Source: Malacoraja senta (Eukaryota). From it: 64,000 nucleotides of DNA. Location of the stretch: contig CM075991.1 of NCBI GenBank assembly GCA_038087875.1, positions 9,488,001-9,552,000 on the forward strand, in the 5' to 3' direction. Positions 1 through 64,000 of the stretch are shown here, piece after piece. Numbering within the stretch: position 1 is the stretch's first letter; each line of letters starts with the position of its first letter. Under the pieces are notes generated by a model. It saw only the letters and a list, made by a program, of their open reading frames with translations, ran no database searches and had not been told where the DNA came from. Position numbers and translations under genes: made by a program.

Positions 1-629
1 CCACTGCACATGATATCAACAAATGGCTGAAGGCATTGGATACAGCAGAGACTGTGAGTCCTGGCAACATTCATTTTAGTTCAGTTTAATATTGCCTTGT
101 GTACCGAGGTACCGTGTAATTCTTTATCGTTGCCTGATATCCAGTCAGACCCGCCTGAAGGGTGTCGATCCGAAACGTCACCCATTCCTTCTCTCCAGAG
201 ATGCTGCCTGTCCCGATGAGTTACTCCAGCATCTTGTGTCAATCTTCAGTGAAAAGACTATGCATGATTACAATCAAGCCGTCCACAGTGTACCAATACA
301 GAGTAAAGGGAATAACTTTAGTACAAGATCAAGTCCAATTAAAGATAGTCCAAGGGTTTTCAATGAGGGAGATGGTAGGTCAAGACTCCACTCAAGTTGG
401 TGATAGGATGGTTCAGGAAAAAACTGTTAGTACAGAAGACCTGTGGTCAAAAACTTGCCAAGTCTTTGGTCATTTGGGTAGTTTGAAGGCGAAGATTTAC
501 AGATTCTTAACTATTAAAGGGATATGAGGAGAAGGCAGGAGAATGGAGTTGAGTGGGAAAGATAGATCAGCCATGATTGACGGAGTAGACTCGATGGGCC
601 AAATGGCCTAATTCTGCTCCAATTACTTT

Positions 630-949
630 GGGCGGCATGGTGGCATAGCGGTAGAGCTACTGCCTTACGGTACCAGAGACCCGGGTTCGATCCTGACTAC
701 TAGTGCTGTCTCTACGGAGTTTGTACGTTCTCCCTGTGAACTGCGTGGGTTGACTCCGAGATCTTTGGGTTCCGCCCACACTCCAACGCAGTACAGGTTT
801 GTAGGCTAATTGGCTTGGTATAAATGTAAATTGTCCCCAGTGTGTGTAGGAGTGTTAATGTGCGGGGATCGCTGGACGGTAGGGACACGGTGGGCCGAAG
901 GGCCTGTTTCCACACTGTATCTCTAAATCTAAAACTAAAAACTAAAACT
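630..949 (+). mobile_element. tRNA-derived SINE (HE1/V-SINE-like), full length
   Basis: A box TGGCATAGCGGTAG, B box GGTTCGATCC, central core, CR1-like 3' end, (CTAAA) tail. Confidence 0.85.
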
Positions 950-2632
950 CTGCTCCTTTACATTTCACTACAATTCGAGTGCTACCTGGTCAGGGGTGCT
1001 GGACATCTGGTGAGAAATTAAGCTGAGAACCAATTGCTCTTCTGAGCATGGCTTGAGGAAAACCAAGTGGTCTGGCCAAAGCTATATTACAACCAACTCC
1101 AACAAGATAGACACAAAATGCTGGAATAACTCAGCAGGACAGGCAGCATCTCTGGATAGAAGGAATGGGTGACGTTTCGGGTCGAGACCCTTCAAGAGAT
1201 TGCTTGAGTATTTCCAGCATTTTCACAGGTGCATTTATATGACTCCCCACCAAATGCTCCACCATTTGATCATGGCTGATCTATTGCTCAAATCCATTCT
1301 CCTGTCTTCTCCCCGTAACCTTTGACGGCCTTACTAATCAAGAACCTATCAATCTCTGCTTAAAAAATCCCCAATCACTTGGCCTCCACTGCCTGCTGTG
1401 ACGATAGATTTTACAGATTCCCCACTTCTGGCTAAAAAATATCCTCTTCACTACATTCCTCGTCCATGTAGTGAAACCATGGTACTCGCAAACATATCCT
1501 TCCTTAGATAAGGAATCGAGATCTAAACACAATATTCCAGTTGTGGTCTTATCAGCACCATCTATAATTGGGGCAAGAAGTCTCTACTCTTAGATTCTTG
1601 TATACACACACTTCATGCCAAAAGACTGGACCAGGAGCAGATAATAGCCAATGTTAATCCTTTGCTGCCCAAACTACCCTCATTCCTTTTTCCTGCTTTT
1701 ATGTGGGTTTTGCCCAAAGATAGTAACAACTTTATTTCTAAGAACACAATGCCTGAAGCAATTTATGTTTCGAAAATGTTTTTGAAACTCAACACCCTCT
1801 CGTTAGACTTCACACTTCAGAGATACAGCTTGAAAACAAGCCCTTCGGCCCACCGAGTCGAAGCCGACCAGCGATCACCCCGTACACTAACACCTTCCTA
1901 CACTCCAAGGACAACTTACCATTTTACAGAAGCCAATTAACCTACAAGCCTGTACGTCTTTGGAGCGTGGGAGGAAACCAGAGCAACTGGAGAAAACCCA
2001 CGCGGTCGCAGGGAGAACATACAAACTATTTCCCTTCGAAAAAAAAAGATTTAAACCCAGAAAGAAGCACAAAGCAGCATCTTGAATGGACAGGAGGTCA
2101 TGGACATTATTTAGAGCCAGGCTGTCTTGCGACGACAGCAATATAACTTCCAGTACATCTTTCATATGGCAAATCGGAAGTGCTAGAGTGTAGAGATCGC
2201 AGCTCGTTCTGAGAAGCAGAGGCTTCCAATTACTTTTACAGAGAACTCTGTGCGTGGGAGAAAGAAGTTCCAATGTGAACTGTCGAAATGATTCAACTTA
2301 GGGCTGTCTGGGTTCTGTCTAGTCCATAAATGGAAAGTGAATTTATAAGCTGGGTGTGTAATCAATCACGGGCAGCTGCTCAAAATGCACTAAGAGTAGC
2401 AATCAATAGTTACCAGCTCTGCCTGAAACAACATTGAGATTAAATTCAATTTCAATCAGGTTGCACTGAATAGCTCCATTCAATATCCCTCATACATCAA
2501 GTGTTTCAGAAGAGTATTAGCTGGTCAATCCGCATTGACCATGTTCACGAGGCTCCCTTCTTAATTTATTTCCTTTTCAGGGATCAGGACGATGCACTTA
2601 TTTTACAAGATGCAGAAAATGTATTGTAAAAA

Positions 2633-2990
2633 CACAGAAACATAGAAAATAGGTGCAGGAGTCGGCCCTTCGAGCCAGCACCGCCATTCAATATGATCAT
2701 GGCTGATCATCCAAAATCAGCTGCCCCTTTCCTGCTTTTTCCGCATATCCCTTGATTCTGTTAGCCCTAAGAGCTAAATCTAATGCTCTCTTGAAAACAT
2801 CCAATGAATTGGCCTCCACTGCCTTCTGCGGCAGAGAATTCCGCAGATTCACAACTCTCTGGGAGAAGAAGTTTTTTCCTCATCTCAGTCCTACATGGCC
2901 TACCCCTTATTCTTGAACTGTGACCCCTGGTTCTGGACTCTCCCCAACATCGGGAATATTTTTCCTGCATCTAGCATGTCCAATCCCTTG
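2633..2990 (-). mobile_element. CR1 LINE 3' fragment
   Basis: SRTRGH motif on minus strand; (AGAAACAT) tail. Confidence 0.85.
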
Positions 2991-3204
2991 TACATCTGTA
3001 ACAAGATCAGCAAGCACTCCAAATGCTACCATGTACTGAAATTAGTGGCTTACTGAACTATTTCAGAGAGCACTTTGTTGGGACTGGAGCAATCATGGAG
3101 GTAATTGTCCCTCTGAAAACCGTGGTGCGTCACCTGCAATTCTGTGGCTTGTTAGACCATCTCAGCAGTTATTGAAGAGATGGATCTGCAGTCAGGTGCA
3201 GGCC

Positions 3205-3620
3205 CATAAGTTCTAGAAGCAGAATTAGGCCATTCGGCCCATCAAGTCTACTCCACCATTCATTCATGGCTGATCTATCTTTCCTTCTCAACCCCATTCT
3301 CCTGCCTTCTCCCCATAACCCTTGACACCCTTACTAATCAAGAATCTGTCAATCTCCGCCTTAAGTATATCCATTGTCTTGGCCTCCACAGCGATCTGTG
3401 GCAATGAATTACATAGATCACCCTCTGGTTAAAGATATTCCTTCTTATCTCCTTTCTAAAGGAACTTTCTTTTATCCTGAGGCTATGGCTTCTGGTCCTA
3501 GACTCTCCCACTAGTGGAAACATCCTCTCCACATTCACAGTATCCAGGCCTGTTACTATTAGGTAAGTTTCAATGAGGTCCCCCCCTCATCCTTCTAAAC
3601 TCCAGTGAGTACAGGCCCAG
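3205..3620 (-). mobile_element. CR1 LINE 3' fragment, second subfamily
   Basis: ERMFPLVGESRTRSHSLRIK. Confidence 0.85.
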
Positions 3621-5264
3621 AGATCAAGTAGTTCCACTGTTCGCATCCCTGTATCCCTTCGATATCACCTCTTCCCCAGCAGACAATGGACCATTGTGGG
3701 CTCCACCCTTCCTTGGTCGCTGTTACCAGCCCCGCTTTGTTCTGGCCTTTTCTTACCTCCAGTTCCCTCCCCCTACTTTCAGGGTGAAGAAGGGTCCCGA
3801 CCTGAAATATCACCCATTCTTTTTTTCCAGAGATGCTGCCCGACCCGCTGAGTTACTCCAGCACTTTGTGTCTATCTTCAGTATAAACCAGCATCTGCAG
3901 TTCCTTTCAACACAACCAAGTAGATTTTATGGTCATCATTATTACTAAGACCATGGAACATAGTAACAGCACTGGGCGGCACAGTTACTGTCTCACACCG
4001 TCCGAGACTCGGGTTCGATCGTGCGCAGTTTGCAAGTTTCCCTGTGACCGCGTGGGTTCCCCCCCCGGGTGCTCTGGTTTCCTCCCAAAGACATGTGGGT
4101 TTGTAGGTTAATTGGACTCTGTAAATTGTCACTAGTGTGTAGGGAGTAGATGAGGAAGTGGCATAACATCGGACTAGTGCGAATGGGTGTGTGGGGAGGA
4201 ACTGCAGGAGGTGGTTTAAACCAAAGACAGACATAGAAGGCTGGAGGAACTGAGTGGGTTTGGCAGCATCTCTCTGGAGAAAAGGAATGGGGGGCGTTTC
4301 GGGTCGAGTCTGAAGATGAGTCTCTCAAATGCCTCTCAACACAGCGGGACCTGAAGCCTCACAAACATCAGAGCTTAGACTGAGACACAAGGAACGGCAG
4401 ATGCTGGTTCATAAAAATTACACAAAGTGCTGGAGTAACTCAGCAGGTCAGGCAGCATCTCTGGAGAACATGGAGAGGTGACCTTTCGGGTAGGGACCCT
4501 TCTTCAGATTGAGCTTGGAGCTTGAAGTGCAGTGGGAGTCAGGTTTGGTGTTACAGAAAATATATATTCAATAATACTATGTTGGATGCTGGATGAAATG
4601 CAATGTAACATTCGAGGGAGAGCAGCATAAATCAATGGTGTTGAATAATATCCCCAAGTTAATGATGGAAGATCTTTCAAACATAACCTTGTGAACAACC
4701 ATAACAAATTCTTTAGTACACTGCACAAGAACATACAGAACTGAAAGAATACCACACATTGGTGTTTGTTTTTTAGCTGGGTCTCTGAAGGTTGAGCATC
4801 TCCTAGAACAAGTCAACATTACACTAAGAAACATACTTCCTTTCCAAGTTTCTATGTGACATAGGCAGGTACTATCACAACATTTAAGAGACATTTAGAC
4901 AGGTGCTTGGATAGGCCAAAGGCAAACATGGGCCAAAAGAAAGCAGTTGGGACTAGTGTAAATGGGGCATGTTAAGAAACATTTAGATAGGTACATGGAT
5001 AAGATAGGATAGGCTTGCAGGGATATGGGCCAAACCCAGGCAGGTGGAACTGATGTAGATGGTACATGTACTGAACAACTAACGAACCCTCAGACTATCT
5101 TTGCTTGGACTTTACTGGCTTTACCTTGCACTAAACGTTATTCCCTTATCACGTATCTGTACACTGTTAATGGTTCGATTGTAATCATGTATTTTCTTTC
5201 TGCTGACTGGATCGCACGCAACAAAAGCTTTTCACTGTACCTCGGTGAATGTGACAATAAACTA

Positions 5265-5807
5265 TTGTGTTAAAGAAGGAACTGCAGATGCTGGAAAATC
5301 GAGGTACACAAAAATGCTGGAGAAACTCAGCGGGTGCAGCAGCATCTATGGAGCGAAGGAAATAGGTAACGTTTCGGGCCGAAACCCTTCTTCAGACTGA
5401 TAGGGGGTGGGGAGAAGAAAGGAAAAAAGGAAAAATGCGGAGGAGGAGCCCGAGGGCTGGGGGAGGGGAGGAGACAACCAGATGGCTGATGAAGGGGAGG
5501 GGACAGCAAGGGCTAGCAGAATTGGGAGAATTCAATGTTCAGGCCACCAGGATGTAGACTGCCCAAGCGGAATATGAGGTGCATTTCCTCCAATTTACGG
5601 TGTTGCTCGCTGTGGCCATGGAGGAGACCCAGGACAGAGAGGTCAGATAGAGTTGGAGGGCAGGGGGGATCACAGAGATGGGGCAGTTAGAGAGTTGGGT
5701 GTGGAACAGTCTCCGGAGAGAGGAGGAGAACTTCTTCAAAGTAGGCATACCTTGACGAGATTTCGCAGTGGAGTAGACAAAGTGTTAAAGAAGGAACTGC
5801 AGATGCA
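5265..5807 (-). mobile_element. Internally deleted Penelope-like element (ORF start fused to GIY-YIG C-terminus plus terminal repeat with hammerhead)
   Basis: Minus strand carries ..SDLSVLGLLHGHSEQHRKLEEMHLIFRLGSLHPGGLNIEF; 25-bp direct terminal repeat (5267-5291 and 5782-5806); flanking 14-bp duplication GTGACAATAAACTA. Confidence 0.75.
5368..5395 (-). ncRNA. Minimal hammerhead ribozyme motif (GUU triplet)
   Basis: CUGAAGA-A-GGGUU-UC-GGCCC-GAAAC-GUU downstream of the PLE endonuclease. Confidence 0.6.
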
Positions 5808-6025
5808 GTGACAATAAACTAAACTGAACATGTAGCTCGGCGTGGGTAAGTTGGGCGGAAGGGCCTGTTTTCCACATTGTATGACTCTATGACTAAATAA
5901 AGGACAACAATTGAATTTAACGTGAAACAGCTTTACAAGTGAGAGCATAGAGACTTGATTATTGCATTTAAAATATAAATCTACACAAACTACCAGCTTT
6001 TAAACATTCAGTAATCATCACTTGT

Positions 6026-6217
6026 TGAAGATTGGCACAAAAAACTGGAGTAACTCAGTGGGACAGGCAGCATCTCTGGAGAGAAGGAATGGGTGACGTT
6101 TCGGGTCGAGACCCTTCTTCAGTCTTGACCCAAAACGTCACCCATTCCTTCTCTCCAGAATTGCTGCCTGTCCCGCTGAGTTACTCCAGCATTTTGTGTC
6201 TACCTTTGATTTAAACC
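6026..6217. mobile_element. Inverted doublet of PLE terminal repeats (hairpin element)
   Basis: ctggagtaactcag..gcagcatctctggagagaaggaatgggtgacg and its reverse complement around a hammerhead motif. Confidence 0.7.
6095..6122 (-). ncRNA. Minimal hammerhead ribozyme motif (GUC triplet)
   Basis: Exact CUGAAGA-A-GGGUC-UC-GACCC-GAAAC-GUC. Confidence 0.6.
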
Positions 6218-6635
6218 TTCGATCCTACACATCATCACTTGATAATTTGGCTTCATCTCATCCTTTTAACTTTGATGTGCCGTGAACTATAGACTTGCCC
6301 CCATCGCTCATGGTTTTCGGTGTAATCAAGTCCCATTAGTCCTGCACATCATCTTCATTAGTTGGCCCATCCCACCTTCCAGCCAAACTCTGCCTGACTC
6401 ATTCCATCTCAATCTGAACAAGCGTACCTTTGATGAAAACCAGCAATCAATCCATCAGTCAGAAGCACCTCAGAAAATAAGAATACCGATGATTGATCAC
6501 AATAATTAAGTTATGCATCAAGCCATTCACCTTGAAGGAAAAGCTTTAATGGTTGGTGTCCTTTGAAGAGGACGTTCTCTGGATTTACAAGACACAATTA
6601 GCCAGTTGCGAATGAAGAGCAAAAACTGCGCTCTA

Positions 6636-6940
6636 ATTTAGATTTTATAGTTTTGTAGATGCAGCGCGGATACAGGCCACCGAGTATGCGCCGACCAGTG
6701 ATCCCCGCACATTAACACTATCCTACACACACTAGGGACATTTTTTTTAACATTTATACCAAGTCAATTACCCTACAAACCTGTACATCTTTGGAGTGCG
6801 GGAGGAAACCGAAAATCTCGGAGAAAACCCACTTGGTCACAGGGAGAACAAACAAACTCCGTACAGACAGCACCCGTGGACGGGATCGAACCCGGGTCTC
6901 TGGCGCTGTAAGGCAGCAACTCCGCCACTGTGCCGCCCAC
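6636..6940 (-). mobile_element. tRNA-derived SINE (HE1-like)
   Basis: Reverse complement of the same consensus with A/B boxes. Confidence 0.85.
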
Positions 6941-7375
6941 AATCTGACCTTGTTCATCCACATGAAGCACAGCATCGGAGAATGAGGAGAGGCAGATTTC
7001 AGGGCAGACCTGGTGAGCATCAAGAACCCTGAGGCAAAGCACTGAGCTCACGCCGTAAAGGTCCAACAATCCACTTTCCTTTTATTTCACCAATGCACTT
7101 GTGATGTAGAAACAAGGAACTGCAGGTGCTGGTTAACAAAAGAAGTGCTGGAGTAGCTCAGTGGATCAGGCAGCATCTCTGGAGTACATGGATAAGTAGA
7201 AACAAGGAACTGAGGGAGGAAACCGGAGCACCTGGAGAGAGCCCACGCGGTCCCAAGGAGAACGTACAAACTCCATACAGACAGCACCCATAGTCAGGAT
7301 CAAACCTGAGTCTCTGGTGCTGTAAGGCAATAACTCCACCGCTGCGTCAATATGCCGCCCCATAGAAATTCATCT

Positions 7376-7740
7376 TCATAAAAGGACTGGACAAGCTAGA
7401 TGCAGGAAAAATGTTCCCAATGTTGGGCGAGTCCAGAACCAGGGGCCACAGTCATAGAATAAAGGGGAGGCCATTTAAGACTGAGGTGAGAAAAAAAATT
7501 TCACCCAAAGAGTTGTGAATTTGTGGAATTCCCTGCCACAGAGGGCAGTGGAGGCCAAATCACTGGATGGATTTAAGAGAGAGTTAGATAGAGCTCTAGG
7601 GGCTAGTGGAACCAAGGGATATGGGGAGAAGGCTGGCACGGATTATTGATTGGGGACGATCAGCCATGATCACAATGAATGGCGGTGCTGGCTAGAAGGG
7701 CCGAATGGCCTCCTCCTGCACATATTTTCTATGTTTCTAT
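7376..7740 (+). mobile_element. CR1 LINE 3' fragment
   Basis: Near-identical to 19967-20338; CTATGTTT tail. Confidence 0.85.
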
Positions 7741-8875
7741 CTCCATTCTAAAGGCATGTCCTTTTATTCTGAGACTGTACCCTCTGGTTATTTACTCTCC
7801 CATAACTGGAAACATTCTCTCCACATCCGCTCCATCTGAGCCTCTGAAATGTGGCCTGGCCCGCTGAGCACCCTGTGTCATCTCCAATGGGCAGAAGCCA
7901 CTGTTTCTAAGTTGTATCTCCCAACTAAACTAAAGGAAAACGCTGGCGGCAAGCGCAGTAACTTTATCAGATCTCTACCATACCCTACACCAGCCTCTAC
8001 CCCACTGCTGGTCTGCGAGTAGCCTCTACATGGGGTCAAAGGTCTCCAAGATTCTGGAGTGGTTGACATCAATAACAACACGGATTTGCTGCTACATGCA
8101 TTGTGATTGAATGGTGGAGTAGACTCCATGGGCCAAATGGCCTAATTCTGTTCCTTTGACCAATGAACACATGTACCAGACTGGTCCACCTTCTCTCAAC
8201 ATAGAAGCAAAATGCAGGAGTAACTCAGCAGGACAGGCAGCATTCTGAAGACTCTGAAGAGATGCTGCTTGTCCCGCTGAGTTACTCCAGCTTTTTGTGT
8301 CTATCTCCGGAGTAAACCAGCATCTGCAGTTCTTTCCTGCACCATCTTCTCCCAAGCCCTTCATTTTACACTGGATCTCTCTGATCAATGTTTCCGCAGT
8401 GGGCGATCGATGTAAACTGATTTTCAGTTCAACGAACAAATTGTAAGAAAGAACTTTACAACATTATGCTGATATTTAAGTTAATGAAAGGACCATGCAG
8501 GAACAAGATCTTGGTGCTCCAATAAATCATTGATTTACTGTGCAGTGGATCATGGATGTGCTGATTACTTACAAGGTTCTCACTGGTGGGAGCCTGCTGT
8601 TAATCAGACCTGCACCACAGAGGCAATTCATCCACCACAGGGATCGCCCACGATCTATCCTACTGCAGGAAGGAAAGTTCGTGGTGTTTCCTGCGAGATG
8701 TTCATTTGCACTGGATCAAAGCTACCTGACAATTTGCTTTGGTTTTTCAAGCTGAGCTTCCTCGGCAATAATGCAACCCGATCCGTAGCCAAGTTTATTC
8801 CTGTCCTCGGTCAATGCTTTGTGCCATAAAGCACAGCAGGTCAGGGGCTCATTTTAAGTTGTATCTTTCTCTCTC

Positions 8876-9672
8876 GCACATACACATAGGCACGTGCATG
8901 CAGGCACACCAAGACAGGCACATGCACACACACACACACACACACAGGCGTGCACACGCACACACATTCAGTTGCACACACACACACTCAGTTGCACACA
9001 CACAAAGGCGTGCGCGCACATACACACGCAGGTGCATGCAGGCATGTGCACTCATAAAGGTACATGCCAATACACATACAGGCATGCACACACATGCACA
9101 CTTAAACGTATGCACACAGGGGTGCACACATTCACAGGGGCACACACATAGGGGCACACACACAGGGGCGCACACACACAGGGGCACACACACACAGGGG
9201 CACACACACACAGGGGCACACACACACAGGGGCACATACACACAGGGGCACACACACACAGGGGTGCACACACACAGGGGCACACACACACAGGAGCGCA
9301 CACACACAGGGGCACACACACACAGGGGCGCACACACACAGGGGCACACACACACAGGGGGGCACACACACAGGGGCACACACACACAGGGGCGCACACA
9401 CACAGGGGCGCACACACACAGGGGTGCACACACACAGGGGTGCACACACACACAGGGGCGCACACACACAGGTGCGCACACACACACAGGGGCACACACA
9501 CACAGGGGCACACACACACAGGGGGGCACACACACACACACAGGGGCACACACACACACAGGGGCACACACACACACACAGGGGCACACACACACACACA
9601 GGGGCCCACACACTCACACACACAGGGGCGCGCACACTCACAGGCACACACACTCACACCACACACAGGCAC
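8876..9672. repeat. CA-rich minisatellite, core unit GGGG(CA)4-7
   Basis: Directly visible tandem array; most regular at 9117-9630. Confidence 0.95.
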
Positions 9673-9828
9673 CATGAACAGTTCTACCCCATCTCCAGTA
9701 GCAGGGATAAGAAGGTCCCATGAGGTAGGCTACACTTTCACCCCTTTGATAGGCACAAAATGCTGGAGTAACTCAGCGGGACAGGCAGCATCTCTGGAGA
9801 GAAGGAACGGGTGACGTTGCGGGTGGAG

Positions 9829-10010
9829 ACATAGAAACATAGAAACATAGAAACATAGAAATTAGGTGCAGGAGTAGGCCATTCGGCCCTTCGAGCCTGC
9901 ACCGCCATTCAATATGATCATGGCTGATCATCCAACTCAGTATCCTGTACCTGCCTTCTCTCCATACCCTCTGATCCCTTTAGCCACAAGGGCCACATCT
10001 AACTCCCTTC
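9829..10010 (-). mobile_element. CR1 LINE 3' end
   Basis: (ACATAGAA)4 tail plus CR1 3'UTR. Confidence 0.8.
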
Positions 10011-11447
10011 TTCAGACTCACCCCTTTGCACTTTCACCCCTGTGCCCTGCTGGGCGGAGGCTGTCACGGCACCAGGTAGAAAAGGGACAGGTACTGGGAG
10101 CTGGGGCCAAAGCCGAGAGCCCCTACAAAGGTAATCCCAGGGAAATGTACCTGGCCAGACATGAGTCACCAAAACCAAGCATGCACCAGTTTCCTTGCAA
10201 CATGCACAAATGACACATTTAAAATTGATGGGTTATTTTTTGGACACAATAATCGCACATTAAAAGCTATTCATTAACAGCCCTGTCATTTACTGAGTCT
10301 AATGTTGCAAGGTATGACTCTTTGCTACACACTTGATGAGCTGGTGTGACAGCAATTAATAGAGACATTACTCTTGTTTTCAGGCTTTACAAGCTATTTT
10401 TATTTTAGACTGGTTTTGTCCCATTCTGGTATTTGTGCATGGCCCTGAAATACAGACATGTGGGATCAAATGAAGAGCTGATCATGAGGGAAGATTGGAT
10501 AAATACTTAAGAAGGAACTGCAGATGCTGGAAAATCGAAGGTAGACAAAAGTGCTGGAGAAACTCAGCGGATGCAGCAGCATCTATGGAGCGAAGGAAAT
10601 AGGCAACGTTTTGTTCAATCATGGCTGATCTATCTTTCTATCTTAACCCTATTCCCCTGCTTTCTCCCCATAACCCCTCGCTAATCAAGGATCTATCTAT
10701 CTTTGCCTTAAAATATTCCTTCTCAAAGAGTCAGAGAGTCAATCAGCACCGTAACAGGCCTTTCGGCCCACCATATCCATGCTGACTATCAAATACTTAC
10801 CCACGTCAAGTACCCAGCTCAGTCTGAGGAAAGATCCTAACCCAAACTGTTACCATGTTCTCCAAAGATGCTGCCTGACCTGCTGAGTAACTCCCAGACT
10901 TTGTGTCTTTTTTGGTAAAGCAACATCTTCAGTTCCTTGTATCCACAAGTAACTTCTACACTAATCTCATTTTCCAGCACTTAATCCATAGCCCACTCTC
11001 TGCAATCTGTGCATGGAACCACTTGAACTGTGCTATCGGCTAACTATACAGACACCCTGCTGCTTACCCTGACCCAACACAACAAACCAACAGCCAAGCA
11101 CCACAGGCAAATTGAGAACTGGCCATGCTTATTATTCTGGCATCCTGGTGTTTTGTTAGTGTTTTACTAATCCAACAACCATTAAAGTGCTTCCTTTGTA
11201 ATAAAAGGTATCAACACAAACCAATTGTGTTCGTCAAATTACAGAGATATTTATGTGCTGCTTTCTCCAGCAAGTATGCATGAATGAATTATACTTTATT
11301 GTTCATAAGTGATAGGAGCAGAATTAGGCCATTCGGCCCATCAAGTCTACTCCGCCATTCAATCATGGCTTATTTATCTCTCCCTCCTAATCCCATTCTC
11401 CTGCCTTCTCCCCATAACCCCTGACACCTGTACCGATCAGGAATCTA

Positions 11448-11616
11448 GAAACTCAGCGGGTGCGGCAGCATCTATGGAGCGAAGGAAATAGGCAACGTTT
11501 CGGCCCGAAACGTTGCCTATTTCCTTCGCTCCATAGATGCTGCCGCACCCGCTGAGATTCTCCAGCATTTTTGTCTACCTTCGATTTTCCAGCATCTGCA
11601 GTTCCTTCTTGAACAA
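11448..11616. mobile_element. Fold-back PLE terminal-repeat insertion with TSD, inside a CR1 fragment
   Basis: Palindrome centred on gtttcgg-c-ccgaaac; 13-bp duplication GATCAGGAATCTA at 11435 and 11619. Confidence 0.8.
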
Positions 11617-13356
11617 CTGATCAGGAATCTATCTATCTCTGCCTTAAAAATATCTCTTGACGGCCTCCACAGCCTTCTGTGTCAATGAAATCCACAGATT
11701 CACCACCCTCTGACCAGGGTACCTAGGCACAATGAAATGCTTTGTTTTGCACACAACCTAGGCAGTACACGAGAAACCAAGTGTAAAAGTAAGTGTGAGG
11801 GTAGGGTTGCATCTGTATGACAGATTGAGATTCAACCTCTCCATCCCCATCGCCCCTCTCCCTTCCATTCTGTTGAGATTGATGTGCATCCCTTGTTGAA
11901 GGGACACAAAGTAAGCCTGATGAGCACTTGGCTGGAAAATGCTCGAGGTTGATTGAAAAGATTGCATGGCTGATCAGAAGATTGCTGAGATGCCTGCTCC
12001 TGTATTATTTTGAAGAGAGAAACCTACATTTTCTTAATCAGTCGCACACAGTTAGATCTGATGAATCAAAAGGCATTTAATAAGGTCATAGCTGAACAAA
12101 GAAAACTTCAGAAGCTGTAATTGAAAACGAAAACAGAAAAGGTGGAAGAACGCAGCCATTCATGCAGCATCTGCGGAAAAAGAAACCAAGTGATATTTCA
12201 GATCAGGGACCCTTCCTCAGTAAGTGACCCTAACCCAAAAGCTCATGGCTAATCTGATAGTAACCTCAAATCCACACTCATGTTAATCCCAATATTCTTT
12301 CATCTTAACATGAATCTATCCAATTCTATCTTTAGGATATTCATCAACTTCCATTACATTTTAGAGAGATCCAAAGACTACCCGTTATATGGGAGAAAAA
12401 TTATAACCTCATTTCTGACATAAATGGGCAATGCTTTATTTTTAATTAATGACCCCCTAGTTTAAGATTCTCCTGTTAGAAGAAACATCTTTGTTGAATC
12501 CATCCTGCCAAGACCCATCAGGATCTTGTATGGCTTTAATCAAGTCCTCTGCCTCAGGCAGGTTCTCTGGATGCTTTCAAGAGAGAGCTAGATAGGGCTC
12601 TTAAAAATAGCGGAGTCAGGGGATATGGGGAGAAGGCAGGAACGGGGATGGGGATTGGGGATGATCAGCCATGATCACATTGAATGGAGGTGCTGGCTCG
12701 AAGGGCCGAATGGCCTACTCCTGCACCTATTGTCTATTGTCCATTGTCTCTCTTATTCTTCCAAACTCAGTAAGCCTGGTTTCTCTAACTTCCCTTCAGT
12801 AGACCAACAGCTCATACCAGATAACAGTCCACTAAACAGACTTTGAACTGCTTTCAGCAGGTTAACATTCCTCCCTCGAGTAAAAAAAATACAGCATTAT
12901 GTACACTAGACCACAGTGCGCGCTCACTAACAATCGGTATAAAACTTTGGTTGACAAAAATGCTGGAGAAACTCAGCGGGTGAGGCAGCATCTATGGAGC
13001 AGAGGAAATAGGCAATGTTTCCGGTCAAGACCCTTCTTCAGACTTCAAACCTTTCCTGTGTTTGCAATCTGTTCCCTTCCAGATAAATGATAACATTCTG
13101 ATTACCTGCTGGACTTGCTGTTAGTCTTCACGTACCAGGATATTCAGGTCTTTCAGCATCTCAGATCAGCAATCCTAGGATGTGCATATCTCTGAAGATC
13201 TGCCCTGGTCCCAGCACATTGATGCAATTTGTAAAGGAAGCCTATCAAGCCTCTACTTCCAGAGAAGATGTAGTCCCCCTCCCATACGATACGATAGAAC
13301 ATTATTTATCCCAGGCGGGAAATTGATCTGCCAACAGTCATAAACACACAAAATAC

Positions 13357-13787
13357 ATGAATCATCCGGACTTTTCTATCCTGGGCCTCATCCACTGCAA
13401 ATTGGAGGAACAGCGCCTCATATTTTGCTTGGGCAGCTTACAAACCAGCAGTATGAATATTGACTACTCTAACTGTAATCCTTGCTTTCCCTCTCTCTCC
13501 ATCCCTCCCCATCCTAGTTCTCTAACTGTCCTCCTGATTAAATTCAACTTTGTATGTTTTGTTGTCATCTTCCTGTAACTAACAGTTTTCTATTCTACAT
13601 TTATTTTTGCCTTGATCGCCATCCCCCTTGATCTCTTGTTTTCACAGCTTACCCTTCCATATCTCAATGTCTCCCTCCCCCCTGACTCTGTCTGAAAAAG
13701 GGTCTCGACCCGAAACGTCACCCATTCCTTCTCTCCAGAGATGCTGCCTGTTCCGCTGAGTTACTCCAGCATTTTGTGTCTATCTTT
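13357..13787 (+). mobile_element. Degenerate Penelope-like element 3' fragment, second subfamily
   Basis: DFSILGLIHCKLEEQRLIFCLGSLQTSSMNIDYSN followed by pyrimidine-rich UTR and hammerhead-like motif at 13692-13719. Confidence 0.7.
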
Positions 13788-13799
13788 ACAGATCCCATA

Positions 13800-14130
13800 T
13801 GTTGCCTTATTGCACTTCTACAGGTGTGCGGTAGAGTCTATTGGTTGCATCAGGGCTTGGTTCAGCAATTTAAACACACACGAATGCAGATTACAATAGG
13901 TGGTCAACGCCTTTATGGGTACTGACCTCCCTAAGATGCAAGGAATACTTAGAAGGCGATTTCTCAAATAGGCAGCCAGAATCAAAGACCTGCACTATCC
14001 TAGCCACCTCTCTCACCATCGGGAAGAAGGTATAAAAATCTAAAAACCATGACCACCAGGTTCAAGAATAGCTTCTTCCCAACAACCATCAGGCTCTTTA
14101 GTACTACGAAACACGAACTTAACTATGAAC
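13800..14130 (+). mobile_element. Degenerate Rex1/Babar-like LINE 3' ORF fragment
   Basis: FYRCAVES and TTRFKNSFFPTTIRL motifs. Confidence 0.6.
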
Positions 14131-14517
14131 TATGCACCAAGGACTTTGAGCTTTTTTTACACTGGTATTGGGGGTTATTAATTAATTGAATGATTTTATT
14201 TTTTTAATTACCTAAGTGTATGAATATGCTGTTGAAGATAGACACAAAATGCTGGAGTAACTCAGCGGGTCAGGCAGCATCTTTGGAGAAAGGGAATAGG
14301 TGACGTTTCGGGTCGAGGGCCTTCTTCAGAGGAACTGGACGGCCGTTCTCTCACGGGAAATGGTGCTCGATCAGCCGGTGGTAACGCCACAGGGTCGAGA
14401 ATTTTACCCTAATCTCGGGCAGTATCCGTCTCATCCGCCCAACCTACGCGCTTAGAGTTGAGGGATGAATTTCCAGTCACAGGTGTGTTAATTTAGCACT
14501 TCTGATGAAATTCCTAT

Positions 14518-14802
14518 TATAGACAATAGACAATAGGTGGAGTAGGCCATTCGGCCCTTCGAGCCAGCACCGCCATTCAACGTGATCATGGCTGATCATC
14601 CCCAATCAGTACCCCGTTCCTGCCTTCTCCCCATATCCCCTGATTCCGCTATTTTTAAGAGCCCTATCTAGCTCTCTCTTGAAAGCATCCAGAGAACCTG
14701 CCTCCACCGCCCTCTGAGGCAGAGAATTCCACAGACTCACCACTCTCTGTGAGGAAAAGTGTTTCCTCGTCTCCTAAATGGCTTACTCCTTATTCTTAGA
14801 CT
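14518..14802 (-). mobile_element. CR1 LINE 3' fragment, (CTATTGT)n-tailed subfamily
   Basis: Matches copies at 37.1, 38.8, 47.3 and 58.2 kb. Confidence 0.85.
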
Positions 14803-15175
14803 GCCATTCTGCTAAAGACACGAAAAATGTGCGCCGAAAAATCTGGATTTCCAAATAGTAACGCCTTATCAGCACTGCACACATTTACAGCTTGCCTTCA
14901 TCCCGTGGCTCGTTGACTTTAACAGAGACAGTGGTTGCTTTTCGTACCGCGGTGTCGGCGAAGGCTACGAGCCTGCTTATTCGTGGTCAAATAAATCATC
15001 GTGAGCCACAATACAGCTCAAACGTTCACCAAATATTGTTGAACACTGAACGTTTCTGTACAAGAGGGAACCGTGCAGCCGGCGAGGCAACAATGCGACG
15101 CAGAAACGCCGGTGATATATTACATTTACACGCCGTTGTTAGTCGGCGACACATGCACAGTTTGCCCTTAAAGTG

Positions 15176-15248
15176 TTAAAGAAGGAACTGCAGATGCTGG
15201 AAAATCGAAGGTACACAAAAATGCTGGAGAAACTCAGCGGGTGCAGCA
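15176..15248 (-). mobile_element. 73-bp PLE terminal-repeat insertion with 19-bp TSD
   Basis: ACAGTTTGCCCTTAAAGTG at 15157-15175 and 15249-15267. Confidence 0.8.
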
Positions 15249-15464
15249 ACAGTTTGCCCTTAAAGTGCTTGTCTGATCATTTAAGATGTGGTCGTTCTGC
15301 AAATCACCACGACGGTCAGCAGATGCCAGCTGTCAGAGAGAGTCTATGTACCAGAGAGTCACTTAGATTCTGTTAAAACTTGAAGCGGCCCTTCCTTCGC
15401 TGAAATGTAACCATTGATGGCGAGGGGCTGGTCTGCTACCGATCTACACGCCACACTCGAATAG

Positions 15465-15805
15465 GGAGAGGCCTGGATGTGGAGAGGATGTTTCCACCAG
15501 TGGGAGAGTCTGGGACCAGAGGCCATGACCTCGGAATTAAAGGACCTACCTTTAGAAAGGAGATGAGAAGGTATTTCTTTAGTCAAGAGGGTGGTGAATC
15601 TGTGGAATTCATTGCTACAAGCGGCTGTGGAGGCCACGACAATGGATATTTTTAAGGCAGAGATTGACAGATTCTTGATTAGTTAAAGGGTGTCAGGGGT
15701 TATGGGGAGAAGGCAGGAGAATGGGGTTGAGAGGAAAACACATGGTTGAATGGCAGAGTGGACTTGATGGGCCGAATGGCCTAATTCTGCTCCTATGACT
15801 TATGA
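15465..15805 (+). mobile_element. CR1 LINE 3' fragment
   Basis: gtggagaggatgtttccaccagtgggagagtct..gggccgaatggcctaattctgctcc. Confidence 0.8.
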
Positions 15806-15807
15806 TC

Positions 15808-16092
15808 GCCATAAGGATGAGAAGGCGTTTCTTCCCAGAGGCCATTCGGACTGTAAACTCCTGTCTCACCAGAGACTAACTTTACTGAACCAATTTACTG
15901 TTGCGTGGTGTCTTTTTTAAATTGCTGTTTTTTCTTTTTTCTCCTCCCACAAATATGTAATATGTGAATATGTGTTTCTGTTCCATTCCGTTTTGTCGTT
16001 TTTTTGCACAATCCACAAGCATTGCCACTTCTCATTTCACTGCAAATCTCGTATGTGTATTTGACGAATAAACTTGACTTGACTTGACTTGA
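15808..16092 (+). mobile_element. Rex1/Babar-like LINE 3' end with (GACTT)n tail
   Basis: RRRFFPEAIRTVN, then aataaac(ttgac)n. Confidence 0.6.
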
Positions 16093-16788
16093 TAAGAGCA
16101 TAAGACATTGGAACAGAATTGAGCCGTTCGGCCCATCAAATCTACACCTCTATTTGATCGTTGCTGATCTAGTTTTCCCTCTCCTACCTTCTCATCGTAA
16201 CCTTTGGTGCCCTTAGTGATCAAGCGTGCACTGGGGGCAAATTGAAGATACATTTGTGTTTGGATTTATTATTGTCACGCGTGCCGAGGTACAGTGAAAA
16301 GCTTTGTTTAACATGCTAGCCCAGCGGATCAGATATACCCCCATACAGTCAAATACAATCAACTCAAACGCATGTACAATGGATGCGAAATAGAGATCTC
16401 AGCATTGTAGCGCTGCAATTCCATAGACAAAGTCCAATGTCCACAATTGGGTAGAAGTGAAATGGATAGTACCCTGGCTTATGGAAGGACCGCACAATCC
16501 AGAAATTCCTGAAATTTGCAAATAATTAGCACTGGTGTTTCCAGACCAGGCCTCCATCTGAAGAAGGATTCGGACAAAACATCACCCACCCTTTTTCTCC
16601 AGAGATGCTGCCTGAGTTACTCTGAGTTACTCCAGCACTTTGTGTCTGATCTTCGCAATAAGCACCGATCTGAGCCATCTCGACTAACTGCCGGAGGAAT
16701 TCAGTGATCCAGGCAGCGTCTGTGGTGGGGAAGCTCGTTCACAATTGCAAACTGGTCCATGCTGGTCAGACCAGAGATGTTGCAAGTG

Positions 16789-17397
16789 AAAAAAGACGAT
16801 GGGAATATAATAGAGTTAGATAATCAGTTTGTGCTGGAAGGAACTGCAGATGCTGATTTAAACCGAAGATAAGACGCAAAATGCTGGAGTAACTCAGCGG
16901 GACAGGCGGCATCTCTGGAGAAAACGAATAGTTTCGAGTCGAGACCCTTCTTCAGACTGAGAGTCAGGGGAGAGGGAAACGAGAGATATAGATGGGGTAG
17001 TACAGAGTCTGAAGAAGGGTCTCGACCCCAAACATCACCTATCCATGTTCTCCAGAGATGCTGCCTGGACAACCAGCATTAAACAAAGGACGCAAAGTGC
17101 TGGAGTAACTCAGCGGGCCAGGCAGCATCTCTGGAGAACATGGATAGGTGATGTTTGGGGTCGAGACCCTTCTTCAGACTCTGTACTACCCCATCTATAT
17201 CTCTCGTTTCCCTCTCCCCTGACTCTCAGTCTGAAGAAGGGTCTCGACTCGAAACTATTCGTTTTCTCCAGAGATGCCGCCTGTCCCGCTGAGTTACTCC
17301 AGCATTTTGCGTCTTATCTTCGGTTTAAATCAGCATCTGCAGTTCCTTCCAGCACAAACTGATTATCTAACTCTATTATATTCCCATCGTCTTTTTT
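16789..17397. repeat. Perfect 280-bp inverted repeat with 49-bp spacer
   Basis: 16789-17068 is the reverse complement of 17118-17397; the ORF track gives identical peptides on opposite strands. Confidence 0.95.
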
Positions 17398-17860
17398 AAA
17401 TACACCTCTACCAGTCACCAAATAACCCAGGGGAAACAATCGCAGCCTATCCAAGCGTCAACTCCAAGGTCCGGCAGTTATTGATGGCAGTCGAGTCGAC
17501 AAGAGTATTGCCTCAAATGACCCAGCGGAGAGCCACAGGCAGTTAGCATCATTGCAACTGTTCATCACTTCGCTGTCTGAGCCGGTACATTCTAGAAACA
17601 GCGAGGATCGTTGTGCGGAGACTGCTAGCGAGTGGAGAACGAGCTCATGTTCTGACCCTGGAGGGAATTCGCCGGGGAGAGAGATTCGATACCCCACGGA
17701 GTAAAATGTAAGTGTGCTGGGGATGGGAATACTGTTGGGAATCTCGGGGCAGTGTCTGTGCTGGCGGAGGGACAGGGTGGCGCGTTTTAACTTACACTGG
17801 AATATCACAGTCCACAGTACTGTTTGAAACTGACGCTTGAAACCCGATAGAAGTCACATC

Positions 17861-18123
17861 TACAGCGCCAGAGACCCCGGTTCGATCCTGACCACGGGTG
17901 CTGCCTGTACGGAGTTTGTGCTTTCTCCCCGTGACCTCGTGGGGTTTCCCCCGGGTGCTCAGGTTTCCTCCCACACGCCGAAGACGTACAGGCTTTCAGG
18001 TTAATTTGACTTCGATAAACACTGTAAATTGCCCCTAGTGTGTAGGGTGGTCGCTGATCGGCGCTGACCCGGCGGGCCGAAGGGCCTGTTTCTATGCTGT
18101 ATTTCTAAACTAAGCTAAACTAA
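17861..18123 (+). mobile_element. tRNA-derived SINE (HE1-like), 5'-truncated
   Basis: B box, core and (CTAAA) tail. Confidence 0.8.
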
Positions 18124-18811
18124 TAGACACAAAAAAATGCTGGAGGAACTCAGCGGGTCAGGGAGCATCTCTGGAGAAAATGAACAGGTCTCTTGAGACC
18201 CGTCTCGACCCGAAACGTCGCCCAATCCTTCTCTCCAGAGATGCTGTCTCTGTCCCGCTGAGTTACTCCAGCATTTTGTGTCTATCTCCGGGGTAAACCA
18301 GCGTCTGCCCTTCCTTCCTAAACTAAACTAATGCCGGACTCACTTTTCTTTTCTGCTCTAGAAGGCGTGATAAACTGGAGAACATCTTGTTCAATAATCC
18401 TCTCGCACTCCCACGCTCCGGTGTCGTTTCCCCATCGTTCATTCCGATTATCAGAATGTCCTTCTGGTAAACTGACGGCAGCAACACAGGGCGGAGCGAG
18501 AGGTCAGTGCGTGCGAAACACTGTCGAAATCGACAGCCCTGTGGTTGGGATTGAACTGAGCTTTCCGCTTGTTAGGGGAGGGACAAGTAGATGATATGTG
18601 GGTGGGGGGTGGAGGGGAAGGGGGAGGGTGGTGGTGAAGGTTATAGGGATTGACTTTAAGTGTCAGCTGGAAGTCCACACGGTCCGCGCTTCGGCGAAGA
18701 AGGGTCTCTACCCGAAACGTCGCCCATTCCTTCTCTCCAGAGAGGCTGCCTCTCCCGCTGAGTTACTCCAGCATTTCCTGGCTGTCTTGGGTGTAAACCA
18801 GCTTCCTACCC

Positions 18812-18846
18812 ATTTTACTTCCGTGCGCCTTTCCCCCTTCCTACAG
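18812..18846 (+). promoter_or_regulatory. Putative splice acceptor in front of the first coding exon (implies upstream non-coding exon)
   Basis: ttttacttccgtgcgcctttcccccttcctacAG|G, 178 nt upstream of the ATG. Confidence 0.55.
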
Positions 18847-19024
18847 GACTTTGTTGGCGGTGGGGATAAGCCGGGAATTGGGAAGTGGACCTGTCGATTC
18901 CTCGCCAAGCCACCGGGAGGGAACTCGCTCGCCCTCTGCCCTCTCCACCAGCCGCGCGGGGTCCCAGCGCCGAGTTGGAGGCGTTTCCCTGGAAGTTCCT
19001 TGGAAGGCGAGATCTCCGGATGAA

Positions 19025-19937
19025 ATGGGTCTCCTCTCCGAGAACAAGAGCTGGGTGGTGATCGTGAACTGCACCTCCTGCGGTCACTCGGTGAACCCCT
19101 TCCGGGCCGTGGCTTTGGGGGTGGTGCTGGGCTCCTTCATCCTCTTCGCGATCTTGGGCAACATCTTGGTGGTCCTCGCGGTGGCTCTCCACAGGAACCT
19201 GCAGACGGTCACCAATTACTTCATCATCAACCTGGCCATCGCGGACCTCCTCCTCAGCTGCTCCGTGCTGCCCTTCTCGGCCACGCTGGAGATCCTGGGC
19301 TACTGGACATTTGGCCGCGTCTTCTGCAACATGTGGGCTGCCATGGATGTCCTCTGTTCAACCGCCTCCATTCTGAGTCTGTGCGTTATCTCCATCGACA
19401 GGAACATTGGAGTGAGCTACCCCTTGAGACACCCAACTATCATGACCGAGAAGAGGGCCCTGTTGACACTGGTGGCGGTTTGGTCGCTGGCCCTGGTGAT
19501 ATCTGTCGGACCATTGTTTGGTTGGAAAGAACCTCCTCCAGACGACGAGGCCATCTGCAGGATCACGGAGGAACCGGGCTACGTCTTGTTCTCGGCCTTT
19601 GGGTCCTTCTACGCCCCCTTGACCGTCATCCTCGTTATGTACTGCAGGGTCTACATCGTAGCCAAGCGAGAAACCAAGAGTCTGTACGCTGGGACCAAGA
19701 GAGAGAGACTGCGGGCGGACCAAGTTACGCTGCGCATCCACCGCAAAGACAACCAGGCGGAGAGCTCTCCTCGACTCTCCGAGCACGGCTCCAAAAGCAA
19801 AGGCACTCAGATTAAGTCACACTTATCCATCTTGCTTCTCAAGTTCTCCAGAGAGAAGAAGGCCGCCAAGACTTTGGGAATAGTGGTTGGAGGCTTCATA
19901 CTATGCTGGCTTCCGTTCTTTGTGGTTCTCCCAATAG
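19025..19937 (+). CDS. ADRA1A: Alpha-1A adrenergic receptor-like GPCR, coding exon 1 (N-terminus to TM6)
   Basis: ATG at 19025 in strong Kozak context (gaaATGg). Translation [10 protein letters not shown]...GNILV...NLAIADLL...[12 protein letters not shown]...[12 protein letters not shown]...WKEP...FSAFGSFY...[17 protein letters not shown]...[12 protein letters not shown] aligns with alpha-1 adrenoceptors. Ends at donor ATAG|GTAAG, the conserved alpha-1 intron position. Symbol is ADRA1A-like; orthology not proven. Confidence 0.93.
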
Positions 19938-19943
19938 GTAAGG

Positions 19944-20338
19944 ATCGTATAGAAACATATAAAATTATAAAAGGACTGGACAAGCTGGATGCAGGAAAAA
20001 TGGTCCCAATGTTGGGCGAGTCCAGAACCAGGGGCCACAGTCTTAGAATAAAGGGTGGGGGGGGGGGTCATTTAAGACTGAGGTGAGAAAAAACGTTTTC
20101 ACCCAGAGAGTTGTGAATTTGTGGAATTCCCTGCCACAGAGGGCAGTGGAGGCCAAGTCACTGGATGGATTTAAGAGAGAGTTAGATAGAGCTCTAGGGG
20201 CTAGTGGAGTCAAGGGATATGGGGAGAAGGCAGGCACGGGTTATTGATAGGGGACGATCAGCCATGATCACAATGAATGGCGGTGCTGGCTCGAAGGGCC
20301 GAATGGCCTCCTCCTGCACCTATTTTCTATGTTTCTAT
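19944..20338 (+). mobile_element. CR1 (HER1-like) LINE 3' fragment inserted in the splice donor
   Basis: [28 protein letters not shown]1 ORF2 end; (CTATGTTT) tail; GTAAGG on both sides. Confidence 0.9.
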
Positions 20339-21050
20339 GTAAGGGCGCATTTTGTTTCGAGTAGTAAGTTTAGGCTGGTGTTGCCGAGGTTAGTGCACGT
20401 TGACCATTATATGCATCGCGTAAACTGCACACTGCCCCCATCCGACCTTGAGATACCTCGCCTCGGTGTCCAAAACACTCTCATATCTTATCTCGTTATC
20501 AGATAAATACTATGTCTGACCGCGGCGCGTAAATCAATTGAGTCGCCCATTGCCATAAATTCATTCCAATTTGAAACATTGATAGCCAAGACCAAACCAG
20601 ATCTTGCAGGACAAGGACGATGAAGGAGGGTCTCGACCAGAAACGTCACCCATTCCTTCTCGCCAGCGATGCTGCCTGTCCCGCTGAGTTACTCCAGCAT
20701 TTTGTGTCTGCCTTCGATTTAAACCCGCATCTGCAGTTCTATCCACCACATTTGTCAATTGAATGATGAACGCTCGCATTTAAAGAGGCTGATATACCGA
20801 GCAGCTACCGTCTGATAGGAATTCGCAGTTGACTTCCAACGTCCTTGGTACTTACTTCGAAGCACATCATAAAATAGGCCGGTCAACGTGGTTTTGTGAT
20901 CTTGAGATCTTGCCCGACCAACCTGTTGGAATTCTTTGAGGAAGTAAATAGCAGGATAGACAAAGGAGAGGCAGTGGGTGTCGAACATAGGCACAAAAAG
21001 CTGGAGTAACCCAGCGGGTCAGGCAGCATCTCTGGAGAGAAGGAACGGGT

Positions 21051-21078
21051 GACGTTTCGGGTGGAGACCCTTCTTCAG
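21051..21078 (-). ncRNA. Minimal hammerhead ribozyme motif, antisense to the gene
   Basis: CUGAAGA-A-GGGU-CUCC-ACCC-GAAAC-GUC. Confidence 0.5.
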
Positions 21079-21115
21079 ACTGAGAGCCAGGGGGAAAGGG
21101 AAACGAGAGATATAG

Positions 21116-21118
<3 letters not shown>

Positions 21119-21204
<86 letters not shown>
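21119..21204. repeat. (GA)n microsatellite
   Basis: About 43 units with one interruption. Confidence 0.95.
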
Positions 21205-21413
21205 TAGAACAGGTGAATGAAAGATATGCGGAAAAGTGACGACGATAAAGGAAACAGGCCATTGTTAGCTGTGGGCGAGGTGAAAACAAGTTACAATCCG
21301 TGGATGTCATTGACCTGAATATTCAGAAGGCCTTCGATAAGGTACCCAGTGAGGCTGCTGAAGAAGATGAGAGTCCATGGTATCCAGAGGGAAGATGCCA
21401 GCATGGATAGCAG

Positions 21414-21592
21414 ACAAAATGTGTCGGAAGGAACTGCAGATGCTGGTTTAAACCGAAGATAGAGACTTAATGCTGTTGTAACTCAGCGGGACAGGCAGCA
21501 TCTCTGGAGAGAAGGAATGGATGAATGGTCTTGACCAGAAACGTCACCCATTCATTCCTTCTCTCCAGAGATGCTCTCCAGAGAGTCTATCT
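21414..21592. mobile_element. PLE terminal-repeat fold-back insertion with 15-bp TSD
   Basis: CAGCATGGATAGCAG at 21399-21413 and 21593-21607. Confidence 0.75.
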
Positions 21593-23484
21593 CAGCATGG
21601 ATAGCAGGTTGGCTGAACGGCAGAAGGCAAGGGGTAGCAATAAAGGGGGTCCTTTTCTGGTTGTCTGCCAGTGACTAGCGGTGTTCCACAGGGTTTTCCA
21701 CCCCAGCATAAGAACATCAAAGAGTTGCAGGTCCTTGATGTTTTAAACAAAAAAAAGGGAAAATGCTGGAACTCCTCAGCAGTTTCTAGGGACAGTGAAA
21801 TAATGTTAAGGTTTCAGATGGAAAACCTTCTCACCCTGCTGAATGTGTCCAGCATTTCCTGTTTTTATTTCTCTTGATGATGTCCTTCATGCAAGCCAAG
21901 ACAACGCTATATTTGGCCAAACACTATTCCAAATACTAAAATTGTACGGCTGTCTGAATAAGCTACAACTTTTGTAACATTGTCAGCGCCAAAACATGCT
22001 GCCGCTTGTGTACTGCCCAGGTGAGGTCTGCTGCATGATTTTACCGGGTTGCATGCCAAACAAAGCACTTCACTGTACCTAGGTACACGTGAGAAGAAAG
22101 CATTATTCAATCATTGAAGTGTCCCGACTTGAAACGTCACCTATCCATGTTCTCCAGAGATGCTGCCTTACCTGCAGAGATACTCCAGCACATTGTGCCT
22201 TGGTTCTACAGCTTGTCTAGTAACATGTCCCGTTAAACTGTGTGCTAAGCCCTTTCGTTATCTCATTTCTTCTGCTCACTCCATCCTTCTCTAGTCATCT
22301 TGTTGTGTCCCGACTTTCTCCAATTCGGACCTACCTGCCTGTTTGTACCAGTTGCCAGAGTGTCAGCTCTCTAAAGCCACACTGGTGGAGTTTTAAACTC
22401 TCTTTCTGTTTTAATCAGTTTTGCTTTTATTTTCTCATTTCAAATTTCCCTCTTCTATGTAGTCAGCTAACTCTTCTTGAGGCAGAGGGTGGTGAATCTA
22501 TGGAGCTCTTTGCCACAGAAGGCTGTGGAGGTCAAGTCAATGGATATTTTTAAGGCAGAGATAGATAGATTCTCGATTAGTACGGGGTTATGGGGAGAAG
22601 GCAACAGAATAGGGTTAGGAGGGAGAGATCGATCAACCATGATTAAATGGTGGAGTAGACATGATGGGCTGAATGGCCTAATTCTGCTCCTATCACATGA
22701 CCTTATGTAAAAAATATATATGTAAAATACAGCACACACAGAATAGACACACACTACACTCACACATCCTTTGTCACTGCCTGGAACATTAATTCTATTC
22801 CTTTTTCCATGGATGCTGCCTGACCTGCTGAGCATTGCCAGCTTTTTGTTTTTATTTGTCTGATCCAGACTCATTTCTCCTAACCTGTTAAATAAGAACA
22901 GCAGAGGTTTGGGCTACAATTACTGAGAGCAGAGTCAGGGAAAACCTTGAGATGAATTAAAACTGACAGAATGGAAATTTCAGATAATGACAAGAAGTAT
23001 TAGCGTTCTGCTGACGAGTCACGTCTGAAGGGAAAAGACTTGTTAAGCCACCTCATCCTGGAACGATGCTGCCCTGTTGAGCTCGGTGATTTAAGCTGCT
23101 GGAGCAATGGAAAATTAATAGACCAATTTCAAGATGGGTCAAGGTCCATTGACTAAGTGTTGCTGTGGTTAGAATGATGTAAAAAAAGCATTTCAGAAAG
23201 TGAAGCATTCAGTCTGGAGGAGCATATGTTGGAACAGCGGGGAACAAGGGACAGGGATTGCCTGTTGCCATGTAGGATAGGGAACAAATACAGGAGGCAA
23301 TTGAAGCCTCACAAAAGCAAGGGATGAACATAACAAAAACATGGTGTATGCGTGTGTTATATAAATGGGCACATATGCGAAAGTACAATACATCCATTAT
23401 CTTACGTGGAAATGCAAAACTAAGAGATAAAAGCAAAAGCGATTAAAACAGAAAGGGAGGTGCAGCTTTAGAGAGTAGCGAGTT

Positions 23485-23799
23485 TAATTTAGTTCCATTT
23501 GAGGATAGAGTGCAGAAACAGGCCCTTCGGCCCATTGAGTCTGTGCCAACCAGTGATCCCCACACACTAACACCATCCTACACACTAAAGATAATCACAA
23601 TCTTTTACCAAAGGTAGTTAATGCACAAACCTGCTCTCTTGGGAGAGAGGGGGGAGGAAACCGGAGCACCCAGAGAAATCCAACGCGGTCACAGGGAGCA
23701 CATGCAAACTCCGTAAGGACAGCACCCGTAGTCAGCATCTAACCCAGGCCTCTGGTGCTGTAAGACAGCAGCTCTACCGCTGTGCCACTGTGCCACCCA
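23485..23799 (-). mobile_element. tRNA-derived SINE (HE1-like)
   Basis: Consensus match. Confidence 0.8.
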
Positions 23800-24377
23800 T
23801 TCTTTTACACACATACATTATCTTGCATGGAGGAACGAAACTGAAATAAAACCAACACTGCTTAAAACAGAAAGAGGTGTAAACCCCACATGTGCAGCTT
23901 TAGAGAGTAGAGTGTCTCTGGCAAATAGTGCAAACAGCTAAGTCTGAAGAAGGGTCTCAACCCAAAACATAGTCTCTCCATTCCACTCCACAGATGCTGC
24001 CTGACCTGCTGAGTTCCGCCAGCACTTTGTTTTTAACTAAATCTCTGTTGTTCTAAAGTGTGCTTGGTCTTCATGCCTGAAAGAACTTGATCAAATGTCA
24101 TTGAAGAGATGGATACCTCCTTGCCCGAGGTATATTTCTCCTGTTTTTGTGCATTTCATCAATTACTGAGTCTAGCTGCCACAGTGATTGTGGTTTCCAG
24201 GGTTATTGAACTCAGTTGGTTAAGGAAACATTGACGCGAGGAAATTGTGCAGGTATCCGCACAGTGAGGGAACATAAAAGAAAAAGTGAGTTATTAATGC
24301 AAATGTGTAACCAGTCAAGGAAGAGGCAGAGATATCAAGAGCTATTCTGTACTGTCAGAGGAAGTCTTGAGATGAAT

Positions 24378-24665
24378 TTAGACTTCACTTCAGAGATACA
24401 GCGTGGAAACAGGCCCTTCGGCCCACTGAGTCCGCGCTGACCAGCGATCTCCCCACACACTAGCACCATCCTACACAACAGGGACAATTTACAGAAGCCA
24501 ATTTACCTACAAACCTGCACATCTTTGAAGTGTGGGAGGAAACCGGAGCACCCAGAGAAAACCCACACGGTCACAGGGAGAACATAAAACTCCGTACAGA
24601 CAGCAGCCATGGTCAGGATCAAAGCCGCAAGGCAGTAACTCTATCACTGTGCCACTGTGCTGCCC
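24378..24665 (-). mobile_element. tRNA-derived SINE (HE1-like)
   Basis: Consensus match. Confidence 0.8.
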
Positions 24666-25641
24666 TTAAAATTGGCAATGTGAACATTTTGGATAATCAC
24701 CGTGAGTATTATTCAGGCGAGTCATATTTGAGGTGATTGATGCTGGTTTTCAAGGCAGTTGAAAGGTTGGGACATTTTTATTACTACATTGCAAATTACT
24801 GAAGGAATTAACTGTCATTTGACATTGATATCTCAATCAGGTAACAGATAGTTTACTCAGCAATGGGGAGCAGCAGAGCAGCAAAATAGAATATATTTTC
24901 AATGTAGTTATTCAAATGCGTAATATGTAATGCTACAAGAGGTAAGTGCACACACAAGGTTCACCTTCACTTAAATGGACATTGGGCGAGTTTATGTAAA
25001 GGGAAAATATGATGCAGTGTGGGTTGAAGTTGTACCTGAAAAGATGCCACTAATTAAGACAGTGGGTTAGAAGGATGTTCTTTAGATTCCATGGAATTAG
25101 TAAAGATTAACATTTCTAAATATTAACAAAATGTTTATACTACTTTGAACAGAAGACTACAGCATTTGATATTATAATCTGCAAGTAAAAAGCTGTTTAT
25201 GACAATTTCTCCTCAATTTTTGTAACAGTTCCACAAGCCAACAAATCAATAAAAATACTTAGTATGTACGGGCGCTGAATTAGGCATCATTGTATTAGTG
25301 CCTTTTGAGAATAGTGATTTTTGGGAATAGTGAGAGAGTCATAGAGAGAGAAAGAGAGAAGTAACAGCAATATGGACACTGTATTTGTATGGCTTCAGAG
25401 ACCTTTGAACAAACAAAAACAAACTGACTTTCAGCGCAGTATTAAGAAAGTGCTGCAATGTTAGAGGACTTTTGAATAAGATTTTAAATCAAAATCTTGA
25501 CACCGTTAGGAGTTTCTGTGGAGAAACTCAATTAGGCAGATGAAACTTTAGGAGAATCCATTAGGATGATGAAGAGGAAGCTGGTTTCACTGATAGAGGT
25601 CTAGTGCCTATAGATGGAGTAACTCAACTCAGTTGGCTAAG

Positions 25642-26067
25642 GAAACATAGAAACATAGAAACATAGAAAATAGGTGCAGGAGTAGGCCATTCGGCCCTTC
25701 AAGCCCGCACCGCCATTCAATATGATCATGGCTGATCATCCAACTCAGTATCCCGTACCTGCCTTCTCTCCATACCCCCTGATCCCTTTAGCCACAAGGG
25801 CCACATCTAACTCCCTCTTAAATATAGCCAATGAACTGGCCTCAACTACCTTCTGTGGCAGAGAGTTCCAGAGATTCACCACTCTCTGTGTGAAAAAGTT
25901 TTTCCTTAAAGGATTTCCCCCTTATCCTTAAGCTGTGACCCCTTGTCCTGGACTTCCCCAACATCGGGAACAATCTTCCTGCATCTAGCCTGTCCAACCC
26001 CATAAGAATTTTGTACGTTTCTATAAGATCCCCTCTCAATCTCCTAAATTCTAGCGAGTATAAGCCA
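25642..26067 (-). mobile_element. CR1 LINE 3' fragment
   Basis: [38 protein letters not shown]; (AGAAACAT) tail. Confidence 0.85.
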
Positions 26068-27281
26068 ATGCAAACATTGGTGCGGATCTATTAGGATGAG
26101 GAGGAACAAGCTGGTTTCACTTGCAGAGGCTGTGTACCTAGGGAGTAAGTGTACCTTGATTAGTAAGGGTGTCAGGAGTTATGGGGCAAAGGCAGGAGAA
26201 TGGGGTTGAGAGGGAAAGATGGATCAGCCATGATTGAATGGCAGAGTAGACTTGATGGGCCGAATGGCCTAATTCTGCTCCTGGAACTTAGGAACCCTGA
26301 AGGAGAGCTCAAGGTTTGAAGTGGCCACTTCAAATGTTAACCATCAATGTGTGAAATTGGATTCACCAAATGGGCATGAAAAACAGGATATTTTTCATTA
26401 GGGATATTAATGAGCAGTTGAACTTTTCTGCAATGCAATAGGTTCATGGTCACATTTACCCACCATGGTGCCATTTCCCAGTTTCCAACACCTGAATCCA
26501 GAGATTCATATTGCAGAAGTTTGGAAAATAGCAAGCGTGATATTGTACCTACTGTGATTAAGAGTAAATAGTCACGGACAACACAGGAAAGCTGGGAATT
26601 CTCCACAGGTCAGGCTAGGGTGAGAGAAACAGACTCAATGTTTTAAATTGATGACCTTTCACCAGAGATCAATTTCAGCTATTTGGAGAAACTTACCACT
26701 TAAAAAGAATAGATTATTTTTCAAGTGATGTATTCTTTCTAGTGGGGAAGTGTGCAATTAGTAAATATGAAACACCAATACAGCATCCATTAAATTCTTG
26801 TTTAGGAAGGAACTGTTGATGCTGGTTTACACCAAAGGTAGACACAAAATACTGGAGTAACTCAGCAGGACAGGCAGCATCTCTGGACAGGAGGGGTGGG
26901 TGACGTTTCCGGTCGCCTGTCCAATCCTTTAAGAATGTTATATGTTTCTTTAAGATCCCCTGTCATCCTTCTAAATTCCAGTGAATACAAGCCCAGTCGA
27001 CTCATTCTTTCATGACTCAGTTTGAGAAGGGTCACCCATTCCTTCTATTAAATTCATGTCCTTGTTTTCCTCCAGACTTCACCCCTCTTCCCTTCCTCAC
27101 TTATTATTTCTGTAACCAACATCATCCTTGAGAACATTCTGGAATCTCGACCTTCCCGGTCACTTGTGCGTTCCTGGTTTTAATTATTCCACCTTTGGAA
27201 ACAGTCCTTACTGGAAAGAATGCATCCCCTTTGATGTCTTGTTTTCACACCTTACCTTTCCTTATCTTTGTGTTTCCCTCT

Positions 27282-27700
27282 CATAGAAACATAGAACATA
27301 GAAGCATAGAAAAATAGGTGCACCGCCATTCAATATGATCATCTAACATCAGTACCCTGTTCCTGCTTTATCCCCATATCCCTTAATTCCCTTCGCCCGA
27401 AGAGCTAAATCTAACTCTCTCTTGAAAACATCCAGTGAATTGCCCTCCACTGCCATCTGTGGCAGAGAATTCCACAGATTCACAACTCTCTGGGTGAAAA
27501 CGTTTTTCCTCATCACAGTCCTAAATGGCCTAGCCCTTATTCTTAATCTGTGACTCCTGTCTTCTGGACTCCCCCAACATCAGAAACATTTTTCCTGCAT
27601 CTGGCATGCCAATCCTTTAAGAATGTTATATGTTTCATTAAGATGCCCTCTCATCCTTCTAAATTCCAGTGAGTACAAGCCCAGTCGACTCATTCTTTCA
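27282..27700 (-). mobile_element. CR1 LINE 3' fragment
   Basis: Similar to 2633-2990 with degenerate CATAGAA tail. Confidence 0.8.
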
Positions 27701-28215
27701 TTGAGTTTGAGAAGGGTCTCGACCCGAAACGTCACCTATTCCTTCTATCCAGTGATGCTGCCTGTCCCGCTGAGTTACTCCAGCTTTTTGTGTCTATCTT
27801 CGGTGTAAACCAGCATCTGCAGTTCCTTCCTAAACTAAAAGAGGTGTCGAAATGTGAAAATTCATAGTTGCCAGCGAATGAATTATAAATAATCATAGTG
27901 ATTTTGGTGTTTTCAAGTCATGCATTGCAATAACATCACATTAATCAATTATGATGAGTGGTGCTTATTCAGTTTGCTGCAGGGCTTGGAGAGGCCATTA
28001 ATAAAGATGGATTGTTTTAATTCAGCTGGAACCTACAATAGGAGAGGGTGGAAGAATTAAACAACCAAGAATTTAGACGACCAAAGAGATGGAGACCAAA
28101 ATAAATCAGAGAACGAAAGATCATATGAAGAGTGCCAGTTGTTTACACGAGAGGGAGGCTGGGTAGTCATGGGAGGTTCAAAGGGGAAGTAAAAAAGGAA
28201 TGAGGAGCATGTTAT

Positions 28216-28614
28216 AGATTGAGGGGGGATCTTATAGAAACTTACAAAATTATTTAGGGGTTGGACAGGCTAGATGCAGGAAGATTGTTCCCGATGTTGA
28301 GGAAGTCCAGAACAAGGGGTCACAGTTTAAGGATAAAGGGGAAATCTTTTAGGACTGAGATGAGAAAAACATTTTTTACACAGAGAGTGGTGAATCACTG
28401 GAATTCTCTGCCACAGAATGTAGTTGAGGCCAGTTCATTGGCTATATTTAAGAGGGAGTTAGATGTGGCCCTTGTGGCTAAAAGGATCAGGGGGTATGGA
28501 GAGAAAGCAGGTACAGGATACTGAGTTGGATGATCAGCCATGATCATATTGAATGGCGGTGCTGGCTCGAAGGGCCGAATGGCCTACTCCTGCACCTATT
28601 TTCTATGTTTCTAT
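28216..28614 (+). mobile_element. CR1 LINE 3' fragment
   Basis: [40 protein letters not shown]. Confidence 0.85.
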
Positions 28615-29294
28615 GAGAAGAGTGGTATGGAACGAAATCCAAAATTATTGCAGAGCCATGTATGTGAACGTGAAGAGGGTTGTAAAGATGAGACAGAGCT
28701 GATCAACATGGTCTTGATTGAAACCATGCATTACCAGACTCAGAACCTTTTTTTTAACACAAAGGGTGGTGTGTATATGGAACGAGCTGCCCAAAGAGGA
28801 GGTAGTTGAGGCAAGTACCATTGCAACATTTAAAAACCATTTAAACAGGTATATGGATAGGATAGGTTTAGAGGGATATGGGCCTAACACAGGAAGGTGG
28901 AACTAGTGCAGGTGGGACATTTTGGTCGGTGTGGGCAATTTGGGCCTGTTTCCATGCTGTACGACACTTGATGTATCAGGCTTCTGAATGGACTTTTCAT
29001 AAGATAGGGTACAGTTCGATTCATCTCTACCCCAGTGAAGTCACTGTACTTTGTCTAAGGAACTGATGCTCGACAATGAGGGAAACTATATTCTGCACTC
29101 TGCATCTTCCCCTTTGCTCTATCTGTTGTACTTGAGTCTGAACTGAATGTATCTACGCGTGGTCTATCTTATGCGTTTGGATAGTGTGCAAAACAAAGAT
29201 TTTCACCGTACCTCAGTCCAGGTGACAATATTATACCAAGACTTAAATCTGTGCAGCAAGGGACTGCAAGATAACCGGAAACCAGGTCCTGCTG

Positions 29295-29805
29295 CATGTA
29301 CTCATGTACATATCCACATATGTACACACACACTCATGCACACACTCACGTGTATACAGACGTATGTACATATACACATGTAGGTACACACATGTGTACA
29401 CACATGTACATATACACACACACACGTAAATACACACACACATAAATACACACACAAGTACACACTCATGCACACACTCACATGCGTATGCAGACGTACG
29501 TACACACACACGTACACACTCATGCACACACTCTCGCCTATACAGACGTATGTACATACACACATGTGGATACACACATGTGTACACACACACACATGTA
29601 CATACACACACACACACGTAAATACACACACACGTACACACTCATGCACACACTCACATGCATATGCAGACGTATCTACACACACACGTATATGTACACA
29701 TGTGTACGTACACACACACATGCACACACACGTACGCAGACACACACGTACATACACACACATGTACGTACGGACGTGCACTAACGTACACTCACACATA
29801 CACAC
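29295..29805. repeat. Degenerate (CA/TA/CG) alternating repeat with higher-order units
   Basis: Recurring acacactcatgcacacactc..cagacgta blocks. Confidence 0.9.
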
Positions 29806-30669
29806 TTCCCCTTTTTCTGAATCACTTCAGTGTCCATTCCTTCTCCAATCCCCCCTCCAGCTCATATACCCACTCCCTCTCTGTCTCTCTCCCTCTCTCT
29901 CACACCCTGCCACCTCTCCTGCAAAGGCTCAGGCCAAAATCCTCCAAATATATGTAAAGATTCAGAGTTGGTGCTTGTGGACTGAAATAAATTTGAGTGT
30001 TGCATCCTTGTTAAGAAAGTCAGCAATATCCAGCCATATTGATGTTGACGGTAGAATATTTGCAGAGATAGATTCGCTGTCTGTTGGACATTCTTTCTCG
30101 ACAAAATGTCAGAGGGCTGATGAGGAAAGTGTGGGTCATGTACACATGGTATTTTAAAAGGCACTTGATGAGATGCAGCATAATGGGCCTGTCATCTAGA
30201 ATAGAAGTTGCAGGCTGGATCAAAAGTGGGCCTTGTAACACGAAACAGAGCAGTGGAGAGATGCTGTTTAGTTTAGTGATACGGAAGGGAAACAGGCCCT
30301 TCGGCCCATCGAGTCCAGGCCAATCACAGAAGGAATGACTGTGCAAGATTGTGGGAAAGTAGCGGGTCACAGAATAATGGATTCATACAAAGCAAGATTG
30401 TCAATGTCCTATCTGGGACACATGACAATAAACTCTCTTGACTTGAGTTGACTTCATACAGTATTGCAGCATGGAAATCGTTCACCAAATTACATTAATC
30501 CCATTAGAGACCCTCGGACTGTCCGATTAAAGGAATTTATCTTGCACTAAACGTTATTCCCTTGATCCCGTATCTGTACACTGTGGATGGCTCAATTGTA
30601 ATCATGTATGGTCTTTCCACTGACTGGTTAACACACAACAAAAGCTTTTCACTGTACCTGGTTAATCAG

Positions 30670-30950
30670 CATGGTTAAGACAGCAAAGTCCAATCAAGGA
30701 TAGTCCAGGGGTCACCAATGAGGTAGATAGTAGTTCAGCACCACTCTCTGGTTGTGGTAGGATCCTACAGTTGCCTGATAACAGCTGGGAAGAAACTGTC
30801 CCTGAATCTGGAGGTGTGCGTTTTCACACTTCTGTACGTTTTGCTTGATGGGAGAGGGGAGAAGAGGGAGTGGCCAGGGTGCGACTCGTCCTTGATTATG
30901 CTGCTGGCCTTGCCGAGGCAGCGTGAGGTGTAAATGGAGTCAATGGAAGG
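30670..30950 (-). mobile_element. Rex1/Babar-like LINE fragment
   Basis: SRCLGKASSIIKDESHPGHSLFSPLPS..TSRFRDSFFPAVIRQL. Confidence 0.7.
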
Positions 30951-33443
30951 GAATTCAACGCAAATTCTGACTAAATGCACTCAGTTTTTAAGAACACAAT
31001 TTCAATATTATATTATTGCGTTTCGGGTCGAGACCCTTCTTCAGACTGGTGTCCAAATATGCTGCCTGTCCCGCTGAGTTACTCCAGCTTTTTGTGATGA
31101 CCTAATGTTCAACCTGAGTATTAATGATGTGAAACTTGCCCTTCATGTCCGACTGTGAAAACTAAATGAATGAGGCAGCCTTGCATGGATATGTTCAATG
31201 GGAAATGTTGCCCATAACATCTCTGCATAACAAGTAACAGTGATGGATGTCCTGACAGACAGAGATTTAATCCCAATCATTAATAACCTGGAATTATCTG
31301 TTTTTGCTTGAATGAAAATGTTTTTCCTCTTGACTGGTTTTTAATTAAGTTTCAACTCAACACACTGGTTCGTGGGCCGTGAGTGGAATTCACAAAAGAT
31401 CGTTTACCTGTTGCTTTTGCGCTTAAGTTAAAGTGACATTTATTTAGTTGTAGTATTGTAGTGGGCCACCATTTTACATGTATTTCGGGTCGAGACCCTT
31501 CATCAGACTGGTGAAACGTCACCCATTCCTTCTCTCCAGAGATGCTGCCTGTCCCGCTGAGTTACTCCAGCTTTTTATGTCTAATAAGTTGTTCTAACAG
31601 TCTTTCGTGATTGACTAATAAAAATAAGAGAAAGACTGCTGATACAAATCACAGCCTCACTCCAGTCCTCATGTCGGGATTCAACCTAAAATATTAAAAT
31701 GAAAAATATTGAAATGTATTTTTGCTTCCATAGATGCAGCTTGAACTATCGAGTTCTTCCTTTTTATGATGAATCAATAACTTATTGGATAAAAACATTT
31801 TGCTTCCACAGATGCTGCTTGACCTATTGAGTTCTTCCTTATTTTTGTAATGGACCAATGATTCCTTAGACCATGAGCAAAACGCAAAGTGCTGGAAGAA
31901 TTCAGCAGGTCAGGCATCATCTGTGGAAGGAATCCCTGCCCCAGATGCCGCCTGGCCCGCCGAGTTCCTCCAGCACTTTGCAATTTGCTCAAGATTCCCG
32001 TATCTGCAGTTCCTTGTGCCTAGATCATTTCAGACTGTGAGAGAGGTACAGAGCTAGTGTTTTCAGGTAAATAAATTGTCATCAAAATGACCGTTGCGTT
32101 GCACTGAAATAGTAACACTGATTCTTTCTCCGCAGACTCTGCGGAGGCTTTTCAATGTTTTAAGTTTTGCATTTATTTCTCTATTCATCTTGCTGTGCAC
32201 AAAGTGCAGTTTAATTTTACAGATGGCATTAATAAGCAAATAAAAGCTCTCACTTTTGAGAAGACAACATTCTTCCACATGGTTAATGTGCTCCCTTTGT
32301 ACCTCATAAAGAATTGCAGGGAACATCAGTTAATGGCCTTGCAGAAGGCATGGAAATAGCAGCCGATGATGACAATATCCAGTGATGACAATGGACAGGA
32401 AATTTATCTTTGAACAAAGATCCTTAATAGCCGCGATGAACTAAACTGTGTGCATTGAAGTCATTTGCAGGGATAATTGACAATAAAACATAGTGGTTTA
32501 CAAGGCTAATCTGATCTGGCAGGCAGCAAGCAAGATTTATTGAAATATAAGCAAGAAATGAAAGGGTTGTGTAATTATTTCCCGAAGTATCCAGGGCTAT
32601 ATTGAACTATTAATTTCATGACCATCTAGGATGGATTTCATGAATGTTTCAGAGGAGAATAGTTCCACGTCCCATGATGGCTTTAAAGTAATTCCTTTCA
32701 CTCTAACAAGGTTGTAGGAAAAGCAGAACAATCCGCTCGAAATTAGCTCATTCTTTGGATCGTGAAGGGTTAAATGAATGCAAGAATGAATTATGAATTA
32801 ACATAAAATTGGGGTAGATTGATCTCCATTGGAAGCATGCAGAGTAGGTAGATCGTGACATGAGGGTACTATCAGGAATGTCAAAGATGGACATAAAATG
32901 CTGGAGTCACTCAGCGGGTCAGGCAGAAGAACAAGGATAGGCAACGTTTCGGTTCAGGTCCATTCGTGGTCCTGACCCAACTGATTGTGGGGTAGGGGAA
33001 AGAAATCTGGAAGAAAGGATGAGCACGACAAAGGCAGTTAATGGGTGGAAAATAGGACAACAAGAATGGAAGATATGCAAGGAGTTCCCATATTAACAAG
33101 GATGGAAGATCAGGGCAGCACAGTAGCGCAGCGGTAGAGTTTCTGCCTTACAGCGCAGTGACCTAGGGTTTGATCCTGACTATAGATGTTGTCTACGGAG
33201 TTTGTACGTTCTCCCTGTGACTGTGTGTTTTTTTTTAATTAACACTGTCCTACACACATTAGGACCATTTTTTACATTTACCAATCCAATTTACCTACAC
33301 ATCTGTACGTCGTTGAAGTGTGGGAGGAAACTGAAGATCTCGGAGAAAACCCACGCAGGTCACAGGGAGAACATACAAACTCCATACGGACAGCAGCCGC
33401 AGTCAGGATCGAACCCAGGTCTCTGGTGCTGCAAGCGCTGTAA

Positions 33444-33909
33444 AGGGCCTGTCCCACGAGCATGCGACTGCATGCGGCAAGGTCGACCAAACCGGAAGCG
33501 GGGTCCGTGCGGGGGCCGCGCGGAGGTCGAGTGATCCCCGTACAGGGCCTGTCCCACCAGCATGCGACTGCATGCGGCGAGCGCGACTAAACCGGAAGCG
33601 GGGGCCGCGCGGAGGTTGAGTGAGTGACGTGAAGTTCGAGCGAAGTCCGCGGGAAGTTTGCGCGTGACGTACGGCGTCGAGACGCTGCGTACGGCGTCGT
33701 GGTGGCTGCGGGCTGGCCGGCCGTTGCCGCGCGGAATTTTTGAACAGTGTCAGTTTTTCGGAGCCCCGCGCGATGTCGGGACCAGCTCCGCACAACTCCA
33801 TACGGCTCCGGCGATCGAAGTGGGACCGGCCCCGCGAGGCCGTACGGCTCAAGCGACCACGTTAGGTCACGCTTGCCGCATGCAGTCGCATGCTCGTGGG
33901 ACAGGCCCT
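33444..33909. mobile_element. PIF/Harbinger-type MITE
   Basis: 38-bp perfect TIR AGGGCCTGTCCCACGAGCATGCGACTGCATGCGGCAAG; TAA TSD; interrupts a SINE at gcgctg-TAA-ggcagc. Confidence 0.85.
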
Positions 33910-33944
33910 TAAGGCAGCAACTCTACCGCTGTGCTACTGAGGGG

Positions 33945-34330
33945 GGGGGGGGGGGGTTGATAGGCAGATGGTTGGAGAAAGGCCAGAGATGAAAAGACTA
34001 AAGGTGTGAGATAAGGATCGATGAGGTGCTAATTGTTCAGCCGAAGAAAGGAATGTAGGTGGAAGGGGAAGGGGAGAAATGGGTGCAAGTTCAGGTGGGG
34101 CACAGGGAAGGGGATTGGGGAAAGAAGCGAGGTGGAGGGTTGGTTGTAGGTTGGTTAACAAAAATTGGAGAATTCCATATTCATACCGTTAGGTTGTAAG
34201 CAACCCAAGCAAAATATGAGGTGCTGTGTGTGGCTTCACTCTGGCAATGGAGGAGGCCCACGACAGTGTGGGAATGGGAAGAGGAGTTAAAATGGTTCAA
34301 AACTGGGACATCCAACAGTCCTTGGCAGCA
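33945..34330 (-). mobile_element. Degenerate Penelope-like element 3' fragment
   Basis: Similar to the PLE endonuclease-end DNA of other copies (ttggagaattc..cccaagc..aatatgaggtgc..gcaatggaggaggccca..gggaatgggaag..gagttaaa). Confidence 0.6.
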
Positions 34331-34523
34331 AAAGAGATCAATTGAAGATATACAAATTCAGTAGACACAAAATGTCAGCCAGATAGAACTTGGAAGAAGG
34401 CAGAGATATCAGAGGGTTAGAGGGCTGGAGGGGACTACAGTGCTGGGGCACGACTAACCCAGAGAAATACAGAACATATAGATGAAGTGTATGGAAAGTA
34501 AGGACCAAAAGCAGCAACAGTAA

Positions 34524-34750
34524 AGGGCCTGTCCCACTTTCACGACCTAATTCACGACCTCTGCCGAGTTTGCCCTTGACTCATACTCACAGCATGGTCG
34601 TCACGAGGTCGTAGGTAGGTGGTAGCAGGCCGTGATTCTAGTCCTAGGTACTCGTGGCATCAAGTAGGTCGGGGCGTTTTTTCTAGCCTGATGAAAAATG
34701 TCCAGAGTAAAAAAGGTCGTGAATTAGGTGGTGAAAGTGGGACAGGCCCT
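34524..34750. mobile_element. PIF/Harbinger-type MITE
   Basis: TIR AGGGCCTGTCCCACTTTCAC(G/C)ACCTAATTCACGACC; flanks TAA / TTA. Confidence 0.8.
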
Positions 34751-35402
34751 TTAGTGAGCAGGAGCCAATACAACAGGTGTTTTGGTCGAAAATGTGTGTA
34801 CCTGGGATTCTATGGTTCAGAGACCATTTTAATCCACCTCAGTAAATCCTTTCTTTACCATTGAGTCACTGAAGCATGCAATAGTTCAATCCTGTCTGCT
34901 CAATGTAGATGAAAATTCTGATTTGTCCGCCTTATTTTCCAGTAAAACTGAACAATTGACACCTTCCACGGATGTCACTTTCCCTTGAAATGAGGTAATA
35001 GGTATTTAGCTTCACCACAACCTTTCTGCATGGTATTCTGTCAAATTAATTCTGCAAGTTGTTATTTCTTCCTCAATTCAGTGGCAGGTGTGATTAAGAC
35101 TGTCTCCTTGGTAAAAGCCATTGCGCATTTAATTGGAACAGTAGAGCATGCCCTTTCATAGTCATCTACATGGAGCAGTGCAGTTTCATGCCTCTCACAT
35201 CTATCAGGGAACAAAGGAAATTTAAACTAATCAAAACTAATCTCCATGAGTGACATGCAAAGCTGATTGTTAATGGAAACTAACCACAAAAGGATAAGTG
35301 TACTTATTATATTTCTCTGAAACCCAGACTTGGAAGGATTCGCACACAAAGTAATTTATTTCACATTAACTCAGTTAAAATAAAATCAATGCCAATCTAT
35401 GC

Positions 35403-35702
35403 TTAGTTCAGAGATGCAGTGCGAAAATAGGCCCTTCGGCCCATCGAATCCGCGCCGACCAGCGATCCCCTAACACTATACAATCCAACACACACTTGGG
35501 ACAATTTACAATATCTGCTGAAGAATTAATCTGCAAACCTGTACGTCTTTGGAGTGTGGGAGGAAACCAGAGCACCCACAGATAACCCACGCGGTCACAG
35601 GGAGAATGTACAAGCTCCGTACAGACAGCACCAGTCGTCAGGATCGGACGTGGGTCTCTGGCGCTGTAAGGCAGCGACTCTAATGCTGCACCACCGTGCC
35701 AG
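35403..35702 (-). mobile_element. tRNA-derived SINE (HE1-like)
   Basis: Consensus match. Confidence 0.85.
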
Positions 35703-37078
35703 CCCTCATCAATCAGCAAAGTCACAAAATTCTGGAGTAACCCTGCGGGTCAGGCAGCATCTCTGGAGAAGATCGAAATGCTCCGCAGATGCTGCCTGAC
35801 CTGCTGAGTTCCTCCAGCGCTTTGTGTTTTGCCCTTGATTTAACCTTGCATTTATCAGACTGCCCTGCCTACAGCAGGGAACTCCCTCAGCACTGCATTA
35901 GAGCATCAACTTAGATGTTTGTAGATGAGTCACTAGAGTGGGAACTTGAATTCACCGGCCTTTATTGCAGGGACAACATTCTACCCAATGAGCCACAATT
36001 GCCACAAGGAATGCTACAAAGTGCAGCAATGTATTGGCAAGGCAAAGCAGGGTTAGCACTATGAGTCAGCAAAGGTTTCTCGGTTTCGATGGATTTCACA
36101 TCGAGCAAAAATTTTACTGATTCAGATAGTCCCTTGCAATTCCAACCAAATAATTGGCAGTCACGGATGTTTACCAAGTACTATGTCCTTATACAAGCCT
36201 GTAATGCATTTTTATAGTCATATTGTTTTACATTTATCATCTTGAAATACCATTTTTGTTTTAAAGTCAATTCAGAACATTGAAAAAAAGAAAAACATGT
36301 CCTTTCTACACAACATGGTCAACATGGTCCAGTGAATATAATACACAACAGGACCCCATACATCTTTATTTATTTGTCCAAAGTACCTTGAAAACACAAT
36401 GAATTACTAAATACACACTGTTCCTCAGTTATCACTCCAGCCTGCATTCCCACTCAGAGACTGACTGTGAACCTTAATAGGTAACCTGAGAGGATTCGAT
36501 AAACACATTCAAAACCACTCATTTTAAACTCAGTGGAGCCTTTCTGAATTCGTACTTTTCCAAAATGTTTGTGAAGAAAGTTACTTCGTCCATAACTTTG
36601 CCTGGTTCTAATGGAAGAGAAGTTCAATTTTGAACCTTATTTCTCTCTCACAAATGCTGCCTGACCTGCTGAGTATTTCCATTATGTAATTTGCTTTTTT
36701 TTTAAATGCCATTTCCAGCGTTTATTCCGACGGGAGAACTTGAGGGAAGACATTCTCCGTGCATCCCGACCTCTGAACATTATACACAGAACCTCCCACC
36801 CAACCAAATCTCCACCCTTCACTTCCTTTATCTCGGGTTGTCTTCTTGCAAGATAGTCCATTTGTGCATTGATGTAGATTGTACAAACAGATGCAATATC
36901 GCCAGGTGGCCAGTGCCATCTTCTTCCCTGCCGTGTGCTGGGGCATCAGGGCGAAGGTTGCGGAAGTTTTTCATTATCTCTTGATACACGACAATGATAA
37001 ACCAACACCTTTTTTTTCATCTCTCTGTCCCAATTGTGATGAAGGGTCTCAGACCTGAAACAATAATTGTTTCCCTCT

Positions 37079-37570
37079 CAATAGACAATAGACAATAGAC
37101 AATAGGTGCAGGAGTAGGCCATTCGGCCCTTCGCGCCATTCAATGTAATCATGGCTGATCATCACCAAATCAGTACCCCGTTCCTGCCTTCTCCCCATAT
37201 CCCTTGACTCCGCTATCTTTAAGAGCCCTATCAAGCTCTCTCTTGAAAGCATCCAGAGAACCTGCCTCCACCACCCTCTGAGGCAGAGAATTCCACAGAC
37301 TCACCACTCTCTGTGAGAAAAAGTCTTTCCTCGTCTCTGTTCTAAATGGCTTACTCCTTATTTTTAAACTGTGGCCCCTGGTTCTGGACTCCCCCAACAT
37401 CGGGAACATGTTTCCTGCCTCTAGCGTGTCCAAGCCCTTAACAATCTTATATGTTTCAATGAGATCTCCTCTCATCCTTCTAAACTCCAGAGTGTACAAG
37501 CCCAGCCGGGCTTGTACACTCTGGAGTTTAGAAGGATGAGGGGAGATCTCATTGAAACATATAAGATTGT
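37079..37570 (-). mobile_element. CR1 LINE 3' fragment with 5' snap-back inversion
   Basis: LGLYTLEFRRMRGDLIETYKI..WNSLPQR; 63-bp hairpin at the 5' end. Confidence 0.9.
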
Positions 37571-38129
37571 ACAGATGCCGACTGACTTGCAGAGTGTTTT
37601 CCAGCATTTACTGTGTATTTTAATTTCAGATTTGCGGTTTGTGATTCCCAATTACAGAAGACAATTTTCCCCTTTCAATTACCTCTTGAAAAATATCCAA
37701 ATCCCTCTTCCGTTCCAAAGAGAGTAGAACATTGCTTTCTCAGTTAGTTGTGACCTTTGGCCAGAAGCTTATTAAATTTAGCAACAACAATTTTGACATT
37801 TATCCAGCACTCTGTGTTTTGAATCGTGCAGTTAGATATTTATCATTATTAAATAAAATTTGCTGATGTGCAAGTTCTCTATTCCAGCTTTTTCCACCCC
37901 CCTCCTCCCTCCCCCTCTCCCTCCCCCTCCATCAGTGAAGATGGGTCCCAACCACAAAAAGGCATTGATGTGCAGCGAGGTCTTGGTGCCCAAATTCTTG
38001 GTTCACTGAAGGTGGCAGCACAAGTGGATAGGGTGGTAAAGAAGGCATATGGTATGCTTGCCTTCATTGCTAGGGGCATTGAATACAAGAGTCAGGAAGT
38101 CACGATGCAGCTCCATTGGACTCTAGTTA

Positions 38130-38460
38130 TGGCCCTGTCCCACTGTACGAGTTCATTCAAGTGCTCTCCCGAGTTTAAAAAAAAAAATCAAGCTCGTGGT
38201 AAGCACGTAGAATGAACGTAGTGGGTACGTCGGAGCTCGGGGACGTCTCTTAGCGGCTCGTAACGCTAACGGCAGGTACTCGGGAAGACTCGCTAACGGT
38301 TGGAAACTCGGGAAGACTCGTGAAGGTTTTTCAACATGTTGAAAAATGTCCACGAGGGCCCCGAGTACTTACGAGCGGCCATTACCGTAAATCTCCGTGT
38401 TCGAATCAGGGCAAACTCGGGGAGAACTCTTGAATGAAGTCGTACAGTGGGACAGGGCTT
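38130..38460. mobile_element. PIF/Harbinger-type MITE inserted in a CR1 ORF2 fragment
   Basis: TIR GCCCTGTCCCACTGTACGA.TTCATTCAAG; same family as 44088-44405. Confidence 0.8.
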
Positions 38461-38790
38461 TTTGGCCACATTTGGAGGATTGCACGCAGTTCTGGTCACC
38501 CCATTACAGGGGAGATGTAGAGGCTTTAGAGAGGGTGCGGAAGAGGTTTACCGTAATGCTGCCTGGATTAGAGGGTTTCAGCTACAGGGTGAAGTTGGAT
38601 AGACTTGGATAGTTTTCTCTGGAGTGGGATGTTTTGGAGAGACTTGATAAAAGTATATAACATCATGAGGCATCAATAGATAGACAGTCAGAGCTTTTTT
38701 CCCCAGGGTGGAAATGTCCAACACTAGAGGGCGCAGCTATAAGGTGAGAGGGGGAAAGTTTAATGGAAGTGTATGGGGCAGGTTTACACA

Positions 38791-39202
38791 ATAGACAATA
38801 GGTGCAGGAGTAGGCCATTCGACCCTTCAAGCCAGCACCGTCATTCAATGTGATCATGGCTGATCATCCTCAATCAGTACCCCGTTCCTGCCTTCTCCCC
38901 ATATCCCTTGACTACGCTACCTTTAAGAGCCCTATCTAGCTCTCTCTTGAAAGTATCCAGTGAACCGGCCTCCACCGCCCTCTGCGGCAGAGAATTCCAC
39001 AGACTCACAACTCTCTGTGTGAAAAAGTGTTTCTTCGTCTCCGTTCTAAATGGCTTACTTCTTATTCTTAAACTGTGGCCCTGGGTTCCGGACTTCCCCA
39101 ACATCGGGAACATGTTTCCTGCCTCTAGCGTGTCCAAACCCTTAACAATCTTATATGTTTCAATGAGATCGCCTCTCATCCTTCTAAACTCCAGAGTGTA
39201 GC
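38791..39202 (-). mobile_element. Young CR1 3' fragment nested in an older CR1
   Basis: MRGDLIETYKIVKGLD..GYGEKAGTGY; TTTACACA duplicated at 38783 and 39203. Confidence 0.85.
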
Positions 39203-39827
39203 TTTACACAGAGAGTGGTGGTGGCCTGGAACACATTGCCAGGGATGGTGATGGAGGCAGATATGATGGTGGCGTTCAGATGACATATGTGGGTCATGTG
39301 CAGGCAGATGAGATCAGTTTAAATTGACATCATGTTCGGCACAGACATGTTGGGCCGAAGGGCCCCGTTCCTGTGCTCGATGTCACCTATCCATGTTCTC
39401 CACAAATGCTGACTGACCCAGTGTAACTCCACGGCAGTGGGAGAGTCTTGGACCAGGGGCCATAGCCTCAGAATAAAAGGACGTACCTTTAGAAAGGAGA
39501 TGAGGAGGAATTTCGTTAGTCAAGAGGGTGGTGAATCTGTGGAATTCATTGCCACAGGCGGCTGTGGAGGCCGTGTTAATGGATATTTTTAAGGCGGAGA
39601 TTTATAGATTCTTCGGTTGTCAGGGGTTATGGGGAGAAGGCAGGTAAATGGGGTTGAGAGGGAAAGATAGATCAGCCACGATTGAATGGCTGGGTAGGCT
39701 TGATAGGTCAATGGCCCAACGCTGCTCTTGGAACTCATGAAGTTTGTGCCTCTTTTTATGCTGAAGTGAATTATTGATTGAGACTCACACTTAAATAATC
39801 GCTTTCTTCTCATTTTGCCCACACTAG

Positions 39828-40300
39828 GTTCTTTTTTCCCTGCCTACAAACCCCCGGAGACGGTCTTCAAAATCACATTTTGGCTGGGCTACTTCAACAG
39901 CTGCATAAACCCAATCATATACCACTCTTCGCACCAAGAGTTCAAAAAGGCGTTCCAAAACATTCTGAAGGGGCAGTTCAGGCAGAGAAACCGCTCGTCC
40001 ACCAAACAGTCTTTCGGTGGCAGTTCAGCCAGCGGGCACCTTAAAGAAGGGGAAAAGGAATTGCGACGCCTATCTCTGGGGGCGAGGGAAACCTTCTACA
40101 AGGTCTCGGACTCGGAAGGGGTTTGCCAGTGGAAGTTATTTTCGGAGCAAGGAACGAAAAGCAAACTCAACTCAAACTGCCGGCCCTCGGACAGAAGAGG
40201 CAACTCCATTTTCTGCCCCTGTTGCCCAGTTTCTAAGCCTGGCGCCCCAAGTTTGAAACTGCACACTAACTCAATCGGTGACTACGGGGACCCAGTTTGA
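39828..40300 (+). CDS. ADRA1A: Alpha-1A adrenergic receptor-like GPCR, coding exon 2 (ECL3, TM7, C-tail)
   Basis: Pyrimidine tract plus acceptor CTAG| at 39826-39827. Phase 1 matches exon 1 (G+GT=Gly). Encodes [73 protein letters not shown], with alpha-1A-type tail motifs. Joined CDS is 1386 nt = 461 aa. Confidence 0.93.
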
Positions 40301-41300
40301 ACGAGACGCTCCCCGCCACCTACAAGAGGAACAAATGCACGCCCTGAGCATTATTGCATCCGCACTCACTGAAAACTCAATGCATCTCAAACATTCTCCG
40401 AAAGTGCTCAAAACAGCGTTTGGACTAACACTGTAAGTTTGAAACAATGTCAAAGGATGGCCGGGTTGTGTGCAATCTACTTCTGGCAAGGACACCAAGT
40501 CCAGCCAAGCGCTTGACAACCGGAGAGCGACCCGGAGAGGTTACTTTGAAGAAGGGTCTCGACCCGGAGCGTCACCCATTCCTTCTCTCCAGAGATGCTG
40601 CTGCCTGTCCCGCTGAGTTACTTCAGCATTTTGTGTCTATCTTCCATTACTTTACAACCTCGGACAATTCTCCAGTTGCACACCGTTGTCTACTTGAAAT
40701 TGTCTACTTAAGGCGTGAATCAACTAGTGTAGGAAGGGTCTCGACCCGAAACGACACCCATCCCTTCTTTCCAGAGATGCTGCCTGTCCCGCTGAGTTAC
40801 TCCAGTATTTTGTGTCGAACTTCCATTACAATTCTCCTGTTGCACACAGTTCTACTTGAAGCGTGAATCAACTCCACTTACTTCTTTGCAAACTTGAACA
40901 ATTCCTCGCTTGCCTGCGGCCTTACCTGCATCGTGGATCCACTGCACGTAATTTAAATGATGTATCTTCGTGTTGCCACCACCTGTTCTAAGCTTAAGCG
41001 TAAAGGTACACCTTTAAGGTAAATTCAATCAAATTTCGCACTGCACGGGATAAAATCCAGAAATCCCCACTTCCTATCTCCTGTAAAATTGCAGTATTTG
41101 TTCAGCCCCATCTCAGGTGAAACCTCTCCGAACAGAGAAGGTGCATGGAAAAATAGGTCAACTTTAAGCTTACAACCGCCATCCATCTTTCAGTTGCAAT
41201 GGCTGATCTATTACCCATATTGCACTGCAGCGGAGAAACTGCTCTATACATTGTACATTGACCGTCTTAAGAATTTATCCATCATGGTATTTTGCTTGGA

Positions 41301-41306
41301 AATAAA
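41301..41306 (+). terminator. Candidate polyadenylation signal of the adrenoceptor mRNA
   Basis: First AATAAA seen after the stop (about 1 kb 3'UTR), followed by T-rich sequence. Confidence 0.5.
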
Positions 41307-41844
41307 AAAAATCTTTATTTTATTCACTCTAGTTCATATTTTTTTTACAATATGACCAGAAGTTATTTTTAGTTACAAGATTATCCTGAATCTGAATCAT
41401 GCAGCATCTCTGGAGGATATGGGTACGTGACATTTCAAGTCAGGACCCTTCTTCACACGTCAACTAGCCATGTCCTCCAGAGGTACAGCCTGACCCACTG
41501 AGCAACCATTTTGTGTTTTATTTTATAAGCCAGTGTCCTCATTTCTCCTCTGTACAACAGCCCCAATAATTGCATATTAAGCCCACTGAGATATCTGCAC
41601 TCGTCCCATTCCTTCAGATGTTGCATAAGATTTAGTCTGGGTTTTTTTGCATCCAATTTTGAGCATCCAATTTGTCATGATGTGTGGCACTAGAATGTAT
41701 CTTTTATTCTTTGGAAAAACTATTGCAAAATTTTCCGTGGGCAATTAAGAAGTTGGTTAGCTAGCTCCAAGACTTCCAGGTTCTACGAAGAATGGCTTCA
41801 AGCTGCTATCTGCGACCCACTCCAGACATACCTGAAATGAATAT

Positions 41845-42048
41845 GTGTAGGAAGGAACTGCAGATGCTGGTTTAAACCAAAGAGAGACACAAAAAGCTGG
41901 AGTAACTCAGCAGGACAGGCAGCATCTCTGGAGAGAAGGAATGGGTGTCGTCCTGAAGAAGGGTTTCGACCCAATACGTCACCCATTCCTTCTCTCCAGA
42001 GATGCTGCCCGTCCCGCTGAGTTACTCCATCTTTTTGTGTCTATCTTT
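41845..42048. mobile_element. Inverted doublet of PLE terminal repeats
   Basis: Inverted arms around a degenerate hammerhead at about 41953. Confidence 0.7.
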
Positions 42049-42654
42049 ACTTGAAATGAAGGTCAGGGAAATACAGTGAAATACTTGGCTGCTTGCTAGT
42101 GTTGCAATTAGTTTCAGCCCCTCGGGGAAGAAATAATAAGATGTTTTTCTCCTGATTGCTCTTTTTGCTCTTTCTTGGCGAGTGCAAGTTCTAACTAATA
42201 CGTTCCCCGCTGCCTCAGGGTGTTGCTGTGATGCCCTCCTTGATCAAAAGCTCACTGGCACCATATTATATGGGCTTACATGGGATGCTGGCACCAGGCC
42301 AGCAGTGTTAAGAGGATATCCAAAGAGGCAGACGTTCATAGCAAAGATCCTATAGGATCTTTGGTTCATAGTCTACAAAAGAGGAAGGGAGTAAGACCGG
42401 TGGGTAAATACATTTCAGGACCAGTATTGATGATTTTAGATGTTTGCAGTAGATCCAAACACAGAATTCAATCTTAATCTTTTGTCATTATATTGTAAGA
42501 AAAATATGATGGATGTAGTCAGAGTGAAGAGAATGTACTATTTTCTCCCTATTTTCATTCCCCCTTCAGCACACATTCTCATCTCTTCCTTATTCCTTTG
42601 ACAACTTCATTCCAAGGGTTCACTGATTAATGGAGCCAGGTGAGAAATGAATGG

Positions 42655-43087
42655 AAGGTACACAAAAATGCTGGAGAAACTCAGCGGGTGCAGCAGCATC
42701 TATGGAGCGAAGGAAATAGGTAACGTTTCGGGCCGAAACCCTTCTTCAGACTGATAGGGGGTGGGGAGAAGAAAGGAAAAAAGGAAAAAGGCGGAGGAGG
42801 AGCCCGAGGGCTGGGGGAGGGGAGGAGACAACCAGATGGCTGATGAAGGGGAGGGGACAGCGAGGGCTGGCAGAATTGGGAGAATTCAATGTTCAAGCCC
42901 CCAGGATGTAGACTGCCCAAGCGGAATATGAGGTGCATTTCCTCCAATTTACGGTGTTGCTCGCTGTGGCCATGGAGGAGACCCAGGACAGAGAGGTCAG
43001 ATATGGAATGGGAGGGGGAGTTAAAGTGCTGAGCCACCAGGAGTTCAGGTTGGTTATTGCGGACCGACCGGAGGTGTTCGGCGAAAC
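42655..43087 (-). mobile_element. Penelope-like element 3' fragment (GIY-YIG endonuclease C-terminus, 3'UTR/pLTR)
   Basis: FAEHLRSVRNNQPELLVAQHFNSPSHSISDLSVLGLLHGHSEQHRKLEEMHLIFRLGSLHPGGLNIEF has the EH, HF, R..E...I and L.P.GLN motifs of PLE endonucleases; near-identical to the copy at 5.3-5.65 kb. Confidence 0.85.
42722..42749 (-). ncRNA. Minimal hammerhead ribozyme motif (GUU triplet)
   Basis: CUGAAGA-A-GGGUU-UC-GGCCC-GAAAC-GUU, same strand as and 3' of the PLE endonuclease motifs. Confidence 0.6.
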
Positions 43088-44087
43088 TGAATGGAGTTGA
43101 CTGAATGGAGTGAATGAATAGAGTTGACTTTCCACTGCCCTCGGTGTGGACTCAGTGGACCGAAGGGCCTGATTCCTGCGCTCCAAGGAATAGAGTCCCA
43201 GCCTACTCAACCCATAGCTCAGACCCTCCTAGACCGGGCAAAATCCTCGTAAATCCTACATACTTAATCAGTTAACAACTAATCATCTTACACAAGGAAT
43301 GTTGTGCTTGCAGTAATGAGTAGGAGATAGAAGTGTGATCTGGAAGGAGGTGATTCTCCCCCAACCACGATCTCAAAAAAATTGTGTTAATAGGTTCATA
43401 AAATTACATGGAAACACAGGAACTGTTGTTGCTGGATTTTTACGTAGAACACAAAATGCTGGAGTAACTCAGTGGTTCAGGCAGCATCTCTGTAGGACAT
43501 GGATAGGCAACGTTTTGGGTCAGGACCCTTCTTCATACTTGTACATTGGGGATAATCCATAACTAATGTTCAAGATTAGTGCTGCCTTTCTGGCTTTTGA
43601 ATCTTACTTTGAGCCCTGCCTGAATGAGTATATTATTTTGTTGCCGATTTAAGTGCCAGCCTAGTGTGAAAGTTGCATTAAGAGTTCCGCTCTTTTCCCA
43701 TATCCGATCCAAATAACGGGCAAACCATCATCGGAGTTGTGGTTGTCGATTCCAAGGAGTTTGGTTTCTAGTTACACATCGGAGAATTGAGTCATAGAGT
43801 CATACAGCGTGGAAACAGGCCCTTCGGCCCAACTTGCCCACGCCGACCAACATGTCCCATCTACACTAGTCCCACCTGCCTGCATTTGGCCCCATATCCC
43901 TCCAAACTTGTCCTATCCATGTACCTGTCTAAATGGTTCTTAAATGGTTGTTGTTGCAAAACCACTCAACCTCTCCCCTCTATACAACATGACATCTAAC
44001 TGTTATGCTCAATGCCCCCTCTCACCTTCCGACTGATGGAGGTAATCTTCTTTACCATTCTATCTACTTGTGCAGTCAAGAGTCTTA

Positions 44088-44405
44088 TGGCCCTGTCCCA
44101 CTGTACAAGTTCATTCAAGAACTCTCCCGAGTTTAAAAAAAAATCAAACTTGTGGTAACATGTAGAATGTACGTAGCGGGTACGTCGGAGCTTGGGGACG
44201 TCTCTTAGCGGCTTGTAACTCTAACGGCAGGTACTCGGGAAACGCGGGAAGCTCGGGAAGACGCGTGAAGATTTTTCAACATGTTGAAAAATGTCCACGA
44301 GAGCCCCGAGTACCTACGAGCGGCTATTACCGTAAATCTCCGAGTTCGAATCAGGGCAAACTCGGGAGAACTCTTTGAATGAACCCGTACAGTGGGACAG
44401 GGCTT
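44088..44405. mobile_element. PIF/Harbinger-type MITE
   Basis: TIR GCCCTGTCCCACTGTAC..GTTCATTCAA; flanks TTA / TAA. Confidence 0.8.
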
Positions 44406-46083
44406 TAAGTGTGTTTAATCGTCACAGGTACTGACAACCAAACAACAAAATTCTGACTCGCTGTAGTTTAAGGGAAGCACAGTCGCACAGCAGTAGAGTT
44501 GCTGCCCTGCAGGGTTAGATGCCCAGGATCGATCCTGACCACGGGCGCCGTCTGCACGGAGTTTGCACGCTCTTCCGGTGATCACGTGGGCCCTCTATGG
44601 TTGCTCCGGTTTCAAGATCCAGTCTAAACATCCAGACAGCATTGAGAGAGTGTTGCACAGTCATGGATGCTATATTAAGGCAGAGATTGATAGATTCTGG
44701 ATTAGTACGGGTGTCGGGGGTTATGGGGAGACAGCAGGAGAATGGGGTTGAGAGGGGAAGGTAGATCAGCCATGATTGAATGGCGGAGTTGACTTGATGG
44801 GCCAAATTGCCTAATTCTGGCTCGCAGAACTTGAAATAAGATGTTAAATTGAAGTCTCAACCTGTCCAAAACCTTTGAAGAAGAACAGCAGAATTCTTTC
44901 CAGTGACCTGGCCAATATTTATTCCTTTTTCAACATTACTAATGCAGGGAATATGGCCATTATCACGTTACTGCTTGTGGTACCTGAACGTGCATAGGTT
45001 GCCTGACATATTTCTAACAACAATGATCTGAAACAGATCTGAATAAATCATGGGCAATTTTTATTCTTTTATTTGAAGTCTAGCGCAGCGTAAGGTCTGG
45101 TGGAAATATCAGTCGGAAATGTAGGAGCTTCGTATAAAGTAGCATTAGCCACCAGGTCATTAGGCAGCAGAATGTCGAGCTTCAGTAGCAAATCAATGGA
45201 AATATTTACCTCAACTCACTCTACAGACTAAATGAAAATATGTGCCAAAGTGGCTAAAACTGTAAATATTTGAAGTAAAGGAAATAAAGGGAAGTAGGGA
45301 AAGACCAGGTTTATGGGATTTATTTTTTGGATCGCTTCTGGGAAGAACGTACAATCTCCGTATGGACAGCACCTGTAGTCAGGGTCGAACCCGGGTCTCT
45401 GGAGCTGTTAGGCAGCAACTCTACCACTGCACCACTGTCGTGTACACACCATGAGCGATGTTTGTAAGCTTCATCCACAGGGTCTAGCCCCACAGTGTGG
45501 AAGGGCAGGAGAGCTATCGACTGTTGCCTTCACCCATACTGCCTTTGCAGCTGCTGCTTTAAGCTTCAGCGCGTCCCTCAGCATGGTCCCTTCCCTGCAA
45601 ATGGGCCAGTCAGCTACATGTTGTTCTGTTCACCCAGAGAGTTGTGAATGTGTGGAATTCTCTGCCACAGAAGGCAGTGGAAACCAATTCACTAGATGTT
45701 TTCAAGAGAGAGTAAAGATAGAGCTCTTAGGGCTAACGGAATCAAGGGATATGTGGGGGAAAAGCAAGAACAGGGTGCTGATTTTGGATGATCATATTGA
45801 ACGGTGGCGCTGGCTCGAAGGGCCGAATGGCCTACTCCTGAACCTACTTTCTGTGTTTCTATGTTCAGCCCCTTGCACCAGAAGTCCAGCAGGCTTCAGT
45901 CGGGCCAAATTGCACATGCATCCCCTGAATGATCACATTTAACCCGAGTAGTAGGATGGCTCGATTGTAATCATGTGTACTCTTCCACTGACTGCTTAGC
46001 ACGCAACACAAAAGCTTTTCACTGTACCCCGGTACACATGACAATAATCCAAACTAAACAGTAATCGTACCCCTTTTACTGTG

Positions 46084-46236
46084 TTTAAGAAGGAACTGCA
46101 GATGCTGAAAAATCCCAGGTACACAAAAATGCTGGAGAAACTCAGCGGGTGCAGCAGCATCTATGGAGCGAAGGAAATAGGCAACGTTTCGGGCCGAAAC
46201 GTTGCCTATTTCCTTCGCTCCATAGATGCTGCTGCA
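46084..46236. mobile_element. Fold-back PLE terminal-repeat insertion with 12-bp TSD
   Basis: CCTTTTACTGTG at 46072 and 46237; palindrome centred on gtttcgg-g-ccgaaac. Confidence 0.8.
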
Positions 46237-47301
46237 CCTTTTACTGTGCATTGGTTACACTGGTAATGAACTTGCCTGTTTTCGGGAACTTGTGGGATAC
46301 CTCACCTGGGTTGTGATAGTGTTCACTGTGTTTCTTTGGTGAATGAACAGAAAGAGGTCACTTGCAAATTTAATATTACACTGAACATCAAAAAATGTTT
46401 ACCGAAGACAAGAAACCAAGAGTCTTATTGGCAGAAAACGTGCTTAGAATTTGTCTTGTAATGCAACTCGGCTGTGAAGTAAAATATTTATTGATCTGCT
46501 TTTGCCTTGTGCTTAACATTCCACTCTGCTGTTGGTACAATCTTTAATACAAGAAAATGCAAGTAGCTATCCTTCACAACCTTCATTGTTGTTTTCATGC
46601 AGAGCTTGCAGCTCAGTGTATCCTAATATCAGAATCAGATCCATCTTCCTTTCTTCCCACCTACCTGTATCCACCTTTCACTTGTGGATACAGGTAGGTG
46701 GGAAGGAACTGTAGATGCTGGTTTACACCGAAGATAGGCTGGAGTAACTCAGCGGGCCAGGCAGCATCTCTGGATAGAAGGAATAGGTGACGTTTTGGGT
46801 CGAGACCCTTCTTCAGCCTGAAGACCTCAGTGTGAAGAAGGGTCTCGACCTGAAACGTCACCCATTCCTTCTCTCCAGAGATGCTGCCTGTCCCGCTGAG
46901 TTACCCCATCCAGGCTTTTGTGTCCATCCACCCATCACTTGCCAGGCTTTATCTGCCCCCCACCCCGACTACAACCTGAAGAGTCCTAACCTGAAACTTC
47001 ATCCGTTCATTCCCTCATCAGATGCTGCCCGACCCACTGAATTACTCCAACACTTTGTGTTTTTTCCTCCTTCATTTGGAACCATAGAACCATATAGCAG
47101 GGAAACAAGCCCTTCGGTCCAACTTGTCCATGATGACCAAGATGCCCCATCTAAGCTAATCCAACCTGCCCGCATGTGATCCGTATTCCTCTAAACCTTT
47201 CCTTTCCATATTTATTTACTTGGAATCATAAAGTCATACAGTATGGAAAACAGGCCCATCGGCCCACCTTGCCCACACCGACCAACATGTCCCATCTAAC
47301 A

Positions 47302-47690
47302 ATAAGATTGTTGAGGGCTTGGACACGCTAGAGGCAGGAAACATGTTCCGGATGTTGGGGGAGTCCAGAACCAGGGGCCACAGTTTAAGAATAAGGAGTA
47401 AGCCATTTAGAACGGAGACGAGGAAACACTTTTTCTCACAGAGAGTGCTGAGTGATCTTACAGAGATCTGTGGAATTCTCTGCCTCAGAGGGTGGTGGAG
47501 GCAGGTTCTCTGGATGCTTTCAAGAGAGAGCTAGATAGGGCTCTTAAAAATAGCGGAGTCAGGGGATATGGGGAGAAGGCAGGAACGGGGTACTGATTGG
47601 GGATGATCAGCCATGATCACATTGAATGGCGGTGCTGGCTCGAAGGGCCGAATGGCCTACTCCTGCACCTATTGTCTATTGTCCATTGTC
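47302..47690 (+). mobile_element. CR1 LINE 3' fragment
   Basis: [44 protein letters not shown] tail. Confidence 0.85.
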
Positions 47691-48007
47691 TACACCATTC
47701 CCACCTGCTTGTGTTTGGCCCATACCCATCTAAACCTATCCTTTCCATGTACCTGTCCAAATGTTTTTTTAACGTTGTGTTAGTACCTGCCTCAACCACC
47801 CCTCTGACTGCTCGTTCCATATACCTACCACCCTTTGTGTAAAAAAGTTGCCCCTCAAGTTTCTGTTGTATCTCCCCCCCCCCCCCCTCCCCCCTCACCT
47901 TAAACCTATGTCATTTGGTTCTTGATTCAACTACTCTGGGTAAAAGAATGTGCATTTACACTCTCTATTCTTCTCATGATCTTACACGCCTCTGTAAGAA
48001 CACCCTT

Positions 48008-48860
48008 ATATACAATACAATACAATACAATTTATTTGTCATTTGGACCCCGTTGAGGTCCAAACGAAATGTCGTTTCTGCAGCCATACATTACAAAACG
48101 AAGAAGACCCGAGACACAACACAATTTACACATACATCCATCATAGCGCTGTGATGGAAGGCAATAAAAACGTATCTCTCCACTGCACTCCCCCCCCCCC
48201 CCGATGTCAGAGTCAAAGTCAAAGCCCCCGGCGGGCGATGGTGATTGTCCCGCGGCCATTAAAGCCACGCCGGGTGATGCAAGGTCGCGCACCGGGTCTT
48301 GGTGTTAGAGCCCCGGCGTGCGCTCGCAAAGTCCCGCGGCCACTCCAAGCCGCGCGGGGCGGCGATGCAAAGCCCCGCTCCAGGTGCTCTTCAACCCCGC
48401 AACTCGGGCGGGAGAAGTCGCCGCTGCGGAAGCCCCGAAAAGCGGTCTCCCACCAGAGACCCGCGGGCTTCCGGTGTTGCCGTCCGCCAGACCCGCGGCT
48501 GTAGCCTCCGAATCTCCGGGGGTCGGGTCGCAGCAGCGATTGTCTCCACCACAGCTCCACCCGCTCCGGACTCGGCCAGCCCCGTGACGGTGAGTAGTCC
48601 GCAGCTCCGCAACTGGAGCCCCAGGTCGTTCCTGCTGGAGGCCGCTCCACGTTGCCCAGCCCCAACGACAACGGAGACCCGACAAAGAAAAGGTCGGATC
48701 TCCCGTGCAGGGGAAAGATTTTAAAGTCCCCCCCCCACCCCCGCCCCCCACACACATACCCCGACAAAAATAATAATAAAAACTACATAGAAACGAGACA
48801 AAAATAATAAAAAGACAGACGGACTGCAGAGGCCGCTGCTGACGAGAGTCGCGCCACCCA
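48008..48860 (-). mobile_element. GC/CpG-rich non-autonomous retroelement with (ATTGT)n tail, nested in a CR1 remnant
   Basis: 3' end gacaaataa(attgt)n like Rex-type tails; ACCCTT on both sides; no credible ORF. Confidence 0.55.
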
Positions 48861-49464
48861 CCAACCCTTCATCCTCCTGCGCTCCAAGGAATAAAGTCCT
48901 AGCCTGCTCTCTAGAGCGCAGGCCCTCGAGTCCTGGCAACATCCTCATAAATCTTCTTTGCATCCTTTTCAGCTTAACAACATCCCTACTACAACAGGGT
49001 GACCACAACTGAACAAAGTACTCCAAAGTCTGTAGAGGTCTGAGTACAGTCTGAAGAAGGGTCTCGACCCGAAACATCACCTATTCCTTTTCTCCAGAGA
49101 TGCTGCCTGACCCGCCGAGTCACTACAGTCTTTTTGCATCTACCTTCACAATACTCCAAATACAGCCTCACGAATGTCTTGCCCAACTATTTCTCTGTTT
49201 CTAACCTGTTGTTATTTCACTGCTTCTCTGGGAAAGATAGATGTGCCTTCATGCGGCCCATAATGAAGCAGTTCTTTAATGTCTGAACTCTGGCATAGTA
49301 TTTCATCAACTTGTTTGATCACAGCAAGACAGTAAAATCTCTGGTGACCTTCCACCATTTGTCCTCACACCACTTTAAACTGCAAGTAGCCTTCTCAAAT
49401 TAAACCTGGATATTTCCTACCGTTGTACCTCGAGAGACAGGAACATTGTCCTTCTGACGAAAAG

Positions 49465-49760
49465 GGGTGGCACAGCGGTAGAGTTGCTAGAGACCCAGGG
49501 TCGAGCCTGACCACGGGTGCTGTCTGTCCGGAGTTTATACGTTCTCCCCGTGACCTGCGTGGGCTTTCTCCGGGTGCACCAGTTTCCTCCCACATTCCAA
49601 AGACGTCCTAAGGTTAATTGGCTTAGTAAAATTGTAAATTGTCCCTAGTGTGTGTGGGACAGTGTTAATGTACGGGGATCGCTTGCCAGCATGGACTCAG
49701 TGGGCCGAAGGGCCTGTTTCCATGTTGTATCTCAAAACTAAACCATCTCTAAACTGAACT
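49465..49760 (+). mobile_element. tRNA-derived SINE (HE1-like)
   Basis: Consensus match. Confidence 0.8.
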
Positions 49761-49800
49761 AGACTTTATTACAGTATGGATATGAGATCTTCATTAGCCC

Positions 49801-49894
49801 TTCTGAAGAAGGGTTTCGACCCGAAACGTTGCCTATTTCCTTCGCTCCATAGATGCTGCCTCACCCGCTGAGTTTCTCCAGCATTTTTGTCTAC
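49801..49894 (+). mobile_element. PLE terminal-repeat insertion with 12-bp TSD
   Basis: CTTCATTAGCCC at 49789 and 49895. Confidence 0.8.
49803..49830 (+). ncRNA. Minimal hammerhead ribozyme motif (GUU triplet)
   Basis: CUGAAGA-A-GGGUU-UC-GACCC-GAAAC-GUU at the start of a TSD-flanked insertion. Confidence 0.55.
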
Positions 49895-50559
49895 CTTCAT
49901 TAGCCCATCCCTGTTAACCAGGTTGAAACTCAATGTCATTGAGTTTGTCAAAATGTAGAGCTTTAACATTTAATAAAAACAGCCAATGTTTTAACCGATG
50001 AGTTGATTGCCTACACGAGCTGGCTTTCAATCCACACAAAAGACATTCTGCCGTTTTTAGTCCCAACAACAAACCTTGAATCAAAACACAGACAGAGGTA
50101 GGTCTGAGTGGATTTTCAAGTCTATTCCTGTCAGCTATACACTGTAAACATGAATTGTCCGGATTGGTTTGTGATTGGAAATGAACAGTTCAGATAACAA
50201 TAGTGCCAACAACATTAAATATGAATATATATTAAAAACAATTTGTCTTCATTTTTTTCCACCCTTACATTGAGCATCACTGGCTAGTTTATTGCCTACA
50301 CATTAATGGCAAGTAAGAATTTCATTGCTCTATCTGGGACATATGACCCTAAAACACTCTTGACCCTTGACTACAGGTAAGCTACCTTTCCGAACGCCCT
50401 TCTGAGGGACTCGTGATCAGATGATCAATGGGCAGCATGGACTCGGTGGGCCGAAGGGCCCGTTTTCACGCTGAATCTCTGAGCTTTCCATCTGAGAACA
50501 CGGTGTGTAGAAAGGCGCCCAGGTGTCATTTGGAGAGCCAATATCAGAAACAGAACCAG

Positions 50560-50870
50560 GGTGGCACGGTGGCACAGCGGTAAATTTGCTGCCTTACAGC
50601 GCTTGCAGCACCGCAGACCCAGGTTCGATCCCAACTACAGGTGCTCTCTGTAACGGAGTTTGTACGTTGCCCCTCTGACCGCGTGGGTTTACTGCAGTTT
50701 TCTCCCACACGCCAAAGACATGCAGGTAGAGTATGTAGGTAAATTAGCTTGGTAAATGTAAAAATTGTCCCTAGTGTGTAGGATAATATTAATATGTGGG
50801 GGTCGCTGGTCGGCGCGGACCCGGTGGGCCGAAGAGCTTGTTTGCACCCTGTATCTCTAAACTAAACTAA
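50560..50870 (+). mobile_element. tRNA-derived SINE (HE1-like)
   Basis: A/B boxes and (CTAAA) tail. Confidence 0.85.
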
Positions 50871-51542
50871 AGATCTGAATAAATCATTGTCAATATCAGT
50901 CATAGTGTCATACAGCGTGGAAACAGGCCCTTTGGCCCCCAACTTGCCCACAACGACCAACATAAGTTCATAAATTAATAAGTGATAGGAGCAGAATTAG
51001 GCCATTCGGCCCATCGTCTAAACCGCCATTCAATCATGTCTGATCTATCTTTCCCTCTTAACCCCATTCTCCTGCCTTCTCCCCATAACCACCGACACAC
51101 GTATCAATCAAGAATCTAGCTAGCTCTGCCTTAAAAACATGTCCCATCTGCACTAGGCCACCAGCCTGCGAGTGGCCCAAAGTCCTGTGCTGTATGGCTC
51201 TAAGTGAAGGGAAGGGAGCGGAGCACAACGTGCTGGAGTAACGATGTGCAAGTTATGTAAGGATTGTGATTAAATGCATTTCAATTTCCAATAAGCCACA
51301 AGACACTCAGGCTGAAGGTCCTGTTCCCATGCTATATCTCCAAAGTCTAAAGTAAAATATAAGGACATGGTGGGCTGAAGAACCTATTTCAGCGCTGTGT
51401 TACTTTATGACTGAGGCCTCTCAATGTACTTTCGAAGCCAGCAAATTGCTTTGACTTAGAGGAAATTGTGTTTTATATTACAATGTTTTTGAGAAGAGAT
51501 TTCATCAGCGACTAAAATGCCACACCATGTGTAAGTTTAAGA

Positions 51543-52140
51543 TTAGTTTAGTTTAAGTTCAAAGATACAGCACGGAAACAGGCCCTACGTCCACCATGTC
51601 CACGCCGACTGCCGACCACACTGGCTATTTGTTACCCACTCACATCCACTCCCTTGCACACTTGGGGCAATTTACAGAGGGCCAATTAACCTATAAGCCC
51701 GAATGCCTTTGGGATGTGGAGACACACGCGGGTCACAGGGAGAACGTACAAACTCCACATAGACAGCACCCGAGGTCAGGATCGAACCCGGGTCTCTGGC
51801 GCTGTGAGGCAGCGGCTCTACTAGCTGCGTCACTGTGACTGTTTAGTTTAGAGATACAGCGCGGAAACAGGCCCTTCAGCCCACCGGGTCCGTGGCCGAC
51901 CAACGATCCCCGCACACTAGCACCATCCTACACACACTAGGGACAATTTACAATTTTACCAAGCCAATTAACCTCCAAACCTGTGCATCTTTGGAGTGTG
52001 GGAGGAAACCGGAGCTCCTGGAGAAAACCCACTCGGGTCACGGGGAGAACGTACAAACTCCCTACAGACAGCACCCGTAGTCAGGATCGAACCCGGGTCT
52101 CTGGCGCTGTTAGACAGAAACTCTACCGCTGTGCCACCGG
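51543..52140 (-). mobile_element. Two tandem tRNA-derived SINEs
   Basis: Copies at about 51543-51835 and 51841-52140. Confidence 0.8.
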
Positions 52141-52850
52141 ACCTTCTGCCGTTCTAACCTCCTTTTCTGAAAATAGCTTTCAGACAATTAATACCAGATA
52201 TCGTTTCAGAAATAATGTCCTCCGGTGCTTCCTTCATGGAATCACAAATGAGGAATGTCAGCGCGAGGAAGACATTAGTGGGCAGATGAAGACGTTTCAG
52301 AGGCCAACAAGATCCCATGAACTATGTGGTGACATTTTAGGAATGGATGAGGCCAAGCATGGGATAGATACCAGAGGGAAAGAAAACCTATATTTTTTTA
52401 ATTAATAGTTTCATTTGGTATTTTCACAGAAATATATAAAGAAATAATATCCTTGACCCAGGTCTCCATTTCCTGAAAGATTATTCCTGGAATGTGGTGA
52501 TGTTTGTTTTACTATTTCTACGGACTTCCATGTTGAATTAAAAAAGATTCTCAAGTGAATTCTGGATTGCTAGGTAATATAAGAGCTTGTGTGAAAATGT
52601 TACCTAAAGTCTAAATACAGTCATCGGTCGAGGTGATTGATGGATTTCATTAACTGAACATATGGAGGGATGTGAATATGTCAGATCTCCACCAAGGTCT
52701 CACTCAAGGCACTGAAAAGAATAACAGGTTCCCTTTGAAATAAAGCTATATTTAAAAAGTCTCGCAATTATGTCGCACCCCAGTCTCCTCTCCCAGGGTC
52801 GATCCACATTGAACAATATTCCATCCCATTCTTATGTTTCACTTGTCATT

Positions 52851-53405
52851 GTTTAGTTTAGTTTAGTTTCGAGATACAGCGCGGAAACAGGTACTTCGGC
52901 CCACCGAGTCCGCGCTGACCAGTGATCCCCGCACATTAACATTATCCTACACACACTAGGGGCGATTTTACATTTACACCAAGCCAATTAACCTACATAC
53001 CTGTACGTCTTTGGAGTGTGGGAGGAAACCGAAGATTTCGGAGAAAACCCACGGGGAGAACGTGATGTTTCGAATGTGCCACTTTGGAGTAACCAGGGTG
53101 CCAGCATCAACATTGCATCTGCAGTTTAGTTTAGAGATATAGAGCGCGGTAACAGGCCCTTCGTCTCATCGAGTCCATACCAACCAGTGATCCCCGCACA
53201 TTCACACTATCCTACACACGTTTGGGACAATTTATAATTACACCAGGCAAATTAACCTACAAACCTGCACATCTTTGGAGTGTGGGAGGAAACCGAAGAT
53301 CTCGCAGAAAACTCACGCAGGTCACGGGGAGAACGTACAAACTCCCTACAGACATGCACCCGTAGTCAGGATCGAACCTGGGTCTCTGGCGCTGTAAGGC
53401 AGTGG
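52851..53405 (-). mobile_element. Two further tRNA-derived SINE copies
   Basis: Copies at about 52851-53062 and 53123-53405. Confidence 0.8.
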
Positions 53406-55169
53406 CTCTTTTGTTGATAGATTATTGGACCTGTACCCAACTGACTGGGCCATTGACCGAGGGACACAAGTTCAAATCCTGCCATGGCATTGACGAAGTT
53501 AGACTGGGGTAATTGGGCTGGTTCAGGCTGATGGATCCTCAGTAAATGTAAGTGTGCATACCAGGCTTCTGCGTTTGGGCACTGCAGAAAAGATTATGGA
53601 ATAGACTGGGCTTATTTCCACCACCGGACTCACCAGTGTCTTGGGGAAGCCTTTAATGTTCTTAGCTGAGGGCTGGGTCTGACCTCTTGTCTTTACACCA
53701 GCCATTACTGGCACACTTAGTGCAGCCCCATTCATCTCAGTGAGATTTGCAACCGCTAGTAAAGGTTTAGCCCCCAAAAAAGGCACCAAGTCTAATCTGT
53801 GTCAGGAGGGCCTGCAGATGGAGGTTAAAACCAAAGACAGACACAAAAGGCTGGAGTAACTCAGCGGGTCAGGCAGCATCTCTGGAGAAAAGGAATAGGC
53901 GACGTTTGAAGTCGAGACACTCCTTCAGGGTGTCGGATCAAAACGTCACATATTCCTTTTCTTCAGAAATGCTGCCTGACCCGCTCAGTTACAAAGTCTG
54001 TCCTGCTAGGTTTTGTCCTCCCCATCATCTCTTCCAGGTCAGGGTCGAAACTGGGTCTCTGGCGCCGTGTAGCTCCCCATATCCCTTGATTCCATTAGCC
54101 CTAAGTGCTATATCTCTCTCTTGAATACATGCCTTGAATACATATACAATGGCACTGCATTCCCTTGTCTCTGTACTGTACACTGCACAATGACAATAAA
54201 GTTGAATCTGAATCTGAATCATAAGAGACCCCGCTTAGTATTAAATTAAAGTTCATACTCCTGAGATGCACCTTGCAACATGTCACTTGGATGTCATATA
54301 AATGTGAGTCGGTTATAGCGTCTCCTGACTGCTCCTTGAGGCATGAAAAACAATTTCCTATCAGCAGTTCATCAGCTTTGTTGCGGCAGCTTAAGAGAAC
54401 TTCAGCAGCGCGCAGGTCTTAAATATGCTGTTATTTACACAGAGTAATTTCAAGCCTCAGTTCTCCCATCTATTCCTGTTTGCTCGTCACTAACTGCTAT
54501 TTGATGACCCCAGACCTTCAAGCTCAGCAGCAAGAAAACTGACAAAAGAAAGTACACAAATATTTCTCGCAATACAGGACACCCTCTGACCACAGGATGG
54601 TGTTCGTTACTGCGGATTATCCGCTATAACCAAGTAATGTATTATGGTTGTACAAGCAGTTGAAACAAACAACTGCAGTTGCTGGTTAATGCATAGAAGG
54701 ACACAAAATGCTGGAAAAACTCAGCGGGTCAGGCAACATGTTGTTTAAGAAGGAACTGCAGATGCTGGAAAATAGAAGGTAGACAAAAGTGCTGGAGAAA
54801 CTCAGCGGGTGCAGCAGCATCTATGGAGCGAAGGAAATAGGCAACGTTTCGGGCCGAAACCCTTCTTGGAGAACATGGATAGGTGATTTAGTTTAGTTTA
54901 GAGATACAGTGCAAAACAGGCCCTTTCGGCCCACCGGGTCCGCGCCCACCAGCGATCCCCGCACACATTAACACTGTCCTATACCCACTAGGGACAATTT
55001 TTACATTTACCAAGCCAATTAACCGACAGACCTGTACGTCTTTGGAGTGTGGGAGGAAACTGAAGATTTCGGAGAAAACCCACGCAGGTCACGGGGAGAA
55101 CGTACAAATTTGGGGAGAACGGGATGTTTCGAGTCGAGACCCTCTTCAGCTACTCAGTGCGTAACTGGG

Positions 55170-55783
55170 CCTAGAATCCAGATTCAGCCTCGTCTTCAGA
55201 TTCAGACGAGTGCAAGGAACGCTCCCAACCCGAAACATCATCCATCCTCGAGCCCTCTGTTGCCGGGACGATCATGGCTCCCGTAGTCGGCGGCATTTGG
55301 GCCCTCCGCATCGGGGCGATCAGCTCCTGCATCGGGGGGATGTCAGCTCTCCCGCGCCGGGCTATCGGACCCCGCGTCGGGGCTGGTCGAGCCTCTGCAT
55401 CGTTCGAGCTTCCCAACTCGGCCTCTCCCGAGACTGCGAGCTCTCGATGGTAAAGTCCGCAGGCCGTGGTTGGAGCTATCCCAGGCAAGGGATCAGCTCC
55501 GATGTTAAGTCCACGCCCCGCGGTGTGGCTCAAAGTCAGTCCGAGGAGGCCTCCAGCTCCATCGATGTTCGGCCGCAGAGCGACCGGAGATACGTTCCGG
55601 AAAACAATCGCATCTCCAGCAAGGTACGAAACTGAAAACAAGTTTCCCCCTCCCCCACCCCCCAAGTAAAACAAACCAGAGAACATTTACACAAACTTTT
55701 AACACACACAAAAAATAAAAAAATGACGAAAAACCAGATAGACTGTTGGCGGGGCTGCCAATCGTGCGGCGCCCCCTGGTGGA
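55170..55783 (-). mobile_element. GC/CpG-rich retroelement 5' portion, similar layout to 48.0-48.9 kb
   Basis: Same order on + strand: CpG-rich body, poly-C, A-rich tract, gac..gactg, GC-rich end. Confidence 0.45.
55769..55782 (-). promoter_or_regulatory. CTCF core motif
   Basis: CCACCAGGGGGCGC, matching the canonical CTCF consensus. Confidence 0.5.
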
Positions 55784-56852
55784 ACAACCTGTTTCTAACA
55801 TTTAATTGCAGCTCCAGGCGAGGTCTGTCAGTGTTTAGTGCAGATCACACTTAACCCTCCCACCTGTATGCATTGCTGAAGCAATCTTCACTTAAATGGC
55901 CTTCTCTTCCATTTAAATTTTGTTAGTTTAGTTTAGTTTGGAGATACAGCGTGGAACAGGCCCTTCGACCAACCGAGACCACACTGAGCAGCGATCCCCC
56001 ATTCACGCCAGCTCCATGTTATCCCACTCTCTTGGCCACTCCCGACACACGGGAGGGGGATTCTGCATTGACCTACGAACCCGCACATCTTTGGGATGTG
56101 GGAGGAAACGGGAACAAAATCACGCGGCCACTTTTGATAGAATTCGCACACTCATCTGGCTTCTGTCTCATTGCTCAGTCGAAAGGCCAAAGCAGAGAGT
56201 AAAAACAATGCCATTGCATCAGTACACTTCCCATGTCACACTGACATAACTGAACATTCGCCAAAGTAAATAAGAGAGGCACATACATAGTGGAGGAATT
56301 AGACACGACTATCTGAGATTGGAGGGGTGGCAAAAGTCACAGAGATCTCATGAACTATTCAGCAGAAGAAAGGCATTCAGTCAGTTATTTACAGTCAATT
56401 GTATTTGTATAGCACATTCAAAAACAACTCACGTTGACCAAAGTGCTTTACATCAGTGCAGATACTAATGGTACACACACATAACAATACCCTTATAGCA
56501 TTCCCTTATAACACATACTTCAGCTTGCGCTATTATGGTCCTATTTACCTGGTATTATTGATAGTTTGTTGTACACTTATTTGTTTGTGTTTAAGATGCC
56601 TGTAAAGTTGTCACAAGCACGAATTTCAACGTTGTGGGCACAGTGCATACAGTATGACCAGTAAACGCTCTTGACTCTTGTCCTTAACATATCTGCCAGC
56701 CTTGAAGTTTATCTCCACAGTTTACTGCACGTCCAAGGTAATGTTCAGGTTAAGTGCATGAATATAAATCGTATCCTATTTGCCAAGTCTAGGTCATTAA
56801 TATACATCCAGAAAGGAAAACCTTGGGGAAAGCATTCTCCTATCCCCTCCCA

Positions 56853-57236
56853 TTCAAGATTCAAGATTCAACAGAGCTTATTGTCATGTGTCCCTGATAG
56901 GACAATGAAATTCTTGCTTTGCTTCAGCACAACAGAACATAGTAGGCATGAACACAGAACAGATCAGTGTGTCCATATACCATTGTATAAATATATACAC
57001 ACATGAATAAATAAACTGATAAAGTGCAAATAAACAGATAATGGGCTATTAATGTTCAGAGTTTTGTCCGAGCCAAGTTTAATAGCCTGATGGCTGTGGG
57101 GAAGTAGCTATTCCTGAACCTGGTCGTTGCAGTCTTCAGGCTCATGTACCTTCTACCTGAAGGTAGCGGGGAGATGAGTGTGTGGCCAGGATGGTGTGGG
57201 TCCTTGATGATACTGCCAGCCTTTTTGAGGCAGCGA
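56853..57236 (-). mobile_element. Rex1/Babar-like LINE 3' fragment
   Basis: RCLKKAGSIIKDPHHPGH..LPSGRRY..TTRFRNSYFPTAIRLLN; (TCTTGAA) tail. Confidence 0.75.
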
Positions 57237-57263
57237 CTCCCATTACCTTCCTTTGGTTTAAAG

Positions 57264-57299
57264 GGGTCTGAAGAAGGGTCTCGACCCGAAACGTCGCCC
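57264..57299 (+). ncRNA. Minimal hammerhead ribozyme motif with 4-bp stem I
   Basis: GGGU-CUGAAGA-A-GGGUC-UC-GACCC-GAAAC-GUC-GCCC. Confidence 0.65.
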
Positions 57300-57943
57300 A
57301 TTCCTTTTCTCCAGAGATGCTTCTTCTTCTTTTCGTGTCCATCTTGTTACAAATGTTGACCTCGCTGTCATCGTCCGTCCTGAAAAGGACGCAAGCTTCC
57401 GGCGACAATCAGTGGGAGCTGTCTCTTGTGGCAATAGATGATGGTGGTAGCAGAATTAGTTCAGGATACTTCCAGTTTCCAGCCACGTGACGTGGATGCT
57501 TCTGCTAAGGGGCTTCCAGAGATGCTGTCTGACCATCTGAGTTACTCCAGCTGTTTGTGTCTTTCTTTGGTTTAAAGCAGCATCTGCAGTTCCTTCCTAC
57601 ATAACCCATCACTGTTGCTTTCTATAGCGAAGCCAATTATAGACAATAGACAATAGACAATGGACAATAGGTGCAGGAGTAGGCCATTCGGCCCTTACCA
57701 AGCAATTACCTATCATTGCTGTAGCAATGGTAGAACGTGCAAACAAACTGGAGGTCATGATTGAACGTGGGTCACTGAAGCCGTGAGGCAGCAGCTCTAC
57801 TTACTGTGTCATACCTGATTTCTTAAGAAAGTCCTACCCAACAGGTGAAAACAGCCCATGTGCCACCAAACTCCCAGTCACGCATGTAAGGAAAGAGATG
57901 AAAAAAGGAACTGCAGCTGCTGGAATCTTGAACAAAACAAAAT

Positions 57944-58208
57944 GGGGCGGCACGGTGGCGCAGTGGTAGAGTTAGTGCCTTACAGCGGGTACGGTCCTGA
58001 CAAAGGGTGCTGTCAGTACGGAGTTTGTAAGTTCTCCCCGGTCACCACGTAAGTTTTCCCCGGGTGCTCCGGTTTCCTCCCGCACTCCAAAGATGCACAG
58101 GTTTGTAGGTTAATTGGCCTCAGCAAATTGTCCCTAGTGTGTGGGATAGTGCTAGTGTACGGGGTCATCGCTGGTCGGCGCGGACACGGTGGGCCGAAGG
58201 GCCTGTTT
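57944..58208 (+). mobile_element. tRNA-derived SINE; tail replaced by the CR1 pair
   Basis: ggcggcacggtggcgcagtggtagag..gggccgaagggcctgtttc. Confidence 0.8.
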
Positions 58209-58827
58209 CAATAGACAATAGACAATAGACAATAGACAATAGGTGCAGGAGTAGGCCATTCGGCCCTTCGAGCCAGCACCGCCATTCAATGTGATCATGG
58301 CTGATCATCCCCAATCAGTACCCCGTTCCTGCCTTCTCCCCATATCCCCTGACTCCGCTATTTTTAAGAGCCCTATCTAGCTCTCTCTTGAAAGCATCCG
58401 GAGAACCTGCCTCCACCGCCCTCTGAGGCAGAGAATTCCACAGACTCACCACTCTCTGTGAGAAAAAGTGTTTCCTCGTCTCCGTTCTAAATTCCTGATG
58501 TTGGGGGAGTCCAGAACCAGGGGCCACAGTTTAAGAATAAGGAGTAAGCCATTTAGAACGGAGACGAGGAAACACTTTTTCTCACAGAGAGTTGGTGAGT
58601 CTGTGGAATTATCTGCCTCAGAGGGCGGTGGAGGCAGGTTCTCTGGATGCTTTCAAGAGAGAGCTAGATCGGGCTCTTAAAAATAGCGGAGTCAGGGGAT
58701 ATGGGGAGAAGGCAGGAACGGGGTACTGATTGCGGATGATCAACCATGATCACATTGAATGGCGGTGCTGGCTCGAAGGGCCAAATGGCCCACTCCAGCA
58801 CCTATTGTCTATTGTCTATTGTCTATT
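58209..58827. mobile_element. Head-to-head pair of CR1 3' ends
   Basis: Minus copy 58209-58492 and plus copy 58493-58827; tails point outward. Confidence 0.85.
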
Positions 58828-59323
58828 ATCTATCTCTCCCTCTGAACCCCAATCTCCTGCCTTCTCCCCAAGAATTGGCAGACTGCACACAGTTATTGGT
58901 CGAGGTGAGAATACAATCTGGGTCGCTGGAGATGTGAGCCAATGTTCCTTTGTGCCAACTGCCCGAGTATTTGTGTTTGTTGGCAAGACTACGTCTACAG
59001 TATGATCGTCAATACGTTGTTCCACTCTCGCCTGGTGGGTGACTCAGAATTGGATGGTGGGCAAGATCATAGTGGCTTTGCGTAGATGTGTTCATGGTGA
59101 AACTGTGGAAAGCACTGGAGGCTTGACGAAAGCAGACAAATGCCTGCGGCTTAATTCCTTCGACATCCAAAGGCTGGCCAAAAGAAACATCCACTCAAGG
59201 AAACAAAGTTGGGTCTAACTTTGAAAGTTAAAAGTAAACGGGCGAGACCCTATGATGCGTGTTTGGCATTCAGTGCTCTGACCTTCCAGCCTATCAATGC
59301 CCATCTATGGATGGAGTGATCAA

Positions 59324-59367
59324 GAATGAGTCTGAAGAAGGGTCTCGACCCGAAACGTCACCCATTC
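59324..59367 (+). ncRNA. Minimal hammerhead ribozyme motif with 7/8-bp stem I
   Basis: GAAUGAGU-CUGAAGA-A-GGGUC-UC-GACCC-GAAAC-GUC-ACCCAUUC. Confidence 0.65.
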
Positions 59368-60039
59368 CTTCTCTCCAGAGATGCTGCCTGTCCCGCTGAG
59401 TTACTCCAGCTTTTTGTGTCCGTCCTCGGTTTAAACCAGCATCTGCAGTTCCTTCCTACACATGAAATATTGAGAGGTTGAGTTGCAAAACCTGAACGAT
59501 TTCAAGGCAAAGCGAGAGGAATGCAGAATGAGAGAAAGAAAAGAACTAAAAGGACATTTATACACAGGCAGAGTTAAAAAGGATTGGCAACCAAAAGAAC
59601 TATTGTTGCTCCGTACATTATTACATTGAAAATGCACGTTGAATAGAAAAAGAGATTAAAGGACAAGATTGAGAGAATATAAAATAAAAAATATAAAATG
59701 CTGAGTTACATCAGTTCTTTGTGTCTCTGTTTAGTTTAGAGATACAGCATGGAAGCAGGCCCTTCAGCCCACCAAATCCATGCTAACCAACGGTCACCCA
59801 TACACTAGTTCTATCCCACACACAAGGGACAATTTACAGAAGCCAATTAACCTACAAACCTGCACGTCTTTACGATGAGGGAGGAAACGCACGTGGTCAC
59901 GGGGAGAACGTACAAACTCCATACGGACAGAACCCGTGGTCAGGGTCAAACTCTGGCCCCTGTAAATCTGCAACTCTACCGCTGTGCCACTGTGCGTCCT
60001 TTTCTGTATTAATCAGCATCTGCAGCAGATTGTGTCTTA

Positions 60040-60955
60040 AGGCCCTGTCCCACTTACGTGTCCTTCGCACGCAAATTACGCGACCTCGTCGTCGCGTTGA
60101 GGCGCACGGGCATCGTGTGGCCGGTCCCACTGAGAAGCGCGGAGGGGTATGGAGTTGTGCGCGGTATCGTGCGCCTCTCCGGGATTTTGTACCGAACGAC
60201 ATCTTCGCGCGCCACCGGCCTGTCACGTAACTGATGGCCAAAGTGGGACAGGCCCAAGCCCCTGGCACGACGCAACGTCTCTCCTCCAACAGCAGCAGAA
60301 GCAGGCAAACGATCGCCGAACTCGGCCTGGGGCTCAAGGCCGTTGCAGATCCAGATCCGCCCCCACTTCTACTCCCAGAGCAGGGCCAAGAAAATTGAAG
60401 ATAGACACAAAATGCAGGAGTAACTCAGCGGGACCGGCAGCATCTCTGGAGAGAAGGAACGGGTGACGTTTCGGGTCAAGACCCTTCTTTCAGACTGAAG
60501 AACGGTCTCGACCCGAATCATCACCCATTGCTTCTCTCCAGAGATGCTGCTGGTCCTGCTGAGTTACTCCAGCTTTGTGTCCATCTTCAATTTTCTTGGC
60601 CCCGCTCTGGGAGTAGGAGTGGGGGCGGATCCGGATCGCAACGACCGTGAGCCCCAGGCCGAGCTCGACGATCGTTTGCCTGCTTCTGCTGCTGTTGGAG
60701 GAGAGACGTTGCGTCGCGCCAGGGCCTTGGGCCTGTCCCACTTTGACCGTCAGTTACGCGACAGGCCGTTGGCGCGCGAAGATTTCGTTCACTACGAAAA
60801 TTTCGGAGCCCCGCGCGATGTCGCGCACAACTACATATCCCTCCGCGCTTCTCAGTGGGACCGGCCCCGCACGGCCATACGATGCCCGTGCGCCTCAACG
60901 CGACCACGAGGTCGCGTAATTTGCTTGCCAAGGACATGTAAGTGGGACAGGCCCT
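60040..60955. mobile_element. Composite palindromic Harbinger-type MITE containing an inverted PLE terminal-repeat doublet
   Basis: Outer TIRs AGG(C/G)CCTGTCCCACTTAC(G/A)TGTCCTT; TTA on both sides; halves are reverse complements about 60493. Confidence 0.8.
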
Positions 60956-61078
60956 TTACACCGAAGATAGACACTAAACACTGGAGTAACTCAGCGGGTC
61001 AGGCAGCATCTCTGGAGAAAGTCTAAAGAAGGCTCCAATCCGAAATGTCACCTACTCCTGCATTTTGTGTCCATCTTC

Positions 61079-61221
61079 AAATGACGTCACGCGCTCCAGA
61101 CGGCTGTGCGGGCAAATGAAGACGCGCGGGACTCTCGCGGGACCATCGCGCCTCAACGCCTCAACGCGACGACGAGGTCGCGTAATTAGCGTGCCAAGGA
61201 CACGTAAGTGGGACAGGGGCT
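61079..61221. mobile_element. Solo right end of the same Harbinger-type MITE family
   Basis: gaggtcgcgtaatt..gccaaggacacgtaagtgggacaggggct-TTA matches the end at 60908-60955. Confidence 0.65.
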
Positions 61222-61644
61222 TTAGTTTATACGATATAAAATATAGAATGCTGGAGAGAATCTAGACAGAATCTGGGTCTAACGTTTTGCACACAGCAAC
61301 ACATGTGATACATCAATAAAATACAAATTAACTCACCCCCACAGGAGGCTTCCAGCTGGTCAATTTTCATTTAAATATCATCTAAATCGTGCAACTAAAA
61401 TAGCTCACTTTTCAACTCACTCACACTAAATCTCAGTGAGTTCCAGAGGTTGGGATGTAATTGACAATGAGTTGGAAGTGAAGAGAAGTGGCGGCTGAAC
61501 TCGATGACACAAAGTGCGATGCTATTTGTAGACCTTTGCTGAAATGGACACAGAGTTTTTTTGTGGGAAAAGGAACTTTCTCCGAACGGTCGAGTGAATT
61601 TCAAGAGATCTCAGCGACACAGGAAGCGGAGAAACAAATGATCC

Positions 61645-62105
61645 TGCTGCACCAGAGACCCAGGTTCGATCCTGACCACGGCTGCTGTCTGTACGGAGTT
61701 TGTCCGTCTTCCCCGTCGACCTGCGTGGGTTTTCCCCGGGCGCTCCGGTTTTACTCCCACACCCCAAAGACGTGCGGGTTTGTAGGTTAAAGAAGGAACT
61801 GCAGATGCTGGAAAATCGATGGTGGACAAAAATGCTGGGGAAACTCAGCGGGTGCAGCAGCATCTATGGAGCGAAGGAAATAGGCAACGTTTCGGCCCGA
61901 AACCCTTCGCTCCATAGATGCTGCTGCACCCGCTGAGTTTCTCCAGCATTTTTGTCTACCTCAGGTTTGTAGGTTAATTGGCTTGGGTATAAATGTAAAT
62001 TCTCCCCAGTGTGTGTAGGATAGTGTTAATATGTGGGGATCGCTGGTCGTCGTGGACTCAGTGGGCCGAAGGCCATGTTTCCGCGCTGACGCTCTAATCT
62101 AAACT
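61645..62105 (+). mobile_element. tRNA-derived SINE interrupted by a PLE insertion
   Basis: SINE consensus resumes after the GGTTTGTAGGTTAA duplication. Confidence 0.8.
61791..61963. mobile_element. Fold-back PLE terminal-repeat insertion with 14-bp TSD, inside a SINE
   Basis: GGTTTGTAGGTTAA at 61777 and 61964. Confidence 0.8.
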
Positions 62106-62934
62106 ACACCTTACCACCACCACCCTGCAGTTGTGACGTTTATTCCTTTAAATAATTCTGGGCATCACGGGCAAGTGTCATGTATGTAGATGCAATCCGC
62201 AAGTAAGTAGGAAAGCAAACAGAATAATATTATTTATTGCTGGTGAAATTAAATCCAAAATTAAGCACGTTATGCTTCAGTTATAGTCGATCCTGGTGAG
62301 ACGACATATCGGATATTATGTACAGTATTTGTCCTCATTTACGAAAGACAATAGACAATAGGTGCAGGAGTAGGCCATTCAGCCCTTCGAGCCAGCACCG
62401 CCATTCACTGCGATCATGGCTGATCATCCACATTCAGTAACCCGCTCCTGCTTTCTCCCCATATCCCCTGACTCCGTTATCTTTAAGAGCTCTATCTAAT
62501 TGGTGCTGACTTGCTGGGCCGAAGGGCCTGTTTCCGTGCTGTATTGCTAAAATTAAACAAAAAAACGTGCTTAGATCTGAACTAAACAATGAATTCCACA
62601 GATTCACCACCGTCTGGCTCAAGAAATTCCTCCTCATCTCCATTCTAAAGGTACGCCCTTTTTTTCCTGAGGCTGTGCCCTCTGGTCCTGGATTAAACAT
62701 CCTCTCCATGTCCACTCTACCTGGGCCTTTCATTGACCCTCGTTCCCTGTAATACGTCACAGACCTTGTGTGGACATGGAGCCACACATAGCAAGTCAAC
62801 AGATACTAGGAAACATGGTCTACAGAAGTCAACACATGGACTTGTGGAAGAACAATAACTTTAGATCATGGTCGAGAGATAAAATGGTGCTTAGTTCATG
62901 AGAGGAACTCTCCTGCACTTTGTCAAACAAGTTA

Positions 62935-63149
62935 GCCATCAGGCTATTAAACATGACAACGAATAAGCTCTGAGCTCTGAACTGCAAAAGTATTTTATTA
63001 TTTGTTATTTGCACAATATTTGTTATTTATTGAACTTTTCCTTTTTTTTTTCTCTTCCCCCGTTACGTACTATGTTTACATATTCACATATTCTGTTGTG
63101 CTGCAGCAAGTAAGAATTTCATTGTCCCATCTGGGACATATGACAATAA
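62935..63149 (+). mobile_element. Rex1/Babar-like LINE 3' end; tail apparently displaced to about 63717-63740
   Basis: AIRLLN then ..ctgggacatatgacaataa; (CTTGA) tail appears after the intervening insert. Confidence 0.6.
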
Positions 63150-63715
63150 TTTTGATTAGTAGGACTGGATGTTACAATCCCTAAAGTTCTTCACCACAAC
63201 TGACACCCGGTATTCTTGGGGGTGACCACCGGGTGATTTTGCTACCAATCAGACACATCTTCCGTTGTGTATCTCAACGTCACTGGGTGTTTCGGCCTTT
63301 TATCACAAGATACCCTCAGTCGAGGCAGGCCCACCGCAGGGTGATCGGCCCTGGGTGTGTGTCTTATGGGTAGCCTCTAGGTGGTCAAGTGGCAGCTCAG
63401 ACACCATCTTTTCTCTTCAGCCACAGCCTTTTTTCCTTCCATCTTCCTCTCTACTGCTGACTGTGGCTGGTTGGGCTCTGGACTCGTGTCCCTTGGTGGG
63501 ACAGTACTTGGTTGAGCTTCGCCTGGGGTGCTGATACCCTGTGGACTGTGGTGGTTAACCTGCCACTGGGCTTCACTCGACTGATTTAGCCTACCTCTTA
63601 GAAGGTAATGGTCAATGCGAGGCCCCACACCAAGCTCTCCCAGGAACTTTTCCCTGCCCTGGTGGATCTTGAGACCTTTCTCTGATGTTATCTTTTCCCA
63701 GCCACAGATGCAGCT
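63150..63715 (-). mobile_element. Probable internally deleted Hero-clade (restriction-like endonuclease) non-LTR element
   Basis: CICGWEKITSEKGLKIHQGR zinc-finger-like N-terminus from 63712; out-of-frame C-terminal LWLKR at 63426-63412; structured 3'UTR. Recognised from memory of the family, not by search. Confidence 0.55.
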
Positions 63716-64000
63716 TCAATCTTGACTCTTGACTTGACTACATGGGATCTTCTATGTAGACAAGAGAATGGTGGGCGCACAGAACACGCTGCTTGGGGTG
63801 GTGGTGGAGGTCGATGCAACGGTGGCATTGAAGAGTATTTTGGAAAGGCCCGTGGATATGCAGGGAATGGAGGGATATGACACACATGCAGCAGAGGTAA
63901 TTACTTTAACGGGGCCTCATGTTTAGCACAGGCATTGTGGACTGAAGGGTCTGTTCCTGCGTTGGACTGTGTTATGCTCTATGAGTGGGCAGCGTTTAAA

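Follow-up and report, generated by a model that had tools for sequence, protein, structure and literature searches.

What is the short repeat that recurs across this part of the Malacoraja senta genome, and why do so many of its copies begin at nearly the same base? The window analyzed here is the whole stretch of 64,000 nucleotides (assembly GCA_038087875.1, contig CM075991.1, positions 9,488,001 to 9,552,000), in which the original prediction had listed seven intact hammerhead cores, from 5368(-) to 59332(+), among about 25 copies. All seven cores were found, each with its position and strand correct, and the copy count was a fair one: 39 loci matched two 28-mers with six mismatches or fewer (24 with three or fewer, 5 perfectly, 0 in the reversed window), and 11 of the 39 kept all 11 core bases. 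With a strict descriptor, which required the core, a helix II of 4 bp and paired 15.2-16.2, there were 8 window matches, namely the seven listed cores and 12220(-), and none in the reversed sequence or in 5 block shuffles. The whole repeat gave 83 nhmmer matches in the window and 0 in the control. These dispersed fragments lie between 139 and 61966, and many are head-to-head pairs (e.g. 11436-11585, 41876-42051, 46097-46258, 46719-46934, 60394-60591 and 61815-61966). Genome-wide, 76,353 exact cores were counted in 1.94 Gb, which bears out the very high copy number proposed earlier. The proposed density of one copy per 2.5 kb holds for repeat fragments (roughly 0.75-1.0 million, about one per 2.2 kb) but not for intact cores (one per 25 kb).

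The motif had been read as a minimal hammerhead ribozyme (min-HHR) in which A9 is followed by one extra base and helix III is palindromic and has no loop, and the published PLE consensus supports this reading. Like PLE min-HHRs, it has the CUGANGAH core, GAAA, a palindromic 15.2-16.2 without loop 3 and a U-H triplet. Helix II was corrected from 5 bp with 2 nt to 4 bp with a tetraloop; it is closed by G10.1-C11.1, and each of its four pairs is formed in 329-370 of 400 anchored copies. Changes in helix II were one-sided only in these 400 copies, and no two-sided compensatory change was seen among the subfamilies. Helix I has 2 bp in 48/62 strict cores and 3 bp in 3/62 (the third pair occurs in 71/400 copies), which places it at the lower limit of the 2-6 bp found in the published PLE examples available. 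A longer helix I formed with distal +63..67 was set aside by inspection, as this block can form its own local hairpin and does not lie beside the cut site. A search for a further min-HHR family that differs in helix II gave 1,506 matches (control 31), and nearly all of the 100 listed were mutated copies of the present family.

Some observations did not favor the ribozyme reading. An Rfam scan returned no hammerhead family among 52 window matches at E≤1, and by eye the downstream blocks of the pseudo-LTR (pLTR) looked as conserved as the core. The miRNA-like Rfam matches at repeat sites were rejected because they come from head-to-head pairs. In folding predictions the hammerhead was never the ground state: its energy exceeded the minimum by 1.6-1.7 kcal/mol for a 34-mer and by 12-15 for a dimer, with calculated helix I and II pair probabilities of about 0 in a 53-nt context. 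Cleavage of hammerheads as dimers was reportedly observed by Lunse et al. in 2016. Only 7/62 intact cores have another core on the same strand within 1 kb. The motif appears to be a new instance of a min-HHR kind that has been in print since 2014, and its self-cleavage is a prediction.

The carrier of the motif is the pLTR of a Neptune-type PLE. The earlier claim of a PLE origin was supported by the adjacency of endonuclease (EN) and repeat, which was found downstream of the EN end in 42/43 young, 22/25 old-type and 15/18 unselected loci. It had also been claimed that three window copies lie 3' of a PLE endonuclease; EN C-termini are indeed present at 5.3, 13.4 and 42.7 kb, but the GIY-YIG motif itself is in none of them, and a Pfam search of the window EN fragments gave no match. 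The first is part of a partial-tandem PLE insertion (5251..5821, minus strand) in which +105..+263 (5648-5806) is joined to about -260..+129 (5267-5660), flanked by 14-bp target duplications at 5808-5821 and 5251-5264. It carries the C-terminal 46 aa of the EN (5516..5653(-), 96 % to the frame of locus L022) and a core of young subfamily B with an intact 2-bp helix I (5368..5395(-)). A young 5'-truncated PLE of subfamily B (42653..43085, minus strand) consists of the C-terminal 72 aa of the EN (42870-43085), a pyrimidine tract and the core (42722-42749), with its terminus near tail site 1. In both, sequence 96-97 % identical to the EN C-terminus lies 122 nt upstream of the core. In the case of the old 5'-truncated PLE at 13357..13790(+), a degraded EN end (about 13369-13473) is followed by a 220-nt pyrimidine spacer, the core (13692-13719(+)) and downstream blocks. 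Its EN fragment was missed by tblastn at 1e-4 and its translation gives the same C-terminus; its genomic relatives are the old-type loci with the repeat downstream of 22/25 EN ends. The core here is not intact, G5 being changed to A.

The remaining cores of the original list lie in shorter copies. A head-to-head pair of subfamily A units (6024..6210) contains the core 6095-6122(-), in which helix I is broken. A subfamily A pLTR fragment with an intact core (21051-21078) lies at 20980..21085(-), antisense inside an intron of an alpha-1 adrenergic receptor. On the plus strand, a short unit at 49802..49898 starts at -1 and has an intact core (49803-49830), with helix I broken by the junction. Another at 57266..57320(+) starts at -2 and is cut short on its 3' side (core 57268-57295), while a full short unit of subfamily A at 59329..59460(+) starts at -2/-3 and has the core (59332-59359), the downstream conserved blocks and the tail.

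The longest open frame found for the element encodes 1245 aa with RT and GIY-YIG. The L022 frame is arranged as RT, a C-X4-C-X2-C linker (aa 1112) and, at the C-terminus, GIY-YIG with CCHH, as in the Neptune clade, and the linker that separates RT from EN is of the CX2-5CxxC type common to Neptune and Nematis. Pfam matches to frames of this type (RVT_1, E=4e-6; GIY-YIG, E=0.0015) were both below the Pfam cut-offs. A 37-nt tail (the clade has an optional tail of 30-40 bp), partial tandems and inverted 5' copies (28/115 young copies) are further Neptune traits. Domain, linker, tail and tandem traits together suggest the Neptune assignment. At the junction in locus L023 the order is EN, pLTR, HHR, tail and ORF start. 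EN-linked copies were found for subfamilies A, B and C, and seven of them, whose spacers measure 108-240 nt, converge on TCAGT followed by the core (6/7 exact).

The repeat is a ~95-130-base end piece of this abundant PLE, and its ends were mapped in 115 young copies chosen by an exact match to +49..+92, with positions counted from the first core base. Starts fell within -6..+7 in 53/115 copies (mode -2, 16 copies), and the stop rate per base was 0.067 in 0..-6 versus 0.0016 in -7..-122. In a noisier set of other copies, 131/251 started in the same interval. At the 3' side, 63/115 ended at +92..95 and 34/115 at +127..132, so that 97/115 ended at one of two tail sites. The loose ends of contigs from three other organisms (X1, X6 and X23) were at -6..-3, +93..95 and +128..130. 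The short copies are not random truncations. Target duplications were found in 22/53 short copies and directly abut the 5' edge in several, and in L137, L155, L235 and L240 the first ~10 bases are repeated before -2, which suggests a physical end of the template. Nevertheless, 42/115 young copies extend past -6 on the upstream side, and in 14 of the 28 loci with an ORF start the sequence is unbroken as far as -136 or further; these copies need read-through RNA, strand transfer or circles. Of the same 28 loci, 8 (7 distinct) break at +266..+284, and in most of these the sequence resumes at the HHR edge or upstream of it. No sharp spike of 5' ends was found at the predicted cut site, +28 being at most 1.3- to 2-fold over uniform in a hand count of the 100 matches listed of 1,361 and of 1,679. 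Clean non-inverted starts at 28/29/30/31/32/33 numbered 3/3/3/2/1/2 among 47 loci, many others being fold-backs or internal deletions, and 5' ends at +28..32 (7/111) were in mild excess, confounded by fold-backs. As few copies start at +28, the templates were apparently mostly uncut.

We consider it probable, from the arrangement of the copies, that the short repeat is the hammerhead and tail segment of a Neptune-type pLTR, left as a by-product when the RT of the element ran off the 5' end of its RNA. The RNA would start at the Inr-like TCAGT (-5..-1) and would be terminally redundant, and the RT would prime inside it, in the tail, at a distance of 93 or 130 bases downstream. A cDNA begun in the 5' tail copy would yield a unit of 95 or 132 nt, comparable to strong-stop DNA, and one begun in the 3' tail copy would yield ordinary 5'-truncated elements. 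At the edge the RT might join the target, fold back to produce head-to-head pairs, or jump to the RNA end near +270-285, by which the pseudo-LTR would be rebuilt. The min-HHR is predicted to cut after GUC/GUU, only as a dimer, probably aided by protein and most plausibly between two copies in one RNA; the dispersed copies are for the most part expected to be inert. With an Inr start the first base would be -3; the observed mode is -2, for which run-off must assume a shortfall of one base.

The same PLE origin would also fit an edge that acts as a roadblock, at which the pyrimidine tract and the AG at -3/-2 serve as a splice acceptor with bound factors, or the tract pairs with the core, and the RT is stopped in about half of its passes. 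A predicted fold pairs the tract with GAAGAAGG, a donor-like GT is found at the ORF stop in 4/7 EN-linked copies, and U-rich sequence with YAG is seen by eye just upstream of many published min-HHRs in the material available. In Drosophila virilis the element RNA starts 46 nt upstream of an intron of 75 nt whose end is at the HHR (416-491, ending 4 nt before C3; Table S1), which favors a splice acceptor here. Stop rates were alike on first and second passes (59/101 and 9/24), which a roadblock fits equally well. Neither a constant exon nor a +160 donor joined to -1 was seen among 89 subfamily B heads: host DNA lies upstream in 43, and other element sequence is joined only in L330 (+271) and in a local duplication, L087. 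Nor was the junction of a back-spliced circle (donor-like +160 to -1) found among these 89 local heads. A lariat branch stop was rejected due to its wrong position, expected at about -7 and observed at -2. As the target duplications also abut the edge directly in several copies, we regard the roadblock as rather unlikely.

It is still less probable that the ~95-130-nt units form an independent SINE- or retrozyme-like family, with transcription of its own copies and mobilization in trans, as the non-autonomous family of the original prediction would have been. Defined 5' and 3' ends and target duplications are SINE-like, only 20/293 copies have EN upstream, and an Inr-like start within the unit would permit transcription of solo copies. 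Against this, 43 short and 35 long young copies share the same single polymorphism in +4..+48 and the tail with no private diagnostic variant (a small sample, selected by exact +49..+92), both tail sites are used alike (short 33:15, long 20:7), copies are dispersed without tandem arrays, and subfamilies A, B and C all have EN-linked partners; a separate non-autonomous family was thus not supported. A hammerhead that has decayed and lost its cutting activity, and is retained as a promoter in the DNA or as a binding signal for protein, would agree with the mostly uncut templates, a helix I of only 2 bp of which one is A-U or G-U, the predicted energies above the minimum and the failure of 8/9 Xenopus dimer constructs to cut. 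We find this very improbable, as subfamily changes fall in loop II or preserve pairing (U-A to U-G at 11/16 and -1/28), the cut site is C or U, PLE hammerheads with a 2-bp helix I occur in the published examples available, and the mild excess at +28..32 exists. In addition, the anole HHR needs protein in order to cut, a behavior that could not be foreseen from folding energies.

If run-off at the HHR edge is correct, the strong-stop jump would explain the rebuilding of the pseudo-LTR, a step that in 2008 was described as unexplained. The mechanism can be read naturally from where the copies end: half stop at the 5' edge of the HHR and not at its cut site, and some restart near +270-285. Two open PLE questions, the rebuilding of pLTRs and partial tandems and the use of cut RNA as template, would become simply testable, and the young family with its 1245-aa frame and high copy number offers a ready in vitro system. 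More speculatively, and with considerable doubt, the genome may hold a million-event record of Penelope RT, in which RNA starts at the HHR edge, strong-stop cDNA integrates alone or jumps and rebuilds the pLTR, and the +28 shoulder is a trace of ribozyme-cut germ-line RNA. As a ribozyme the motif is of a known kind, and what deserves testing is the fixed 5' edge.

Our literature search (subscription papers, Repbase and Dfam being outside its scope) gave no report of a shark or ray PLE hammerhead, and none of a fixed 5' edge of solo pLTRs. The closest relatives are the min-HHRs of metazoan PLE pLTRs described by Cervera and de la Pena (2014, PMC4209133), which, in the part of that paper available, share CUGANGAH, G10.1-C11.1, GAAA, the palindromic C-G without loop 3, the U-H cut site, a pyrimidine-rich upstream region and the predominance of solo copies from truncated PLEs. 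In its Acropora Neptune entry, the 4-bp geometry of helix II is the same as here. In the same part, helix I is mostly 3-5 bp whereas it is 2 bp here, no cartilaginous fish is among the 56 representatives, no fixed 5' edge of solo copies is described, and the counts are about 4,000 for the coelacanth and 9,000 for Xenopus versus 76,353 here, with different descriptors. Dimer cleavage (Lunse et al. 2016) is reviewed in PMC6765202. Non-LTR retrozymes (Cervera and de la Pena 2020, PMC7229834; Li et al. preprint 10.64898/2026.07.22.740005) are likewise PLE-related, non-coding, HHR-bearing and high in copy, the 28-Gb genome of the axolotl holding 126,247 HHRs. However, they are tandem repeats of 170-400 nt with mostly canonical HHRs and circular RNAs, whereas the present units are dispersed, solo or head-to-head, with few same-strand neighboring cores. 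The Penelope of D. virilis (Schostak et al. 2008, PMC2377424) shares the internal pLTR promoter, partial tandems, tail and 2-bp helix I, but its start site is 121 nt upstream of the intron end, and in that element the edge of the HHR is a splice acceptor. The Anolis element PAc (Frangieh et al. 2024, PMC11167929) belongs to the Poseidon clade and its ORF begins in helix II, in contrast to the candidate ATG at +163 here; run-off at the HHR edge is not reported in the available part of that paper. According to the same part, PAc also has its HHR in the pLTR, uses uncut RNA as the main template with no RNA-seq ends at the cut site, and has two internal priming sites that define its tail, matched by the two 3' end sites observed here.

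When the window was searched for the minimal hammerhead (HHR) motif of the Penelope-like element (PLE) repeat, 39 loci were found with up to six mismatches and 24 with up to three, while the reversed control gave none. All core bases are kept in 11 of these 39 loci. A strict descriptor returned eight matches (none in reversed or shuffled sequence) and the full-length repeat 83. The seven intact cores of the original prediction (5368, 6095, 21051 and 42722 on the minus strand; 49803, 57268 and 59332 on the plus strand) are all present, and the proposed helix II exists too, though it is better read as 4 bp with a tetraloop. Helix I consists of G-U against A-C only and is intact in five of the eight window cores. 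Rfam, which had been suggested as a check, did not detect the motif in the window. Positions are numbered from the C of CUGA (C3) as 0, with the predicted cut after +27, so that a cut RNA would start at +28. At 34158-34312 (minus strand), an older fragment of the PLE GIY-YIG endonuclease (EN) is followed by a pyrimidine spacer, and another repeat replaces the hammerhead part directly after TCAGT.

An alpha-1A adrenergic receptor-like gene has two coding exons in the window, at 18797-20083 and 39782-40297 on the plus strand, and marks the host as a vertebrate, apparently a cartilaginous fish. Within its intron of about 19.7 kb lie 24 repeat fragments (15 in sense and 9 in antisense orientation), and the sole strict core there is antisense. 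Segments 12760-15000 and 41364-44600 have near-identical copies (L096 and L002; 99.96% and 99.4% identity) lying 71-72 kb beyond them on the contig; judged from these alignments, they would reflect a tandem duplication of recent origin or an uncollapsed haplotype, which would include the receptor gene. At 16789-17397, two old, diverged repeat units form an inverted repeat with perfect 280-nt arms and a 49-nt spacer. Arms this perfect in old sequence suggest a fold-back of recent date or an artefact of assembly. Long CA-rich minisatellites at 8849-9700 (16-nt period at 9 kb) and 29240-29830 were the source of several spurious miRNA matches. Other abundant repeat families (e.g. 14513-14903, 37168-37467 and 58222-58820; 51722-52126) resemble what we take to be CR1/L2-type LINE ends and a SINE.

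In the 1.94-Gb genome, the exact core descriptor gave 76,353 matches (control 0), and a 44-mer taken from young subfamily B gave 19,898. A total of 459 fragments in 99 evenly placed 10-kb loci extrapolates to 0.90 million (bootstrap 0.77-1.04), but small contigs are over-represented in this sample and 1.5 times denser in fragments; the density of large contigs gives about 0.75 million. The same sample contained 62 strict cores. Extrapolated to the genome, these would amount to 122,000, more than the exact count, owing to the small-contig bias and a looser descriptor. The very high copy number that had been predicted is supported.

The 79-aa EN fragment at 42.9 kb, used as a genome query, gave 76,612 first-look candidates, the best 150 with 91-100% identity. 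The repeat lies directly past the stop of the frame in all 16 long-frame loci examined. One of these, L022, has a 1245-aa frame with reverse transcriptase, a C-X4-C-X2-C linker and GIY-YIG/CCHH, with Pfam scores below the curated cut-offs. Such a linker marks Neptune or Nematis (PMC8557442), and a preprint reports only Neptune and Poseidon from vertebrates; the carrier is therefore likely Neptune. Among 59 unselected 10-kb loci, the repeat was downstream of 15 of 18 EN ends, while EN was upstream of only 20 of 293 repeat copies (window included). Together with a tandem junction at locus L023, ordered EN, pyrimidine tract, HHR, tail and candidate ATG at +163, this bears out the predicted PLE origin.

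At the same junction (L023:2984-3095), a 37-codon frame begins with an upstream ATG at +50 and ends at +160 in a donor-like site, shortly ahead of the candidate ORF ATG; with an acceptor-like site at -1, the segment resembles a 161-nt exon, and no spliced copy of it was seen among local copies. A small hairpin just upstream of the first of two 3' end sites (L023 ~2996-3013; window ~42670-42685, minus strand) is conserved by eye in all subfamilies. It forms in the predicted fold of the 21.0-kb copy and is a candidate binding or priming signal.

The ends of young copies were analyzed in 115 B copies for which the sole selection criterion was identity to +49..+92; most came from the 100 genome matches listed first, the remainder from unselected loci and the window. 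Their 3' ends form two groups, with 63 at +92..95 and 34 at +127..132, a pattern that corresponds to an optional 37-nt tail like that of other PLEs. Flanking target duplications, 8-21 bp long, were found for 33 copies. Fourteen 5' ends fall in +11..+48, 22 in +1..+10, 37 in 0..-6 (16 of them at -2) and eight in -7..-122; the other 34 lie further up, six reaching the end of the sequence examined. The rate of stopping is 40-fold higher at the 5' edge (0..-6) than just upstream of it, and head-to-head fold-backs account for 28 of the copies. A start in -6..+7 was also seen for 131 of 251 other copies, a figure blurred by imperfect references, and loose repeat ends occur at the same places in contigs of three other organisms (A, C and G). 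A second, smaller cluster at -200..-210 (L222, L245, L132, L168 and L252; 5 of 16 ends in -123..-400) is located inside the EN end and possibly marks an upstream RNA start or a preferred break site.

Of 30 ORF-start loci, 28 could be anchored; nine start in -5..+20, one at -16, 14 at -136 or beyond and four at +71..+131. Eight (seven distinct) break at +266..+284, the query being sensitive only to breaks beyond about +265, and resume mostly at or upstream of the edge. A partial-tandem insertion of this type, with a 14-bp target duplication, is found at window 5251-5821.

We consider it moderately probable, and the best of the explanations, that priming is internal, at the tail, and that copying would run off a predicted RNA 5' end at TCAGT, followed by joining, fold-back or a jump to an RNA end near +270-285. 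TCAGT is Inr-like by the Inr consensus, and an Inr-like TCACT is present in a rotifer pseudo-LTR (pLTR). The main rival, which we regard as less likely although the copy ends fit it as well, is that a roadblock at a splice acceptor would make the edge; in its favor, the Penelope intron of D. virilis has its 3' end at this position (PMC2377424). No published report of a fixed 5' edge or of this repeat family was found, subscription papers and repeat databases being outside the search.

Short and long B copies have no fixed difference at any position, and +28 variants occur in both (27 G:16 A in short and 15 G:20 A in long copies). Both tail sites are used alike, and types A, B and C each have EN-linked copies. 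On this small sample, the autonomous element is therefore taken to produce the short unit, and the separate non-autonomous family that had been proposed is unsupported.

As for ribozyme activity, the majority base is identical across five subfamilies at -5..+11, 15, 17-19, 21-26 and 29-30, position 20 deviates only in a nine-copy group, and the subfamily changes sit in loop II or preserve pairing through G-U; since subfamilies were defined on +26..+56, variability in that stretch is circular. Seven EN-linked copies give a non-circular view: with spacers that range from 108 to 240 nt, they still converge on TCAGT plus the core. Counted against a ribozyme are the lack of two-sided covariation across the five subfamilies, downstream blocks that look equally conserved by eye, the burial of the core in predicted folds, and a partner within 1 kb for just 7 of 62 cores. 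In published work, single minimal hammerheads showed no cleavage and dimers only weak cleavage, the anole HHR required protein for cutting (PMC11167929), and eight of nine Xenopus dimers showed no cutting (preprint). There is a mild excess of 5' ends at +28..32 (7 of 111, from five events, at a rate of 0.013 vs 0.002 on both sides), but among the genome-wide matches listed the pattern near +28 is a shoulder instead of a spike, with many fold-backs. This excess is only a hint of cleavage.

The repeat family is real, very abundant and of an already known kind: its motif fits the published minimal hammerhead consensus (PMC4209133, Fig. S3), where a helix I of 2 bp is likewise found in a few entries.
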